Source: an uncultured Candidatus Saccharibacteria bacterium (GTDB lineage Bacteria > Patescibacteriota > Minisyncoccia > Phycocordibacterales > UBA9973). From it: a stretch of DNA of 64,000 nucleotides. The stretch lies in assembly GCA_964646765.1 (NCBI GenBank), contig CAZYIA010000004.1, forward strand, positions 77,887 through 141,886, read 5' to 3'. The position numbers were made by a program, and so were the translations under genes. The notes beneath the pieces were generated by a model. It made no database searches, had not been told where the DNA came from, and saw nothing but the letters and a program-made list of their open reading frames with translations. The number at the start of each line of letters is the position of its first letter. The first letter of the stretch is position 1. Shown here piece after piece: positions 1 to 64,000 of this stretch.

Positions 1-250
1 GCAACTCCTCGGCAAGCGAGTTTTCCACTGCCCAGGCATCGAGCAGCTTGAGTTTCGACCCGTAGGTGCGGCACAACCGGAATAGCGCGGTGCTCATCTG
101 GTTGAAGTCGCTGAGAGACTTCGGGTCGATCACATCCTGCAGCACGGTCTTGCGGCGCGCCTCGGACTGCTTGCTGCTTTCCAGGCGGCGGGCGCCCGAA
201 AGAAACGACGGCCGAACGGCCACAATTGTGACTTTCTCCAAAACTTCCAT
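1..250 (-). CDS. hypothetical protein, N-terminal part (gene runs off the window edge)
   Basis: Open frame with no stop from ~250 to position 1 on the minus strand. GGAG lies ~8 nt upstream of the ATG. Not in the supplied ORF track (edge-truncated). Coordinates approximate. Confidence 0.35.
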   Translation of the reverse strand, partial: MEVLEKVTIVAVRPSFLSGARRLESSKQSEARRKTVLQDVIDPKSLSDFNQMSTALFRLCRTYGSKLKLLDAWAVENSLAEEL

Positions 251-435
251 GAGTTTTCTCCATGCAAAGCCCGCCCCCTCACCCCGAGGGAACACGTCGA
301 CCTTGCAGTGGAGTCAGCCGCAGCGTGAATGCAGCTTTCCGTTTCGGTTCATGTCATATCGTATGAGCCGATATGACTTTGGCCGCAAAAAAAGCCCAGG
401 GACCGGAGTCGCTGGGCTTGTGTGGGTTTGCTTGC

Positions 436-562
436 GCTACCGCTTGTGGGGCGCCTTTTCCATCTTCCTGATCATGAGCTGGAGGCCGATAAAGACCAAT
501 CCAGCCGACAGGCCAGTCAGTGTCATCACCTTCAACGCGAAGTTAATGGTTTCTGCTGCCAT
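436..562 (-). CDS. small hydrophobic protein (~41 aa, single TM)
   Basis: AAGGAG 6 nt upstream of ATG. Product MAAETINFALKVMTLTGLSAGLVFIGLQLMIRKMEKAPHKR is hydrophobic with a basic tail. Below the ORF-track size cutoff; read by eye, coordinates approximate. Confidence 0.4.
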
Positions 563-594
563 GTTCATCTCCTTGATGTCTATGGTAGACGATT

Positions 595-897
595 TTACTC
601 GTCTTTTTCACAAGGCTCCTTGTCGCTGAAGAAAGCGGCCAGGGCCCAGAGGAACGAACCGGCAACAATCACCGCGATCGCCCACCAGACATCGATTCCA
701 GAGACATCGAATTTCAGGAAGCCGATGTCGCCATTGGCGCCCCGGAGCCCCAGTGCCGCAGCGCCGGAGACCAGGAGGATTTCACCCAGCTTTTTCAGCG
801 GAGCGGAAAACGCCTTGGCGACTTTCTTCAGGAAAGGGAGCCAATCCCAATTCAGCAAGCGGGTCACCCACTTGGGGACCTTCATTTTCAGTTTCAT
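595..897 (-). CDS. small membrane protein (~100 aa, 1 TM)
   Basis: Internal Met of the 595..1059 ORF is preceded by AAGGAGAG. TM segment DVWWAIAVIVAGSFLWALAAFF. Confidence 0.55.
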   Translation of the reverse strand: MKLKMKVPKWVTRLLNWDWLPFLKKVAKAFSAPLKKLGEILLVSGAAALGLRGANGDIGFLKFDVSGIDVWWAIAVIVAGSFLWALAAFFSDKEPCEKDE

Positions 898-1055
898 TTT
901 TTCTCTCCTTGCATGCAAAGCCATGCCAGACCATCCGGCATGAACGAACTTTGCCTTTCCGGAAGCGGTTGCGCTCATCTGGCATTGCGCAATGGCTGCC
1001 CTGAAGGCAAAGCGACGGGTTTCCGCGGTGGAAACCGGCAATGCGAAGGAGATGA

Positions 1056-1654
1056 GCATGGGATGGACTTACACCCACAAGCCCGCGGGCCAGAAAATTC
1101 TCGACTTTTTTGTCGACCACGGTGTGCTGCGCTGGCCGGACGACAATCCGCGCGAACACCGTGTGCTCGACACGGCTCTCGTGAACCTTACCGAGTTCTA
1201 CGTGGCCCTGGAGGTCACGGACAAGGCAAGCGGCGAGCGTTACGTCACTGCGCTGGTGATTCTGGTACGTATGACACGCGACCACCGGTACAACTTCGGG
1301 TGGAAAGACATGAGTGAGGCAATGGGTCCGTACCAGACCAACTGCCCCGAGCGCATCCTCAAGCTTCTGACGCCGACCGAGCACGAATGGGCTGCCGAGT
1401 GGCGCCAGAAATGCTGGAAGAAGATCGAGGAACGCAAGCTCGTGCCGACGCTACGGAAAGACGTCGTCCTGAACTTCCAGACGCCTATTCCATTCGCAAG
1501 CGGCAAGCAAGACAAGCTGGTGGTGACGTCTGTCAAAGGGCGCCGGGTCAGCTGCACTGATGCGGACGGCTGGGGCTGGTACCGTCTGACCCGCGACTGG
1601 ATCAACCACAAGGCAGCGATCGGCGAGCTGAGCTTTTCCAGGAGGAACGCATGA
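1056..1654 (+). CDS. hypothetical protein (conserved mobile-element protein of unknown function)
   Basis: Start MSMGWTY is preceded by AAGGAG. Codon usage consistent with neighbours. The stop overlaps the next start (ATGA). Confidence 0.7.
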
Positions 1655-2154
1655 ACAATATGATCGATGAAATCGTGGCCGCAGCACAAACGGCAGAAAA
1701 CGGCGTATTTGCGACGTTCGAGGTGTCCTGGAAGTTCGTTGCGACGATTCAGATCGAAAAAATGGATTCGACGGATCTGAACGAAGACACGCTGCGCCAA
1801 TTGCTTGGCGAACAGGTCGACGAACTGATCTCGATGGAGGATTCCTCCGATGCGATCGAGATCGAATCCCTCATCGGGATTCGCGACGATGTGACCGATT
1901 GCCTAATCGGGACTCCGCTCCGCTTACGCCACTATGCGGTGATCGGCCGAATCCCCGGCGATGACGAGGATACGTGCCGTACTTTCACAGCGACCTCGCA
2001 CGTGGAAGCCATGGAGATGTTCGCCGACGTTGTCTACGCCGAACGCAATCTGTCCGAGAAAGATCGCGAACAGATCGCCGACGAGACCGGCAGCGACCTT
2101 GGGGTTTTCATTAACCAGGTGCTCGCTTCGGACTCCACAATCGACGAGCTTTGA
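1651..2154 (+). CDS. hypothetical acidic protein
   Basis: Translationally coupled to the upstream gene. Followed by a terminator hairpin. Confidence 0.7.
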   Translation: MNNMIDEIVAAAQTAENGVFATFEVSWKFVATIQIEKMDSTDLNEDTLRQLLGEQVDELISMEDSSDAIEIESLIGIRDDVTDCLIGTPLRLRHYAVIGRIPGDDEDTCRTFTATSHVEAMEMFADVVYAERNLSEKDREQIADETGSDLGVFINQVLASDSTIDEL

Positions 2155-2232
2155 CCGCCGGCCTTCGGCGGGTTTGCCCCCCCCCTTCCCCGCGTCTGTG
2201 ATTCGCTCACGGTGGGGATTATTTTGGGTCGT
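2155..2232 (+). terminator. tandem rho-independent terminator hairpins (member of the GATTCG-loop family)
   Basis: ccgccgg-cttc-ggcgggttt, then ccccgcgtctgtgattcgctcacggtgggg plus a T-rich tail. Confidence 0.55.
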
Positions 2233-2342
2233 CCTTCCGTTGCGGCGATGTGCGCTGGGCATCTTCCAATCTGGCCTGCATCCGACCACCTTATCGGGGC
2301 CATGGACCAAATCTGAACCCGGGTTCCGTGCTGCGGCCACGG

Positions 2343-3479
2343 TCATCGCACGCCCATAAGCGACCGGATGCGGTCAAGGGCTTCGTGTGCGGCTGCGCGC
2401 GCTCCTTGCTGCACACTCGCTGCGGCAATCGCGTCGGGCGCGATCTTTTCCGTGTGCCGCCACGCCCCAAGCCGGCCGGCGCGTACGAGCTTCAGCAACT
2501 CGGCGTGCGGCACGCTCCCCGACGCGCCTACGAGCTCGCCATGGAAACCACTTGACCGCTGCCGGATACGGATCGCCTGCGCCCCTCCGTCGACGCAAAC
2601 CAGCGTGTCGACCAGCGCCTCTAACTGCTGCTCGCCGCGATGCGCGGCCGCCTGTTCAACCGCCGCGGCATCCAGCTCACGTTTCTGCCACGCGTAGTCG
2701 ACGTCCTGCCGGATCAGGTGCTGCAGGAAGCCGACCAGCATGCGTCCTCGCCGCTTCTCGATTGCCGCACGCTTTGCTTCCACGATGTCGGACAGGCGCT
2801 TGTTGGACTTGCCCGCAAGGCGCATGAGCCAGAACACCGTCCAGCATGAAAGCCCTTTCTCGATCAGACAGAAAAGCTCCCGCGGTACCGGCTTGTGCAC
2901 CGCTGGGCGGTTATGGGATTGTCTCTTCGAAGAAGATTGCTCTAACGAGTCTTCCTTAATGAGTGGCTCATTTTGAACCACAGGTGAATGGGTCTGGTCG
3001 AACAATGACTGCGGAGGCCTTGGTGCGATCTCGCGCGCCGCGCTGTCGAAGGTTCGCGCGAGCCCGGCCTGCTCGACGAATGTGGCGGCAAAACGGATCG
3101 GAGTGCCCTGGTAACGTCGGCGGCGCGCGTCGTAGCCCTGATCCTCCCGCACCAGCCAGCCGCGTTCTTCCAGAACCGCGTATGCGCGTTTCACGCTCGA
3201 GCGTGAAACGCCGGCGGCCGTCGCGATGAAGGCCTGGTTGTAGGCCGAGGGATGGATCAGCGCCGGATCCTTGAAGTTGCGCCGCGCCAGCAAGGCAATC
3301 AGGACCTCCTGGGTTGCACGGGTCATCGCGAGGAAGTCGGGCATCTGGAAAAGACGCCTGATCGCCGCCCGCAGGACGGCATCATCCGTCGCGCGCGTGG
3401 TCTCCAGTGTCTCCGAAAACCCATCCAGCGAGAGTTGACGTGGCAATACGGCGTGCACAGACATGCTTTTCTCCAACAC
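2343..3479 (-). CDS. RepA-like winged-HTH DNA-binding protein (putative replication initiator or regulator)
   Basis: HTH segment AFIATAAGVSRSSVKRAYAVLEERGWL. 378 aa. An adjacent AT-rich repeat region lies upstream. Confidence 0.55.
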   Translation of the reverse strand: MLEKSMSVHAVLPRQLSLDGFSETLETTRATDDAVLRAAIRRLFQMPDFLAMTRATQEVLIALLARRNFKDPALIHPSAYNQAFIATAAGVSRSSVKRAYAVLEERGWLVREDQGYDARRRRYQGTPIRFAATFVEQAGLARTFDSAAREIAPRPPQSLFDQTHSPVVQNEPLIKEDSLEQSSSKRQSHNRPAVHKPVPRELFCLIEKGLSCWTVFWLMRLAGKSNKRLSDIVEAKRAAIEKRRGRMLVGFLQHLIRQDVDYAWQKRELDAAAVEQAAAHRGEQQLEALVDTLVCVDGGAQAIRIRQRSSGFHGELVGASGSVPHAELLKLVRAGRLGAWRHTEKIAPDAIAAASVQQGARAAAHEALDRIRSLMGVR

Positions 3480-3539
3480 CCTGTTGGCGACCGTGCACAG
3501 CTCTCATCACCTCTCATCCCTCTATCTGACCTGGCAAAA

Positions 3540-3745
3540 CGAACTTGTTGTGGGCAACCGGAAGAAAATGCTTGACTATTTAATTCTTAACTGGTAAAAA
3601 TTAAAGTAATCACCGGTTGATCTGGTGATTCCTGGCGCCAACCAGGTATCGTGTTTTGTTCGCTTCGTAGTTCGTTTTGCTGGTTCGTTTGCCAGATCAG
3701 TGATGACGAGTTCAATTCGAGTTGACGAGTTGCTGTACACGAAAG
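3540..3745. promoter_or_regulatory. AT-rich origin/regulatory region: palindrome ATCACCGGTTGATCTGGTGAT, three GTTCG(C/T)TT direct repeats spaced ~11 bp, TTGACT-17-TAAAAA promoter-like element
   Basis: Local GC drop. Repeats read directly from the sequence. Confidence 0.4.
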
Positions 3746-3780
3746 CCCGGTTTTAACCGGGCTTTTTTTTCGCCCTCCTG
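3744..3780 (+). terminator. rho-independent terminator
   Basis: aagcccgg-tttta-accgggctt followed by TTTTTTT. Confidence 0.55.
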
Positions 3781-3842
3781 AAACCGTCCGTGCGGGACGG
3801 GCCAAAAAAAACGCACCCCTGTCCAGGTAGTGCGTGTGCTTT

Positions 3843-4229
3843 TCACCTTGCGTAGTTCGCAGTCCTTTGGGCAGCGCGAAATGCCATGCCAAGGACGATG
3901 TTCTGCAGCATCACCGCAGAGCGGTTCGCCGCTTCCTCCCGGGCCCTTTCTTCCAGCCGGCGCCGCAGGCTCGGGGAGAGCGCGGCCGGATCCGCCAATG
4001 CCAGGGCCCGGGAGCGTTTCTCGGCGCGCAGAAGGCGCCAGTGATTGCGCGTGGCGTTCTCCACTTCCGCGCGCTCGACGCGTCCCTGTCGTTCCAGCGA
4101 CGCGAGGATTCCGCCTATCTCATGAGCCGCTAACCCTGTCGTCTCGCGTATCTCGCCGATTGTCGTCGTGCGCCCTGTACACATGCGCATGGCTTCAATT
4201 ACCCGGTTGGTCTTGTTCAGTTTCCCCAT
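3843..4229 (-). CDS. DNA-binding protein (wHTH-like), hypothetical
   Basis: 128 aa. Arg-rich C-terminus, IGEIRETTGLAAHEIGGILASLERQGRV HTH-like segment. Confidence 0.55.
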   Translation of the reverse strand: MGKLNKTNRVIEAMRMCTGRTTTIGEIRETTGLAAHEIGGILASLERQGRVERAEVENATRNHWRLLRAEKRSRALALADPAALSPSLRRRLEERAREEAANRSAVMLQNIVLGMAFRAAQRTANYAR

Positions 4230-4498
4230 CGTCTTGCTCCTCCGTCGAATCGATTCCGTTGGTCAAAAAGTGTCGAGGTCATTTACAGCAGTCCGAGGGT
4301 CCGTGGTCATCGTGCACAACGCACACGGTGACGTGGATGCCTTTATAATCCGTGTTGCGTGGTTGTGCAAGTGCTTTTATTCTTGCTCGCGTTGCCGTGG
4401 ATGTGCTGCGCACATCACCGGTCGGGCAACGGCTGGCTCCAGGGCAAGGTGAGCCTGGTGCCCGCGGTGGGGACCGGCCTTGTTTTAAGGAGCAAGTG

Positions 4499-5050
4499 AT
4501 GAACATCAAGACCGTTTTGGCGGCGGCAAGTCGTCTGGCCGCGCGCTTGTTTGGCACGTCGGCTTCGGCAGGCTGGCTGTGGGTCGGCGACGACGATGCG
4601 TCAGTACTGTTCGAGAAGAAGTTCGAGCACGACGAGTTCTTCGTCGTGGCCCGGCTTGCCATCGACGAGGACAGCGGGGTTGACGCACGGTTTTCCGACG
4701 TATGGAAGCCGGGTGCGATGTTGCTGCCCAAGCGATGGAAGGAGCACCTGTCGCGGGACATCCAGTGGTACGTCCCGCGTCAAGGCCTGAAAGCATCCTG
4801 GGTTCTCCAGGACCACATGCAGAGCGACATTCAGGTCGCGCTGGGCGAACGCCCGCTATACCGCCTCGACGTGGAGATCTGGTTCGGCAACGAGTGCCTG
4901 ATCATCCGCGGCAACCAGGGGCTGGTGCTCAATCTCGACGACTACAACTTTGTCGAGGTCGAGGAGATCACTGCTTCGCTCGCCGAGGAAGCAGTGGCGG
5001 CAACCCGCAGAACCAGGCTTTACGAAGATATGGTTCTCGGGATGTGCTGA
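4499..5050 (+). CDS. hypothetical protein
   Basis: Start MNIKTV is preceded by AAGGAG. Followed by a terminator. Confidence 0.65.
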   Translation: MNIKTVLAAASRLAARLFGTSASAGWLWVGDDDASVLFEKKFEHDEFFVVARLAIDEDSGVDARFSDVWKPGAMLLPKRWKEHLSRDIQWYVPRQGLKASWVLQDHMQSDIQVALGERPLYRLDVEIWFGNECLIIRGNQGLVLNLDDYNFVEVEEITASLAEEAVAATRRTRLYEDMVLGMC

Positions 5051-5098
5051 TTTCCCCAAACCCGCGTCAGTGATTCGTTCACGGCGGGTTTTTCTTTG
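5050..5098 (+). terminator. rho-independent terminator (CCCCAAACCCGCGTCAGTGATTCGTTCACGGCGGGTTTTTCTTTGTG)
   Basis: Stem-loop plus T tract. Closely related to the 2195-2232 hairpin. Confidence 0.6.
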
Positions 5099-5187
5099 TG
5101 CGCAAAACCGCATCGACGCACAGGCTGTCTTTGTTGCAAGGGTCGGAGGCGTTCGTTGTGAATGCTGCCTTTGCAAGGAGAATCAAG

Positions 5188-5847
5188 ATGCATCAACATG
5201 CCACCCAGAGTCCGGAAGCCACTCTGAAATACTCCAAGGCGGTCATTTTCGTGCCGCGGGAGGGCTCGATGCTCGATCACCAGATCGCGCCAGCCAGCGG
5301 TATCGTTGGCGTCATGAATGGCGGGCAGTTGGTCCTGTATTTCGAGGGTAACCTGTTTCAGTCGAGCAGCCTTGCCCGCCCTGAAGATCGTGTGTGCTGT
5401 GCCTTTGGGCGTGCCAGTGTCGGTTATCCAACAATCGCCAAGCGTGGCGTGGCTCCGGAAGAATACGTCGACCTGATCCGCGTCGGCGAGGTGCATTGGC
5501 CCAACGAGATTCGCTGGGACAGCCCGGGCAGCGCCCTGGTATTCCAGGAATACATGGCACGCCAGCAGACGCAAGGCGCCCTGTCCGGTTTGCATGTCAT
5601 GGAAGCGGACATGACGGAGCTGCTGGAGTCGTACGAAGATCCCAGGACACGCGAGGAATGGCGCTGGATCGAGGCCATGGCGAGCTTCAATCATGTTGCC
5701 AATGACGTGACCCCCGGCGTGTTCGAGTTCCTGGTGCGTGTGCGGGAAGCGGACGAGTATGAGGCCCCGCCTCCGCTCGCGGTTTGCGGCGTGCTCGATG
5801 CCGCACGCGCCCAGGGCATTGAATGGGTGATGTTCTATCAGGGCTGA
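5188..5847 (+). CDS. hypothetical protein
   Basis: Start MHQHATQ is preceded by GGAG. Own terminator downstream. Confidence 0.6.
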   Translation: MHQHATQSPEATLKYSKAVIFVPREGSMLDHQIAPASGIVGVMNGGQLVLYFEGNLFQSSSLARPEDRVCCAFGRASVGYPTIAKRGVAPEEYVDLIRVGEVHWPNEIRWDSPGSALVFQEYMARQQTQGALSGLHVMEADMTELLESYEDPRTREEWRWIEAMASFNHVANDVTPGVFEFLVRVREADEYEAPPPLAVCGVLDAARAQGIEWVMFYQG

Positions 5848-5857
5848 TCGCTAGCAC

Positions 5858-5900
5858 GGCAGCCGCCCCCCCAACCCCGCGCAGATTCGTCTGCCGGGGC
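5858..5900 (+). terminator. rho-independent terminator (CCCCCAACCCCGCGCAGATTCGTCTGCCGGGGCTTTTTTG)
   Basis: Hairpin plus T6. Confidence 0.6.
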
Positions 5901-6010
5901 TTTTTTGTGTGCGCGGAAACCCGTACTGACGCTACGGCTGACATGCGGACAACGGACAGCTTTTCGCGGTGAAAAGCGCGTTGACTCTGAGTGCACAAGG
6001 AGGCAACAAC

Positions 6011-7387
6011 ATGGAGATCAAGAAAATCTCCGAGCTGTTCGGCGTGGCCGCGCCGGACACCGCTCAAATCGAAGTGAACGAACCTTCGTTCGAAACGCCG
6101 GAAATAGACTCGGCGTACTCGTTTAACGAGGACCAGATCCGGCGTTTGCAGACCTGGTGGCGGGGCAAGGTGAAAAAGTCGATCTTCCTCACCGGGCCCA
6201 CCGGATGCGGGAAGACCACGCTGATCGAGCAGTTCGCCGCGCGCATCGGAGCCGATTTCTTTCTGGTTCCCTGCCACGGCAAGCTCGACATGGCCGAATT
6301 GCTCGGCAGCAAGGGCATCGCCAAGGATGGTTCGACGTTTTTCGAGCACGGTATCGGGGTGCGCGCCATGCGGCACCAGCGCCCGTGCATCCTGGCCATG
6401 GACGAGATGAACTTCGTCCCACCGGGCTCGATCGGCCTTCTCAACCGGATTACCGAGCTGAAAAGCTTTTCGATTCCGGAAACAGGAGAGGTGATCACGC
6501 CCATGCCCTGGGTCCGCATTGCGGCAACCGGTAACGCGGTCGAACGTGGTGACGATGCAGTTCGTTACCGCGGTACGCAGGCCATGAACGTCGCCCTGCT
6601 GAACCGGTTTCTCGGTATGCGGATGAACTACATGGAGGCGACATCGGAAGCTGCGATGTTGAATACGGCGATTCCTGGCCTGCACCCCAGGCTGATCGAG
6701 CGTCTGGTCGAGCTCGCCAATGAGGTGCGGAACGGATTTGCCCAGGGCACGCTGGAAGTCGTCATGTCCACCCGGACCCTGCTCGACATGGCCCAGGCCT
6801 TGTTCGACCGGAAGGCGCTTGTGGCGAAAAATCCAGTCGAAGAGGTCAACTGGGCGATGGAGTTCTGCCTGACCGACCTCGCGCGGCCGGAAGACCGCGA
6901 TGTGGTTGCACGGCTGGTTCAGGACAAGTTTCACGGCCTGAAGCTGTCCCCGGCAACCGCAACGGCGTCGCCAAAGCCGAAGACGTTCTCGTCGGCGCCT
7001 GTCGACCAGTCGAATGCCGAGATCAGCTTCTGGATTCATCCGAACCGTGGAGCCAAGGGTGCGGCATTCTGGGGATACGTCGAAAGCGACGGCGTATGTC
7101 GGTCCGTCAATGGCAACATTGACGAAGCAGCCCCGCGAGACGGCGAAATTCGCGACATGAAGTGGATCGCTGACCGCGCCAGGGACAAGGAAGCCAAGGG
7201 TTACACCAGGGTGTCAGCCCCTTGTCCGATTCTCCTGCCAACCGGCTCGAGTTCCTCGCAAAGCGAGGTCATCGATGCAGTCAGGGCTGTCGTTGAACTT
7301 GTGAGGGATTACAGGGACAACAAGCCCGTGCAAGTCCCGGGAAACCTGCAGGCCTTCATTGTCGAGGCCATGACAGCGTTCTCCTGA
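6011..7387 (+). CDS. AAA+ ATPase, MoxR/CbbQ/CobS-like (AAA_5) with C-terminal extension
   Basis: Walker A LTGPTGCGKTT, Walker B ILAMDEMNF. RBS AGGAGG. Confidence 0.85.
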   Translation: MEIKKISELFGVAAPDTAQIEVNEPSFETPEIDSAYSFNEDQIRRLQTWWRGKVKKSIFLTGPTGCGKTTLIEQFAARIGADFFLVPCHGKLDMAELLGSKGIAKDGSTFFEHGIGVRAMRHQRPCILAMDEMNFVPPGSIGLLNRITELKSFSIPETGEVITPMPWVRIAATGNAVERGDDAVRYRGTQAMNVALLNRFLGMRMNYMEATSEAAMLNTAIPGLHPRLIERLVELANEVRNGFAQGTLEVVMSTRTLLDMAQALFDRKALVAKNPVEEVNWAMEFCLTDLARPEDRDVVARLVQDKFHGLKLSPATATASPKPKTFSSAPVDQSNAEISFWIHPNRGAKGAAFWGYVESDGVCRSVNGNIDEAAPRDGEIRDMKWIADRARDKEAKGYTRVSAPCPILLPTGSSSSQSEVIDAVRAVVELVRDYRDNKPVQVPGNLQAFIVEAMTAFS

Positions 7388-7391
7388 TTTT

Positions 7392-7435
7392 CCTCCCCCC
7401 AACCCCGCATGGATTCGTCCGGCGGGGTTTTCTTT
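7392..7435 (+). terminator. rho-independent terminator (CCCCCAACCCCGCATGGATTCGTCCGGCGGGGTTTTCTTTG)
   Basis: Hairpin plus T tract. Confidence 0.6.
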
Positions 7436-7522
7436 GTTGGGAATCCTCGGTTGCGCATCGGCTTATCCAGGAACAAGGAGCGCTTCCCGTGGTGGGAACC
7501 CTTGTCTGAAAAGGAGCAAATC

Positions 7523-7972
7523 ATGCAGGAACAACAGTCGATCAAAGTCTTCGTCCTCTGCCGGGACGCCAACGGCGCACCGGATCTGGTGACCTATCAA
7601 ATCGCGGCCACGGCCGACGAGATAGGCAACGGCGCGCACTACGAGATGGCCATTGCCCGCGCGGAAAACGACGCCTACGAGAGCCCATTCGAGGCGTTCG
7701 ACGAGCACGATCCCGCGGCGCGCAGGATTGTCCGGGTTGAGCCCGAAGAGCCTGAAGTCTCTCATTACCTGCTCATCATGGTTGGCGACGTCGAGCCCGA
7801 GTTGTCCGGGCCTTACCCGCACGCCGAGGCCGTGCTGGAGGCAGCACGACGTCAGCGCGACGGCGACCCGGACATGGAAAACGGTCTGTTCAGGCTGACC
7901 GTCCGTAATGGACAGCCCGAAGTCGCCGCCTTCAGCGGCATGGATCTCGAACTGGACGAGTTCGCGCCTTAA
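7523..7972 (+). CDS. hypothetical acidic protein (150 aa)
   Basis: AAGGAG upstream of MQEQQSI. Own terminator. Confidence 0.6.
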   Translation: MQEQQSIKVFVLCRDANGAPDLVTYQIAATADEIGNGAHYEMAIARAENDAYESPFEAFDEHDPAARRIVRVEPEEPEVSHYLLIMVGDVEPELSGPYPHAEAVLEAARRQRDGDPDMENGLFRLTVRNGQPEVAAFSGMDLELDEFAP

Positions 7973-7974
7973 CC

Positions 7975-8030
7975 CCTCCCTACCCGGTTCATTCCTTCGG
8001 AATGGCCGGGTTTTTCAATGCCAGGTATTT
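7975..8030 (+). terminator. rho-independent terminator
   Basis: cccggttcattccttcggaatggccggg plus T5. Confidence 0.55.
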
Positions 8031-8039
8031 GTTGTACCG

Positions 8040-8092
8040 TGCTCGGCCAAAAAAAATCCACCACGGCCGAAGCGCATGGTGGATTGGGGAAC
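8040..8092 (-). terminator. rho-independent terminator for the vWA gene
   Basis: A-tract, tccaccac...gtggtgga stem, TTGGGG. Reads stem plus T-run on the minus strand. Confidence 0.5.
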
Positions 8093-8093
8093 G

Positions 8094-10115
8094 TCAGACC
8101 GCGTCCCGGATGGCCTGCATGAGGCCGTCCGCGAGTTGATCCGTCGTGTTGACTTCGATCCATGACAACCCGAACGAGTCGAGCAGGTCGGTGAATCGTG
8201 CGAGAGACCTTCTCTCGTGTTCATGGCCGGAATTGATCAGCAGAATGGATGTTTCCACGCCGAACGACGCGCAGGTCTGCAAGGCGGCAGCGGTCCGGTC
8301 CGGTTCGGCGGGAAAGCCGTCCGTCACCAGCAACAGCAGCTTGCGTTCCTCGTCTCGTGTCGCCAGCTCCGGTACCACGCGCTCGACCGCCTGCCCCGTG
8401 AGGGTGTTGCCTTCGGTCTTGTGCCAGTGAAGGTCCCTGATACGTCGCCACGCCTCCTCGAAACGCTTGACCGGAGTCAGGTTCTCACCGAAGAAGTGAA
8501 GCGAACACGGCACCTCATGCTTGTCCATCGCCGAGACGGCGGCCCGTGCGGAAGCAACGGCGCCATGCAGCCTGGACACGCCGTCGGCAAGCGCGGTATC
8601 CATCGACGCCGAAACGTCGAGCAGCACCGAGACAGCCGTGCTGACCCCGCTGACATCCTCGTCGATCCTGAAGACGCGTGGTTGCGGGCTCGACTTCACG
8701 CTCGCCAGATGTCTGGATGACAGTTTCCGCCCGGAACGCTCAAGATGCGATCGTTCCTCCAGGCGCGATTCAAGCAGTACCTCCAGGTGCGAGACAACCT
8801 TGAGCTCGATCTGCCGCGTGAGCGCGGCGTAGGGCTCCAGTGCCTGGGCATTCGGGAGTGCGCGTTTTTCGCGGATGGTCCAGCTGTTGTCCGGTGGCGC
8901 CACCTGGTCGATCGCCTCTTGCAGCAGGCTGCCAAGGTCGGTCTCCGGCAGATCGTGTGCACTCAACAGTTGCGCGAGCGCTTTGATCGCCTGATCGAGA
9001 TCGCCCTGTTCGACGCCATCCTGCAAGCTCGAGGCTGCCGAGGGATCCCCGGCGTCACCCTGACTGCCTGACGATGATTCGCTACCCTCAGACGGAGTGC
9101 CGTTGGAGTTCTTCTCGTTGTCATCCTGCTCACCTTGCGACGAACCGGAAGCGCTGGGTCCCTCATCCTGCGGATCCTGGCCGGCATTCTGGTCGTCTCC
9201 CTTCCCGTCGCCGTTCTCGCCCTGCTCTTGCGAACCGGCTTCACCACTCCGGGAAGTGTCGCTCGCGGATTCGTCGTCCTCCTTCCCGTCTTTCGACGAG
9301 CCGGAAGCCTCTTGGCTGTCATCCCGGGAATCCTGGTTGGTGTCTTGCTTGCCTTCCGCTTTTCCCTGGTCGCTACCCTGATCCTGCCCGGCGGTGCCGG
9401 AACTGCCATCGCTGGAATCGTCTTGCCCGGCTTGCGCCTGCTGATTCTCCATCGACTGCAACTCGCGCTTGAGGAACTCTTCCAGCGCAATCGAACAATC
9501 CACGACATCCTTCGTGCAACGGCTACGAGCGAGCCCGTCGCGTGCGATGTCCAGAAAGCCCTTGACCACCGGCATGCCGACCATGGTGCACAACATCGAC
9601 ATCCGGGCCCGGTACATCGGCTCGAGGATCTTCTGCCCCAGGTATTGCCCACGCACCCAACCGAGCAGCATGTTGGGAAACAGCTCCTCGACCGGCTCAT
9701 CGGGAGAAGGCATGTCGAACAGCCCTCTTTTGACCATGACCTCCAGCGCAGCCTCGATCCTGACGGCCATACCCGGGTAGTCGCGTTTTTCGCATGCTTC
9801 CATCCTGCCGTCCTCGAGGGAACGGTAGAAGGACAGCGCGAGCGGTCGTTTGAGAATGGTCGTCTTGGCAAGAAAGTCCGTGTAGCGGACGTGTCCGAAC
9901 TCGTGCGTACAGGTGCCGTCGAGCAGAACAACTGCGTCCGGTTCGTCGGAAAACGCCGCGAAGTTGATGGTCACCGTCTTGCCGTCGGTGCATCCGGTCG
10001 AGATGTTGCCTGAACGGATGTTTATCCCCAGCCGCCGGCCAACGATCTCACCGTACATCCTGAGATTGGCGACCCGGCGGGTCACCGTGCCAGACTTACG
10101 AAATGTTGCCTTCAT
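8094..10115 (-). CDS. von Willebrand factor A (vWA, MIDAS) protein with long poly-acidic/Ser-Gly low-complexity spacer; CobT-like partner of the AAA+ ATPase
   Basis: MIDAS motif DVSASM...T...D at the C-terminus. ~150-aa D/E/S/G-rich region. Start MKATFRK is preceded by GAGGAG. Confidence 0.8.
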   Translation of the reverse strand: MKATFRKSGTVTRRVANLRMYGEIVGRRLGINIRSGNISTGCTDGKTVTINFAAFSDEPDAVVLLDGTCTHEFGHVRYTDFLAKTTILKRPLALSFYRSLEDGRMEACEKRDYPGMAVRIEAALEVMVKRGLFDMPSPDEPVEELFPNMLLGWVRGQYLGQKILEPMYRARMSMLCTMVGMPVVKGFLDIARDGLARSRCTKDVVDCSIALEEFLKRELQSMENQQAQAGQDDSSDGSSGTAGQDQGSDQGKAEGKQDTNQDSRDDSQEASGSSKDGKEDDESASDTSRSGEAGSQEQGENGDGKGDDQNAGQDPQDEGPSASGSSQGEQDDNEKNSNGTPSEGSESSSGSQGDAGDPSAASSLQDGVEQGDLDQAIKALAQLLSAHDLPETDLGSLLQEAIDQVAPPDNSWTIREKRALPNAQALEPYAALTRQIELKVVSHLEVLLESRLEERSHLERSGRKLSSRHLASVKSSPQPRVFRIDEDVSGVSTAVSVLLDVSASMDTALADGVSRLHGAVASARAAVSAMDKHEVPCSLHFFGENLTPVKRFEEAWRRIRDLHWHKTEGNTLTGQAVERVVPELATRDEERKLLLLVTDGFPAEPDRTAAALQTCASFGVETSILLINSGHEHERRSLARFTDLLDSFGLSWIEVNTTDQLADGLMQAIRDAV

Positions 10116-10445
10116 GGTTCGCTCCTCGGCTCGAGAGGCCTCCACTGCGGAGAGCCATTCCTCTTTGCATAGGGGCAAGCCGTTGCAAGGTAGCGGCTAT
10201 GGTCGCGACGTCTGTTTTGGAACATCCGCGACCAAAATTGAGGGCAATGGTGCGAAGCTATCGGGTCAGCGCGGTCAACCCGGCGAGCAAAAGGACGGTT
10301 GCAACGATCGCACCGAGTGCCAGTGCGCTGCCCAGCAACGCCGACTTCAGCGGCGGCGGTGCGCTTCCTTCGATTTTCGTCGATGCTTTCATCGGTTCTG
10401 CTCCTGATTGCGGAGCAGAAACTCTCGATCAAAACCGATCGCTGA

Positions 10446-10892
10446 TCAATTTCTTATAGCGTCGATGAATCGCAGCACCTTGGCCGCACGCCTGCCTTCC
10501 TGGTCCGCGACGGCAGACAGCAGCGCGCCGACCAGGCCTTCGGCCAACAACTCGCGTTCTTCGGATGTGGATAGATGGACCGGAGCCCGATCGATCACTA
10601 CGGGGTTGTTGCGGCGCCCCATGCACTCGCTGAGCGTCATCACGCACCACTTTCGCGCCGCACGAGCGACCCAGTCAGGGACCGATTCACGGCCAAGAAT
10701 GAAATCCGAGACGCGACGCGCGGCCGATCTCGAAGAACCGGAAAGCACGGGTCGGCCCGCGATCGCCTCGATCTCCGCGGCCACAAGCAGATTTGTGCCT
10801 GTCTCGGATCCGATCAGGTACCGCATGAGGCCAACAGTATTGAGGACGGGCGCGTCTTCGATGGGGCGGCCAGGCAGATTACTTTTCCTCAA
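10446..10892 (-). CDS. hypothetical protein, paralog 2 of a duplicated pair
   Basis: N-terminus GRPIEDAPVLNTVGLMRYLIG aligns with the upstream gene's GRPLLDHPVRNVIGLMLHLLG. Confidence 0.6.
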   Translation of the reverse strand: MRKSNLPGRPIEDAPVLNTVGLMRYLIGSETGTNLLVAAEIEAIAGRPVLSGSSRSAARRVSDFILGRESVPDWVARAARKWCVMTLSECMGRRNNPVVIDRAPVHLSTSEERELLAEGLVGALLSAVADQEGRRAAKVLRFIDAIRN

Positions 10893-11378
10893 TCAGGGAT
10901 TCTCGCTCTGTTTCAGGATCGTTTCTATGAGCAGCAGCGTTGACCGCAGCTTTCGCTCGGCCTCGGCTGCCGCGTGACGCAGCACCAGGTCTACCAGACC
11001 CGTTGCCAGTAGACGTGCGGCCGTAGCGGACGAGACATCGAGAACATGATCGTCCACCGTGATGCCAACACGCTTGCGCTTCAGTGCCGCCGCGATGTGT
11101 CGCACGCACCATTCGTGAGCGGCTTCCTCGGCCCAGATCGGGATCGCCTTGCCGCCCGATGCAAACTCACCGATGCGTTTTTGTGTTTCGCGCGTGCGCG
11201 CGACACCATCCAGCTTCGGGACGATCGTTCGGCCCGAGAGGGCCTCCAGCTCTTCTGCCAGTTTCCCGCGAGATTCCATGCCGCCCAGCAAGTGCAGCAT
11301 GAGTCCGATGACATTCCGTACGGGATGATCGAGGAGCGGCCGTCCGATCCCCTTGTTCGCGCCTCGAGGCTTGGCCAT
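10893..11378 (-). CDS. hypothetical protein, paralog 1 of a duplicated pair
   Basis: Start MAKPRGANKG overlaps the Macro gene stop (TGATG). Paralogous to 10446..10892. Confidence 0.55.
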   Translation of the reverse strand: MAKPRGANKGIGRPLLDHPVRNVIGLMLHLLGGMESRGKLAEELEALSGRTIVPKLDGVARTRETQKRIGEFASGGKAIPIWAEEAAHEWCVRHIAAALKRKRVGITVDDHVLDVSSATAARLLATGLVDLVLRHAAAEAERKLRSTLLLIETILKQSENP

Positions 11379-11836
11379 CACCGGTTCTTCTCCGGGGGGA
11401 ACAGCCATACGTCCACGGTTCCGGACGGAATCTCGGCAAAGGCCTGCTCGATGCGCTGTTTGACGATATGCCACGAGAGTCCGCCCAGACCGCAGCCGAG
11501 CGCCGGGATCGCGATGGAGTCGATGGCGTTCATTCGCACCCACTCAACGAGTACCGGCAGACCGGCTTCGATGTACGCCATCTTTGACGGACTGCGCCAG
11601 AAGATCTTGGTCGGAAAATGAACAATGCGACGGCCGTCCTCGAGCCAGAAGTCGTGCAGCAATCCCGGCTTGAGTTCCTTGCGTGCGCAGGCCTGGCGGT
11701 ACGACTCGTAAGCGGCGGGAAAGCGTTGCCTGAACTCCAGCGCCAGACCTTTTCCCGCGATGCCTTGCCCGTTCACCGGGTTGACCAGCGCGCGGACTGG
11801 GGCGTCGAAGATGCTGCCTTGGCGTTCTTCAATCAT
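11378..11836 (-). CDS. Macro domain protein (ADP-ribose / O-acetyl-ADP-ribose processing family)
   Basis: GIAGKGLALEF...AIPALGCGLGGLSW matches the macro-domain glycine-rich loops. 152 aa. Confidence 0.8.
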   Translation of the reverse strand: MIEERQGSIFDAPVRALVNPVNGQGIAGKGLALEFRQRFPAAYESYRQACARKELKPGLLHDFWLEDGRRIVHFPTKIFWRSPSKMAYIEAGLPVLVEWVRMNAIDSIAIPALGCGLGGLSWHIVKQRIEQAFAEIPSGTVDVWLFPPEKNR

Positions 11837-12104
11837 TCGGGTTCATTGCCTCGTTGACGCGCATCAACAGCATGGCGCAGGCCAGGATCGCCATTGCTGC
11901 GGCAAATGCCGAGACGTAGGGGTGTCCGTCGAAGCTGGATCCGAAAGCGACGATGATCTCATGCGCCGACGCCCCGGTTGCGAGGTGACCGACAAGTAGC
12001 AAAAGGCCCATGAACACCGCCAGCGCGCCTACCGGCAGGAGGGCGTCAATCAGTTTGTAAGGCACGTCTGTTTTCCAGAAAATCGCGCAGCCGTACGCCC
12101 GCAT
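11829..12104 (-). CDS. small membrane protein (2 predicted TM)
   Basis: Hydrophobic segments LLPVGALAVFMGLLLLVGHL and AFAAAMAILACAMLLM. Its stop abuts the Macro gene start. Start uncertain (12104 or 12011). Confidence 0.45.
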   Translation of the reverse strand: MRAYGCAIFWKTDVPYKLIDALLPVGALAVFMGLLLLVGHLATGASAHEIIVAFGSSFDGHPYVSAFAAAMAILACAMLLMRVNEAMNPND

Positions 12105-12891
12105 CGGCGCGCGCGAAGTTGAACACCGGAATGCCCCAGCGGCTTGCGAGGGCGATCGCCTGCCCTGTCCCGCCCGTGGCAGGCCCGCGCTCCGCTTCGT
12201 TCTCCGCTCCGTCCGGGGTCCAGGCAATGACGAAATCGCTGGGTGTGCGGCAATCGGCACCGAGGATCTGGTGGGTGTTGCGCGCCATCAGCTTGCGGAC
12301 CGCCGGCGACAGCTTGTTCCAGGCCGGATGCAGACAGGCGGCCACCTCCATGGCTTCCTGTGTCGGCTCAACGAAAACCGAACGGCGACCATTGAACCCC
12401 GGCCACGGCAGAAAAATTTCCTTTTGCGCGCCGGCACCTTGCTCGAATGCTGTATCCGCGCCGCCCGCACCGCCGGAACGCAGCGTGTATCCCATGCGGG
12501 CAAGCCGGACAGCGGCTTCGGTCATGCGGGCCAACTGGTCAGGCGGTGTCTTGCGCGAACCGATGCCGGCGTAAGTCATGCTGATTTCCTTCGGGGGCAG
12601 CCCGGTCTCTGCCAGGCGCCGCCAGGCATGCTCTACCTCGGTTCCGTGACAGCGCAACGGAGCGCACGAACAAACAAGGCGGGAATCGGCCTTCAGACCC
12701 AGAAGCGCGGTCAACATTGCGGGGTCGCCTTGCGACACCCTGTAGGCCATACGATCGGCGTACTGCTCGCACACCTGGTCGCGGTCACCGTGCTCGCCGA
12801 TGACGTAGGGATTGCCGAATACCGTCCCGCGGCCGATGTAGATTGAACCGGGTGGCCAGTCGTTGAGGTTCTTGCGGTTGAGGATCTGCAT
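12046..12891 (-). CDS. fusion protein: N-terminal DUF4326-like domain (GNPY...CSC) + C-terminal DprA/Smf-like SLOG Rossmann domain
   Basis: N-terminus GSIYIGRGTVFGNPYVIG...CSCAPLRCHG. C-terminus GIGSRKTP...SGGAGGADTAFEQGA...HQILG...GGTGQAIALASRWGIPVFNF resembles DprA SGLARGIDxxAH...AVP. Confidence 0.65.
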   Translation of the reverse strand: MQILNRKNLNDWPPGSIYIGRGTVFGNPYVIGEHGDRDQVCEQYADRMAYRVSQGDPAMLTALLGLKADSRLVCSCAPLRCHGTEVEHAWRRLAETGLPPKEISMTYAGIGSRKTPPDQLARMTEAAVRLARMGYTLRSGGAGGADTAFEQGAGAQKEIFLPWPGFNGRRSVFVEPTQEAMEVAACLHPAWNKLSPAVRKLMARNTHQILGADCRTPSDFVIAWTPDGAENEAERGPATGGTGQAIALASRWGIPVFNFARADAGVRLRDFLENRRALQTD

Positions 12892-12904
12892 GCCGCCCGC
12901 CGGT

Positions 12905-13402
12905 TCAGGTTCCACTCAAGACAAATGCCTCTTCTGCAGGAATGAACGCGGCGAGCATCGAGCCCAGCAAGGTGTGCACGTAATTGCTGTACGGCAGGTT
13001 CAGCCTCGCGAGTCTGGCACGCAAAGCCGTGAACGAACCTGTTTCGTGGCCCGATTCCACAATCGTCGCCAGATCCCGGCCTGTCCATGCACAAAATCGC
13101 CCTTCGCGATCAAGACCAAACCAGTGCAGCGCGTCGAAACTAAGCTGTGCCGGCTCGCACGCGGCCACGCCGTACGGGATGAACGAGGCGTGCGTCACGG
13201 CGCATCCTTCGTTGGCGGGGTGATCCGCAATCAGGCCCCACGACCGGGTCTCTTTTGCGAGCATCACACGCACTCCCTGCACCGGTCGCCCGGAATCACC
13301 CCGTATCGCGTTGGACAGGACTACCGCATACGTTGGCCCGGCGAGGAACATGGGCGCAGACAAGACAAGCAAGCGTGTCTCCGTTATTTCGTGCGCCGGC
13401 AT
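12905..13402 (-). CDS. hypothetical protein (165 aa) at the head of the Macro operon
   Basis: Internal Met of the 12905..13957 ORF. Ends 13 nt before the next start. Confidence 0.4.
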   Translation of the reverse strand: MPAHEITETRLLVLSAPMFLAGPTYAVVLSNAIRGDSGRPVQGVRVMLAKETRSWGLIADHPANEGCAVTHASFIPYGVAACEPAQLSFDALHWFGLDREGRFCAWTGRDLATIVESGHETGSFTALRARLARLNLPYSNYVHTLLGSMLAAFIPAEEAFVLSGT

Positions 13403-13584
13403 GAGGCATCGACGCTCATGCTGCTGTCTTTCGTCATCTGTTTCAGGAACATGGTTTTGGCCTGCTCGCAGCGCTCCAGGCTGGAGAATTCCTGCCGGCG
13501 TTCTATTGGCGGCTGTGGCTCCGCAAGCGGAGTCCCGCCAACCAGAGTTATGGTCAGCATCAAAACATACACGGCATTCATCAT
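13384..13584 (-). CDS. small secreted protein (signal peptide), low GC
   Basis: N-terminus MMNAVYVLMLTITLVGG. Lies in a local AT-rich patch. Confidence 0.35.
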   Translation of the reverse strand: MMNAVYVLMLTITLVGGTPLAEPQPPIERRQEFSSLERCEQAKTMFLKQMTKDSSMSVDASCRRTK

Positions 13585-13679
13585 CGACCTTCTTTCTCAC
13601 GCTACAGACAATTTCCATATTTTGGAAAATTCCATGAAAACATCCAGTTCTTATACGGCCGCAGCGAAGCATCACCGCG

Positions 13680-14735
13680 CTAACCTCGCCCTTTCCTCTC
13701 CGCTGCCCGCCGCTTGTTTTCCGCACTGCAGATGCGACAGGTGACGATGCGCCGCCCGTCCTCCGTGAAGCGCTCCTGGTACGGATGACCTTTCGGGCAA
13801 TGCGTCTTGTGCCGCACGACCTGCTTGTGAGCGGGATCGAGCTTGCGCAGTCGCTTGCTGATCCCCATGCGATCGGTGCCCAGTTCGGCGGCGATTTCGT
13901 CGATGGTCTTGCCAGCGTGCCGTAGTGCAAGCACGGCAGCGCTGTATCGCGCACCAAGCATGTTCATTTCGGCCTGTTTCGCGAACGGCAACGCCTCGAC
14001 GGTTTCGCTGAACGAGCGCTGGCGCTCGGCGTCGGCCGCCTTCCATGCGCGGAACGTGCTCATGGAAGGCATGCCGGGTCGCGCGCAGGCCTCGGTGGGC
14101 GTCGCGGATTCTGCGCGCATTGTGTCGATCACGCGCCAGAAGTCGGCGTCTGTGAACTGGCGCTGGCGGGCACTGGTGCTCACCCGCTTGTACTCGGTTT
14201 CCGCCGTGCGCGATTTACGCGAGCGAGCCAGTTGAGCCTGTGCCGGGTTGCCCATGAGTCGCCAGTTGCCAGCCTCGATGCGCTCTTCCAGCAATTCACG
14301 ATGCTTCGCTTTCGTCTCCTCGCACGCGAGCCCAAAGGTACGCGGCAGCCGGTACTGGTCGCGGTATTCGTCAAGGTCCACCTTATGCAGGGTGGCGAGA
14401 TGAATTCCGAGTGCCCGATAGGCGTTGCCGCAAATCAGACAGGTGTGCCCGTTCGGTGAGCCCTTGAGGTAGCGGTCGATTTGAGCCTTGGTCTCGAACG
14501 GGCCGATTTTTGGGAAACCTTCGCGGACAATCCGCCGTGCCAGGCGCCGTTTCAGGTTCTTGGCTTCCTGTGCCGTCGCAGCCCCCGAGATCGCGCGCTC
14601 CAGATCGCCCTGGTGTACGCGCATTTCCTGGCCCATTTGGCGAAGACGGTCCCAGAACGGGTTCCCTTCGTGGCGCTCGGCTTGCGATGCAATAGAAGGT
14701 GCCCACTGGTTGCCGGTGATGAATGGTTTGGACAT
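13680..14735 (-). CDS. MucR/Ros-family zinc-finger transcriptional regulator with a second C-terminal Cys4 finger
   Basis: HTCLICGNAYRALGIHLATLHKVDLDEYRDQYRLP matches the MucR C2H2-like finger. C-terminus HCPKGH...CRIC. Confidence 0.7.
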   Translation of the reverse strand: MSKPFITGNQWAPSIASQAERHEGNPFWDRLRQMGQEMRVHQGDLERAISGAATAQEAKNLKRRLARRIVREGFPKIGPFETKAQIDRYLKGSPNGHTCLICGNAYRALGIHLATLHKVDLDEYRDQYRLPRTFGLACEETKAKHRELLEERIEAGNWRLMGNPAQAQLARSRKSRTAETEYKRVSTSARQRQFTDADFWRVIDTMRAESATPTEACARPGMPSMSTFRAWKAADAERQRSFSETVEALPFAKQAEMNMLGARYSAAVLALRHAGKTIDEIAAELGTDRMGISKRLRKLDPAHKQVVRHKTHCPKGHPYQERFTEDGRRIVTCRICSAENKRRAAERKGRG

Positions 14736-15023
14736 TCGATAGGTGTCTATTCAGCGTTAGGGCGCATGTCGGCACGCACGCACTTTCGGGTTTCGCAAAA
14801 CGGCAAGTCTTCGCGTTCGCATGGAGCGAGAGATGTGCCGTGCGGGTATCTGATTCCCTTACACGCTTGCATTCCCGGCCCCGCGTGCCCGTGCTTGCAT
14901 CGGGTTTGGCCGTCGCCGAGTTGCTCCAATCCGCTGCACCATTTCTTCGTGTCCATCGTTCGCTCCGTTCGGGCATTACGCCCTAACAATTCATTCAAGC
15001 CGACGCCTACGGCGCGGCTTAAT

Positions 15024-15290
15024 TCAGGCGTTATGCCCCACGCGCGCTTTAGCGCTATACAGTCCATCCGTCAGCGCGCGGGCCTGTGGGGCGGTAAGGT
15101 GGCACGCGTTGAGACAAATGGGTTCTTCGCCGGCAGTCATGTGCGCGTTGCAATATGGGCAGCGCCAGTGCCCGAAGCAATCAAGAATCGGCTTATCCGG
15201 GTCATACTTCGCAGGTCTACCCCAAACATGGGGCACGCCGTCAACGTATCTCATTCCGCTCATTTCATTTCCTTTCTGGCCGTCTGGCAT
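15024..15290 (-). CDS. small Cys/His-rich protein
   Basis: CFGHWRCPYCNAH...CLNACH. Confidence 0.45.
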   Translation of the reverse strand: MPDGQKGNEMSGMRYVDGVPHVWGRPAKYDPDKPILDCFGHWRCPYCNAHMTAGEEPICLNACHLTAPQARALTDGLYSAKARVGHNA

Positions 15291-15300
15291 AACATTTCAT

Positions 15301-15579
15301 TCAACCCGGACCGCCGCGAAGCGGCGTCGGCTCATTGCTTGCGTTGGGCGCTGCCAAATCAGGCCGGTACATGGCGCGAAAGTCATCATCCACAATTGCG
15401 CGCAACAGCTTGCCAACCTTTGCGTCCCTGTCGTGGTCCCATGCATCGTATGCGTCTCGTGCCAATGAGCGCACGGCCTCGATTTCACGTGCTGCGTCAA
15501 GCATTGCCTTGGCGGAGTCTCTATATCCATCATTCCTCAAGTCAGGTTCCAAGTCCTGCAACCGTGCAACAATGTCCAT
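15301..15579 (-). CDS. hypothetical protein
   Basis: 92-aa ORF co-oriented with the array. Confidence 0.45.
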   Translation of the reverse strand: MDIVARLQDLEPDLRNDGYRDSAKAMLDAAREIEAVRSLARDAYDAWDHDRDAKVGKLLRAIVDDDFRAMYRPDLAAPNASNEPTPLRGGPG

Positions 15580-15612
15580 TCTTTACTCCCTGTTCTGCGC
15601 CCAACAATTCAT

Positions 15613-15813
15613 TCAACATCGCTCCCTCCGGTCGCTGGTAAGCACCTCGACATTTACAATCCATGCCCCCGAACGATTTAGCTCTATCCAGTCGAACACA
15701 TCTTCGAGCGTTTCAGTTTTCTCAAACGTCCGCCCGATCTTCCAATGTTTTGCTTGTGTATCAATCGGCGGCTGGTCGTGAAATTCAGCAACTACGGTAT
15801 ATTGCTCTGCCAT
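15613..15813 (-). CDS. hypothetical protein
   Basis: 66-aa ORF co-oriented with the array. Confidence 0.4.
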   Translation of the reverse strand: MAEQYTVVAEFHDQPPIDTQAKHWKIGRTFEKTETLEDVFDWIELNRSGAWIVNVEVLTSDRRERC

Positions 15814-15996
15814 GTTTCTCTCCGGTTAAGCGCGGCGTTGGGCGTCTTATTCGCGTACCGGCCAGCCCGCGACAGAATCCAAGCGAATGCGCGGCTTTCC
15901 CGGCAATCTGGCAGCGGGAGCGGCCATGCCATCACGATCCGGTAGCAAATCCAGTCAGTGAGCATTGGCCTTCTCCCCGCAGCCGTCGTGGTTCCT

Positions 15997-16548
15997 CTAC
16001 GGTTTCTTGCCTGCCCACCAGTCCGCGCCCGGCGGGTGGTCGGCTTCGTGGCCCGCGTCGATGGCCCGCTTGATGGCCTTGCCAAGCCCCTTGCTGCCGG
16101 CGCCGCCGAGGGCATCGCGCAGTGCATAGAAGGCGGCTCGCACCTTCTCGCGCCGGTCCTCAACCGCTCGAACAGCATCAAGGCGTACGAACTTGTCCCC
16201 GTCGTGACCCCAAAGCTCTCCGGTCTCCAGATCGATCATCACCCACTTGCCCGGACACCGGGTCTTGATGTTGATGTCAGTAAGATCAGGACGGCACTGC
16301 ACTTCCTTGCCGTGCGGCTTGAGCTTTCGCGTCTCACCGGCGATGTTTGGCGCGGGAAGCTCCTCAATGGCCTCTTTCCGGAAGTACGGCAACCACATCT
16401 TTCCAGACAGCCTGCCAACGCGCATCTTGCCGTCGGCGTACTCCCAGTTGACGTGGCTGTTGGCGACGGTGGTGACGCGTCGCACGCCGTGTTTGAAGCG
16501 GAACACGGCGCCAGGCTTTACCTGATTGGTCGAAACTGTCATTGCCAC
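15997..16548 (-). CDS. hypothetical protein
   Basis: 183 aa. Confidence 0.5.
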   Translation of the reverse strand: MAMTVSTNQVKPGAVFRFKHGVRRVTTVANSHVNWEYADGKMRVGRLSGKMWLPYFRKEAIEELPAPNIAGETRKLKPHGKEVQCRPDLTDINIKTRCPGKWVMIDLETGELWGHDGDKFVRLDAVRAVEDRREKVRAAFYALRDALGGAGSKGLGKAIKRAIDAGHEADHPPGADWWAGKKP

Positions 16549-16581
16549 CCCCTGTGCATCCGTCGATTGACATGACCGATG

Positions 16582-16863
16582 TCACACCTCCAGCCCGTGA
16601 TTCTTGGCGCTGCCTTCGTCGTCTTCTTCACGTTGCTGCCGAATGCTTCGGTATGCTGGCAGCAAATATACGGCGTCCGGGTTATGCATGATCCAGACGA
16701 TCATCTGATTGAGTTCCAATGGCAGATCCGATCTGGTCATGTCGATTTTGCCGCCACGAACACGCGCGATGTAGCGGGCATCTGCTGTCGGCAGTTCTCG
16801 CGGATCGAGTTCGTTTTCGGTGGCGTTCTGATGGGCCAGTGTGTGCATCGTGTTTTTCTCCAT
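16582..16863 (-). CDS. hypothetical protein
   Basis: 93 aa. Confidence 0.45.
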   Translation of the reverse strand: MEKNTMHTLAHQNATENELDPRELPTADARYIARVRGGKIDMTRSDLPLELNQMIVWIMHNPDAVYLLPAYRSIRQQREEDDEGSAKNHGLEV

Positions 16864-16925
16864 GTTGAGTGGATCTGCATTCCGCGAGACCCCAAACTTT
16901 AGGGGCGGGCCGGTTCGGCGTCCGG

Positions 16926-17339
16926 TTAAGACCGAGGCGAAAGAGCGCCGCCATCGTCATCCCGCGAATTCGATGTCTTAATTATTCTCCATTTTCGGAG
17001 AAAAAGCAAGCCCGGAAACGTGTCAAGGCGCTGGTGCTTCCGGTAGAATCGCCGTGCAAGGTACACGAGCTGATACCAGCATACGGCGACAGCCAGCAGG
17101 CCCGCGCCACTTTGCCATGACACGCCGGGAAAATCCGGCAGCAGGATCGCGGCGATACCGCCTGCCGTGTAAGCCCACCCGGCCAGCATGAAAACGCCGA
17201 CACCCGCCACCAGTGCGCCCGGCAAGGCAGCCCACCACGGCATCGGGAGCCAGTACCGTATGCCAACAAAGAGCAGTACGCTGCAAAGCATGCCGAGTAC
17301 CACGGCCATCCAGCCCAGCACGTCAAACGGATGCATCAA
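16926..17339 (-). CDS. membrane protein (3-4 TM)
   Basis: Hydrophobic. Overlaps the upstream gene end. Confidence 0.5.
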
Positions 17340-17922
17340 CGCACCCCTCGGTCAGCGCTGCGAACCGTTCCAGAAACATTCGTCTCGCCCGTTCCGGCTC
17401 AACGGGAACGATTGTTTCCCTCAGCGGCTCGATCCCGTCCAGCAGCGACCACGGGACAGGATCGAAGGGCAGGAGGTCGCGGCGCTCGGTGGCGAGAAGC
17501 ACCAGGTCAGCGCGCTTGACCTCGGGCGGCAGCGGCATCGTGAGGCCGAAGCGCGCGAGGACGGCGCGCTCGACGCCTTCTTCAATCGCACGATAACCCG
17601 GCAGAATGTTCTTCAGTGGGGTCACCATGTCGCCGATGAACGCTTCGGGAGCATCGTGAAGCAGACCCGCGAGCGCCAGATGCGCGGGAAGAACGAGCGA
17701 AACCAGGACAGAGTGCTGCGCGACCGAATAGAAGCTACGCGTATGACCCGAAAAGCGGCACAGGTGCGACAACCCGTGCGCCACCTCCTCGATGCCGAAC
17801 ACGCTCTCCGACGGGTTGAGAAAGTCGAAATAATGGCCCCCTGCGGTCAGGATCGCGGGATGCACCCGTGCATCCTTCACGGCCGGATGGTGTGGGTGGT
17901 AGTCGAGAACGGCAGCATCCAT
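17323..17922 (-). CDS. HD-domain phosphohydrolase (YfbR-like 5'-nucleotidase fold)
   Basis: H...HD...D pattern: AQHSV...[23 protein letters not shown]. Confidence 0.65.
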
Positions 17923-17933
17923 GTTCGTTTCCC

Positions 17934-18185
17934 CTAGATCACGCTCTTCGGCAACATCGCCACATACTGCCCTTCCAGCTCCGGTTTGTAGAATCCCTGG
18001 CCGCTGACCTCCTCGTAGAGCTGCCGCATCGTGCGAAGCGTCGATTCGAGGCGCTTCTGATGACCGTCGCCCTCGAAGCGCGGGAAGCTGTCGTAGTAAC
18101 CTGGGCAGCCCAGGCCGTGGTCATAGCGGATCGCCATGCTCATCAGGAGCCCTGGCGGCGGTTCCTTCGGCAGCTCGTTTTTCAT
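17934..18185 (-). CDS. hypothetical protein (83 aa)
   Basis: Start overlaps the stop of the upstream small ORF (ATGA). Confidence 0.5.
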
Positions 18186-18349
18186 GCCGTCCCCTTCAAT
18201 CCACCATCACGTTCTTTGAGCGAGCGGTGCAGGCACTTCTTCCCGGTGGCGAACCACTCCACCGTAAAGAGGGCACGCGCCATCTGTTCGCTCAAAGGCC
18301 AGAAGACATCAGGCACCAGCAGCATTCCGTTCTTGCAGGTCAGTTTCAT
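18182..18349 (-). CDS. small protein (~55 aa)
   Basis: ATGA overlaps on both sides. [55 protein letters not shown]. Confidence 0.4.
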   Translation of the reverse strand: MKLTCKNGMLLVPDVFWPLSEQMARALFTVEWFATGKKCLHRSLKERDGGLKGTA

Positions 18350-18867
18350 GCGCCCTCGGGGATCTTGTTCGCCAGCATCAACGCCGCCGCGTGAAGCCGA
18401 GGATCAGCCCGAGTCAGGACTTCCAGAAGCCGGCGTTTTTCATCGAGGTACGTGATTGCGAAGGCGGGATCGTGTTGAACGATGCTCCCCGTGTTGCTGA
18501 TGAGGTCCGCGCACTTGATTGTCTGGACCCATCCCGGAGCCCGCGCGAGGCGATCACGCGAAGCGGCCATGCGCTGGGCACGGTTTCCGGTTTCGAGATC
18601 GGACAGCATCGCCACGCCGTACGCGACATCGGCACCGAAACGGTTCACCAGCTCCTCGTGGCTAACGCCCTGATCCTCCATGCAGTCGTGCAGCCAGCAC
18701 GCCGACATGAACTTGTCGGGGTGGATTTCGGGGCACCTCCAGCCTACAGACATGGCGATCCCCGCCACCTCTGCCAGGTGATCGGCATACGGGTTGCCGG
18801 TGTACTTGCGCCGCTGGTCCCGATGCGCTTCTCGGGCAAACATCATGGCGTCGTATGCGAGCGTCAT
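18346..18867 (-). CDS. HD-domain protein, SpoT/Mesh1-like small alarmone hydrolase family
   Basis: AREAHRDQRRKYTGNPYADHLAEVA...WLHDCMED. G-rich RBS. Confidence 0.7.
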   Translation of the reverse strand: MTLAYDAMMFAREAHRDQRRKYTGNPYADHLAEVAGIAMSVGWRCPEIHPDKFMSACWLHDCMEDQGVSHEELVNRFGADVAYGVAMLSDLETGNRAQRMAASRDRLARAPGWVQTIKCADLISNTGSIVQHDPAFAITYLDEKRRLLEVLTRADPRLHAAALMLANKIPEGA

Positions 18868-18877
18868 CTCCCCCCCC

Positions 18878-19684
18878 TCACACAAGCGCGTAAGCGCCAA
18901 ACGGACGATCTTCAGGCGCGTCGGCAACCCGCAGGTCGACCAGGCCGATGGACCGCTTGGGAGCAGCGATCACCCCGGTTTTTGCCATCGTCTCGACCAT
19001 GGTGAGGCAGCCTTCTTTCTTCAGGCCGCACTGCCCGAATACCGCGCCCGAATCGATGGCATAGACATTTGCCAGCCGGGTCGCGCCCGTCCATTGCGGC
19101 GTGTGACCGACAAACAAGCGTCCGACACCCCCCACTCCGCTCGTGTCCTGCCTGCGAATCCGATCCCGGCCCCACAAGCAGGTGTGGATGGTTTCTGTGT
19201 CGCCCGCCTCAAGGCGAAGAAGAAACTCGCCCCATCGCATGCCGGTCGGCACGTCCGCGTGAATCAGGCCGACTGAGCCGCGTGCGGTGTCCACCTCGAT
19301 GGCAAGGGGTAGTTTGCGGATTGCGTCGAGGATCTCCATGCGGCGATTCTCCGGCACGTCCAGCCACCACTCCAAGCCGTTATAGCGGCTGGCCACATCC
19401 AGGACTGCTGGATCGGGCACGCCGGCGCTGTAGAGTTCAAGCAGCATGTCCTCGTGATTCCCGCGCACCGCATGCACAAACGACTGGGCAAGAAATGCCG
19501 CGCAGCGATGCGAGCCTGGACCGCGGTCGATGAGGTCGCCGACACTGAAGAGGCGGTCGATCTGCGGGTCGAACCCGGCCTCTTTCATCGCGTCGAGCAC
19601 CAGGTCGAACGCGCCGTGGATGTCGCCGACGACGAAATCGCGACCCACGGTGTTCCGGGAGAATCGCTGGACCGTTTGCATCAT
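18878..19684 (-). CDS. Ser/Thr-phosphatase-fold metallophosphoesterase (PPP / ApaH-like)
   Basis: Motifs GDIHG, GDLIDRG, GNHE. AGGAAGG RBS. Start overlaps the ThiF gene stop. Confidence 0.85.
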   Translation of the reverse strand: MMQTVQRFSRNTVGRDFVVGDIHGAFDLVLDAMKEAGFDPQIDRLFSVGDLIDRGPGSHRCAAFLAQSFVHAVRGNHEDMLLELYSAGVPDPAVLDVASRYNGLEWWLDVPENRRMEILDAIRKLPLAIEVDTARGSVGLIHADVPTGMRWGEFLLRLEAGDTETIHTCLWGRDRIRRQDTSGVGGVGRLFVGHTPQWTGATRLANVYAIDSGAVFGQCGLKKEGCLTMVETMAKTGVIAAPKRSIGLVDLRVADAPEDRPFGAYALV

Positions 19685-20484
19685 GCCACCTTCCTTTGCG
19701 GACGCGCCTGTTTCACGGGTATCTGGTAGCCGAACCGCGCCCAGGCCTCCGGATCCACCGGCAATGGCGTCGCACGCCCCGTCGCGAGGTTGACGAAGAT
19801 GCCGTGGTGGTCGATTTTGCCGTGACGGAACAGCCTCCAGAGGAGATTCAGCCCCCAATCCGACACAGCCCTGTTGATAAAAAGATCCTGGCGCCCCAGA
19901 GCCTCTACCATTGAGCAGCTCGGCGTGTTGTCCTCCGGGATCGTGGGATCGAGGATGTCGGGGAACAGGTCGACAACAGTGGGCAGGCGGTCCGGACTGT
20001 CTTCCGGTCGCGTCCAGGTAGGCAAGGTTTGTCCAAGAATCGCCTGTCCCGAAGTTTCCTGGTTGCCAAGGTCGAGCCATAGCGCGTCGCAACTTTGCAG
20101 CGCCGCATGGATGTCGCGTCGTGCGGCCCGGTTGTCCACCGCCCCGATGACGAGGTCGGCGGAAACCCGCGTGTCTGCCGACAGGCGCTTGAACTCGGCA
20201 GTCCAGTCCAGCCCGTATGCCACGTTGATCCGATGCGTCAGCACGATAGCCTTGCTCGACCCCACGTCGGCCGGGTAGAAGGCCTGCCTTCCGACGTTCG
20301 AGTCGGACACAAGGTCGAAATCCATGGTGGTGACATCGAGGCCGCCTGGATGCCCCAACGCACGCATGGCGCGGTCGAGTTCGGCAAGCCCCGTCAGCAT
20401 CCGGGAACCGTTGCCACCGGCCCCGACCAACAGCACCTTTACGCTGCGTGAAAGCAGGTGACGCGGAATCGCAAATTCAGTCAT
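19681..20484 (-). CDS. PRTRC system protein B, ThiF/MoeB E1-like
   Basis: VLLVGAGGNGS Rossmann motif. GGAGGAGG RBS. ATGA coupling with the JAB gene. Confidence 0.85.
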   Translation of the reverse strand: MTEFAIPRHLLSRSVKVLLVGAGGNGSRMLTGLAELDRAMRALGHPGGLDVTTMDFDLVSDSNVGRQAFYPADVGSSKAIVLTHRINVAYGLDWTAEFKRLSADTRVSADLVIGAVDNRAARRDIHAALQSCDALWLDLGNQETSGQAILGQTLPTWTRPEDSPDRLPTVVDLFPDILDPTIPEDNTPSCSMVEALGRQDLFINRAVSDWGLNLLWRLFRHGKIDHHGIFVNLATGRATPLPVDPEAWARFGYQIPVKQARPQRKVA

Positions 20485-21113
20485 GCCTCCTCCATCAAGC
20501 CGCCGAGATCGACCGGCAGGTAGATGCCGAGTGCACACAATCGCGTCGCCAGTGCGGGGTTCTCGCCTTGCTCGTCGATCTTGCCCACGACAAGTGCGAT
20601 CTTCACCTCGCCACGATCATCCTGGTCATCCGTGCCGGAGAAGCCCGCCGCGTGCTGGCCATGCGAATGCATGTCCACCACCAGATGCTCCTGTTCGCCC
20701 AGACGCGGACGTTCGTAGTTGATATGGCTGCCGGAGGCGCTGATCTCGACGAAGCGCTCGTACCGCCAGGCATTCGTCGCCGCATTCCAGATGATGCCGC
20801 CGGCGATCTCCGTGTGGGGTGTTGCTGCCGCGTCGCGCAAGAAGTCGATCAGCGGCTGCCATTTGATCTTGCCGCAGCCGAGTTCGACGTGATGCCCGAG
20901 CTTGCCGTAGGGCATTGCCACACGGTCCTGTGTGGCCAGCGGAACCCGGACATACAGCCAGGGCCGATGGATCTCGATCCAGAGGCCGTCCTCGGCGGCG
21001 AGGAAGCGATGCCCCGGCGTGGTCAGCGGGACGAACGCCTCGTGGCGCGGCACCATGACGGTCGGCGTCACCGTTTGCAGCGTACGGTCGATCGGATTCA
21101 AGCTGCCGTCCAT
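20481..21113 (-). CDS. PRTRC system protein A, JAB/MPN metalloprotease
   Basis: JAMM motif HLVVDMHSHGQHAAGFSGTDDQDD. Confidence 0.8.
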   Translation of the reverse strand: MDGSLNPIDRTLQTVTPTVMVPRHEAFVPLTTPGHRFLAAEDGLWIEIHRPWLYVRVPLATQDRVAMPYGKLGHHVELGCGKIKWQPLIDFLRDAAATPHTEIAGGIIWNAATNAWRYERFVEISASGSHINYERPRLGEQEHLVVDMHSHGQHAAGFSGTDDQDDRGEVKIALVVGKIDEQGENPALATRLCALGIYLPVDLGGLMEEA

Positions 21114-21114
21114 T

Positions 21115-21858
21115 TCAGCCCCTCCCCTGCTTCTTGAGAGCGAGCACCAGATCGCCCAGGGTGAGATCGGCGGGCGCAAGATGCTTCGTTGGAAAGGTCT
21201 TGAACTTGCCGTCCGCGATCTCCTTCCACAGCCCGCCGACGCCTTTCCGGTGCCGCGTAAGCCGTTTGCCATGGTCGTTCGGATGGGTGAAGGCCGAGTC
21301 GAAGAACAGCGATTCCCATTGCGGGATCGCCTGCAGGCCCGTGCGATCCGGCCGCTGCGCGCTCCCCTGACATAGACGACAGTCCGACCAGGTGTTGTAG
21401 AACGGCGCCATCGAAAGCGGGGTGCCGGGTTCCGGGCGCTCCGATTTGGTGAGCGCGAACACGTAGAGATCGCCCCCCTTCACGGCGAACACCAGTGCCG
21501 GCAGGTGTGTGCTGATTGCCCGCTTGCCGATGGGGTCCGCCCTGTCGGTGTCGAAGAACAGGGTGCGCGCCCCCGCTTCTCGCCACCACACCATCCAGCC
21601 CGCGCCTACCGCAAGCGCATGGGAAGGAAGGTAGTCGATAGCCGAGTCGGGAACGAGTTTCTCGTTGAGCGCGATCAGGGCTTCCCGCGTCACCGGCGTA
21701 CCCGCGAGCAGAAATGGCGCACCGGCGTCGTCCGTGCCAACGCTATGGACGGTCGCAAACGGCTTGCCCATGCCGTTGGCCGGCTCGTAAACGAGCAGTC
21801 CGGTGGCAAGCCGCAGCGGGCTTTCCGTGAAACCGGAAGATACATCAATTCGATTCAT
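21115..21858 (-). CDS. PRTRC system protein (D-like)
   Basis: Position in the cassette. GAGGAGG RBS. Confidence 0.55.
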   Translation of the reverse strand: MNRIDVSSGFTESPLRLATGLLVYEPANGMGKPFATVHSVGTDDAGAPFLLAGTPVTREALIALNEKLVPDSAIDYLPSHALAVGAGWMVWWREAGARTLFFDTDRADPIGKRAISTHLPALVFAVKGGDLYVFALTKSERPEPGTPLSMAPFYNTWSDCRLCQGSAQRPDRTGLQAIPQWESLFFDSAFTHPNDHGKRLTRHRKGVGGLWKEIADGKFKTFPTKHLAPADLTLGDLVLALKKQGRG

Positions 21859-22939
21859 GTCCGACCTCCTCGCCGATCAGGCCCACGAGCGTGTCGAGCT
21901 TGTGCGCCAGGGCGAACCATTGTTTCTTGTGTGCGAGCCAACCCTTGAAACCATCGGGGCTGGCTTCGAAAATCTCGATGCCGAAGGAGTCCGAATACGC
22001 CTCGCCTCCCTGCATGACGTTCTGCTCGTAATCGTCAAGGATGCGCACCATCGGGTCATGATCCGAGGTGTCCCACCAGAGCAGCGCACCATGGCCAATG
22101 AAGTCGAGATCGTTCAGTCCTTCGTAGGCACCGAACGCCCGGAACTTCCGTCCAGCGCGTCGTAGCGCGAGGCAAGTGGCTGCGACCTGGCGGGCGCATC
22201 CGGATAAGCCCGTGTTCCGGGTGATGGCCTGTAGAGCACGCACAGACAGTGCCTTGCGGGGTATCCATGCCCACTCGGGTGCATAGTCGTCGAATTGCGA
22301 GCGCCTTACGATGTAGTCACCCGCTTCCTCCTCGCCGCCGATCTCCTCGATGACCTCCGTCTCATCGGGCTCACCGTACCAATAGAACATGGACGCAAGG
22401 TAGAAGGCGCGCGCCGGATCCATCACGTCAACCGTGCGGATCGCCGCTTCGCGGAGATCGTGAAGCGCGGTCCTGCCAAGGCCGGGACATTCGCATTCCA
22501 GCGCGTTCAGCACACGGCCAACAGTAAAGCTGCGCGAGGACGCCCCCCACGTCGTCACCGCGAGATGCGGGCGATCCGGATCCAGGCCGCGGGCTTCCAA
22601 AAGAGCGGCCCAGTCCCACGCGAAGTCCTGCTCCCCTTCGGCAAGCTGGATCGACAGAGAACAGGCGAGACGGTCGAACCGCCCGTTTCGGGTAGCCCAG
22701 TCCGACAGCGCGGCAAGGACGACGGCCTCCGCGTTGTAGGCGGACTTCCAGTGATGCGGTTTCACCAGACCCGCGTCGTCGCACCATAGCGCCAGGCTGG
22801 CCCATTCCGCCCGCTCGGGACGCAGAGAGATCCTGGTCGGCACACGGTCGAGTTTCGGCAAACCGGCATACACCGACGCGACCTGTCTGCGAGCCGGCCG
22901 CAGGGTTGCCCGTTGAGTGGTTTCGAGCCGGGCGTTCAT
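21845..22939 (-). CDS. PRTRC system protein (F-like)
   Basis: Position in the cassette. 364 aa. Confidence 0.55.
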   Translation of the reverse strand: MNARLETTQRATLRPARRQVASVYAGLPKLDRVPTRISLRPERAEWASLALWCDDAGLVKPHHWKSAYNAEAVVLAALSDWATRNGRFDRLACSLSIQLAEGEQDFAWDWAALLEARGLDPDRPHLAVTTWGASSRSFTVGRVLNALECECPGLGRTALHDLREAAIRTVDVMDPARAFYLASMFYWYGEPDETEVIEEIGGEEEAGDYIVRRSQFDDYAPEWAWIPRKALSVRALQAITRNTGLSGCARQVAATCLALRRAGRKFRAFGAYEGLNDLDFIGHGALLWWDTSDHDPMVRILDDYEQNVMQGGEAYSDSFGIEIFEASPDGFKGWLAHKKQWFALAHKLDTLVGLIGEEVGHESN

Positions 22940-23137
22940 GGCAGCAGGGGTAGCGCCGTCCAGTGCGGCACGGTCGGAGTTCCGTTTCGGTGTGCCGCAA
23001 GCACATCATGGATCAGCTTGCTGGAATCCAGGTTGGCGGCGTGATTTGTCGGGCTTGCGCCGCCCATCCGCGTCGCCGCCATGCTCTCCATCGCCGCCCG
23101 CCATTGCGCTCGGTTCAACCGCATGTATGGCGTCCGG

Positions 23138-23617
23138 TCAAGCATGGCAGCGCCCGGCTGCCGAGTTGCGGAGACTGTCCCGCGCCTCGATCAGCACCCG
23201 CATCGACATGGTGTCGCAGTCCCTCGCGTTGAGGCGAATGTCGATGGCTTCGAGTGCCTGGTCAAGCATCTTTTCGTTGGTCCGGCTCTCCGTCAGGAAG
23301 GCGCGCAGGCAGAGACCGCTCCTCTCGTTGCAGTCGGGGAGTAGGCAGCCAATGCAGATCCGCTCAGACAACTCGCTTGCCTGCCGGACACAGGCTTCGG
23401 TGGTCGAGATGGCCATCCCTTTCATCCCCGCGGCTCGCCGGAAGCTGTAGGTCATCTTGCCATCGCGCGCCTCGGGGCCTTCTACGGTGGCCGTCGCCAG
23501 TTCGGGATACGTGGCGCTGTACACGTCCCGCACCTGGTCGGGCGAGAGGTTGGGGTTGGGGTCGGGCAGCGTCACCCCTGCATAGGAAAAGCTGCGGACA
23601 AGTGCGGTCACTTTCAT
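23138..23617 (-). CDS. PRTRC system protein C (ubiquitin-like beta-grasp) continuing into a ~90-aa Cys-rich C-terminal extension
   Basis: N-terminal 70 aa MKVTALVRSFSYAGVTLPDPNPNLSPDQVRDVYSATYPELA...FRRAAGMKG is typical of PRTRC-C. The ORF continues with no stop. Confidence 0.55.
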   Translation of the reverse strand: MKVTALVRSFSYAGVTLPDPNPNLSPDQVRDVYSATYPELATATVEGPEARDGKMTYSFRRAAGMKGMAISTTEACVRQASELSERICIGCLLPDCNERSGLCLRAFLTESRTNEKMLDQALEAIDIRLNARDCDTMSMRVLIEARDSLRNSAAGRCHA

Positions 23618-23627
23618 GGCGACGGCC

Positions 23628-24068
23628 TCACTCGAACAGGTTTTCCGCCGATGCGGAGTTGGATTCGTCGGCTTCGCTGGCCGCCGTCGCTGCCGGCTCG
23701 GTGACCTTCACCGACACCGGTGTCGCAGCCGGGGTGGCGGCGGACTTGCCTGCCGCGCCCTTCACTGCTTTCGCCGCCTTGGACGTGGCGTCCTTCTTGG
23801 CCGCGTCGATCACTGCCTGGGTGTCCTTGAGGGCGTCGGCCAGCGATTTCCGGCTGACCTCGTAGCTGCCAAGGGCATCGGTGAAACCGGAGTCCAGTTC
23901 CTCCGGGGTGGCCTCGAATTGCAGTGGCTGGTGCAAGGCGGGGTTGGGGTTGTCGCCGACCGCTTTCGGCACGACGGTCACAATAAGCGTGCCCGCCTCA
24001 CGGTTGGCGCTGAAAGTCATCGCCAGGGTGGCGTCCTGCGCGATCTCGAAAATTTTCTGAAACAGCAT
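23628..24068 (-). CDS. PRTRC system protein E
   Basis: AAGGAG RBS. Ala/Lys-rich C-terminal half. Position next to the ParB-like gene. Confidence 0.6.
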   Translation of the reverse strand: MLFQKIFEIAQDATLAMTFSANREAGTLIVTVVPKAVGDNPNPALHQPLQFEATPEELDSGFTDALGSYEVSRKSLADALKDTQAVIDAAKKDATSKAAKAVKGAAGKSAATPAATPVSVKVTEPAATAASEADESNSASAENLFE

Positions 24069-24087
24069 GGGTATCTCCTTCTTGGGT

Positions 24088-25743
24088 TCAGACGCAGCAG
24101 GGTTCCTGCGTCTGTTCGCATTTCAGTTGCTTGATGGGTTTCGCCTTTTTCGCTTCGGCGTACTGCATGCACGCGGGAACCGCGCCCCGATACTCGAAGC
24201 CTTCGACTTTCAACAGGGCCGCGGCGATCTCGGCCTTCTTGCCGGTCATCGCTTTCTTGAAGCCCTCGCCGAGCGCCGCCTTGAGGCCGACTTCATTTGC
24301 CATTGCCTCGATTTCGCTCTTGGTGAGGAGATCGAGGAACGCGTCATCCATGATCCAGTGTTCGGCCAGATCGCAATCCATCGCCTGCAACAGCCGACAC
24401 ACGTCGGTTTCCGACAGGCCGTCCACGGCGGCCAGCGGGATCCGGGCGAGCATGCGGAAGATGTCCTCGTCCGAGCGGCCCTGTGTCGCGCTATACAGGT
24501 CGCCGACGGCAGCCCCCTTGATTTCGAGGTCGAGCTTGCGGCGCGCAATGTGGTGAGCATTACCGGAGAGGACAATCGCCAGCAGGGCACGACCGGCAAC
24601 CTCGACGCTCTTCCTCATTTCAGCCTGGAGCGCGCGTTTCCAGACGGAGAGCCGGTAATCCTTCAATCGCTGCGGTGCGGCAGCCTGGTTGACCTGCGCC
24701 GGCGGTTTCGCCTTTGCCTTGCCGTCCGTCTCCTTGCTGGCGGTCTGCTCGGGGGCAAGCGCTCTCACCTGCATCGACACTTTCTCGAGGTGGCAGGCGA
24801 CGTTAAAACAGAGGTCCGTCTCGATCTTGCCCTCGGAACCCGGCAATGCACTGACGGTGCAGCCGTAATCACCGCAGCCTTTGCAGGACTCGGCCTGCTC
24901 GGTACCGACGCCGACCCGGCCTTCAGCCACGACCGGGATCGTTTCGAGCACCGCGCCGGGGCGGACGAGCTCCACGCGCGGAAAGGCCTCCTGTTGCTCG
25001 ACGACGATCTCGGCCAGCCTGGTGTCGGTTTTCTTCGCATAGCAGACCGGGTTGGTGCAACTGCCCGCCGCGATGGATTGGGTGAACAGCTCCACCTGCA
25101 CGCTGGAGTTGTGCGGGCAGCCGCCACATTCGGATTTGTCGAAGATCGCGGCGCTCAGGTCATGGCTGATGGCAGCCAGTTGCTCACGCAGGGCGGCTAC
25201 CGGGATCGCCCCGGCGATCACCTTCTCCAGAACCTTGTCCTGCTTGTCCTTGGGGGCCGCGGCCAGCAATTCGGCATGCCCCAGGCTGATCTTGCGTGTA
25301 TTGAGCGCCTCGCGCACCGCCGGTGTCGCTTCCATCAACGCGAGACGACGGTGCAGCTTGGACATGGGCCAGCCGAGTTGCGCCGCGGCCTCCGCTCTGT
25401 CGCCCTTGAACTTCAGCACCAGCGCGTGGGCAGCAGCGGATTCTTCCGTGACCGCCATGTCGGCGCGAAGCGTGTTTTCCACGAGAGCCGCGATGTCGGC
25501 TTCGTCATCGGTCATTTCCCGGATGTTTGCCGGAATCGTGCCCGTCTCACCATACACGGCTTTCGCCGCGCGCCAACGGCGCTCACCCGCCACGATTTCG
25601 TACTGTTCGCCCTTTGGGCGGACCAGAATGGGCTGAAGAACGCCGCTGGCCCTGATGCTGTTTTCGAGATCCGTCATTTCTGCCGGATCGAAATACTGAC
25701 GGGGATTGCGCCCCGGAATGATGTTGTAAATGTTCAGTTCCAT
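24088..25743 (-). CDS. PRTRC-associated ParB-family protein
   Basis: ParB N-terminal motif ILVRP...GERRWRAA. Cys-rich middle. GAGGAGGG RBS. Confidence 0.85.
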   Translation of the reverse strand: MELNIYNIIPGRNPRQYFDPAEMTDLENSIRASGVLQPILVRPKGEQYEIVAGERRWRAAKAVYGETGTIPANIREMTDDEADIAALVENTLRADMAVTEESAAAHALVLKFKGDRAEAAAQLGWPMSKLHRRLALMEATPAVREALNTRKISLGHAELLAAAPKDKQDKVLEKVIAGAIPVAALREQLAAISHDLSAAIFDKSECGGCPHNSSVQVELFTQSIAAGSCTNPVCYAKKTDTRLAEIVVEQQEAFPRVELVRPGAVLETIPVVAEGRVGVGTEQAESCKGCGDYGCTVSALPGSEGKIETDLCFNVACHLEKVSMQVRALAPEQTASKETDGKAKAKPPAQVNQAAAPQRLKDYRLSVWKRALQAEMRKSVEVAGRALLAIVLSGNAHHIARRKLDLEIKGAAVGDLYSATQGRSDEDIFRMLARIPLAAVDGLSETDVCRLLQAMDCDLAEHWIMDDAFLDLLTKSEIEAMANEVGLKAALGEGFKKAMTGKKAEIAAALLKVEGFEYRGAVPACMQYAEAKKAKPIKQLKCEQTQEPCCV

Positions 25744-25898
25744 GGTCCCTCCTCTTGTACCGCGCTTACGGTGCGCGGCAAACCACACCAAGAACATTAT
25801 AACACGCCTGTTGCGCGGATATAGTGGGCGTATAGTGTTTTTATAGTGCCGCTATTGTGTTTTTAGACAGAGTCGGTATACTCATTACATGAGGCCTG

Positions 25899-26207
25899 TT
25901 GTTCAAAATGGTGAGATGCGAGCAGATGCAGTTCAGGTCGCCCTACGATATGCCGCGCGATGCGGAGCAGCATGTCCAGCGAATCTTGAATATCGCCGGC
26001 TGCCTGCTGATGGATGCGGCAGCCCTGAGCGTCATGCCTGCGTTTGCACTCGTCATGCTGACAGCCGGTATGGCGTGGGCCGGTGACCGGGCGTGGTCGA
26101 TCCAAATCGACCATCTCGCCGTGCACGCGCTGGCCGCCATATCGGTGGGCTGCATCCGCGCGTGCATGCGCTACACGACACTGGGGCAGGAAATGGAGAT
26201 TCGCTGA
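25899..26207 (+). CDS. hypothetical small membrane protein
   Basis: Coupled to the next ORF by ATGA. Weak support. Confidence 0.3.
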   Translation: MFKMVRCEQMQFRSPYDMPRDAEQHVQRILNIAGCLLMDAAALSVMPAFALVMLTAGMAWAGDRAWSIQIDHLAVHALAAISVGCIRACMRYTTLGQEMEIR

Positions 26208-26419
26208 TGATGACCGCAACTGCTGAAGCGCTGCACGCCATCGTGGCCGATGTCTATCGCCGTGCCCCCGGTACGATGCTGCGCGCCGCGTGCCCCATTT
26301 GCCATGCCAGAGGCACCGTGACGCATGCGGCCATCGAGCCCGGCGACGATATCGACGCGTGTCGATGCGAAGCGTGTGGCGCGGAGTGGCTGGACCGCCG
26401 CGTGCCCGAGGAACGATGA
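26207..26419 (+). CDS. small zinc-ribbon protein
   Basis: CPICH...CRCEAC. Confidence 0.4.
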   Translation: MMTATAEALHAIVADVYRRAPGTMLRAACPICHARGTVTHAAIEPGDDIDACRCEACGAEWLDRRVPEER

Positions 26420-26547
26420 TCTCCCTGCCCACACCCCTGACCTGGTGTGGGTTTGACCGGTGGCCCCTTGCCGGTCTTTTTTACACCCCCCTCCCGTCGT
26501 GCGAAGGGCACGACGGGTCCCCTTCTCCTTGTTTGCCCCCCTCCGAC

Positions 26548-26780
26548 CTTTGCTTCCAGCGCGCGCAGCCCGGCCGCCAGCCCGACAGGGTGGCGGGCAC
26601 CCCGGCGCAGCCGGGGCCGGGCGTCTCCGGCGGGCATGTGCCCGGAGGCCGCAGGCCGGAGCCCGGCGCCGCAGGCGCCGGGGCGAGCGGTAGGCGACCC
26701 CGAGTCCCCGAGGGGGAGGCGGCGAAGCCGCCTAGCCGTATCCCGCGAGCGGTATGCCCGTCCGGGCAGGATGGTGGCAT
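26548..26780 (+). repeat. GC-rich ~230-bp multi-hairpin repeat, copy 1 (immediately upstream of topB)
   Basis: Near-identical to 57352-57603 and to the reverse complement of 30896-31142. Internal palindromes ccggcgccgcaggcgccgg, cgggcatgtgcccg, ggcggcgaagccgcc. Confidence 0.85.
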
Positions 26781-28814
26781 GTGAAGCTGTTTATCGCGGA
26801 AAAACCATCGATGGCGATGGATATCGCGCGGGCGTTGGGGAGCTTCAGGCGCGGGAACGGTTATTTCGAGACGGACAAGGGTTGCGTCACGTTCTGCATT
26901 GGTCATCTGCTCGGACAGGCGCCACCAGAGGCCTATGATGCCGGACTGGCGAAGGACAAACCGTGGACGTTCGACACGCTGCCCATAGTGCCGGCCGTCT
27001 GGCAGCACGAGGTCAACCCGAAGACCAGGGAGCAACTGGCGGTCATAGCCTCTCTGTTGAAACGCGCAACGACAGTCATCCATGCGGGGGATGCGGGCCG
27101 TGAGGGCCAGTTGATTGTCGACGAGGTGCTCCAGCATTGCGGCTTTCGTGGCCGGGTTGAACGGCTGTGGTTGCAGTCGATGACTCCTGACGCGATCCGC
27201 AAAGCGCTTGGCAAAATGAAGGACAACCGGGAGCACGCCGGTCTTTCGGCAGCGGCCACGGCCAGGGCGAGAGCCGATTGGCTGACCGGCATGAACCTCA
27301 CGCGCGCGTTCAGCATTCCCTGGAAGCGCGGCGGCAACGGCGGCGCATTGCACATCGGGCGGGTGAAAACGCCAACGCTGTGTTTCGTGGTCGAGAGGGA
27401 GATGGCAATCCGCAATTTCCAGCCGAAGGACTATTACGTGGTGCGCGCAACCGTCGCGCACCCCAACGGGACATTCGTGGCGACCTGGGAGCCCACGAAG
27501 GAGGCCGAGTTTCTCGACGCCGAGGGGCGCATCGAAAAGCGCATGGTGGCGGAAGCGATGGCCACCTGGTTTGCCGGGATGCCTGCCGAGATTCATGTGT
27601 TCGAGAAAACGGCCAAGAGCGTGCCGCCTCCCCTGCCCTTCTCGCTTGGCGATCTGCAGAAGACTGCGAACCGGCTGCTCGGTCTTTCACCGTCGGAGAC
27701 GCTGGATGTAGCGCAGGCACTCTACGAGAAACACAAGCTGACGTCGTATCCGCGCACCGATTCGAACCATCTTCCGGAGGAAGAGCACAAGCACGCGCAG
27801 ACACTCGTGGAGGCGGCACGCTCGAACTTTGGCAATGTGTGGCCCTTCAAGGGCACGCCGGACTTCTCCTTGAAGTCGCCGGCCTGGAATAGCGCGAAAA
27901 TCAGCGACCATCACGCGATCAGGCCCACGGAAACGCGTGACTACGACCTTGCGAAGCTGTCCGCAGCGGAACTGGCGGTCTACCGGCTCGTGGTCCGGAA
28001 TTTTCTTGCCCAGTTCTATCCGTATTACCGGTATGACGCGACGCGCGTCTCCGTGGACTGCAATGGCGAGAAACTGGTAGCGTCTGGACAGCAGCCGACC
28101 GATGCCGGGTGGCGCGTGCTGTTCGGCATGGACGAGGACGAAGCGCCGGCGGGAGATCCGCCATTGCCGCCCATGGCGGCGGGCGATCTGGTGGCGATCG
28201 CCGACGCGGCGGTGGACACCAGGACCACCACGCCGCCGGCCCGGTTCACCGGTGCGACGCTGATCGACGCGATGGAGCGGGCTCACCTGTTTGTCGGCGA
28301 CGCGGCGCTCAAGGCGACACTCAAGGGGGCGGGGATCGGAACCCCGGCCACGCGCGCCGCCATCGTAGACGAGCTGGTCACACAAGGCTATCTGACGAGT
28401 CAGAAGAAGCACTACCACCCCACCGACCGCGCGATGGCCTGCTACCAGGTCATCCCGCCCACGCTGCGCAAGCCGGATTCCACGGCGTTGATCGAGGACA
28501 CGCTAAGGCAGATTGAAAAAGGGGAAGCCTCGGCCGAGGCGTTCCTTGCGCAGCATGTGGCCGATATCACGGCCCTGGTCGAGACGGCGAAAACCTTGCA
28601 GCCCCCGGATTTCGGCCTTGGGGAGCGCAAGAGCCAGAGGGCAGGGAAAACGGGGCCGCCCTGCCCTGAGTGCGGCAAGCCCATGATTCAGCGTACCAGC
28701 GCGCGCGGGCCGTTCCTCGGCTGCTCCGGGTATCCGACGTGCAAGCACACGCAGAATCTGGAGCCCAGGATTGCGGGGAAAACACCACCACGACCGGGAC
28801 GGCGTGGGGCATAG
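26781..28814 (+). CDS. topB: DNA topoisomerase III
   Basis: KLFIAEKPSMA TOPRIM N-terminus. C-terminal zinc ribbons CPECGKPM...CSGYPTC. Probable GTG start. Confidence 0.9.
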   Translation: MKLFIAEKPSMAMDIARALGSFRRGNGYFETDKGCVTFCIGHLLGQAPPEAYDAGLAKDKPWTFDTLPIVPAVWQHEVNPKTREQLAVIASLLKRATTVIHAGDAGREGQLIVDEVLQHCGFRGRVERLWLQSMTPDAIRKALGKMKDNREHAGLSAAATARARADWLTGMNLTRAFSIPWKRGGNGGALHIGRVKTPTLCFVVEREMAIRNFQPKDYYVVRATVAHPNGTFVATWEPTKEAEFLDAEGRIEKRMVAEAMATWFAGMPAEIHVFEKTAKSVPPPLPFSLGDLQKTANRLLGLSPSETLDVAQALYEKHKLTSYPRTDSNHLPEEEHKHAQTLVEAARSNFGNVWPFKGTPDFSLKSPAWNSAKISDHHAIRPTETRDYDLAKLSAAELAVYRLVVRNFLAQFYPYYRYDATRVSVDCNGEKLVASGQQPTDAGWRVLFGMDEDEAPAGDPPLPPMAAGDLVAIADAAVDTRTTTPPARFTGATLIDAMERAHLFVGDAALKATLKGAGIGTPATRAAIVDELVTQGYLTSQKKHYHPTDRAMACYQVIPPTLRKPDSTALIEDTLRQIEKGEASAEAFLAQHVADITALVETAKTLQPPDFGLGERKSQRAGKTGPPCPECGKPMIQRTSARGPFLGCSGYPTCKHTQNLEPRIAGKTPPRPGRRGA

Positions 28815-28834
28815 CGCAAGTCCCGAACGCCCAG

Positions 28835-29113
28835 TCAGCGGGCGAGTTCCTGATCGATCAGGGCGCGCACCAGCTTTGCAACGGACACGCCACGCTCTAC
28901 AGCGTGGATTTTGAGACGGCGATGAACTTCGACATCAAGCTCGAGGTTGAGGCGCATGGGCTTGAGTCCTCTTCCTCGAGTAATGGTGTCGGCCAGTGCC
29001 GCGCTTTGAATGAATTCCTCGACGCGCTTGCTGTCGCCGGCCGGGCTCTCGCTCGTGACCGGCTGTGGCTTGGGGGGTAGCTTGAAACGGGTCGTCGCAT
29101 TGCTTTGGCTCAT
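28835..29113 (-). CDS. ribbon-helix-helix partition protein (ParG-like)
   Basis: 92 aa. The C-terminal RHH segment LNLELDVEVHRRLKIHAVERGVSVAKLVRALI lies next to parA. Confidence 0.55.
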   Translation of the reverse strand: MSQSNATTRFKLPPKPQPVTSESPAGDSKRVEEFIQSAALADTITRGRGLKPMRLNLELDVEVHRRLKIHAVERGVSVAKLVRALIDQELAR

Positions 29114-29119
29114 TGCCCA

Positions 29120-29176
29120 CCTCGCTTACTCAACGTAATTACTCAACACACTTACTCAACTCAGACGCGCAATGCA
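29120..29176. promoter_or_regulatory. array of TTACTCAA(C) repeats downstream of parG/parA
   Basis: ttactcaacgtaattactcaacacacttactcaactcag. Confidence 0.5.
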
Positions 29177-29177
29177 A

Positions 29178-29816
29178 TTACTCAAGATCGATAAACTCCT
29201 GCGCCAATAGCTGTATCTCCGCCTTCGCCTGGCTGTGATCCGTTTCGACCACGCCACGACCGTCCGCCATCGCCCGCTTGTAGACCTGTCGTGAACGGAT
29301 GATGGTGTTGGCAAGCTTCAATTCCGAGAAGTCCCGAAGCAGTTCCTGTGCTTCCGCCGTCTCCGAAACCAGCGGGTTGGGAGACGCCATCGACAGCACG
29401 GCATAGGCTTGCATGTCGGGGTTGTAGACCTTGGCCGTCTTGATGATCTCGTTGACGCGCGGCATGGTTTCCAGGTCGGGCTGAGAAGCGCCGGTCGGCA
29501 CCAGAATGAGGTCGGCAACGGTTGCGGCAGAACGCATTTCGATGGAATCGCGGCCGCCGGCGTCCACGATGACGACCTGGTGTTTGAGGTCCAGGTCCCG
29601 CAGCGTGTGCGCGACGTTCCCGGTGCGCTGGATGCAATGGATCCGCGGCGTAATGCCGGCCTCGTCGCGCCGGTCGACAAACTGGATGCAGGTGCGCTGC
29701 GTGTCGGTGTCGACAAGCACCAGATCTACGCCGTTCACCGCAAGGTACACCGCGAGGTTCAGGGCAATCGTCGACTTCCCTACCCCGCCCTTCTCCGCCT
29801 CGACAACCAGGATCAT
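29178..29816 (-). CDS. parA: ParA/Soj-family partition ATPase
   Basis: Deviant Walker A KGGVGKST. Confidence 0.9.
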   Translation of the reverse strand: MILVVEAEKGGVGKSTIALNLAVYLAVNGVDLVLVDTDTQRTCIQFVDRRDEAGITPRIHCIQRTGNVAHTLRDLDLKHQVVIVDAGGRDSIEMRSAATVADLILVPTGASQPDLETMPRVNEIIKTAKVYNPDMQAYAVLSMASPNPLVSETAEAQELLRDFSELKLANTIIRSRQVYKRAMADGRGVVETDHSQAKAEIQLLAQEFIDLE

Positions 29817-29829
29817 TTGCCGCTCCTTG

Positions 29830-30240
29830 GTGTAAGCACTCAACTCAACTGAGTAAATGATACGCGCAAATGCGCAGATACACCACTCAAGTGAGTGGCG
29901 GAATTGTGTTGAGTAAACGGGTGCGACATGCCGGTGGCGCGGCCGAGCGTTTCCTGCCGTCAAAGCGTTACCGGAAACGACGGGGGCGAGCCTGGGTGGC
30001 GGGGCCACCACGTTCGTGCCTGCGCCACTGGAGTAAATGAAGCACACAAAAGCGTTGCGTAAATGCGCCATGGCGGAGGGGGGCGGCGTGGGGGAGAGCG
30101 CATGCACCGTGCGCGCGGCACGAAAACATTCCCAAAGGAGGGGCAGTGGGAGCCGCGACGCGGGTGGGGGCCGGCACCGGAGTAATCACGTTACTCAGTT
30201 GAGTTGAGTAAGTGTGTTGAGTAACTGCGTGGGGCGGGCT
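29830..30240. promoter_or_regulatory. centromere/operator-like region upstream of parA: multiple TTGAGTAA / ACTCAA repeats, GTTACCGGAAACG, GAGTAAATGAAGCAC and GCACGAAARCATTCCC direct repeats
   Basis: Repeats read directly. Partially duplicated at 31550-31650. Confidence 0.5.
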
Positions 30241-30634
30241 AGACGCATCCAGGCGCGTCTGCCGTATGGGTCGCACGAAAGCATTCCCGAAAAAGGGAAC
30301 GGTCGCCCAGCGGCTTCGGCATGGAACGGCGGACCAGCACAGGATGCGTGCTGAGAATAAATTCGTAAACACACTAGTGCCGGATGCCTTGAACCCGGAG
30401 CGTCGAAATTGGCCCTGAAGGTCCCGCGATCAGGGCCTGTCCGTAACTGCCATGTCGCACTCGTTCCGCGCCAGGGGCAAGTTCAATGAGAGGACGGCGC
30501 GTCATGTCATATCACATCATGCGCCCCCAAAGCAGATCAGCCCATCCCATCAAAACTTATAGCGTATCGGGTGATATGGTGCTGCTGCGCGTCCGGCCGC
30601 GAGCCGGTACCGGAAAACGGGAAAGGAGGGGCTC

Positions 30635-30889
30635 ATGGACAACAAGACGGTCGCAGCGAAAGAGGCCAGCGTGGATAGCGAGACTTTCAACTGGGGACAT
30701 CCGCGTGTTCCCTGGACGTTCAATTTGCGGCTTTCCGAGCCGCATCAGCGGAAACTCGAATTCATCCTCGCGCATCGGCGCGAGAAAAGCATGCACCAGA
30801 TGCTTGCGTCCTTGATCGAGGCGTTCATCGACACGGAAGTGGACAAGCTGCTTCAAGCGGGGGAGCGCCCGCACTCGGCGCGGAGCTGA
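30635..30889 (+). CDS. ribbon-helix-helix DNA-binding protein
   Basis: Beta-strand FNLRLSEPHQRKLEFI followed by helices. GGAGGGG RBS. Confidence 0.55.
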   Translation: MDNKTVAAKEASVDSETFNWGHPRVPWTFNLRLSEPHQRKLEFILAHRREKSMHQMLASLIEAFIDTEVDKLLQAGERPHSARS

Positions 30890-30895
30890 GGCCCT

Positions 30896-31142
30896 GCGCC
30901 GGACGGGCATACCGCTCGCGGGATACGGCTAGGCGGCTTCGCCGCCTCCCCCTCGGGGACTCGGGGTCGCCTACCGCTCGCCCCGGCGCCTGCGGCGCCG
31001 GGCTCCGGCCTGCGGCCTCCGGGCACATGCCCGCCGGAGACGCCCGGCCCCGGCTGCGCCGGGGTGCCCGCCACCCTGTCGGGCTGGCGGCCGGGCTGCG
31101 CACGTTGGCGGCGAAGGCCCAAAGGGGTCTTCAAAAACAGGG
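30896..31142 (-). repeat. GC-rich multi-hairpin repeat, copy 2 (inverted relative to copies 1 and 3)
   Basis: Reverse complement matches copy 3 including its 5' extension cctgtttttgaagacccctttgggcc. Confidence 0.85.
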
Positions 31143-31922
31143 GCACAGCGGCGCAGCCGCGGCACTCTCGGGCCGTCAGGACTCAGGGATATCCCCCATT
31201 CCCAGGACGCTCTTTGGGGCAGGGTTGTCCGGCTGCCAGGCTGTCCGGAGGCCGGGATTGTCGCCATGGAACAGGACAATCCACGGAATCCAGAGCGGGG
31301 CGATGGGTAACCGATCACAGTCCGCGTGTCGTCTTTACGGACAGATGTTCCTTGAACACGAACAGTAAACCTGCGGCGGGTACACGAGCGGCCCGCAGGC
31401 GATCTGAGCGACCGGCGCTTTCCCTGCGCCGGATCGGCGAGCTGGTATCGCGGGAGCCCTCAAACTGCGGACACGCTGCGTGCAGGCGGGCCAGGCGGGA
31501 AGGGCAGGGGGTGTCCTAATCCGCAGGAGCTTCCAGGGATGCTCGCGCTAACATTGAGTAAATGAAGCACTCAAATGCGCCACATGGATGAGTGCATGGT
31601 AATCCGTGCGGCCAGTACGACATCGTTACCGGAAACGGGAAGGCCGGGGATAGGGCAGGGCGATCCAAGAAGCCGGTGGCTCAGAAAGCAGGGCTCATCG
31701 GGGGCGGTATGGGGAAAGCTGGATATGGGTGGGGCGGCCAGGGGAGCAGGGCAAGCCCGAATCCGGGAAAAACATGCCGCTCTGTGCCTGCCTCGGTGAG
31801 TATGGGGCTGCCGCCGAAGAGAAGAACGGGAAGACCTTTGCGGAAGGGACTTCCCGGAGAGTCCGGGCAAAACTCGGGAGTGGGGCGCCTGGGAGGGTAT
31901 GGGGCAGGCCCGGGAAGCCAGT

Positions 31923-32711
31923 TCAAGGGCCGACGTAGTTGCCGTCCTCGTCGACATAGCTGTCCGGCAACGCTTCGCCAGGGGTGTTGTCCTCGGGGGG
32001 CAGCTCGAACAGGTCGATGTAGTCGGCGGGGTCGGGGAGGGCGGCACGGGCGGCTTCTTCGGCCGCCTGCCGCGCTTTGGCGGCTTTTTGCTGCCGCCAA
32101 AGCTCCATCCGCGCGCGATGGCGCTCGTTGATCCGGTACTGCTCGACCTGAAAGTCGGCGGTGTATTCCGCGTGCGTTTGCCGGGCGGTCGTCATGGAGA
32201 TCTGGATCGCCTGCGAGAAGCGGCCGACGAGCTTGCGCAGGCGCTTGCGGCGGTCGAGGAGGTCCTGCAGGCGGATAACCAGATACCGGACATCCGCCTC
32301 CGTGCCCCGGAACGGCCCATAACTCTTGATGTGCCGTCTTGCCTGACCCGTCGCCACGATGTCGTAGTACCGGATCTCGCGGGTCTTGCGGGTGGCGGCC
32401 GTTCGTTTCCAGGCGATGAACGTCGGCTCCGGCAGTCCACCGCCGTAGTGTGCGATGAAACGCACTTCCAGTTTGCCGGGAGCGTACGGCTGGATGCTGC
32501 GCAACAGCAGCGCTTGCTTGTGAATCAGGGCGTCCAGGCTTTCGATCATGCGGATGGCTTCCTGGATCGGCCCGAGGAAACGGGCGGCAATGGCGTCCGC
32601 CGGCACGGCCTGGTTCGCAGGTGCGGAGGGGGAGGGGGGTGTTGTTTTCATGGCGGCACGAAATGGAGCACGATTACCTGATGGCATGATTGAAGCCATG
32701 CGGCACGACAT
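31923..32711 (-). CDS. conserved mobile-element protein of unknown function
   Basis: 262-aa ORF. Start uncertain (32711 or 32651). Confidence 0.5.
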   Translation of the reverse strand: MSCRMASIMPSGNRAPFRAAMKTTPPSPSAPANQAVPADAIAARFLGPIQEAIRMIESLDALIHKQALLLRSIQPYAPGKLEVRFIAHYGGGLPEPTFIAWKRTAATRKTREIRYYDIVATGQARRHIKSYGPFRGTEADVRYLVIRLQDLLDRRKRLRKLVGRFSQAIQISMTTARQTHAEYTADFQVEQYRINERHRARMELWRQQKAAKARQAAEEAARAALPDPADYIDLFELPPEDNTPGEALPDSYVDEDGNYVGP

Positions 32712-33168
32712 GAGACGGGGGTGAATGATATGAAATCAGTTGATTAGAGTGATATGACATGACATCGTGTTCTCTACTAGTTGTTTCCTGTTTTGCCGTT
32801 GCGCCTCGCCTGCCCTTTAAGCAACTCGCCCGCATTCGGGCAATTTCGACCAAGCCGGCGGCTTGGTGCGTTGCCGGCATAAAGAAGGGCGCCCGTAAAA
32901 CGGCCGCCCTTCGCAGTGTTCTCGGCCAGATGTGACAAGACGCTTGGATCGGTCCCGTCACCATGGCCCCCATGTCAGCCCGCTTCGATGTGTTTCGTGC
33001 CGGCAGGTAATCGAATCGTGCCGGCAGGGTATCGATAGCGTGCCAGCAGGTTTGCGTGTCTGCCCAGCAGCCGAGCGTTCCCGTCGATTCTAGCGGGGCG
33101 CCGCTATAACTTTTGCGCGCCGCCCGGCACACCGGTTTAATCCGGTCATTGGATTCGTGGAGATTGCA

Positions 33169-34185
33169 ATGCACACGGTAGTCGGCTTTGACATTGGGCA
33201 CTCATCGATCAAGATCGAGGCGGCGGCGGCGAACAAGAAGCGGGTGAGCCTGCTTATTCCCTCGCACGCCTGTCCGGCGGTGCCGGTCGACGCCGTTGCT
33301 GGCCTGGACCAAGTGCGCCGAGAAACGGTTGCCGTGGACGGCCAGGACTGGTTTTTCGGCAATACCGCCTTGTGGCAGGGGCGTCATTTGCCGACCGGCC
33401 TGTCAGACGACTGGATCCAGACGCCCGAGCATACAGCGCTTTTCCTCGGCGGCTTGAAGGCGCTCAGGGATGCGGGCCTTCCTGGCGTCGATGATGCGAC
33501 GATCGTTCTGGGGCTTCCTGGTCGTACGTTCAGCACGCAGCGGCACACGCTCTTGACCCTGCTTTCCCAGTACGCGCCCGGCGCGAAGATCCATATCGTC
33601 CCTCAGCCCGCGGGGCCGTTTTATCAAGCGATGTTCACCGAGGATGGGCAGGAGAACTCGCAGCACACGATCGAGGACGAGGCCTGGGCGATCGTCGAGG
33701 TGGGGCACTTCACGACCGATACCGCACTGTTCCGGCATGGACAGTTCATCTCGTGGGCCATGGGGTCTGCGAATGGCGTGCGGGTCGCGGCCCAGGAGTT
33801 GCAGCGTATCGTTGCGGCGGCCCATGGCGTGCAAATCGACCTGGTGGAGGCGACCGAGTCGCTGCAGACCAGGCGTATCGCAAACTTCGGTAATGTCATC
33901 GCCCTGGACGCCGAAGTCTCTGAAGCTGGCCGCATCATTGCCGATCAGGTGATCCGGCACGCCGATCAGTTGCTGGCAGACGAGGCGCGCAAACTGACCG
34001 GCGTTATCCTGGCCGGCGGCGGGGCGCCGCTCGTGTATCCGATGCTTAAAGACCACTGGCCTTCCACGGTCATGCCCCACAATCCGCGTTTTTCCGTGGC
34101 TGACGGGTACTACCGGTATGGGCGTGGCCTGGCCCTGTTGCGCGAGCAATCTGAAGCGAAAGACCTCAAGCGCAAAGTCGCGTAA
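33169..34185 (+). CDS. actin-like ATPase, ParM/StbA-family plasmid segregation protein
   Basis: N-terminal VVGFDIGHSSIK phosphate-1 motif. DAEV / ILAGGGA adenosine motif. Confidence 0.7.
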   Translation: MHTVVGFDIGHSSIKIEAAAANKKRVSLLIPSHACPAVPVDAVAGLDQVRRETVAVDGQDWFFGNTALWQGRHLPTGLSDDWIQTPEHTALFLGGLKALRDAGLPGVDDATIVLGLPGRTFSTQRHTLLTLLSQYAPGAKIHIVPQPAGPFYQAMFTEDGQENSQHTIEDEAWAIVEVGHFTTDTALFRHGQFISWAMGSANGVRVAAQELQRIVAAAHGVQIDLVEATESLQTRRIANFGNVIALDAEVSEAGRIIADQVIRHADQLLADEARKLTGVILAGGGAPLVYPMLKDHWPSTVMPHNPRFSVADGYYRYGRGLALLREQSEAKDLKRKVA

Positions 34186-34189
34186 TCGC

Positions 34190-34489
34190 ATGGGGCGCCA
34201 CAAAAGCCCGTTCGGCCCGGTGCGCAAGCTGTACTTGCGCTATCGTGTGGATGACCCGCGTTACCAAGCGCTTCATGCGAGAATTCAGGAGATACCGGAG
34301 GGGGAGCGCAATGTCGCGCTACTCGACATTCTGGGTGCCGGATTGGCCACCCACGCCGGTGTGTCCGCCCAAAAACACAAGCTGACACCCCCCCCAACCG
34401 GCAATTCGGCGCCGTCCGTGCTGCCCGCCGCGCCCGCGCCCGCGTTTGGGCGTGGGGCGCTGAAAGTGCTTAGCGAGAACTGGGATTAA
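34190..34489 (+). CDS. small hypothetical protein downstream of parM-like gene
   Basis: Start MGRHKS immediately follows the parM-like stop. Confidence 0.4.
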   Translation: MGRHKSPFGPVRKLYLRYRVDDPRYQALHARIQEIPEGERNVALLDILGAGLATHAGVSAQKHKLTPPPTGNSAPSVLPAAPAPAFGRGALKVLSENWD

Positions 34490-34504
34490 CCGGAGCCGTA
34501 GACA

Positions 34505-35560
34505 ATGAAAACGCCATCCTTCCTGAAGCGCCTGTTGTCGCGTTCCACGCAAGAGAATGATCTGAAGGAGATCGATGCATCGATTCTCGATGACCCCTCC
34601 TTGTCGCCGACCGACAAGCTGACCGTGGCTTTCCTGCAGTTTCACCGTTCAAGCATGCGCGAGCGTCATGAGGACATTGCCTGGAAGCGCCGGCGGAACA
34701 TCGCACTTATCGTTTTTGCGCTCGCCGGGACGGTTGTGAGTGTCGTCTACAACGCGGACCGCATCACCAAAAGCGTCGTGCCCTACGATCACGTTGCGGT
34801 CGTCAACATTGCGGGGGCAATTGGTGACACGGCCACTGCCAAGCATGGGCCGATCAATGCCGCCCTCAAGGCGGCCTTCGAGAACCCGAGGGTGAAGCGC
34901 ATCATCCTTCGCATCAATTCGCCCGGCGGGATGCCGAACGAATCGGAGGCCATCATCAACGAAATGGGCCGCCTGAAAGCCAAGCACAACAAGCCGGTCG
35001 ACGCAGTCATCGAGAACGTCGGCGCCAGTGCAGCCTATATGATCGCGGTCCATGCAGACACGGTGTATGCCGGCAGGTATTCGCTGGTAGGGTCGGTCGG
35101 GGCCATCATCGACAGCTGGAACTTCGCGAAAATCGCGGACAAGGTCGAGGCGCAACGCATGACTTTCGTGTCAGGCAAATTCAAGGATCTGCTCAACCCG
35201 TACCGGGCTATCCGCGAGGAGGAGCGCGCGAAAGTGCAGTCGATGGTCGATAGTCTGGGGGCTGTGTTTGCCGGTGAGGTGCTTGCCCGGCGACAGGGCA
35301 AGCTCAAGCTGACCCAGCAGGAGCTGGCCACCGGCGAAGTGTGGGCGGGCGCCGATGCAGTCAAACTGGGCTTGGTGGACAAGATCGGCACGGTCGCCGA
35401 TGTCGCCCATGAGCATGGACTGGAGGCGAAAGACATGGGGCCTGCGGAAGAGCGAGGGTTCTTCGTGCCGTTCACCTCGTCGATGCTGGAAAATATGGGC
35501 GCGTCCTTGAGTCGGGGGGCGCTCTCCGTGTTGCCGAGTCCAACCGGCATCGCGCAGTAA
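34505..35560 (+). CDS. S49-family peptidase (SppA-like, ClpP/crotonase fold) with N-terminal TM
   Basis: INSPGG...SAAY motif typical of SppA. Confidence 0.75.
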   Translation: MKTPSFLKRLLSRSTQENDLKEIDASILDDPSLSPTDKLTVAFLQFHRSSMRERHEDIAWKRRRNIALIVFALAGTVVSVVYNADRITKSVVPYDHVAVVNIAGAIGDTATAKHGPINAALKAAFENPRVKRIILRINSPGGMPNESEAIINEMGRLKAKHNKPVDAVIENVGASAAYMIAVHADTVYAGRYSLVGSVGAIIDSWNFAKIADKVEAQRMTFVSGKFKDLLNPYRAIREEERAKVQSMVDSLGAVFAGEVLARRQGKLKLTQQELATGEVWAGADAVKLGLVDKIGTVADVAHEHGLEAKDMGPAEERGFFVPFTSSMLENMGASLSRGALSVLPSPTGIAQ

Positions 35561-35664
35561 TTACGCAAACGAATCAAATACTTATAATTTTTCGGGGCGC
35601 GCCCTCAAAAAACCGGTTTCAAGGTATAAAATAGTTACGAGTGTGCACAAATTGACTCGTAAGC

Positions 35665-36201
35665 ATGGAACGACGCGGCCCGGGGCGTAAACCTCGTGAC
35701 GATATCATCGAAAGGGAGATCCGCCGCCGGCAAATCGCCGGCGAGCCGATTTCCTACGGGGCTATTCGAGGGACGGTTGGAGGCAGCCCGGCAACCATCA
35801 AACGCGTGCTGCAGCGCCTTGGGTTGCTTACCGACCCGCGCGCCGACGCAGAGAAGGAGTGGCGCGCGCAGGAACGCTTGCGTGACGCCGGGGCAAAGCT
35901 GGCCGAGGCGGAAGCCTTGGTACAAGGCGCCAGGGAAGCCAGTGCCGCCATGGCGCGGGAGATCACCGGCACCCTCGGCATGGTTCGCGACGCGCATGGT
36001 ATTCTGATTCGTGAGGTCGAGGCCTTGCGCCGGACGATGGTTGAGGTGAAACGTGAACTGGCCGCGCATCGTCCGGCGCAGGTTGGCGACCCAATCCTGG
36101 AAGCAAAGCTGCGACAGGCCCATTCCGAAAACGGCCGTATGGCGCAAACGATCGAGCAGTTGAAGCGTCGGCTGTACGATGCGGGGGTGGAGGACGTTTG
36201 A
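35665..36201 (+). CDS. DNA-binding coiled-coil protein (KfrA-N-like)
   Basis: N-terminal basic HTH-like region followed by an Ala/Glu/Arg coiled coil. Confidence 0.5.
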   Translation: MERRGPGRKPRDDIIEREIRRRQIAGEPISYGAIRGTVGGSPATIKRVLQRLGLLTDPRADAEKEWRAQERLRDAGAKLAEAEALVQGAREASAAMAREITGTLGMVRDAHGILIREVEALRRTMVEVKRELAAHRPAQVGDPILEAKLRQAHSENGRMAQTIEQLKRRLYDAGVEDV

Positions 36202-36878
36202 ACATCATCGAAAACTTGCCTGACGATGTGCTTGAATTGCTCGACGAACTTGGGTTTGCCCTTGGTTCGGCGGGCGTCGAAATAGTGGAGTTCGACCTCG
36301 CTGGCGAGTGCTACGTCCATCACACCCAGAAGCCGATTGCGCTGACCGCCTACGCCCAGGTATCGCTACCATTCGCGCGTGGCCGCTTCCCGGACTTCTC
36401 CTTTCTCGACCTGATCCGGAAGCGGCCCTCAATGGACGAGCGCGAGGCCGCTGCGTTCGCGGCGGTTTGTGGCGTTGAAGTCGCTCCGCCCTTCTGGGGC
36501 AACGTCAAACCATTCGCTGCCCATCTTTGGAATGTCATCGACAAGTATGAGTTGGGCGCTTTTTTTGTGCGCACGGAGCGTAGCTACGGGGAGGGCGATC
36601 ACCAGCGCATGCGACCGCGCGGGTTTGATTGGAACGATCCGGAGCAACCGGAAATCCCTGGCGCCCTTGCGCAGTGGCGCAAAGATTTTCGCGCGCTTTC
36701 GCCGGCGCGGCAGCTTATGGTGGCGACCGTTCTGCAGCTCTACATGCAGAAAGACGACAAATACTGGATGGTCCGTGTGCCCAAAAAATGGCACGCCGCC
36801 GAAGGCGTTGAGATCCTGCGTGACGCAGGATATCTAAAGGATTGGTCGAGGTTGGTTGCCCTTTACCCCGGGTGGTGA
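36198..36878 (+). CDS. hypothetical protein
   Basis: TTG start coupled to the upstream stop. 226 aa. Confidence 0.55.
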   Translation: MNIIENLPDDVLELLDELGFALGSAGVEIVEFDLAGECYVHHTQKPIALTAYAQVSLPFARGRFPDFSFLDLIRKRPSMDEREAAAFAAVCGVEVAPPFWGNVKPFAAHLWNVIDKYELGAFFVRTERSYGEGDHQRMRPRGFDWNDPEQPEIPGALAQWRKDFRALSPARQLMVATVLQLYMQKDDKYWMVRVPKKWHAAEGVEILRDAGYLKDWSRLVALYPGW

Positions 36879-37001
36879 TCGATCGTACCGCTTCCACGGG
36901 GAACCTTGTGGGCGAGGGCGCTCTCGTGGCGTAAAAAACCCCGTCGGACAAGTCCGGCGGGGTTGGGGTTGCGCTTGTCGAGTGCGGTTGCCTGCGCAAA
37001 T

Positions 37002-37622
37002 TCAGGCGTTTCCGTCTCCGCGCAGACACCAGGCCGACGTTGTGTCTGCCAGCACGGTGCTGACAAGCCATACGCCGACTTCGGGCCGGATGATCAGGCT
37101 GTCCAGCCCATTCTGGAAAATGGACGCCGCCAGGTCGCCATTGCCGAAGTTGATGTGGACCGCCGGGACGTGGGAGTCATCCACGCCTGGCGTATTGCCG
37201 ACCTCGATTGTGACGCCGATGCCGTTGTCGTCCGTGTGGCCTTCGACAGGCTCGACATCCAGGTAGACCTGACCATTGCTCTGCCGCTGATCGGACATGC
37301 GGAAATTATAGGTGGCGCCGGTCTTCTGGTCGCCGCCGTATTTTTCCGAGTTCCAGTGGGCAGCGGGGACCACGTCATCCGCGGGGGCGCGCTTCGCTTC
37401 GTCAGGCAGACCGCGATGCACCGCATCCCAGTCGATGACGGTGCCCTCCGGCCTTTCCGTGCCGAACACCTTGGCAGGAATGCCGAGCGCGGAGGAAATG
37501 CCGGCTGCAGCCTCGGTGGCAAGATCGGAGCCGGGCATTGCGGCCAGGACCTTCTTCCCGTTGAGGAATAGCGCGGATTCGCCGCTGCGAAGCGCGACGA
37601 GAAGGAGCAAAGGATTTCTCAT
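37002..37622 (-). CDS. secreted protein (signal peptide), hypothetical
   Basis: N-terminus MRNPLLLLVALRSGESA. Confidence 0.5.
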   Translation of the reverse strand: MRNPLLLLVALRSGESALFLNGKKVLAAMPGSDLATEAAAGISSALGIPAKVFGTERPEGTVIDWDAVHRGLPDEAKRAPADDVVPAAHWNSEKYGGDQKTGATYNFRMSDQRQSNGQVYLDVEPVEGHTDDNGIGVTIEVGNTPGVDDSHVPAVHINFGNGDLAASIFQNGLDSLIIRPEVGVWLVSTVLADTTSAWCLRGDGNA

Positions 37623-37630
37623 CTGGCCTC

Positions 37631-37843
37631 CTACGCGCACATGCCGCCGTCCGCCTTGGCGCACTGCATCAGCGCCACGGCGAGTTGCTGGCCGTCGTAA
37701 CCTTCCTGCTCGGCAACGGCCATTTTATCGAAGGGGAGCATCCCGAATCGAACAAGGGTTTTCTCGTTGTCGTCCATCGTGACCCAGAGCGATTGGGCCT
37801 TGGCGACGCACAGTTGTGCGTCCAGCGTTTGTTTTTCGAGCAT
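37631..37843 (-). CDS. small hypothetical protein
   Basis: 70 aa, coupled upstream. Confidence 0.3.
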   Translation of the reverse strand: MLEKQTLDAQLCVAKAQSLWVTMDDNEKTLVRFGMLPFDKMAVAEQEGYDGQQLAVALMQCAKADGGMCA

Positions 37844-37899
37844 CTTGAATCTCCCGCAATAGCCGGCACTCACCTTGAGCGCCTGTCAGCCTTGCGGGA

Positions 37900-38300
37900 G
37901 AGAAAGCGGGTTGCGGAGGCGTGGAAACGCAGAAATGGGTACGCATTGGTGCAGCCAGGAGCGATTGCGGGCGCAGAAACCGGTACGCGGGTGGACGGAT
38001 TTCGCGCAGAAACGGGTACGTCTGGTCTTGCCTGGGGCTGACGCAGAAACCGGTACGCCTGAAACCGAAGTGCGCCTAACGCAGAAACCAGTACGCTGCA
38101 CCCAATCGTGCCCAATCGCGACGTGGGTAACCCTGTGGAAATCGGAAATTATCCACGCAGAAGTCGGTACGCGCAGGGCGCAGAAATTGGTACGCGTGGC
38201 GAAGAAACGGGTACGCGTGCCGAAGAATTGGGTACGGATGGCGCAGAAAGTGGTACGGGAGCAGCCTGAAACCCCCACGGGGCGTGGCGATCCGGCCGAT
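37900..38300. repeat. iteron array: at least 12 direct copies of ~17-bp unit GCGCAGAAAnnGGTACGC at irregular 20-40 bp spacing (putative oriV)
   Basis: Units read directly. Further single copies at ~38385 (inverted), ~39440 and ~40748. Confidence 0.8.
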
Positions 38301-38450
38301 CCCTGTAGTGGTGTTGGGGGTAGTGCTATGTCTATCAAATTGTCGTGACGCATCACCTGTGGACAAGAAACAACCCGTACCCAATTCTGCGTTACAAGCG
38401 CTTCTTTTTTCGCTATGGTCGCGCAAACCCAGCTACCGGAGAGGTTGCAC

Positions 38451-39443
38451 ATGGATTCGGACGACGTGGATGAAAGGGGCAAGGTTCTCGACTTCAAAGC
38501 CAAAGGCAAACGCGACAACCGCTTTCAGCGTCTGTACGAAGAAGCGCTTGCCATCGAGAAGGAGGAGGCGGCCAGGAGCGGCAACCTGGGTTTCATGGCG
38601 AGAAGCCTTGTTCAAGCGACGCTTCCCTACCGAGAGCCCAAGGGATCTCCTCCAGCCTGGGGCCGCACCAACGGCGAAATCTCCCTTGTCATTCAGCCGG
38701 GCTATTACTTCAGAAAAGAAGCGGTCATCAGCAGAGCGGGGAAAAAACTGCGCGACGAGCAGATCCCGGTATCGCTTGGCTATCCCTACGGGTCAAACCC
38801 GCGCTTGATTCTCGCCTGGGTCGCCACCGAAGTTGTTCGGACCAAGAAGAGGGAGCTCGTGCTTGGTGACAGCATGACGGATTTCATGACCCAGATCGGC
38901 ATCCAGAATGCGACTGGTGGAAAGCGTGGAACCATCACGGCGCTGAAAGAGCAGATGCGCCGGCTTTTCGCGGCAAATATCGCCATCACGACCGATCCCA
39001 ATTCGGTGAACTGGGCGAACGACGGCTTCAGGGTGGCCGACAGTTCCAGCTTCTGGTGGGATCCGGTCAATCCGGCGCAGCCGAGCCTTTTTCAGTCGAC
39101 ACTGGTCTTGTCGGAGCGGTTTTACAGCGAGCTGGTCCAACATCCGGTTCCCATCGACTTGCGCGCCGTCCGCGCGCTACGGCAAAGCCCGATGGCATTG
39201 GATGTTTACAGTTGGCTGACGTGGCGCTTCTATGCGTTGTCCCGGCGCACCCAGATTCCATGGGAAGCGCTCCAGATGCAGTTCGGCACCGAAATCAAGA
39301 GCATCCGGAAGTTCAGGCAAACCTTCAATGATGCGTTGAAGCAGGTGTTGACCGTGTACCCGGCCGCCAAGGTTGAGCCAACAACGTCTTCGCTGATCCT
39401 GTTGCCGTCCAACACCAGTATTCCGCGGCTCTCGAAAAATTAA
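38451..39443 (+). CDS. plasmid replication initiator protein (Rep, iteron-binding)
   Basis: Lies immediately downstream of the iteron array. 331 aa. C-terminal LDVYSWLTWRF region typical of RepA-family initiators. Confidence 0.7.
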   Translation: MDSDDVDERGKVLDFKAKGKRDNRFQRLYEEALAIEKEEAARSGNLGFMARSLVQATLPYREPKGSPPAWGRTNGEISLVIQPGYYFRKEAVISRAGKKLRDEQIPVSLGYPYGSNPRLILAWVATEVVRTKKRELVLGDSMTDFMTQIGIQNATGGKRGTITALKEQMRRLFAANIAITTDPNSVNWANDGFRVADSSSFWWDPVNPAQPSLFQSTLVLSERFYSELVQHPVPIDLRAVRALRQSPMALDVYSWLTWRFYALSRRTQIPWEALQMQFGTEIKSIRKFRQTFNDALKQVLTVYPAAKVEPTTSSLILLPSNTSIPRLSKN

Positions 39444-39537
39444 CGCAGAAATCGGTACGCTTCGCGGCTGTTCTGGCCTAATTAAGGTCATGGGAATTCG
39501 TGGTTCGCCTTTGTTTTTTCGTGCGCCAGAAATATGA

Positions 39538-39552
39538 TCTTGCTATAGCAAT
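39538..39552. promoter_or_regulatory. perfect palindrome TTGCTATAGCAA (plus partial repeat CTTGCTGTAG) in the promoter of the xre-RES operon; putative autoregulatory operator
   Basis: Read from sequence, in a local AT-rich patch. Confidence 0.45.
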
Positions 39553-39594
39553 AAATATATCCTATTCTTGCTGTAGACACAGAAGGGGCGGAAC

Positions 39595-39972
39595 ATGGTT
39601 GCTGCGATACAGGCCGGACACAAGCCGGATCCAGGCATCGTACTCGGGAAGGCAGTAACCCGAGCAGCGGATCGACTGGGCTTATCCAAGGCGCTTTTGG
39701 CGAGGATTATCGGCGTCAGCCCTTCGACCGTGACGCGCATCTACGACGGCAAATACCTTTTGGATCAAGGCCGCAAAGAGTGGGACTTCGCCCTCCTGTT
39801 CGTGCGCGTATTTCGGTCCCTCGACTCTATTGTCGGCAACGAAGGAACCGCACAGAAGTGGCTCCGAAGCCAGAACCAGGCACTAAACGGCCGTCCGATC
39901 GAATTGATGACCAATACCGAAGGGTTGGTGCGGGTTGCCCACTATCTGGATGCCTCACGCGGTCTCGTCTGA
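39595..39972 (+). CDS. Xre-family antitoxin (DUF2384-type, partner of RES toxin)
   Basis: HTH GLSKALLARIIGVSPSTVTRI. Overlaps the RES gene. Confidence 0.8.
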   Translation: MVAAIQAGHKPDPGIVLGKAVTRAADRLGLSKALLARIIGVSPSTVTRIYDGKYLLDQGRKEWDFALLFVRVFRSLDSIVGNEGTAQKWLRSQNQALNGRPIELMTNTEGLVRVAHYLDASRGLV

Positions 39973-40645
39973 GGCGTCCCTCTTCCGGGGTGCGATCTGG
40001 CGCATGGTCGAGGCCCAGCACATTGCCTCGACCATGAAGATCGTCGATTCCAAAGACGAGCAAGACATCCTTGAGGGCTTGCTTGAGCGCAGCAAACCTC
40101 CTCTGCCGGCGGGTATCGAAGACCTCGATTACTTGCTGGCGACGCCATTTCGCTATGATCCACGACGCCATGGTTCGCGCTTCCGTGCCAATACCGATCC
40201 CGGCGTCTATTACGGCGCCGAGTCGGTCAGGACGGCGGGGGCAGAACTCGGATACTGGCGTTGGCGATTCCTGAAGGACGCTCTCGAACTCGATCGGGTT
40301 GAGCCCGTGGCCCATACGGCATTCAGCGTTGATATCCGCACAACGGCGATCGACCTCCGCCAGCCACCTTTCAACCAGGACAGGGCGGTGTGGACCCACC
40401 CCGCTGATTATGCAGGCACTCAAGCCTTTGCACGCGTGGTTCGAGAAGCCGGCATAGGTGCGATCATCTATGAGTCGGTAAGGGACCCGGAACCGGCTTG
40501 GTGCGTTGCGCTGCTTCAACCATCCGGCTTTGCGATGAAGCACCCCCATCCCGAGTCACAGACGTGGTGGCTGGCGGTCAACCAGACGGAAGTGATATGG
40601 CGCCGAGATCACGAATCGATGACTTACTCTGCGGAAAATTGGTAG
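39950..40645 (+). CDS. RES-domain toxin (NAD+-targeting)
   Basis: R...E...S context FRYDPRRHGSRFR...GVYYGAESVRTAGAE. Confidence 0.85.
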   Translation: MPHAVSSEASLFRGAIWRMVEAQHIASTMKIVDSKDEQDILEGLLERSKPPLPAGIEDLDYLLATPFRYDPRRHGSRFRANTDPGVYYGAESVRTAGAELGYWRWRFLKDALELDRVEPVAHTAFSVDIRTTAIDLRQPPFNQDRAVWTHPADYAGTQAFARVVREAGIGAIIYESVRDPEPAWCVALLQPSGFAMKHPHPESQTWWLAVNQTEVIWRRDHESMTYSAENW

Positions 40646-40826
40646 CCACGTCAGTTGCGCGAGCGCCGCTCTCGATACCATCCAAAGTCTCCGGCCGCCA
40701 AAATCCGCCTTTACGACTTTATTAGTTGGGAACAGCGGCGCCAGCCTGTGGCGCAGAAATTGGTACGCCCGTGCATTGAAAAACCCCAGGCCGACGATGT
40801 CGCGCGCTGGGGTGGGTGGGGGTACT

Positions 40827-41453
40827 TCAGGATGCCATCCGCATGCCGGGGGCATGGCGGTCAACGATGAGTTGGGCGATCTCCGCGAACGTACTTCCGG
40901 AGTCGGACAGCTTCTCGATGAACTCGGCTTCGGCCGCATCGATGCCGAGCAGCTTCAGGAATGCCTTCGGCAAGGTCGTGTAGCTGCCCAGGATGCCGGC
41001 GACACGAGGCATGTGACGCCAGGTGATCCCGTGACGCTTGCCAATCACGTCGCACGCAACACCCATCGCAGAGAATCCCTTGCGATCGCGTAGACAGTGC
41101 CGCGTTTGCGCGTATTCACCGCCACGAAGGGCGTCGATCCACAGCATGCGGATCGTGTCGATTTGTTGAGGCAGAACTGCGGGATACCATTCCCAGACAG
41201 CGGCCGCTCCAGAAGGGCCGGGGATCTCCTCGACCTTCTTCAGCTCCTCGACCGGGACCGACACAGACACGGATGCCATGAAACGGACAGCGCTGAGGAT
41301 TTCCGCGGTTGCGGTTGCGGGGCGTGGGCCGTGCAGGCGGGTGAACGTGACCGCCGCTGTTTCGGGCGTCCGTGACGTCACGACACCCCATGCACCGTAA
41401 TGGGGGCCGTTGTCGCAGAACCCCCGGTTGACAATCAGGTCTTGAGTTTTCAT
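40827..41453 (-). CDS. hypothetical protein
   Basis: 208 aa. Confidence 0.5.
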   Translation of the reverse strand: MKTQDLIVNRGFCDNGPHYGAWGVVTSRTPETAAVTFTRLHGPRPATATAEILSAVRFMASVSVSVPVEELKKVEEIPGPSGAAAVWEWYPAVLPQQIDTIRMLWIDALRGGEYAQTRHCLRDRKGFSAMGVACDVIGKRHGITWRHMPRVAGILGSYTTLPKAFLKLLGIDAAEAEFIEKLSDSGSTFAEIAQLIVDRHAPGMRMAS

Positions 41454-41593
41454 TCCTGTCTCCTGCAATGGCCGAGGTTCACCATGAACCCCTTCGAAAC
41501 CGTTGCAGGAAGGAAAGTCATTGCGGCATGCCGGAAAACTTATAGCGGCGCTGCTGGCACAATTACCGCGTCGTTCAGCTTCAGGAGCCGCTT

Positions 41594-42355
41594 ATGCAAC
41601 CGTCTGATATTGGGCTTGCCGTGTACCGCCATTTCACCCGTCACGAGAGTGGCGAGTGGATCAAGGGGCAGTTCGTTCTGGCAATTCCGCCAGACACCGA
41701 CCCGACGCTGAATCGTTATGAGCGCACGGACAACGAAACGGACGGGGAGGGCGGGGCAGGGGTTTACCTCTTCGACACGCCCTCTCAGCGCCAGGCGTTC
41801 ATGCAGGGGCTTCTTGCGGCCGGCGATGACATGAGGCAATACGAGATGTACTCGACCAACCTCGGGTGTCCGGCGCTGATCCGCCAGATCACCGCGGTGG
41901 CGCTTGTCCTGGTGTTCGATCTCAGGGGACAAGACGAGATGTTTCAGGAGAAGCCCGCATCCGCGGGCGGTGCCGTTCCTGTCTACCACCGGCAGGCGAA
42001 GCAATATGGGGGCAACGTCGTTGCTTCTCCGGAGTTCATGCTGTCTGTCGCCGATCGCCGGATTGAGCGTGGAGAGGCCGCTATCACGCTTTCCCGCGGT
42101 GAGGATGCCGATCCCTCGAAGGAGCGGATCGATGTGGAGGCCGCACTGGAGACCTATCCGGGTGGCGCGCGCACGGTGCCGTGCCTGTCGATTTCACATG
42201 GCGCCGATCAACAGCGCCTTTTTCGGATCTACGCGCAAGCGAGGCAGGAACACTTGCTGCTGCCTGGGGCGGGTGTGAAGTTCAAGCCGCACCTCCTGCC
42301 AAGCGGGACAATGGGTTTCATCGTCTCACGCGAAGAGCAGAACCAGCACGCTTGA
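41594..42355 (+). CDS. hypothetical protein
   Basis: 253 aa. The AACTTATAGCG motif lies 55 bp upstream. Confidence 0.55.
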   Translation: MQPSDIGLAVYRHFTRHESGEWIKGQFVLAIPPDTDPTLNRYERTDNETDGEGGAGVYLFDTPSQRQAFMQGLLAAGDDMRQYEMYSTNLGCPALIRQITAVALVLVFDLRGQDEMFQEKPASAGGAVPVYHRQAKQYGGNVVASPEFMLSVADRRIERGEAAITLSRGEDADPSKERIDVEAALETYPGGARTVPCLSISHGADQQRLFRIYAQARQEHLLLPGAGVKFKPHLLPSGTMGFIVSREEQNQHA

Positions 42356-42368
42356 GCGGGCGGACGCG

Positions 42369-42881
42369 TTGAGGACGCCGTCCACTGCGGCCTGCGTGCT
42401 GGTTCTTTTGCTGGGCGCGGCATGGTTGCCGGCCGCGGCGAAAGCGGCAGCGCTCAAGGGACAGGTTGTTGCCATTTCCGACGGCGACACGATCACCGTC
42501 CTCGATGCAGACAGGCGACAGCATCGTATTCGTCTTGCTGGAATCGATGCGCCGGAGAAAGGCCAGCCATTCGGGTGGCGATCCAGACAGTCGCTTGCCG
42601 GCATGGTTTTCGGCAAGGCCGTCATAGTGCAATGGGAAAAACGAGACCAATACGATCGCGTCCTTGGTCGTATCAAGGTCGAGGCGACGCAGATGGATGT
42701 CAACCTTGAACAGATCAAGTCTGGCATGGCGTGGCACTATCGGCACTATGCGAAGGACCAGCCGGATGCCGAGCGGACCGCCTATGCTCAGGCCGAGCAG
42801 CAGGCAAGAAAGCAGAACGTCGGATTATGGGCCGACAAGAATCCCGTGCCACCGTGGGAGTGGCGACGGTTGAGGCGCTGA
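42369..42881 (+). CDS. secreted staphylococcal-nuclease-like (SNase/thermonuclease) protein
   Basis: Signal peptide. GDTI...RLAGIDAPE motif. Confidence 0.8.
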   Translation: MRTPSTAACVLVLLLGAAWLPAAAKAAALKGQVVAISDGDTITVLDADRRQHRIRLAGIDAPEKGQPFGWRSRQSLAGMVFGKAVIVQWEKRDQYDRVLGRIKVEATQMDVNLEQIKSGMAWHYRHYAKDQPDAERTAYAQAEQQARKQNVGLWADKNPVPPWEWRRLRR

Positions 42882-42888
42882 ACGAAGT

Positions 42889-43212
42889 TCAACTGCCGTT
42901 TAGCCCGGCAACCGGGCGGTCACAATCGCCGGGCGAGTCGCACCTGGATTTCACGCTATCGCTCGCGCGCTTTCGTTCGCGCGACACGAGTTCCTCGGCG
43001 ACATCCCGGGACAGGATCATCCGCAACACCGCTGCCGACGCCAGATCGTAGCCGCGCATGTCGAGCACGCGGAGCTTCAGTTTGGGTGAGGGCATCTCGC
43101 CCCCAAGAACATCGCCAATATAGGTTGCCGACATGCCGACCTTGGCCGCGAGCTCTCGCTGCGTCCAATTCCGGTCCTGCATCAGCGTCCGAATTTCAGT
43201 AGGCCAGTCCAT
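42889..43212 (-). CDS. XRE-family HTH transcriptional regulator
   Basis: WTQRELAAKVGMSATYIGDV. Confidence 0.7.
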   Translation of the reverse strand: MDWPTEIRTLMQDRNWTQRELAAKVGMSATYIGDVLGGEMPSPKLKLRVLDMRGYDLASAAVLRMILSRDVAEELVSRERKRASDSVKSRCDSPGDCDRPVAGLNGS

Positions 43213-43385
43213 TCGTGCAGAGTCCTTATAACGCCTTGACTTCAACGGGAGTCAAGAATAAGCTTATACTTGATTTGTGAAACAAGCGAAGCATCAGTCT
43301 ACCCTTGTCGTATAGATGATGCTTTTCTTATAGTGGGCTGCGTTGCACAGGGAAACGGACTCTCGAACATCGGACTGCAAAAGGG

Positions 43386-43422
43386 ATAACCCGGATGTCA
43401 CCATCCGGGTTTTTTTCGGCCT
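43386..43422 (+). terminator. rho-independent terminator
   Basis: cccggatg-tcacc-atccggg followed by T7. Confidence 0.45.
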
Positions 43423-43497
43423 GCCCCCCCGCAAACAGGCAAAAACATCGCCCTGGCCAGAAAAACTGGACGCAGGGCGAGGGGGGAGGGAGCCAGG

Positions 43498-43704
43498 CTA
43501 GACGCCCAACTCCTTGCGGACAGCCTGTTTCCGTTGCGGATACGGCAGGCCGCCGGGATGGCGGCAGGTCAGTATTCGCAGGCAGGCCAACCTCGACAGC
43601 ACGGGAACGTCTGGGTCCTTCAGCACGGCGGTCAGCCACGGTGAGGATTGATCGTATGCTGCACGGACCAGAGAGTGGAATTTCCTGATGCGGGGACTCA
43701 ACAT
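43498..43704 (-). CDS. small hypothetical protein
   Basis: Internal Met of the 43498..43890 ORF. Overlaps the upstream gene end by ~6 nt. Confidence 0.35.
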   Translation of the reverse strand: MLSPRIRKFHSLVRAAYDQSSPWLTAVLKDPDVPVLSRLACLRILTCRHPGGLPYPQRKQAVRKELGV

Positions 43705-44291
43705 GCTGCGGCTCCTTTCTCGATAGCGATACGGAGAACAGGGCCGTTGTGCCCGAACGAACGGTAGATCTTCACCAGGCCACGCCGAACCAGCTTCACC
43801 AGGGCAGCCTGGTGCTGGCGGGACATCGTGTCGAAGGCTTTCGCGAATAGCAGGGCGCGACGCACATCCGGCATTGTCTGTCCGTTCCATGCTGCGAGCT
43901 TCTTCAGCGCCTCAATCTCGGCTTTTCCCAGTTGCATGGGCAACCTGGTATCGCAAGCCTTGATCGCCGTGTCGTACTGGGGGTAACCACAGAGTCGTAC
44001 CTCGTGCACGAGACGATCATTGACGAGTTCGCCGGCATGCAAGTGGCGCTCCTCGATCAGGCCAAGACTGAAGGCCGTGGGTGGATCGATCTCCCTGCCA
44101 TTCCGCCCTAAACCGTAGAAAAACCCGGTATCGGACACGGCACAGCGTGGAGAGGACACAAAACCTCCAATGACCCCTTGTCGCATGTAGGTTTCCCCGC
44201 ACGCGTTGTCGGGAACCTGATGCGGCTGACTGACCCACAGGCCTTCGGCAGTCATTTCGCGATAGTGAAAGGTGATTGCGGGTGACGTCAT
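43698..44291 (-). CDS. hypothetical protein
   Basis: Start MTSPAITFHY overlaps the upstream stop. Confidence 0.55.
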   Translation of the reverse strand: MTSPAITFHYREMTAEGLWVSQPHQVPDNACGETYMRQGVIGGFVSSPRCAVSDTGFFYGLGRNGREIDPPTAFSLGLIEERHLHAGELVNDRLVHEVRLCGYPQYDTAIKACDTRLPMQLGKAEIEALKKLAAWNGQTMPDVRRALLFAKAFDTMSRQHQAALVKLVRRGLVKIYRSFGHNGPVLRIAIEKGAAAC

Positions 44292-44836
44292 CACATTTCC
44301 TCCGACCGAACCGGACTGATGTGCCGTGTGCCGCAAGACCCGCAGTCATCGTCGCACATGGCCGACCACTCGTCCAACCACTCGTGACCGCAATTCGGGC
44401 AGACGTAAAAGTTGCGGAAAGTCGTGTTGTCATCTTCAACCAGGTGACGTTTGCCACAGGCCAGGCAACGCTCAATCCAGCGTTCTTCCGCGTCTTTCGG
44501 GCCGACCTGTTCGGTACGAGCGCCGCAATCGACGCAGGTGAACGGTTGATCCGACAGCAGGTAAACCTCATCCGCCTCCCTGGAGTCCGGTGATGTCTCA
44601 TCCTGCGCGTTCTCGACCCAGATCCACGCGAGCACGTAGGCACCGCTACCATCGCCGCCTCGGGATACCACAGTGACATCGTCGATCTCGATTTCACCAT
44701 CCCTGTGATGGGACTTGCGTGCCGCCAGCACGAACGGATCCGTCTGGTCAGCACCGAAGACGGCGATGCAATCGCCAAAAGTGAGTCCCTCTTTCCGCAT
44801 GTGGCGGAGTAGCGAGACAAGGGTGGTTGTTTCCAT
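44291..44836 (-). CDS. Cys-rich (multiple CxxC) hypothetical protein
   Basis: CVDCG...CLACG...CPNCG...CGSCG. Confidence 0.55.
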   Translation of the reverse strand: METTTLVSLLRHMRKEGLTFGDCIAVFGADQTDPFVLAARKSHHRDGEIEIDDVTVVSRGGDGSGAYVLAWIWVENAQDETSPDSREADEVYLLSDQPFTCVDCGARTEQVGPKDAEERWIERCLACGKRHLVEDDNTTFRNFYVCPNCGHEWLDEWSAMCDDDCGSCGTRHISPVRSEEM

Positions 44837-44959
44837 GATTCATCCTCCAACAAAGGCTTTCTCACCATGAGAGCTGGCCTTGTCTTGCTGAAAGAGGTTG
44901 CAGGGGAATGGAAAGAGCCACCGCACTCGTGAAGAGTGAACGGTGGCAAGGGGTAGTGG

Positions 44960-45583
44960 TCATGATGCGGCACTGAGATCACAAATGGCATCCCAGTCGA
45001 ACCAGGTGCACGAGATGACCTCGCAACCCGGATAGGCCGCTTCAGCAAGCTCTGCGGCATGATCGCTGTCGAGCGCATCGCAGTCATAGGCCGTGCGGAA
45101 CTTGTCACCACGATGCTCGTAGAGCATCACCCGGAAGGGCTTGAGCCCGGCCTGCTCGTGACATCGTTGCCGTTGCCTTTCGACGGCTGCACGAAACGGG
45201 ACGACATATTGCTCGCCGATACGCTGAAACGCGGAACCGAGATCGCGCGCTTCCAGTGACGCGCCAAGCGAGGACGCGGTTTCCCATGGGCTTTGGCCAA
45301 ATGGGCCGGGCCATGAGAGATGCTTTACTTCGAGCCAGAATACCTTCAGTTCGTCTTCAGTCGCGCCGGCAGACACCAATGCATCCATCAATACATCCAC
45401 TGGCTTATGCAGGCCGCCAAGCGCGGCATCGGTGAACTTCCGCCACTTGACGAGCACGACTTCCCGGCAGGGGCAGTTGAGTTGTGTTTCCATGTTGCTC
45501 TCCTCATCGTCTTCAAGGGCCTTCACCACGAAGGTTTGCCTTGTATGGAAAGCAAGCGGTTGCCTGATGCACGAAAAAACCAC
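44960..45583 (-). CDS. hypothetical protein, member of AYPGC-motif paralog family
   Basis: Shares ELAEAAYPGCEVISCT with 46238..47230. Confidence 0.55.
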   Translation of the reverse strand: MVFSCIRQPLAFHTRQTFVVKALEDDEESNMETQLNCPCREVVLVKWRKFTDAALGGLHKPVDVLMDALVSAGATEDELKVFWLEVKHLSWPGPFGQSPWETASSLGASLEARDLGSAFQRIGEQYVVPFRAAVERQRQRCHEQAGLKPFRVMLYEHRGDKFRTAYDCDALDSDHAAELAEAAYPGCEVISCTWFDWDAICDLSAAS

Positions 45584-45613
45584 CGTGAATCGTTTGATTC
45601 AACGGTGGTTGGG
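45570..45613 (-). terminator. rho-independent terminator (AAAAAACCACCGTGAATCGTTTGATTCAACGGTGGTTGGGGG, minus-strand sense)
   Basis: Long stem. Reads stem plus T6 on the minus strand. Confidence 0.6.
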
Positions 45614-45615
45614 GG

Positions 45616-46119
45616 TTAGCCGTAACGCACGGCGAAAGCGTCGGCCATGTCGGCCACAATCAGGTCCTCGATCTGATCACCGGCATAGAGACTTCCATTG
45701 GCCCAGCACAGGTCGTCATCAGGTGTCGGACCGGGCTTCGCAGCGATGGCGTCAAGCAATGCATCCAGGCTCACGGCGCGTGTTTCAAGAACTGGCGCGT
45801 CGTCACCCACATGCATCTCCAGCCAGAACTGATCCTGGCACAACCGAACAGCGCTTTGCGCCGGCGCCCAGCATTCTTCACCGGCTTGCCAATAAGGTGA
45901 GGCGTCGGTATCCACCGTCAACACTTGGGTCGGGAGGTCCCGGCCGAACAGGGAAGTCTGTTCGGACAAACGCTTGTGCGCTGCCAAGCGCTCGATCAAC
46001 TCCGGAGTGACATGCACCACGGCGAAACCGGGCACCTGGGTGTGTGGCACAAGCGCCTCCACGACAAGACGTACAGATTGCTCATTCATTACGTGCTCCT
46101 TGGCAAGGCAGCCTTCCAC
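45616..46119 (-). CDS. hypothetical protein, paralogous to C-terminal third of 46238..47230
   Basis: DDLCWANGSLYAGDQIEDLIVADMAD aligns with DEYFRWVDGTLYYAADPAAIVGLVDMSSD. Confidence 0.55.
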   Translation of the reverse strand: MEGCLAKEHVMNEQSVRLVVEALVPHTQVPGFAVVHVTPELIERLAAHKRLSEQTSLFGRDLPTQVLTVDTDASPYWQAGEECWAPAQSAVRLCQDQFWLEMHVGDDAPVLETRAVSLDALLDAIAAKPGPTPDDDLCWANGSLYAGDQIEDLIVADMADAFAVRYG

Positions 46120-46187
46120 TGTGGAAGGGCATCACTCCTTGCCTATGAGCAAGAGGTTGCGTGCGAGCCGAAATCGGAACCGTGGAC

Positions 46188-46237
46188 CAAAAAAACCACC
46201 GTGAATCATTCGATTCAGCGGTGGTTGGGGGGGCGAC
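46188..46237 (-). terminator. rho-independent terminator (same family as 45570-45613)
   Basis: AAAAAAACCACCGTGAATCATTCGATTCAGCGGTGGTTGGGGGGG. Confidence 0.6.
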
Positions 46238-47230
46238 TCAGGTATCGCGGTCACTGCTCATATCGACAAGACCGACAATGGCAGCGGGATCGGCTGCGTA
46301 GTAGAGCGTACCGTCAACCCAACGAAAATACTCGTCGGCTGGGGCGGCATCGGGTCCTGCTTCGATGACATGGCGAAGCATCGCAATGTCAATTCCGCGC
46401 GTCTCGCACGTATAGTCGCTGTGCTTCGGTTGCGCAGTGAACCAGAAGCGACCGTCACACCAGACGTTGAGCGAATTACCGCGCAGATTCAGCTCGTCCA
46501 GATCGCCCCATTCGTCCGGGGACATCGAAACGGCAACCGACTCCAGATCGTAGATCCTGCAGAGGGATTCCATCTCCTCGAGCCGCGTGATGAACTCCTT
46601 GGTGATCGTGATGACGGCGTAGCCGGGGCCGTCGCCGTATTCGTTGAGGGCATACGCTTCGACCACAAGCTTGAACGGCCGCATCGCCGCCTCGTCGGTC
46701 GTGCCGACTACACGACAACCTGGATAGGCGTTTTCAGCCTGCTCGCAAGCGTGTTCAATGGATTCTGCCCAGCAATCGAAAAGGATTGGCTCGGCGCCGG
46801 GTTCCAGTTCGACCTGCAGTACCGTGTAGGAAAGACCGTACGGAGCCCGCATCCAGACGGCATCATTGCCGGCGCTCAGAGGCAGCAGGCCACCCGCTTC
46901 GTCGAACTTCGTGGCGCCGTCGAGCGTTGTCCAGCCATCCTGGTTGGACCAGAAGCCTGCGGTGTCGTCACTGGCGCGCGCCTCGCTGGCTGAAAAAACC
47001 ACGAATTCCGGCACATCGAAAACGGGGTGGAGCATGTCGGTTCTGACGACTTGCCGGGGTGGAAAGCTTAGCCCGGTGCCAACCGGCATGATCAGAACGC
47101 GGCCACCGTCCTCGTCTTCGCAGGCAATCCAGAGTAGCGTTTCGTCTCCTGGATCGCGCCACTCAAGCTTGATTTTCACCCGATCACCCTTGCGGATCGG
47201 GCGTGTTTGAGGTGTTTCTGACATTTCCAT
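46238..47230 (-). CDS. hypothetical protein (330 aa), largest member of the AYPGC-motif paralog family
   Basis: EQAENAYPGCRVVGTT. Start MEMSETP. Confidence 0.55.
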   Translation of the reverse strand: MEMSETPQTRPIRKGDRVKIKLEWRDPGDETLLWIACEDEDGGRVLIMPVGTGLSFPPRQVVRTDMLHPVFDVPEFVVFSASEARASDDTAGFWSNQDGWTTLDGATKFDEAGGLLPLSAGNDAVWMRAPYGLSYTVLQVELEPGAEPILFDCWAESIEHACEQAENAYPGCRVVGTTDEAAMRPFKLVVEAYALNEYGDGPGYAVITITKEFITRLEEMESLCRIYDLESVAVSMSPDEWGDLDELNLRGNSLNVWCDGRFWFTAQPKHSDYTCETRGIDIAMLRHVIEAGPDAAPADEYFRWVDGTLYYAADPAAIVGLVDMSSDRDT

Positions 47231-47309
47231 TCTCCTCGCAAGGACCAGTACCCACCGTGGGTGCTGAAAAGCCCTTGCAGAGGAAGGAAGCAATTGCGTC
47301 CGCGACGGT

Positions 47310-48512
47310 TTAAGTGGTTTCCGCGCCGTTCGAGCCGGGAAGCCTGTGTTTTTCCGCCATTTCGGAATGACGCTCTTCCTCGTCCGTGTGGACGTAACGG
47401 TTGGTCGTCGAAAGGTTTGCGTGGCGCATTACATCCCGCACCTGGGCGATATTCATGCCTTCCCGCACCAGGTTGGTTCCGAGCGAATGTCGGAGCCAGT
47501 GCGCGGATACGCTGCGCAGGAGCATGGCTTCGTCGCCGCGATCGGCACGTTCCAGTCTTCCGGCGACATTCTCGAACACCTCGTCCTTGAGGATGCGGTG
47601 CAACGTCTGCCGGGTGAGTCGCGCGCGACTCGGGCCAAGCGAGAAGATCAATGGTGTCGTTTCGTTGGATCGGGGCAGGGCGGACAGGCCGAATGCTTCT
47701 CGATAGATAGCCAGCTCCCGCATCAATTCCGGCGTCACCGGGATCTCGCCTTCGCTGGAGCCCTTGCCGGTAATCACAAGCCACCATTGGCGTGTGCCCG
47801 CGGGGCCTGGGCGCTGAATGAACCCGCCCATAGTGTTCGATACGGCCTCCGAGATTCGCAGCCCGGACAGATAGAGCAGAACGATCGCCCAGCGCCTCCT
47901 GGCCATCTTGCGAAACTCGGCCTCCCCCTCGCCAGCCGACGTCGCCAGCGTATCCAGCACAAGCGCAACCTGATCGGGGAGCAGATACCGGTGCAACCGC
48001 ACCTTGCCTGCGGTCTGTTTTTTCCTGCGCATCAGGGACAAGGGATTGCCATGCAGGTAGTTCGCGCCGACCAGCCAGTTGAAGAGCCCGTTGATGATGT
48101 TCATGGCCTGCTTCTGGCTTGCTTCCGACAGGGGCCCATAGAAAGGCCGCCAGTCGGGATGCGTAATGGGAAGCTTGCGGTTTGGTGAAATCCACTTGCG
48201 GGCCGGCTCGGGATTCCCCAGAAAACGCGGGTATTCAAGAACATCCGCGTGAGTCAGGGCAGAAAGTGTTTTCTTGCGCTCATGTGCAGCCCAGAGTACG
48301 AAACGGATTGCCTCCTTGCGATAGGACACGAAGGTTTCAGGCGAATCGAGATACCCCTTGAGCCACTCATTGACGGCGGAGAGATCGTCGGTCGCGTCGA
48401 GCTGGCAAACCTTGTCGCGGGCCCGGTTGTATCCGTTTTGCAGAACGACCGATGCCGGAATGCTGAAAATGGCCGGCAATTCTCCCGCAAGGATCAACTG
48501 GGTCGACATCAA
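47310..48512 (-). CDS. tyrosine site-specific recombinase / integrase
   Basis: C-terminal catalytic region HWLRHSLGTNLVREG...RHANLSTTNRYVH (R, H-x-x-R, Y). Confidence 0.85.
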   Translation of the reverse strand: MMSTQLILAGELPAIFSIPASVVLQNGYNRARDKVCQLDATDDLSAVNEWLKGYLDSPETFVSYRKEAIRFVLWAAHERKKTLSALTHADVLEYPRFLGNPEPARKWISPNRKLPITHPDWRPFYGPLSEASQKQAMNIINGLFNWLVGANYLHGNPLSLMRRKKQTAGKVRLHRYLLPDQVALVLDTLATSAGEGEAEFRKMARRRWAIVLLYLSGLRISEAVSNTMGGFIQRPGPAGTRQWWLVITGKGSSEGEIPVTPELMRELAIYREAFGLSALPRSNETTPLIFSLGPSRARLTRQTLHRILKDEVFENVAGRLERADRGDEAMLLRSVSAHWLRHSLGTNLVREGMNIAQVRDVMRHANLSTTNRYVHTDEEERHSEMAEKHRLPGSNGAETT

Positions 48513-48952
48513 CCGAGACGCACCGCGCCGATGTCGGAGAAGCGGGGGAACTCGGCCAGCGGCTTGTCGGACTGGAAGAGCAGGCGCCAGAACTCGGTGG
48601 CGCTACGATCGCGTCCGACTGGCCGCCAGTGAGGGCCGGCAAATGCACCGCCAGTCCAGTTGAGAGCAACGAAGTCGAAGGTTTCACCGGTCGTTTCCCC
48701 GGCGCGGGTGCCGTACTCGTACCGCTCGATCCAGATGATGTTTTCGGGGGAGACGCCACCAAGGAATGCCCGCCGAACCTTCGTCGCGATGACGTCAACG
48801 GCGTTGGTCACGGACATGCCGGGGTTGTGCTGAAACTCGGTCAGAACCACCACGGCCATGTCCGGCGCGGCCTGGAAAATCGACACCCCACACAGGCCTT
48901 CGGCCGCATTCCATGGGGTCTTGTAGCTTACGATGTGATGGCGAGATTGCAC
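48509..48952 (-). CDS. hypothetical protein
   Basis: 147 aa. Overlaps the integrase start. Confidence 0.5.
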   Translation of the reverse strand: MQSRHHIVSYKTPWNAAEGLCGVSIFQAAPDMAVVVLTEFQHNPGMSVTNAVDVIATKVRRAFLGGVSPENIIWIERYEYGTRAGETTGETFDFVALNWTGGAFAGPHWRPVGRDRSATEFWRLLFQSDKPLAEFPRFSDIGAVRLG

Positions 48953-49136
48953 GATGACTGCTCCATTTTTTCTTGCCCAATGTCGAGGGCAAGTTCAAGC
49001 TGATCCAGGCTGTACAGCGATTCCCAATTCGCGCGCCGATAGACGATACCGTTCCGCCCGATTTCTCGGTTGAAAACCTGGTGGTGGGCACGCGCGCCCC
49101 GCACCAGTTGTCTGACTTCGAGTTGACAGGCTGCGC

Positions 49137-49676
49137 TCACGATCGCTCCCGGTTGAGCATATCGGTAATCGATTCGGAGATCGGCCCCGCAATCACCGTG
49201 GTCGTCCGCGGCCCGAGTGCAAGCTTCAGCCTGGCAATCGCAGGGCGATATCTTTTTTCAGCCATGTCGGCAAGCTGGCGCCGGACGGCATCGGAAGCCC
49301 CGAGCGCGCGCTCCTCGTTGGTGTTGTCGTAAAGATCAGCAAGCTTGATCCGCATGGCGCTCGTTGAGCGTGAGGAGATGATGCGCTCGATGAAGGATGG
49401 ATAGGTTTCACCTTGTCCGCGGCAGAGGAGCTGGCACAACCTGATCACAGTTTCAGGATATCCACGCTCGCGCAGGGCGTTGGCTGTCGCGCCGGCGACA
49501 TCCTCGAGGACGTCGTGGAGAAGGGCGGCATGCTTCTCCACGACGTCCGCATCCGGCCCCAGCCGCATCATCACGCGCAACGGGTGGAAGTAGTAGGGTG
49601 CACCGAGCTTGTCCACCTGGTCCGCATGCAGATCGCAGACGAGCATGATGGTTTCGTTGATCGTCGGGCGCGTCAT
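49137..49676 (-). CDS. HD-domain protein, SpoT/Mesh1-like small alarmone hydrolase family (second copy in window)
   Basis: HPLRVMMRLG...LLHDVLED. Confidence 0.65.
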   Translation of the reverse strand: MTRPTINETIMLVCDLHADQVDKLGAPYYFHPLRVMMRLGPDADVVEKHAALLHDVLEDVAGATANALRERGYPETVIRLCQLLCRGQGETYPSFIERIISSRSTSAMRIKLADLYDNTNEERALGASDAVRRQLADMAEKRYRPAIARLKLALGPRTTTVIAGPISESITDMLNRERS

Positions 49677-50212
49677 GCGGCCCCCTTCGCTCGCGGCGAA
49701 ACCGAGATCCAGACCGCATAGCTGCCCAGTGCCTGGCGCAGGGACAGTGAACAAACGACGGCTTTGGAGTCGTCCGGGATAAATCCGCTGTAGCGCAGGC
49801 CATCGATCGGCGCCTTGGGAATGATTGCGTCGGGATCGATCTCTCTCGGGCCGCGACGAACAAGGGTCAGGTTGACCGCTTCGAAGCCCGGCGGCCGGCA
49901 GCCGTACTCAACGAGCGCCGTGTCGTGGATGAGCTTGTGCCAGGCCTTTCGGTAGCGGCGCCGCTCCTGCACGGACATCGCCAGGAGATCGTTGAGCGTG
50001 GCCAGACGCGCGCCGTCGAATCGCAGTTCGAGGCCGCGGCGAGAACTGGTCACGTTGCCGGTGGCCGTTGAAACCGCACGGATGATTTCCGAGGCTTGGC
50101 GAACTTTGGCTTGTTTAGGCGTGGAATTACCGTTTTGAGCGGCAAAAAAGCCAGGTTTTCGCTCCACGATCTCCTGAAACGCCTTTTTTGACATGCGTAA
50201 ACCGCGTTTCAT
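49673..50212 (-). CDS. hypothetical protein
   Basis: 179 aa, coupled to the HD gene. Confidence 0.5.
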   Translation of the reverse strand: MKRGLRMSKKAFQEIVERKPGFFAAQNGNSTPKQAKVRQASEIIRAVSTATGNVTSSRRGLELRFDGARLATLNDLLAMSVQERRRYRKAWHKLIHDTALVEYGCRPPGFEAVNLTLVRRGPREIDPDAIIPKAPIDGLRYSGFIPDDSKAVVCSLSLRQALGSYAVWISVSPRAKGAA

Positions 50213-50215
50213 GCG

Positions 50216-50515
50216 CTACTCCTGCTGTTGCGGGCCGGTGGCGACGTATTTCTCGCCATATTGACGCTGTTTTGTGCTACGAATTGGCATTTCGCCACGC
50301 ATCATTGCGCGGGCGTCCCGTACAAATTCTTTTGGAGTCAGGTGCCAGGAGTTCGGCCAGGCCTGCCACCACTCAATGACCTTGATGGCATCTTCCTCGG
50401 TCGGCGCGCAGTGAATGTCGCGCATTTCGGCAAGAATCCCGGGCAGGCGAGGGTCGTCGTCCGAGATTGGATCGTCCGGGCACAACGCCTCGTAGATTTT
50501 CAGGTATTTGCTCAA
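50216..50515 (-). CDS. hypothetical protein
   Basis: 99 aa. Confidence 0.45.
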   Translation of the reverse strand: MSKYLKIYEALCPDDPISDDDPRLPGILAEMRDIHCAPTEEDAIKVIEWWQAWPNSWHLTPKEFVRDARAMMRGEMPIRSTKQRQYGEKYVATGPQQQE

Positions 50516-50572
50516 TTCAAACCTCCCTGTTGACGCCTACAGCGGAGAGCCTGCTGCCGGAGCGCGGCACCA

Positions 50573-51109
50573 TCACAACCCCAGCTCCTTCAGCGCGCTG
50601 TCAAACGCGGCCTCGACTTCCGGGATCTCTATCTTGTAAGTCCCGAAGAGAGACAGCCCGCGTTCCATCATATCCGTGAAGACCTTCTGAATCTGACCGT
50701 GAGGTGTCAGGTAGGTCACGCCGGCGCCGTCGGCATTGCTCACCGGCTCGCCATCGCAGAGCAGCGAGAAGAGGATCGAAAACATGCCGCCGCCCCGCAT
50801 CAAGAACCACAGCCAGTGCGGCCACGCCTGGTTGAGCGTGCGGAAGAAGGCGGATACTTCCGGGATCTGCGCGAGCTCGCGCGGATCGTCGTTGTAACCG
50901 TCGACCATGAAGGCGAGCGACTCGCGGTAACGGATGACGTTTTCCCGTGAGTCGGTCAGAACATGCAAGCGCTCGATGGCGCTTGCGATATGGCCCGACT
51001 CGATTTCCCGCCGGGTGATCATGAGCACGACCAGGGCGTCCGCGCTGTTGTCGGCCAGCCCATCGGCGTCGAGCATCCGTACCGGAATTTCGCGATCCTT
51101 GTGCAACAT
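50573..51109 (-). CDS. hypothetical protein
   Basis: Start MLHKDREI. Confidence 0.45.
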   Translation of the reverse strand: MLHKDREIPVRMLDADGLADNSADALVVLMITRREIESGHIASAIERLHVLTDSRENVIRYRESLAFMVDGYNDDPRELAQIPEVSAFFRTLNQAWPHWLWFLMRGGGMFSILFSLLCDGEPVSNADGAGVTYLTPHGQIQKVFTDMMERGLSLFGTYKIEIPEVEAAFDSALKELGL

Positions 51110-51254
51110 CTTGTTTTGCCTCCTTTGGCAGCCAAAGCGGAGACCGGTGCTGACCATGATTTTAGCCTGCCGCTCCGATAGCGTAAGGTGACAGTATATG
51201 CATTATGTGAGAAAAAACAAGGGGAGGATAGCAAAAACGCCTAATTACATATTA

Positions 51255-51295
51255 TTTCTTGACCTTGTGGAGATGCTCGATTACCATGCAGATGC
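51255..51295 (+). promoter_or_regulatory. candidate sigma70-like promoter for ssb (TTGACC-17-TACCAT) in an AT-rich leader
   Basis: Read by eye. Weak. Confidence 0.3.
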
Positions 51296-51327
51296 CTGTA
51301 AAAGGTCATGGGAAGGAGGCATCTTGA

Positions 51328-51762
51328 ATGGAAGAAGCGCTGTCATTGGCCGGGAACCTCGGAACCGAGCCAGAGATGAGATACACCGCCGACGGCAAGT
51401 CGGTGGTGACGTTCAGTCTTGCCGCCCATGAGCAGACGGCCCGCTCGGGCGTCTGCGAAATCCGGACGACCTGGTACCGGTGCGTCGTCGCCGGCGAGCC
51501 GGAGCTGGTCGATATGGCCGCCACGTTGCACAAAGGCGCGCGCGTGGAGATCGAGGGGGTGGTGCGAACCCGGTCGTGGCGACGCTACGGGCGGGAGGAG
51601 TCCATCGCGGAACTGCACGTTACTCGCCTTGTGCCCCGTTTTCGGCCGGGCGCCCACGAACGCAACGCCGGCGCCGTGGCGCCAACACCCCGCTCCCCTC
51701 TGGAGGCCGCTAAGGCTGCCGGCCTCTTCGAGGCTGATCGGCAGGACGGCACGGACAACTGA
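51328..51762 (+). CDS. ssb: single-stranded DNA-binding protein
   Basis: OB-fold N-terminus LAGNLGTEPEMRYTADGKSVVTFSLAA...WYRCVV. GGAGG RBS. Confidence 0.75.
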   Translation: MEEALSLAGNLGTEPEMRYTADGKSVVTFSLAAHEQTARSGVCEIRTTWYRCVVAGEPELVDMAATLHKGARVEIEGVVRTRSWRRYGREESIAELHVTRLVPRFRPGAHERNAGAVAPTPRSPLEAAKAAGLFEADRQDGTDN

Positions 51763-51773
51763 AAGGACACGAT

Positions 51774-52892
51774 ATGGCCGAACGGGAGCGGGACAGTGTG
51801 GCGCTGCTGCAGGAAGTGGCTGATCTGTGCGAACGGATCAGCGACACCAGGGAATTGACGCGAGAAGTGGCAAACCTGCTGTTTCAGCGTGGCGAACGCC
51901 CCAATGCAGGGCGGGTGCACCAGTTGACCCGCCGGGGTTCGATGGTGACCGTCCATGACGAGATGAACAAATGGTGGGACGATTTGCGGGCGAAGCTTGA
52001 GGTTCGGCTCGTGAACCCGAACCTGCCTGACGCCCTGCTTGAAAAGCAGAGCGGTCTGCTTGGCGAACTCTGGGATCTCGCCATCACCCGCGCGCGAGAG
52101 GAAATGCAGGCATATCGGGATGCGGCCGATGCGAAGGTGAGCGAAGCAGAGGTCGCCCGCGCGGCGGCGGAGGCGAGCGCCACAGAACACCTACGGGCCG
52201 CACAGACCGCCAACGCCAGCCGCGAGGAAACCGAGCGCCACCTAGCGGCCGAGCGTGCGGCCCGTGCGGCAGCCGAGGCCGACGTCGAGGCCTGGCGGAC
52301 GCAGGCGGAAGCGTCCGCCCGGGAAATGGAAAACAATCGCATCACCCTGGAAGCGCAACTCGATGCCCAGCGTGCTGCGGCCGAGCGCGCGGAGCAGCAG
52401 TTCAACGAGCAGCGCCGCCACACGCTGCTGGAGATCGACACCTTGCGCACCAGCAATGCGGAGCTGCGGGATCACCTCAAAAAAGCCGAGCACCAGATTG
52501 CCCGCCTGCAGGAATCCGAGCGCACCCTGAAGGAGTCCGAACGGGATCTGCATGACCGCCTCACCCGGCAAAGCGAAACGGTCGCACGTCTCACCGGCGA
52601 AGTTTCCGCGCTCACCGCGCGCCTCGATGCCATTGTGAGCGAACGGGACAATCTGGTGCTGGACAGACAGCGGGATCGCGAGGCGCACCAGGAAGCAATC
52701 GCCAGCCGGGACAGCACGGTGACATCACTGCAGGAATCGTTGCAGCTCATGAAGGCCAATGCGGAACTGTTGACGGCCGAAGCAGCCCGGCTGCGCCAGG
52801 CAAACAGCGACCTCAACCTTGCGTTGAAGCGGAAGGACGCGACGCCGGCGACCCCCGAACCGGACCCGAAGGATGAACATGATGAATGTTGA
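51774..52892 (+). CDS. kfrA: KfrA-like coiled-coil DNA-binding protein
   Basis: N-terminal DNA-binding region, then >250 aa of Ala/Glu/Arg-rich coiled coil. Confidence 0.55.
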   Translation: MAERERDSVALLQEVADLCERISDTRELTREVANLLFQRGERPNAGRVHQLTRRGSMVTVHDEMNKWWDDLRAKLEVRLVNPNLPDALLEKQSGLLGELWDLAITRAREEMQAYRDAADAKVSEAEVARAAAEASATEHLRAAQTANASREETERHLAAERAARAAAEADVEAWRTQAEASAREMENNRITLEAQLDAQRAAAERAEQQFNEQRRHTLLEIDTLRTSNAELRDHLKKAEHQIARLQESERTLKESERDLHDRLTRQSETVARLTGEVSALTARLDAIVSERDNLVLDRQRDREAHQEAIASRDSTVTSLQESLQLMKANAELLTAEAARLRQANSDLNLALKRKDATPATPEPDPKDEHDEC

Positions 52893-54804
52893 ACGCACAC
52901 TTGCCGAGCCGATGAAGGCCCTTGCCAGGATCGGTCTCAAACGAGCGGAGGATGCCCTACTGACGGTTCCGCGCCGGTTCGTCGACTATACCCTGCAGCC
53001 GGCCCCGGACCGACTTGCTGACCACATCGGCGAGAAGGTCTCCATCGAGCTCAAGATCATGGCGCCGCCCAAAGCGGACGGCAGCCAGCCGCGGTTCATC
53101 GTCGAAGCAATGGACCGCACACGCCGCGTGCACCGGATGACCGTGTTCGGCGCACTGAAGTGGTCGCCATGGAAGGCGGTCAAGGCCGGTGACGTCGTGA
53201 AGATCCAGGCCAAAGTGACCGACTTCAAGGGGACGCCGTATCTCAACAATCCGGAGTTGATCCGGGACGAGGACTGGGGGCGGGTCATTCCGGTCTACCG
53301 GGCCGTTCCCGGCCGCCTTTCCGGCGACAAACTGGCCGCCGGCATACGCGAGGCCCTTCGCATGCCGCACGCCATCGACGACGCGGTGCTCGCAATCCGG
53401 CAGGCGTTCGGCGGGCAAACCGAAGCCGAAATCCGTCTCATGACGGGCCTCAAGTGGCCGCTGGCCGGACTGGTTCGTGTGCTCCACCAACCCGCGGATA
53501 TGCAACAGGCTGAACGCGCCGTTCTTGCGGCACGACGGCTTGCGGTTCATGCGATCCGGCACCGCGCGACCAAGGCGGTGAGCCGTGCCTTCGAGAAGGA
53601 CTCGGTAATCCGGATCGATGAAGAAACGATCGATGCCATGATCATCGATCTGCCCTTTCGCCCGACCACAGGCGAACTCTCCCAGGAAGAGGCCATCCAG
53701 AAAATCGTCGAGCTGCTTGCGTTGCCCTACCCCATGGCGGCGCTCCTTTCGGCTGACGTGGGTGTGGGCAAGACCCTGGTGTATGCGGTGCCCGCGGTCG
53801 CCAGCCAGCGCCTGGGGCGCAAGGTGGCGGTGATGATTCCGAACAGCATCCTGGTGGAGCAGGTCGCTGCAGAGTTTCGTGAATGCTTTCCGGGAGTCCC
53901 GGTGACGACGGTTGGCGATGCGGCATCTGCGCGTAACCTCGATCTGACGGCCAACCCGATCCTTGTCGGCACGACCGGCCTCATCGGCGTGGCGCGGGCG
54001 CGGGCTTGGGTGCCTGACCTTCTCGTTATCGACGAATCCCAAAAAACCAGCCGGGAACAGCGGGAAGCGCTGTGCGGCCCGCACACGAACGTGCTGGAGG
54101 CGACCGCCACCGCCCTGCCCCGTACGCTTGCGCTCGTCATGCACGGTGGCAAGCAGTTGATCCAGGTGGCCCGCCATCACGCTCGCAAGACCATCCATAC
54201 CCGCGTTGTGACGCCGGCGGAACGGAAGATCGTCATGAACAAGATCCGGGAAATGATCGGTGCTGGCGCTCAGGTAGCCCTCATTTATCCGCGCGTGACC
54301 GGCGAAGAGGCAGGCGATCGTCTGAGCGTGGAGGAAGCCGGCAAGCTTTGGGAACAGCGGTTTCCCGGACAGGTGGCGGTGCTGCATGGGAAAATGAAGG
54401 ATGTGGAGAAGGCGAGCGTGATGGCCGACATGAAGGCTGGACGCAAGGCCTTGCTCTGTGCATCGAGCATCATCGAGATCGGCACGACCATCCGGAACCT
54501 CAAGTTGCTGATGGTGGTGAGTGCCGACCGTTACGGCGTCTCCACTTTGCACCAGATGCGCGGGCGCCTGGTTCGTCACGGAGGAGAGGGTTTCTGCTTC
54601 CTGTATCTCACCGGAGAGGTCGACGAAGAAACGATGGCGCGCCTGAAGCTCATGGAGAACGCGACAGACGGTTTCGAGCTGGCCAACATGGATCTCCAGT
54701 TGCGCGGCTTCGGAGATGTCGGCGAAGACTCCGGTGAGCAATCCGGTGCGAGTCTTACCTTGTTCAGGGATCTGGTGCTGATGCCGGGAGACTTTGAATC
54801 TTGA
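52873..54804 (+). CDS. RecG-like SF2 DNA helicase with N-terminal wedge/OB region
   Basis: Walker A DVGVGKT, DESQ box, LHGKM motif VI region. Confidence 0.75.
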   Translation: MNMMNVERTLAEPMKALARIGLKRAEDALLTVPRRFVDYTLQPAPDRLADHIGEKVSIELKIMAPPKADGSQPRFIVEAMDRTRRVHRMTVFGALKWSPWKAVKAGDVVKIQAKVTDFKGTPYLNNPELIRDEDWGRVIPVYRAVPGRLSGDKLAAGIREALRMPHAIDDAVLAIRQAFGGQTEAEIRLMTGLKWPLAGLVRVLHQPADMQQAERAVLAARRLAVHAIRHRATKAVSRAFEKDSVIRIDEETIDAMIIDLPFRPTTGELSQEEAIQKIVELLALPYPMAALLSADVGVGKTLVYAVPAVASQRLGRKVAVMIPNSILVEQVAAEFRECFPGVPVTTVGDAASARNLDLTANPILVGTTGLIGVARARAWVPDLLVIDESQKTSREQREALCGPHTNVLEATATALPRTLALVMHGGKQLIQVARHHARKTIHTRVVTPAERKIVMNKIREMIGAGAQVALIYPRVTGEEAGDRLSVEEAGKLWEQRFPGQVAVLHGKMKDVEKASVMADMKAGRKALLCASSIIEIGTTIRNLKLLMVVSADRYGVSTLHQMRGRLVRHGGEGFCFLYLTGEVDEETMARLKLMENATDGFELANMDLQLRGFGDVGEDSGEQSGASLTLFRDLVLMPGDFES

Positions 54805-54901
54805 GCCTTGATCGACTGGCCATCGCAAGGGCTTTGTTCTTGCGGCGTTATGCATGTAACGGACGATGATCTGCCAGGCTGGCAGCCGCAGGCCCCACAC
54901 A

Positions 54902-55132
54902 TTAAGCGTCGAGTTTTCCCGCCAACTCGGAAATTGCGCCGCCGACCTCAAGCCAGTGCCTCGCGGTCGGTTCAATTATTGCGCGCATGAGCGTCAGCAC
55001 AACGGCCTGCGAATTGATATCGCACCGCCGGTAAAGGTCCAGGAATGCGTCTTCGCTGGCGTCTGGAACGCTGAAAAGTCCTGTGACACTTTGGCGGGGT
55101 TTTGCCGCTGACGGCCTGATGGCGTCCGTCAT
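54902..55132 (-). CDS. small hypothetical protein
   Basis: 76 aa. Confidence 0.35.
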   Translation of the reverse strand: MTDAIRPSAAKPRQSVTGLFSVPDASEDAFLDLYRRCDINSQAVVLTLMRAIIEPTARHWLEVGGAISELAGKLDA

Positions 55133-55162
55133 CGCGAGCCGAGGGGCGTGCCCAAGAGCGAC

Positions 55163-55852
55163 TCAGCTCGCATGCTGCACTGACTGATCTGCTTCCTGCG
55201 GTTGCGGTGTACCAATCCGCATGGCGTGATAGACCTTCTTGCCGAGCATGTAACCGATACTGGGAGTGCCTTGAATCTCTTCCAGGCTGGCCTGGGCAAG
55301 GCCATGCACACTTCCGAAGCGTTTGGCCAGAATGCCGGCAGCCGTGGTTGATACACCGGGAAGCCCTTCGAGAATGTACCTGGTCAGAACCGATGAATTT
55401 GCCAGGGGCGTTGCGTGCCGCAGCTGGATTGGATACGGCATTCCCGCTTGACAAAGTTGGGCCATGCTGGCGATGAGCTTGGCGCTTTGCTCGATGCTCG
55501 CGGACAAAACCGTTTGCACGCCTGATTTCACGGCCAGCCACGCAAGCGCCTCGACGACGGCTTCCGACTCGATGAAGACGCGAGTTGTCATTGCGCAGCC
55601 CTCGATGACCACGAAAACCTGGTCATTCTGCTCACGCATCAGTTCGATTTGTGGATACAGGCTGCGATTGACAGTCCCGGCGACGAATTCCGCGGCAGTC
55701 AACCTGTTGAGTATGGTGCGTTTGGCAATGATGTGGGTCCCGACATCGAGGTCTGCCGCGATAACCCTGGCGTAGGCGAATTCCTCGATGATCTTGCCGG
55801 TGCCTTCCTCGTACTCCTTCCGGTCGCAAGTGATGTCGATGGTCGTAATCAC
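55163..55852 (-). CDS. nuclease-like protein with C-terminal tandem helix-hairpin-helix (HhH2); ERCC4/XPF-like candidate
   Basis: HhH2 LEGLPGVSTTAAGILAKRFGSVHGLAQASLEEIQGTPSIG. N-terminal D...KR region loosely resembles the ERCC4 GD...ERK motif. Confidence 0.5.
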   Translation of the reverse strand: MITTIDITCDRKEYEEGTGKIIEEFAYARVIAADLDVGTHIIAKRTILNRLTAAEFVAGTVNRSLYPQIELMREQNDQVFVVIEGCAMTTRVFIESEAVVEALAWLAVKSGVQTVLSASIEQSAKLIASMAQLCQAGMPYPIQLRHATPLANSSVLTRYILEGLPGVSTTAAGILAKRFGSVHGLAQASLEEIQGTPSIGYMLGKKVYHAMRIGTPQPQEADQSVQHAS

Positions 55853-56769
55853 GACGCCTCCTCAGCACACATTTCCAGTAACTGCTCCAGTCCCGATTCC
55901 ACCGCGTTGCGCCCGGCAGCCTTGGCACGATATAGCGCACAGTCGGCGGCCTCGATGGATGCTTCCACAGGCCTCCCCCACTCCAGTGCGGCGACACCAA
56001 AAGAAGCCGTGATACGAAACGTCTCGCCATCTGGAGGCACGATGTCCAGCCCCGCAAGGCCCGCGCGCAAGCGCTCGACGATCGCGACCGCATCCGGCAA
56101 TGGCGTGTCGGGCAACAAAATCAGAAACTCCTCGCCACCGTGCCGGTACAACGAGTCGTACTTGCGAAGGCGCGACATCGTGAATTTCGCCGACTGGCGC
56201 AACGCCGCGTCTCCGGCGGCGTGGCCGCGCTGGTCATTGATTTGCTTGAAGTGATCGAAGTCCATCAGCGCGATCGAACAGCCTGACCCGACACGCGCAG
56301 CACGCTCCATCTCGCTGGCGAGTTTGTCCAGCATTCCGCGACGCCCGAATGCGCCGGTAAGAGGGTCGGTGGCCAGAAACTCGGCGATGATTTCAAGCTG
56401 AAGGCTGCGTAGCTGGGTGTTCAGATGGACGCTGAGCGACATGCAATGGTCGTAGTCCTCTTCGGTTATCCGTCCAAACTGGCTTTGGTCCAGACAAAGG
56501 CGCGTCGCGGTTTCCTGTATTTCCCGTTGAATTTGCACGATTGCAGTCACTTCCGGATGCTCGCGAAGCTCATCGATGCCCATGGGGTTCTGCCATTTTC
56601 CGAACAGCGGATGAAGATGCGCGTCTGGTCTGTCGTGGGCGGCCAGCGTGCCGTCCCCGAAAAGCAACGCATGATTGAAACGCTTCAACCATAACTGGTG
56701 AGCCGCAAGAACGATCTCCATCTCCTCAAGGAGGGGGAAGACCAGCTCACGATCAAGGGGTGGTCTCAT
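55849..56769 (-). CDS. GGDEF diguanylate cyclase with N-terminal sensor domain
   Basis: RHGGEEF motif, I-site RxxD. Confidence 0.85.
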   Translation of the reverse strand: MRPPLDRELVFPLLEEMEIVLAAHQLWLKRFNHALLFGDGTLAAHDRPDAHLHPLFGKWQNPMGIDELREHPEVTAIVQIQREIQETATRLCLDQSQFGRITEEDYDHCMSLSVHLNTQLRSLQLEIIAEFLATDPLTGAFGRRGMLDKLASEMERAARVGSGCSIALMDFDHFKQINDQRGHAAGDAALRQSAKFTMSRLRKYDSLYRHGGEEFLILLPDTPLPDAVAIVERLRAGLAGLDIVPPDGETFRITASFGVAALEWGRPVEASIEAADCALYRAKAAGRNAVESGLEQLLEMCAEEAS

Positions 56770-56774
56770 TTCGA

Positions 56775-57197
56775 TCAGGTCGTCGAATGCGCGTCGGCGT
56801 GCGGCAGATCTTCAAGCGCCCGCGCTTTTTTCAGCACGTCGTCAAGGTCATAGCCGATCGCCTTCATGCCGAGCTTGTAGCGAGCCGTGGCGGCGGCACG
56901 GATGAGCGATTCGGCAATCATCCGATGGCCGGTTTCCGGGTCTGGCGGATCCATGAAGTCACCAAACAGATCCTCGCGGACAAAAATCTGGCTGATCGTG
57001 CCAAGGCGCGCGAGGTATCCCTGCCGGTTCACGATTTTCCTGTCGGACAGAGCCCGGTTCACCGCTTGCATTCCGTGGGTCAGTGGTGTGTTTGCGAGTT
57101 TCTTGCTGCCCTCGTCAACCTTGAAAATATCGTTGACGGTCATGGGCCCGGAGGTATGCGCAAGCGCCCCGCTTGCCTCCGCGAACACTCCGAGCAT
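56775..57197 (-). CDS. hypothetical protein
   Basis: Part of the long 56775..57830 ORF that runs into the GC-rich repeat. Start chosen at MLGVFAE before the repeat. Confidence 0.4.
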   Translation of the reverse strand: MLGVFAEASGALAHTSGPMTVNDIFKVDEGSKKLANTPLTHGMQAVNRALSDRKIVNRQGYLARLGTISQIFVREDLFGDFMDPPDPETGHRMIAESLIRAAATARYKLGMKAIGYDLDDVLKKARALEDLPHADAHSTT

Positions 57198-57351
57198 CTC
57201 GATGAAGACGTCGGGTTCGACGGGATCGGAAAGTCCGATCAGCCATTTCTTTGCGTCTCTCTTTTTCACAATCGCCTCCAGATGGTGCGGCGAAAACCAT
57301 AACCGGAGTCCCGCTATAACTTCAACAGGAACCGCGCTGCCGCCTTCCTGT

Positions 57352-57603
57352 TTTTGAAGACCCCTTTGGGCCTTTGCCTCCAACGCGCGCAGCCCGGCCG
57401 CCAGCCCGACAGGGTGGCGGGCACCCCGGTGCAGCCGGGGCCGGGCGCCTCCGGCGGGCATGTGCCCGGAGGCCGCAGGCCGGAGCCTGGCGCCGCAGGC
57501 GCCGGGGCGAGCGGTAGGCGACCCCGAGTCCCCGAGGGGGAGGCGGCGAAGCCGCCTAGCCGTATCCCGCGAGCGGTATGCCCGTCCGGGCAGGATGGTG
57601 GCT
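57352..57603 (+). repeat. GC-rich multi-hairpin repeat, copy 3
   Basis: Near-identical to copy 1. Shares a 5' extension with copy 2. Confidence 0.85.
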
Positions 57604-57614
57604 CGGGGCCACCA

Positions 57615-57662
57615 AGAAAAAACCACCGACTGCGAGGCAGTACGGTGGTTGGGGGGGGGTAC
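57615..57662 (-). terminator. rho-independent terminator (AAAAAACCACCGACTGCGAGGCAGTACGGTGGTTGGGGGGG)
   Basis: Same family as 45570 and 46188. Confidence 0.55.
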
Positions 57663-57666
57663 AGTT

Positions 57667-58341
57667 TCAATCCACGCCCGTAACCGGGCGAAACAACCTG
57701 GAAGAGATGCGCCTCTCCCAGACACGATTATCCCCCGAAGGGTCTGGACGCAACTCCGACGGATGGGCTTCCACGAGAGAGCCGTTCTCGTCCATGAGCA
57801 CAACGATGCTGTCATTCGATTCGATTGCACCAGAATCGCTCGCGATCAAGGAGATGCGGTATGTGCCCGATGAAAACGGCCACGGCATGCCCGCTTCACG
57901 TGCCAACTCTGTCATGGCATCGAGGCTAAGGCTGTTCCAGAATTCGAGGCTCATGTCGTGATACTCCAGGATGGTGTTGCGAGCGGCTTCCTCTTCCGGA
58001 TCAACCCAGTACACCGAGGAACCGACGCAAAGCGACGCATACCAGTCGTCATGCTTGATGAGCCGGTTCTGGGTAGCGTCGGCAAGCTTGTCGAAGCCGG
58101 CGTCGGCGAGCGTAATGGGCAACCCGGCGCGATATGCCTCCAGAAGCAGGGCGGTATCACTCATGGCTTCGAGGCTGGCGAGGCCATGGCGTGCGACTGC
58201 CTTGCGAAAGGCGGCGGTTGACAGCCTGCTTTCGCGATTGCTGGCCAGATCCTCGGCCAAGATCGCGCGCTGTGCCGGCGACAAGGCCTGATTGAGGTTA
58301 TCCACGAGCCATCTCCTTTCCGAGTTGTGCGGCCACTGCAA
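57667..58341 (-). CDS. hypothetical acidic protein
   Basis: 224 aa. Confidence 0.5.
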   Translation of the reverse strand: MQWPHNSERRWLVDNLNQALSPAQRAILAEDLASNRESRLSTAAFRKAVARHGLASLEAMSDTALLLEAYRAGLPITLADAGFDKLADATQNRLIKHDDWYASLCVGSSVYWVDPEEEAARNTILEYHDMSLEFWNSLSLDAMTELAREAGMPWPFSSGTYRISLIASDSGAIESNDSIVVLMDENGSLVEAHPSELRPDPSGDNRVWERRISSRLFRPVTGVD

Positions 58342-58660
58342 CCTGGCCTTGCGGTGTCAGCTTGTGAACCGGCACCCTCACGAACCCGCTGTCGATGTGA
58401 CCGAACGGGATGGCTTCGATCAGCCCGGCCTCTGTGAGCGTGTTCACCATGCCGGTGTTCTCGGAGTAATTCTTTACCGCGACGCAGCCGTCGGGCAAAG
58501 GCTCGATATTGGTCGTCGCCGTGCACACAGGTTCGCCATGAAGGATCCGGGAATCACTGCCGTCGGGGTTGCATCCCACCAACTGAACCGCGATGTTTCC
58601 CGTGTTGTGATAGCGGGCGAAGCGAAGTTCGCACGGATAATTGAGGAATTGACATTTCAT
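58298..58660 (-). CDS. hypothetical protein
   Basis: Start MKCQFLNYP. Confidence 0.45.
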   Translation of the reverse strand: MKCQFLNYPCELRFARYHNTGNIAVQLVGCNPDGSDSRILHGEPVCTATTNIEPLPDGCVAVKNYSENTGMVNTLTEAGLIEAIPFGHIDSGFVRVPVHKLTPQGQVAVAAQLGKEMARG

Positions 58661-58798
58661 GATGTTTGCTCCCACGCACGACCAAAAGCCACAATGGCTT
58701 TTTTCAGTCGTTGCGATGGATGAAAGTGGTTGCGCGGTACGCGCTTCAGCAAAAAAATCCCCGCCAGAGCGAATCTGTGCGGGGATTGGGGACTGGGC

Positions 58799-60658
58799 TC
58801 AACCGTGCATGATCTGCGCGTCACGGGCCCACTGTTGGTACTCCTGGCTGCCGTGTTGCTGCAGCCAGACCTGGTGCTCGTGCATCGCCTTGACCGAGGC
58901 AAACCCCAGGGCTGCGGCTTGCTCTATTTCAGGGTCAGCTCCGGCTGGCTCTGCCTCCTGCCTGATGGCCACCAGGTCGAGTGCGGCAAGTTCTGCCTTT
59001 CTCAACTTCATACCTGCTTTCCGCCGTGCGGCAATATAGGCCTTCACGGCATTGAAGCCAATGCGATGAAGCGTGAACGACACCAAGTCGTGAAAGCGCT
59101 CGTAGAACTCGGCCGGATGGCCATGTCCGGTGCTGTCATTTTCTTCGTGCAGGTACTCGTGAGCGAGCAGATGCTTCACCGCTTCGAAGTGGCTGAAAAC
59201 CGCCCCTTCGTAGCCCGGAACCTTGAGATACTTCCGCTCGACATAGATCACAGCCTTGCCATCGGTGAACCCGTCGACGGTGTCAGATCTGCAAGCACGG
59301 ACCTTGCGGATGGCCGGGTAGCCGAATCCACCGGACAAGGCGATCCGTTCGCTCATGTGGTTGATCACGGAAAGCGTGACTCGCTCGTCTTTCGAGAGCT
59401 GCTTCTCCTCGATGATGTCATGCTGCTCGTTGATCGATTCGGCGACCGATTCCAGGGGTGATATCCGCTCCGCAATTTCCCTCAGTCGCTTTCTGATGGC
59501 CCAGTCTTCGGCAATCCCGAACATTCCGAGATTCGCGTCGATACGCTCGATCACTTCATCGAGCGACTTGAAGCGCGCCCGGTTTGCGAACTTGGGAGAG
59601 AGGACGATGGCCAGGTCCTTTTGGTGTACGCGATCAGCCTGGAGGCTGTGAGATTGCGCCAACACCAGAGGCCGATGCCCGCCCAGACGGGTGGCCAGCG
59701 CGTCGAAGCTGAAATGCCGGTTGGAGTAATCTGTTACTACCTTGGCATCCCTGACGGCAGTAACCATCTCGTCGGCAGAATCGAAGGCGCCGGCAATCAG
59801 GCGATCCAGCATCATGACCCGGTAGGCTTCGTTCTGCACGGGAGCCTTTCCGTGTGTTTTCGCCGAGTGGGCTTTCAACTTGGCGGAGATGCGCTTCCAG
59901 ACTTCGCAGCTCGACACGAGGATGTCGTTCCGGGCGAAGTTGACCTGCAACGGCTTTTTGCTCACGACCAGGCCACCAACCCCCATGGCCTGCGCACCGT
60001 AGTAGCTGCGGACCAGTACGCCGAGGTTGTAGGCCTCCAGCGAGTTGGATTGCGGCCTCAGCAGGTAATAGGCGTCATCGTCCTCGAAGGTCCATTTCAC
60101 CGAGTCCATCGCAAGGGAAACGCGCTTGCCGTTGATGAATGCGGGAATGGGCAGGTACTTGCACATGTCCGTCAGCCCATCGATCGTGCGAAGCGTGTCG
60201 GACGGGCTCATCGGGTCGTACAGCTCACCCTCGATCCGGCAGCCGGCCACTGTTTCCGGCAGCGTCTGCAGGTCGTACTCCAGGCCTTTTTCGCGGATGT
60301 CGACGTGCATGGAGAACGCGCCTGAGCGCCAGCGATTGCGCGTGAACCCCATCACCTGCCCGCGGCCCATCCGAAACCGGCCAAACACCGCGTCGCCCTG
60401 GCTGTGAGGTGTGCCGAAAGTTTCGAAAAACGCCTCGATCTCCTGCCGGTCCCGAAAGCCCTTGCCATCGTCCTGCATGACAAAGGTTTTGCCGTCGAAG
60501 TCGAAGCGGGCTTCGGTTGCACCTGCGTCAACCGCATTCATCATCAGTTCGAGGATGGCTTTGTCAAACGTGCCCGCCTGCGATTTGATAATTGAGAACA
60601 GCATGTCCGGGTGCATTCGGAATGCGCGGGTTTCCTGGGTATGGTTTGTTTCCTTCAC
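58799..60658 (-). CDS. GHKL-superfamily ATPase (Bergerat fold) with C-terminal HExxH motif
   Basis: N-box ELMMNAVDAG, G1 box MQDDGKGF. C-terminal HEYLHEEND. Alternative start at 60616. Confidence 0.7.
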   Translation of the reverse strand: MKETNHTQETRAFRMHPDMLFSIIKSQAGTFDKAILELMMNAVDAGATEARFDFDGKTFVMQDDGKGFRDRQEIEAFFETFGTPHSQGDAVFGRFRMGRGQVMGFTRNRWRSGAFSMHVDIREKGLEYDLQTLPETVAGCRIEGELYDPMSPSDTLRTIDGLTDMCKYLPIPAFINGKRVSLAMDSVKWTFEDDDAYYLLRPQSNSLEAYNLGVLVRSYYGAQAMGVGGLVVSKKPLQVNFARNDILVSSCEVWKRISAKLKAHSAKTHGKAPVQNEAYRVMMLDRLIAGAFDSADEMVTAVRDAKVVTDYSNRHFSFDALATRLGGHRPLVLAQSHSLQADRVHQKDLAIVLSPKFANRARFKSLDEVIERIDANLGMFGIAEDWAIRKRLREIAERISPLESVAESINEQHDIIEEKQLSKDERVTLSVINHMSERIALSGGFGYPAIRKVRACRSDTVDGFTDGKAVIYVERKYLKVPGYEGAVFSHFEAVKHLLAHEYLHEENDSTGHGHPAEFYERFHDLVSFTLHRIGFNAVKAYIAARRKAGMKLRKAELAALDLVAIRQEAEPAGADPEIEQAAALGFASVKAMHEHQVWLQQHGSQEYQQWARDAQIMHG

Positions 60659-60757
60659 GGTTTGCTCCTTTTCTGGAACAAGGCCGACTCGACCGTCGAG
60701 TCGCTTGCTGAACCTTGCAACAGGGGAGCGATTGCGCATTCGAGGATACCGGGCGCA

Positions 60758-60800
60758 AATAAAACCCACCAGCCGAAGCTTGGTGGGTTGGGGGGTAATT
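60758..60800 (-). terminator. rho-independent terminator (AAAACCCACCAGCCGAAGCTTGGTGGGTTGGGGGG)
   Basis: Hairpin. Same CCCCCAACC flank family. Confidence 0.55.
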
Positions 60801-60869
60801 AGTCGCCCCTGATTTATTTATAAGACATTGATTTAATTGTATAATCTACTATTTTTTGATAAAATATCT

Positions 60870-62440
60870 CCCACTTTGATTGTCTGCACACGTCAGTTTC
60901 CGGGAGTTTTCGATGTTCGCCTGCCCCGCCACTGAAGACTTCTTTCGCTCGCGCATTGACCAGATGATCGACCTGCGCCACCCATTGGCGGTGCTGGCCT
61001 CGCGCATGCCCTGGCAGCAGATCGAAGCGAGCGTGGCGCACTTGTTCATGCGCAAGGCCCGCGCTGACGTGGCCATGCCCGATCTGGACCTCTTTGGCGA
61101 GAAAGCGGTGCGTGCTGGCTCACGCAGCAATGCAGGACGCCCGCGTGTGCCGCTTCGCATCATGATCGCGCTGCTGTACCTCAAGCACGCCTTCAACGAG
61201 TCCGACGAAGGCGTCGTTGCGCGCTGGGCCGAAACACCAACATGGCAGTTGTTCTCAGGACAGGCGTACTTTGAACACCGCCAACCCTGCGACGCCACCA
61301 CCTTGGTGAAGTTTCGCCAGCTGCTTGGCGAAGAAGGCGTCGAAGAGCTGCTGGCGCAGACCATCAACGTCGCGGTTGAACAAGGACTGATCAAACCTCA
61401 GGAACTCTCGCGCGTGATCGTCGATTCCACAGTGCAGCACAAGGCGATTGCCCACCCCACGGACAGCCGGCTGCTGGAGACGGCCCGGGTGAAGTTGGTG
61501 CAGGCGGCCAAGGAGGCGGGCATCGGGCTCAAGCAGACCTTCGCCAAGGAAGGCAAGCTGCTGGGCTACAAGGCCTCCCGCTACGCCCATGCGCGTCAGT
61601 TCAAGCGCATGCGCCGCACCATCAAACGGCAGAGAACCATCGTGGCCCGCTTGGGCCGGGAGATCGAGCGCAAGGCCAGCGCCATTGGGATGGCAGTGCG
61701 AGAAGCACTGGGCCATACACTGAACAAGGCCGCTCGCATCGCAGGCCAGAGCGGCCAGCGCAAAGCGATCGAGGGGCAACCCAAGCTCTACGCCTGGCAT
61801 GCGCCAGAGGTGAGCTGCATCAGCAAAGGCAAGGCCAAGACACCCTACGAGTTCGGGGTGAAGGTGGGCATCGCCAGCACGCTCAGGGGCAACCTGATCG
61901 TGGGAGCACGAGCGTTTCACGGCAATCCGTACGACGGACACACACTCAATGAACAACTGGAGCAGGCCGGCATCCTGATGCAGGACAGCGGGCACAAGCC
62001 GACAACTGCCTTCGTCGATCTGGGCTATCGCGGTGTGGATGCGGACAACCCGGGTGTGAGGATCGTGCACCGGGGCAAGGCCAGACGCATCAGCGAGCAG
62101 GAGAAAAGACTGCTCAAGCGTCGTCAGGCCATTGAGCCCATCATCGGACACCTCAAGAGCGACCACCGCATGGGGCGCTGTCATCTCAAGGGGGAAGTGG
62201 GCGACAGCATCAACGCGGTGCTCGCTGCTGCGGGCTACAACATCCGCTGGCTGCTGCGCCAGATCGTCAAGAAGGGGCTGGCCTTTCTTGAATGGGCTTT
62301 TTTGCGCCTGCTTCAGGCGCTGAACACGCAGCTCAATTGGCTGCAGAGGTTGTGCTCATGGAGCACGCTATCGCGTAGGGTGCACTCTCGCGCAGCTTGA
62401 GCTTGAAATGAAGGGTATCCGGATTTCCTGATTGATACAG
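60870..62440 (+). mobile_element. IS5/IS1182-family insertion sequence (ends not resolved)
   Basis: GC-rich transposase ORF embedded between AT-rich flanks. I could not identify terminal inverted repeats by eye. Confidence 0.5.
60913..62400 (+). CDS. IS5/IS1182-family DDE transposase
   Basis: 496 aa. N-terminus MFACPATEDFFRSRIDQMIDLRHPL and a DDE region typical of IS4/IS5-superfamily transposases. Confidence 0.8.
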   Translation: MFACPATEDFFRSRIDQMIDLRHPLAVLASRMPWQQIEASVAHLFMRKARADVAMPDLDLFGEKAVRAGSRSNAGRPRVPLRIMIALLYLKHAFNESDEGVVARWAETPTWQLFSGQAYFEHRQPCDATTLVKFRQLLGEEGVEELLAQTINVAVEQGLIKPQELSRVIVDSTVQHKAIAHPTDSRLLETARVKLVQAAKEAGIGLKQTFAKEGKLLGYKASRYAHARQFKRMRRTIKRQRTIVARLGREIERKASAIGMAVREALGHTLNKAARIAGQSGQRKAIEGQPKLYAWHAPEVSCISKGKAKTPYEFGVKVGIASTLRGNLIVGARAFHGNPYDGHTLNEQLEQAGILMQDSGHKPTTAFVDLGYRGVDADNPGVRIVHRGKARRISEQEKRLLKRRQAIEPIIGHLKSDHRMGRCHLKGEVGDSINAVLAAAGYNIRWLLRQIVKKGLAFLEWAFLRLLQALNTQLNWLQRLCSWSTLSRRVHSRAA

Positions 62441-62590
62441 GCAATCCATAACCATGTAACATTGCATGCGAATTCCGGCGAGCCAGATTGATTGAGTAGG
62501 TAACAACTTATTCGAAACCGGCATATTTGATTGACGACGCACCTCTTTTTGTGTAGGCTGGTTGCTATACAAATTTCATAGAGGTGCCAT

Positions 62591-64000
62591 ATGGCCAAAA
62601 AAGAAGCGGTAACGGATTTGTGGGTTCATGGGTTGCTGCAAGAAGCAAATATCCATCTTGACCCCCAGGGCAGTACGATCCTTGAGATTGACCAAGCACT
62701 CAAAACGGCGTCAAAAAGCGGGTCCGGGAAGGTTGGCTTTCCTGAATACGTTGGTGTCGTGAAAGACTTTCTTTTGGTCATCGAAAACAAGGCCGACATC
62801 TCCCGCCACGTAAAAGTGGATGAGAACGGGGTGGTGAGCCTTGATCCCGTCGATGTCAAAAATTACGCCATCAATGGCGCCGTGTTTTACGGAAAACACC
62901 TGGCCAAAAACACGTCCTACAAAAAGGTTATTGTTTTTGGCATTTCGGGTGATTCAAAGAAACACCGAATCAGCCCGGTATACATCGACGAAACCGAGTA
63001 TTACCGGGAACTCCCCGATGTCGAGTCCTTTATATCGTTTTCAGCGGAGAACATCGACGAATACTATGTTCGAGAAGTTCTCAAAGAAGAAACCGATACC
63101 GAAAAGGAGTTGGCTGAGATTTTGAGGGATGCCGCAGCGCTTCATGAAGACTTGAGAAATTATGGCAACCTGAAAGACATCGATAAACCCCTTATCGTTT
63201 CCGGGATCTTGCTTGCATTACGTGAAGCGGAGTCCAAAAACTTCTCCATTGACGATCTGACGGGCGATGTCGTTGTAACGGATGGGCAAAAGATTTTCAA
63301 TGCCATTCAAGCGAATCTGACGCGATCCCGAGTCGCTCCGGAAGTCAAAAAAGACAAAATATTGAGTCAGTTCTCGTTGTTCAAGAATTCGGTTCGACTC
63401 AATGAGGTTCATGCAACGCTTGCGAAAACGCCGTTGAGGCATTTCACAGAGTTTTTGAATTCCAAAATTTACAGAAGCATCAAGTACACAAAATCCTCCG
63501 AAGATTACCTTGGGCGCTTCTACGGGGAGTTCATGTCGTATTCTGGCGGTGATGGTCAGACGCTGGGTATTGTTCTCACCCCAAAGCACATTACCGATTT
63601 GTTTTGTGACCTGGTGGCAATCAAGCCAGATGACGTGGTTCTGGACCCCTGTACGGGCACCGCAGGCTTTCTGGTTGCGGCAATGCATCACATGCTTTCG
63701 CAAACGGATAACGAAAACGAAAAGAAAACAATCCGCCAGGAACGGCTGCACGGCATTGAAGACCAGGAGTACATGTTCACCATTGCCACCACCAACATGA
63801 TTTTACGGGGTGACGGAAAAAGCAATCTAATCAATGGTGATTTTCTGAAAGAAAACCCAAGCAAACTTCAATTGAAGCAAGCTACGGTTGGCATGATGAA
63901 TCCGCCGTATTCACAGGGCTCCAAAGCCAACCCGTCTTTGTATGAAATTTCGTTCACCGAACATTTGCTTGATTCTCTGGCCGAAGGCGGCAGAGTGATT
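62591..64000 (+). CDS. hsdM: type I restriction-modification DNA methyltransferase subunit M (partial, continues beyond window)
   Basis: HsdM N-terminal domain. SAM motif VLDPCTGTAGFL. NPPY motif MMNPPYSQ. About 43% GC against 65% background. Confidence 0.85.
   Translation, partial: MAKKEAVTDLWVHGLLQEANIHLDPQGSTILEIDQALKTASKSGSGKVGFPEYVGVVKDFLLVIENKADISRHVKVDENGVVSLDPVDVKNYAINGAVFYGKHLAKNTSYKKVIVFGISGDSKKHRISPVYIDETEYYRELPDVESFISFSAENIDEYYVREVLKEETDTEKELAEILRDAAALHEDLRNYGNLKDIDKPLIVSGILLALREAESKNFSIDDLTGDVVVTDGQKIFNAIQANLTRSRVAPEVKKDKILSQFSLFKNSVRLNEVHATLAKTPLRHFTEFLNSKIYRSIKYTKSSEDYLGRFYGEFMSYSGGDGQTLGIVLTPKHITDLFCDLVAIKPDDVVLDPCTGTAGFLVAAMHHMLSQTDNENEKKTIRQERLHGIEDQEYMFTIATTNMILRGDGKSNLINGDFLKENPSKLQLKQATVGMMNPPYSQGSKANPSLYEISFTEHLLDSLAEGGRVI

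Follow-up and report, generated by a model that had tools for sequence, protein, structure and literature searches.

A repeated GC-rich element in a plasmid backbone

The window, a 64,000-nt stretch of DNA that was analyzed as a whole, is a plasmid backbone that includes a PRTRC cassette and the genes for TopB, ParA, the actin-like ALP, RepA, and KfrA; a tyrosine recombinase gene of the Phage_integrase family is also present, and no relaxase gene was found in the window. A repeat search of the window recovered three copies of a GC-rich element (Table 1) that are 95–96% identical and about 80% G+C. Copies 1 and 3 are direct repeats (26537-26778 and 57361-57602, 96%), and the inverted copy 2 (30899-31154) matches 57334-57589 over 256 nt at 95% and 26537-26765 over 229 nt at 96%. 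A chance origin of these repeats is impossible because of their length and similarity. The 231-nt matches of a covariance model fell at the same three places (G+C 0.80–0.81), and neither this model nor sensitive blastn and nhmmer searches detected a fourth copy in the window.

Table 1. Positions in the window of the element copies, their parts, and adjoining features
Feature	Position	Strand	Remarks
Two terminator hairpins	26426-26482	+	Second hairpin followed by T6
Copy 1, diverged 5' part	26491-26546	+	Hairpin CCCGTCGTGC-GAAG-GGCACGACGGG and T-rich tract
Copy 1, extent of repeat	26537-26778	+	
Copy 1 ('a')	26547-26777	+	Directly 5' of topB; 237.7 bits (covariance model)
Copy 1, domain 1	26568-26622	+	Three-way junction
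Copy 1, domain 2	26627-26765	+	Closed by long-range helix 26627-26637 / 26754-26765
Copy 1, invariant core	about 26680-26756	+	
Tail GCAGGATGGTGGCAT	26766-26780	+	With AGGA, Shine-Dalgarno-like sequence for topB
topB	26781-28814	+	Type IA topoisomerase III, 677 aa, GTG start
84-aa gene	30635-30889	+	Convergent with copy 'b', its stop adjoining the copy
Copy 2 ('b'), inverted	30886-31117	-	Domain 1 31042-31096, domain 2 30899-31037; 224.6 bits
Copy 2, extent of repeat	30893-31154	-	
Copy 2, 5' part	31118-31161	-	Hairpin GCGGCTGCGCCGC, then CCCCTGTTTTTGAAGACCCC...; terminator-like on - strand
Phage_integrase-family tyrosine recombinase gene	47310-48512		16–21 kb from copies 'a' and 'b'
Divergent 165-aa gene	56775-57272	-	Start 62 nt from copy 3 5' part
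Copy 3, extent of repeat	57334-57603	+	
Copy 3, 5' part	57334-57370	+	CAGGAA...TTCCTG, TTTTTGAAGACCCCTTTGGGCC
Copy 3	57371-57601	+	Domain 1 57392-57446, domain 2 57451-57589; 233.9 bits

An earlier note on this DNA had reported three near-identical GC-rich copies at these places, within slightly narrower limits, and its description of the unit was borne out: all of the palindromes it listed are there, as are an extra 5' segment common to copies 2 and 3 (CCTGTTTTTGAAGACCCCTTTGGGCC), a 3' tail common to copies 1 and 3 (GGGCAGGATGGTGGC), and an RBS-like sequence before the GTG start of topB, the AGGA of the copy 1 tail lying 10 nt 5' of the GTG. Copy 1 also has a version of the 5' segment of copies 2 and 3, in diverged form, as the counterpart of the hairpin and CCCCTGTTTTTGAAGAC of the other copies. 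The tail GCAGGATGGTGGCAT recurs in copy 3 and in the copies of the related contigs L004, L006, L009, and L010; it looks like a topB flank copied along with the element, because L016, a related plasmid that lacks the element before topB, keeps a similar purine-rich stretch there.

Genes for DNA-handling proteins (TopB, a helicase, ERCC4, and KfrA, with SSB in addition in L017) are neighbors of the element, and the orientation of the copies relative to neighboring genes is mixed. Of the three window copies, copy 2 is inverted, and 4–10 nt separate its 3' end from the stop codon of the 84-aa gene that converges on it. Only copy 1 stands in front of a gene; no sense gene lies downstream of the 'b' copies, copy 3, or the L010 copy. 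The terminator hairpins 5' of copy 'a', which are kept in L015 and in L016, insulate the element and topB from the small genes upstream.

Although four of the six frames are open across the unit, none is a gene, as the earlier note had suspected of its ORFs, and the possibility that the unit encodes a low-complexity protein rich in Arg, Pro, and Gly is effectively refuted. One public gene call covers the unit (P0001, a hypothetical protein of 122 aa from the same plasmid lineage), and variable sites are weakly in excess in one phase (11 of 19). Against a coding family conserved in one frame, a best-frame search of 5.8 billion proteins returned only P0001, no frame matched Pfam, and the indels are not triplets (-1, -1, and -2 in L014/L015; +1/-1 in L009). 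L004 has the putative TTG start in another frame, and an 85-nt stretch shows no synonymous change where the neighboring proteins are 41–67% identical.

Conservation and exchange among related plasmids

The relatives of this plasmid are metagenomic, and their TopB proteins are 67% (L014/L015) and 63% (L017/L018) identical to that of the window. Their copies of the element have 88–92% nucleotide identity to the window copies, whereas the DNA of topB, parB, and the ALP gene is only 67–70% identical, placing the element 20–25 percentage points above the flanking coding DNA. Orthologs of the neighboring 84-aa protein share 41–49% amino acid identity, and the ParA proteins only 25%; about 85 nt of domain 2 are invariant across 13 copies.

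Position is conserved as well. In all three plasmid lineages, copy 'a' is found upstream of topB and co-oriented with it, 4–55 nt before the topB unit's first gene. In each of them an inverted copy 'b' comes immediately after the small gene beyond the par genes, and orthologs of the 84-aa gene adjoin the inverted copy likewise in L014/L015 and L017. The inverted pair brackets topB, the par genes, and the small gene in a module of 4.1–4.9 kb, inside which the par genes have been exchanged between lineages, and the copies number at least two or three per plasmid. In L016, copy 'a' is absent from the otherwise conserved site, and topB begins 29 nt after the same terminator.

The suggestion that the unit is recombinogenic was supported by exchange between paralogs: the L006 copy at the copy-3 locus, whose flanks are 98.3% identical, is 97% identical to copy 1 and only about 92% to copy 3. 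Contigs also break or switch partner at the element (L004/L009, L014/L015, L018). The only insertion sequence nearby is of the IS481 type and is a secondary insertion into the L006 copy.

Such exchange would also suit a selfish or neutral interspersed repeat of the REP/BIME/MITE kind, spread by transposition or recombination and relevant only as a substrate for rearrangement, and like REP/BIME elements and MITEs the element is intergenic, palindrome-rich, multi-copy, and found in both orientations. The missing copy 'a' of L016 and the copy of L010/L011, in which several substitutions break local palindromes, point the same way. We nevertheless consider this reading, which the earlier note had raised, improbable. 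MITEs have terminal inverted repeats and target-site duplications, and the element has neither: its ends (CCCCTGTTTTTGAAGAC... and ...GCCCGTCCGGGCAGG) are not complementary, no direct repeats occur at copy boundaries in about 10 contexts, and no duplication is seen at the sole empty site, in L016. No parent insertion sequence or associated transposase was found, and about 12 nt of topB-proximal flank accompany the secondary copies, which fits segmental copying and not transposition.

REP/BIME elements and MITEs spread in host chromosomes and decay neutrally, whereas this element is confined to one plasmid family under strong constraint; two copies hold the same positions despite protein identities of 41–67%, and two fixed positions together with conservation above that of the genes are the reverse of what a decaying selfish repeat would show. 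REP/BIME sequences are imperfect palindromes of about 35–40 bp, of one or two types, highly repeated in chromosomes. Assignment to that class was rejected, as the palindromes within the unit all differ and a species-wide scan showed no chromosomal multiplicity. No copy was found in one genome for each of 185,579 species, where a 21-mer scan gave one chance match, or in PLSDB plasmids and phage and viral collections; it is therefore not a host-genome repeat family.

Predicted fold, covariation, and hairpin loops

By structure prediction, the + strand, which in copy 'a' is the sense strand of topB, can fold into two domains: a three-way junction, followed by a multi-branched part of about 140 nt that a long-range helix closes. 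RNAalifold placed long-range helices in an alignment of 13 copies, to which a picture of local hairpins only was the worse fit, and 97% of cells pair in the refined structure. Both domains arise independently in minimum-energy folds of W1, L017a, and L010. With RNA energy parameters, single-sequence folds recover the covarying helices; the minimum-energy fold with DNA parameters does not.

Three pairs covary (C-G/U.G/U-A twice and G-C to C-G once), all long-range, in alignment columns 26-75 and 90-214. Double-change cells numbered 7, against 2.0 +/- 1.0 in shuffles, of which 0 of 500 reached 7, and six slid controls contained none. The observed number of covarying pairs was reached by 61 of 500 shuffles; such pairs are only three, and few independent lineages lie behind the covariation. 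One-base deletions compensate each other in both arms of two hairpins in L014/L015, and, except in L010, nearly all substitutions lie in loops and linkers. Copy 3 has three private substitutions, two of which convert C-G pairs to T.G, and at four pairs, including two that covary, single-sided changes yield U.G on the + strand. In the refined structure, which was derived on the + strand, G.U cells number 44 for that strand and 3 for the - strand. Covariation and compensating indels that keep long-range helices argue further against a selfish repeat, and we conclude that the repeat is real and is very likely a non-coding element of roughly 230 bases that folds into a defined shape as a single strand, and neither junk nor jumping DNA.

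The same helices bear on whether the element might be recognized as double-stranded DNA, as a site for a plasmid protein such as the tyrosine recombinase, a ParB/KorB-like protein, or TopB acting on extruded cruciforms. The perfect palindromes, all Watson-Crick, and the recombinase gene in the window would fit such a site, which we regard as highly improbable: the palindromes differ from one another and offer no repeated binding motif, and long-range covarying pairs are impossible in a cruciform and meaningless for duplex recognition. In one local palindrome the pairing is lost with no compensating change, whereas its long-range partner covaries. For the palindrome CGGGCA-TG-TGCCCG, local pairing is probably not the functional one; the 5' half of this palindrome pairs with the element's 3' end. 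Equally remote is a role for the inverted pair as recombination or boundary sites flanking the topB-par module, to which the conserved bracketing and the exchange of par genes inside it would be suited; an inverted version of the module was not seen in any relative, and the recombinase gene is distant from both copies.

The hairpin loops follow a pattern. C(GNA)G triloops, with N variable (C, A, G) and G and A kept, cap one short hairpin and every one of the three long local hairpins (7, 9, and 7 bp), and a fifth hairpin carries C(GANA)G, whose third loop position may be C, G, or T, breaking the GNRA rule of RNA. A single strand carries all five of these loops, four C(GNA)G and one C(GNNA)G, against a window background of 3–4% of triloop hairpins per strand, and the pattern is the signature of extra-stable DNA mini-hairpins. 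GNA triloops are found in RNA as well. As DNA, the sequences GCGNAGC and GCGNNAGC have extraordinary stability, far above what they show as RNA, and such mini-hairpins, which are poorly bound by SSB, occur at the single-stranded priming sites of phages G4, St-1, and alpha3, in ssiA of RSF1010, and in the N4 hairpin promoters (PMC13037366).

Single-stranded DNA signal or structured RNA

The element is very likely a selected, folded, non-coding component of the backbone of an uncultivated PRTRC/TopB plasmid family. It is a new family, matching no described RNA family: Rfam gave no match over the whole window at gathering thresholds and only chance-level partial matches at E up to 10 on copies 1, 3, and L017a, and no models of STAXI, PAGEV, GEBRO, ARRPOF, HEARO, IS605-orfB, or group II intron domains matched.

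We tentatively favor single-stranded DNA as the active form, with a role in priming or protein loading, a reading to which the one-strand GNA/GNNA loops, the DNA-handling neighbors, the mixed orientation of the copies, and the absence of any detected sigma-70 promoter in or beside them all point. On this view the element would signal in a strand-specific way, becoming exposed as replication or conjugative transfer unwinds the duplex. Its hairpins, with their C(GNA)G and C(GNNA)G caps, would resist coating by SSB and offer a fixed shape to primase, a primosome, or another DNA-processing protein, and complementary-strand synthesis or protein loading would start at the folded element. The inverted pair could then provide one active copy per strand, in the manner of ssiA and ssiB in the RSF1010 oriV, and copy 'a' would lie only incidentally in the topB leader, giving no promoter.

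Among the closest parallels are the ssi and complementary-strand origins: those of phages G4, St-1, and alpha3, RSF1010 ssiA/ssiB, primosome assembly sites, and the sso of rolling-circle plasmids. These are non-coding and rich in hairpins with GNA/GNNA mini-hairpin caps (PMC13037366), and they are strand-specific, active only as single-stranded DNA; the element shares their strand-specific stable hairpins with such loops. The two RSF1010 signals lie on opposite strands, resembling the inverted pair here, and ssi are tied to plasmid replication and establishment. In contrast, known ssi have 40–150 nt and one to three simple hairpins, whereas the element has about 200–230 nt, two domains, and long-range closing helices, and its pair stands 4–5 kb apart, bracketing genes, not inside an origin as in RSF1010. 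No sequence similarity to known ssi was found.

Frpo elements of the F and ColIb-P9 leading regions, about 300 nt long and highly conserved between plasmids, likewise occur as several dispersed copies per plasmid; they are found in front of establishment genes, ssb among them, and function as single-stranded DNA folded into one long imperfect hairpin that mimics a duplex promoter with -35 (TTGACA), -10 (TATAAT), and UP elements (PMC11541004). Frpo copies all face the same way, on the transferred strand, which is the template for the downstream gene, whereas our element has an inverted copy and its specially stabilized strand is the topB sense strand. Unlike Frpo, it is multi-branched, at 80% G+C has almost no A+T, and showed no promoter-like -35/-10 hexamer pair within or beside any copy. 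As a conserved structured non-coding motif on mobile elements it also recalls STAXI (RF01728), PAGEV, GEBRO, and ARRPOF, for which a function as single-stranded DNA rather than RNA has been proposed; STAXI occurs near ssb, topoisomerase, anti-restriction, and integrase genes, and the plasmid motifs PAGEV, GEBRO, and ARRPOF span 223–349 nt (PMC2864571, PMC5737381). The tandem pseudoknot of STAXI has UUCG loops, which are read as pointing to RNA, and STAXI differs from the GNA/GNNA-looped element in architecture.

Several observations weigh against the single-stranded DNA reading. Known signals of this kind are mostly simple hairpins, and a two-domain fold whose closing helix spans 130 nt is more typical of RNA; the covarying helices are recovered with RNA and not DNA energy parameters; the covariation comes from few independent lineages, and L016 shows that copy 'a' is dispensable in a related plasmid. 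It is more speculative, and rather unlikely, that the element represents a new class of large multi-domain single-stranded DNA signal, a fold of roughly 200 nt, built of long-range helices and capped by mini-hairpins, recognized on each plasmid strand in replication or host entry. Were it so, it would be an unusually complex functional DNA fold, and it would define how the large PRTRC/TopB plasmids of an uncultivated family replicate or become established.

A structured RNA or 5'UTR module, also proposed in the earlier note, is the other of the two live readings and has a reasonable though lesser chance of being correct: the structured unit directly before topB in copy 1 stood up, and an extension of the leader role to copies 'b' and 3 did not. 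It is quite possible that the + orientation is transcribed, copy 'a' being the leader of the topB (or VVA0879-topB) mRNA, which it would regulate or stabilize, and the others orphan small RNAs or the structured 5' ends of antisense transcripts running into convergent genes. Besides the missing downstream genes, this reading has against it that no copy has a detectable sigma-70 promoter or intrinsic terminator, that the loops are GNA/GNNA and not GNRA/UNCG, with a pyrimidine tolerated at position three of the tetraloop, that no Rfam family matches, and that topB of L016 does without the element. A partly conserved TTGAAG...CC(N)CCAAC lies immediately 5' of the first helix and would favor RNA, but TTGAAG is absent exactly from the topB-preceding copies of the window lineage, W1 and L013a. 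The U.G changes and excess of G.U cells on the + strand speak for RNA, of which multi-helix complexity is the norm. So does transcriptional context: strong terminators precede copy 'a', whose place directly 5' of topB or its upstream partner gene, in the same orientation and in all three lineages, is what an RNA leader would have. Several copies adjoin divergent gene starts or follow terminators, as independent transcription units would; in copy 3 and in the L009/L004, L017a, and L014 copies, 60–190 nt separate the 5' end from the start of a divergent gene. In copy 'a', the fold ends 3–4 nt before the AGGA with no terminator after it, and the closing helix stops short of the Shine-Dalgarno sequence, leaving it unsequestered.

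Copies of the element and the plasmid that carries them

The ~230-nt GC-rich repeat is a folded non-coding element with a putative function, strongly conserved and fixed in position within a family of uncultivated plasmids. Conserved structured non-coding elements of plasmids are few, and the function of most of them (STAXI, PAGEV, GEBRO) is not known. The comparative evidence for this one is unusually clean, combining ~90% conservation against 67–70% in its neighbours, the retention of two positions and an inverted arrangement, and long-range helices supported by covariation.

Direct reading, a repeat finder and alignment agreed on the three near-identical copies claimed in the earlier note, which share 95–96% identity at a G+C content of ~80%; a search of the window with sensitive blastn, nhmmer and a covariance model found no fourth copy. 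Copies 2 and 3 have a 5′ segment in common (a hairpin, then CCCCTGTTTTTGAAGAC...) that appears in a diverged version in copy 1, and the tail GGGCAGGATGGTGGC is common to copies 1 and 3. In copy 1 this tail places AGGA 10 nt ahead of the GTG (26781) that starts a 677-aa topoisomerase III, encoded by topB. Copy 1 has topB on one side and two strong terminators on the other. Copy 2 is bounded by the stop codon of an 84-aa gene and by a G-rich gene-free stretch of 770 bp; copy 3 has a divergent 165-aa gene starting on one side of it and a convergent gene's terminator on the other.

Positions of the element copies and accompanying features in the window and in related metagenome contigs (L numbers)
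Feature	Sequence	Position	Strand	Identified by
Element copy 1	window	26537-26778	+	direct reading, repeat finder, alignment
Element copy 2	window	30893-31154	-	direct reading, repeat finder, alignment
Element copy 3	window	57334-57603	+	direct reading, repeat finder, alignment
Predicted domain 1, copy 1	window	26568-26622		RNAalifold
Predicted domain 2, copy 1	window	26627-26765		RNAalifold
Terminator upstream of copy 1	window	26426-26483	+	
Inverted iteron blocks	window	29133-29183, 30180-30230		
Gene-free G-rich stretch	window	31155-31925		
Terminator-like hairpins, first family	window	45574-45615, 46190-46231, 57619-57655		
Terminator-like hairpins, second family	window	5867-5906, 7395-7434		
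CRISPR repeat-like sequence	window	57664-57694	-	
CRISPR repeat-like sequence	L007	4597-4627		
13-mer GCTATAACTTCAA	window	57296-57308	+	
13-mer GCTATAACTTCAA	L017	9663-9675		
IS481-family insertion	L006	11914-12937		

The window represents a plasmid backbone, in which Pfam scans identified a PRTRC cassette (ParB_N, PRTRC_E, Prok_Ub, alpha-hel2, Prok-E2_D, JAB, ThiF) on the - strand up to 25797, together with TopB, an actin-like ALP, an S49 peptidase, RepA_C, a tyrosine recombinase, KfrA, a DEAD-box helicase, ERCC4, a GGDEF protein and an IS. The window ParA has 51-nt inverted iterons on both sides; these two blocks around the RHH-ParA operon, of TTACTCAAC-type repeats and 80% complementary, probably serve a type Ib partition system as its two centromeres or operators. 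The gene-free stretch adjoining copy 2 has a positive GC skew and contains GGTATGGGG four times. Its counterpart in the related contigs L014 and L015 is also gene-free (~1.3–1.5 kb) and not alignable, and the stretch could represent iterons, a long non-coding transcript or an origin-related region.

Several smaller features lie near the copies or at gene ends. The terminator upstream of copy 1, a double hairpin with a T-run that is kept in L015 and L016, has a sub-threshold match to the Rfam family 'Betaproteobacteria toxic small RNA' (26.4 bits against a gathering score of 50, E = 0.003), which hints at a betaproteobacterial host. Two families of terminator-like hairpins, AAAAAACCACCG...CGGTGGTTGGGGG and CCCCCCAACCCCGC...GCGGGGCTTTTTT, have near-identical members at gene ends in different parts of the plasmid. 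A lone CRISPR repeat-like sequence of type I-C style (GTTTCGCCCGGTTACGGGCGTGGATTGAAAC) is found ~60 nt away from copy 3, where it separates the end of a 214–224-aa gene of unknown function from that gene's terminator; it occurs once in the window, and its score against Rfam CRISPR-DR9 is 29.1 bits (E = 1.6e-4), below the gathering score of 45. It is kept in L007, a 95.7% identical relative, and is absent from L006, which has other sequence in place of this short stretch; single repeat units have been proposed to act as RNA anti-CRISPRs, and this could be one of them. The 13-mer GCTATAACTTCAA (TTGAAGTTATAGC on the opposite strand, -35-like) is shared by the flank upstream of copy 3 and that of the topB-proximal copy ('a') of L017, each time adjoining a divergent gene start; it may be a divergent promoter that moves with the element.

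Non-coding status, relatives and conservation

The element is open in four reading frames. Searched against 5.8 billion proteins, its best frame matched one hypothetical gene call from the same plasmid lineage, no frame had a Pfam match, and homologues are separated by frame-breaking indels. The element is non-coding, and is now and then misread by gene callers as a protein. It is also without an Rfam counterpart: a scan of the window at gathering thresholds returned nothing relevant to the element, and searches at E up to 10 with copies 1 and 3 and the topB-proximal copy of L017 gave only chance-level fragments. ARAGORN found no tRNA or tmRNA. No model matched for a retron, group II intron domain V, an IS110 bridge RNA or an IscB/TnpB omega RNA, and no reverse transcriptase, recombinase or nuclease gene is adjacent. 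The template or variable repeat of a diversity-generating retroelement was ruled out, as the differences between copies are not adenine-specific. Sigma-54 and sigma-70 promoters fit the 5′ part poorly, both by eye and by scan; a sigma-32- or sigmaE-like promoter, TTGAAG-N15-17-CC(N)CCAAC, is a speculative possibility, but is missing from the copies that would need it.

Sequenced plasmids hold nothing close to this family. No match to the element was found by blastn in PLSDB or a phage collection, nor did PLSDB match 14 kb of window sequence by megablast, and the nearest TopB among them is IncP-1 TraE, at 40% identity. Exact-pattern scans returned nothing from viral contigs in two runs and only a 22-nt chance match, in a Streptomyces, from genome representatives. 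Exact-sequence look-ups of the window TopB (V or M start) and ParB found no record, and PADLOC gave no matches for six neighbouring proteins of unknown function.

Relatives came from metagenomes. An exact 20-mer scan of metagenome contigs gave eleven matches, seven of which (L004–L007, L009–L011) hold real copies. The remaining four (L002, L003, L008 and L012), from soil, were rejected: they have only 22 nt in common with the element, within the unrelated conserved leader of a different gene. That leader, CACTGAGAGCAACGNCCGTATCCCGCGAGCGGTATGAGCGCTCGAAAAAGCTTGC...GAGGAGGA, is ~90 nt long, lies upstream of a gene starting MKLLGLDHI and may itself be a cis-regulatory motif; the shared 22-nt hairpin is probably due to chance. 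A TopB homologue search followed by contig look-ups added L013, of the same plasmid lineage (97.5% identity over 20 kb, with copies 1 and 2), and two far more distant element-bearing lineages, L014/L015 (TopB 67% identical in amino acids) and L017/L018 (63%). The element was not found, by methods that included the covariance model, in the TopB relatives L016 (66%), L019 (62%) and L020/L021 (52%).

In L014/L015 and L017 the element is 88–92% identical to the window copies, whereas the DNA of TopB, ParB and ALP is just 67–70% identical. The small protein adjoining the element has 41–49% identity between lineages, and the ParA proteins within the bracket, at 25%, are not orthologous. As judged from these alignments, this gap in conservation between the element and its neighbouring genes in distant lineages is our central result. 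About 85 nt, GGGCG(A/C)GCGGTAGGCGACCCCGAGTCCCCGAGGGGGAGGCGGCG(A/C)AGCCGCCTAGCCGTATCCCGC(G/A)AGCGGTATG, are invariant in 13 of 13 copies. Position is retained as well: each element-bearing lineage has one copy upstream of topB (of VVA0879-topB in L014/L015) and an inverted copy 4–30 nt past the stop of the small gene, the two bracketing 4.1–4.9 kb, and the contig L018 is exactly the segment between these two copies. In L016 the same upstream terminator is retained, with only 21 nt from its T-run to the topB GTG.

Fold, strand and proposed active form

The copy on L010 first appeared to break two local palindromes without compensation. When the distant lineages were added (alignment A2), RNAalifold instead proposed long-range helices in two predicted domains, the first a three-way junction and the second closed by CCGGCGGGCAT paired with ATGCCCGTCCGG. 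The G-to-C change within CGGGCATGTGCCCG, which had seemed uncompensated, has its counterpart 124 columns away, where the three sequences concerned change from C to G; two other pairs vary as C-G, U.G and U-A. The refined structure pairs 97% of 864 cells and has three covarying pairs, a count reached in 61 of 500 shuffles, with few lineages independent and the invariant core outside the reach of a covariation test. Double-change cells number 7, against 2.0 ± 1.0 in shuffles (0 of 500 reach 7) and none in six slid controls. A string of local hairpins fits worse than the long-range model, one hairpin being broken in four sequences; in L014/L015 two hairpins have lost one base on each arm, and in the inverted copy of L014 the first hairpin is rebuilt with other bases. 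Both domains recur in single-sequence minimum-energy folds of copy 1, the L017 'a' copy and the L010 copy. At 80% G+C, the folding-energy z against shuffles, only about -2.1 to -2.2 on either strand with either parameter set, is uninformative. The structured-element reading of the earlier note is correct, with evidence well in excess of what the sequence alone had offered.

Single-sided changes leave G.U (or G.T) at four pairs on the + strand, which is sense to topB in copy 'a', and at two doubtful pairs on the - strand, weakly favouring the former. The loops are the stronger evidence on strand and molecule. C(GNA)G triloops cap all three long local hairpins and one short one, and a fifth hairpin has a C(GANA)G loop with C, G or T at its third position; all five of these GNA/GNNA-type loops are on the + strand, and elsewhere in the window the C(GNA)G type makes up just 3–4% of triloop hairpins per strand. 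GCGNAGC and GCGNNAGC are 'mini-hairpin DNA' motifs, extraordinarily stable as DNA (Tm 70–76 °C) and far less so as RNA, that are poorly bound by SSB and are known from the ssDNA priming sites of phages G4, St-1 and alpha3, from ssiA of RSF1010 and from the hairpin promoters of phage N4 (PMC13037366). The authors of STAXI made the mirror-image argument, reading its UUCG loops as a sign of RNA (PMC2864571).

We tentatively take ssDNA as the active form, from the loops, at a confidence short of even. That the element acts as RNA is nearly as probable, and several points favour it: copy 'a' lies immediately 5′ of the topB unit and shares the orientation of topB in every case, several copies are located where independent transcription units would be, the covarying helices are reproduced with RNA and not with DNA energy parameters, and complex folds are typical of RNA. 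An RNA would constitute a new class of plasmid ncRNA or leader linked to a plasmid topoisomerase.

For an ssDNA-acting element we infer the following mechanism as a proposal. Once the duplex was opened, the + strand of each copy would fold, its mini-hairpin caps would hold it free of SSB, and a primase, primosome or other DNA-processing protein would then read the invariant core. The inverted pair would give one signal per strand, as do RSF1010 ssiA and ssiB. An element acting in this way would extend the repertoire of functional DNA folds well past hairpins and suggest how strand synthesis is primed or organised on large environmental plasmids. A Frpo-type ssDNA promoter is excluded, as the element has no -35/-10 and does not fold into one hairpin, and as the strand that is stabilised is sense to topB.

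Exchange and probable recombination between copies

The suggestion of a REP/MITE-like mobile element proved wrong: neither terminal inverted repeats nor target-site duplications were found at copies in the window and its relatives, and the repeat does not behave like a transposon. Copy 3 and the copies of L006, L009 and L010 carry the topB-proximal tail and so look like segmental copies of 'a'. Element paralogues exchange sequence: over 11.9 kb L006 matches the window at 98.3% identity, yet its copy at the copy-3 locus is 97% identical to copy 1 and ~92% to copy 3. That copy contains a 1-kb interruption, which we rejected as an autonomous parent element: it belongs to the IS481 family, with a 330-aa transposase encoded on the - strand, ends of TGT...ACA and a target duplication of CTAG type, and is therefore a secondary insertion.

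L004 and L009 have a common upstream flank and differ downstream. In L014 and L015 it is the downstream side that is identical and the upstream side that differs, the change falling within the element. Since contigs end or switch partner at the element, it is recombinogenic, or at least breaks assemblies. In practice, it breaks metagenome assemblies and marks recombination junctions in its plasmid family. The 260-kb Ga0369713_1000005, which includes L014 and L015 at ~24.6 kb and 223.4 kb, carries twice a block of at least 12.7 kb (element, VVA0879, topB, parBA and onward). The upstream flanks of the two blocks differ, with the switch within the element; this doubling reflects either a genuine duplication or recombination at a third copy, or else chimeric assembly.
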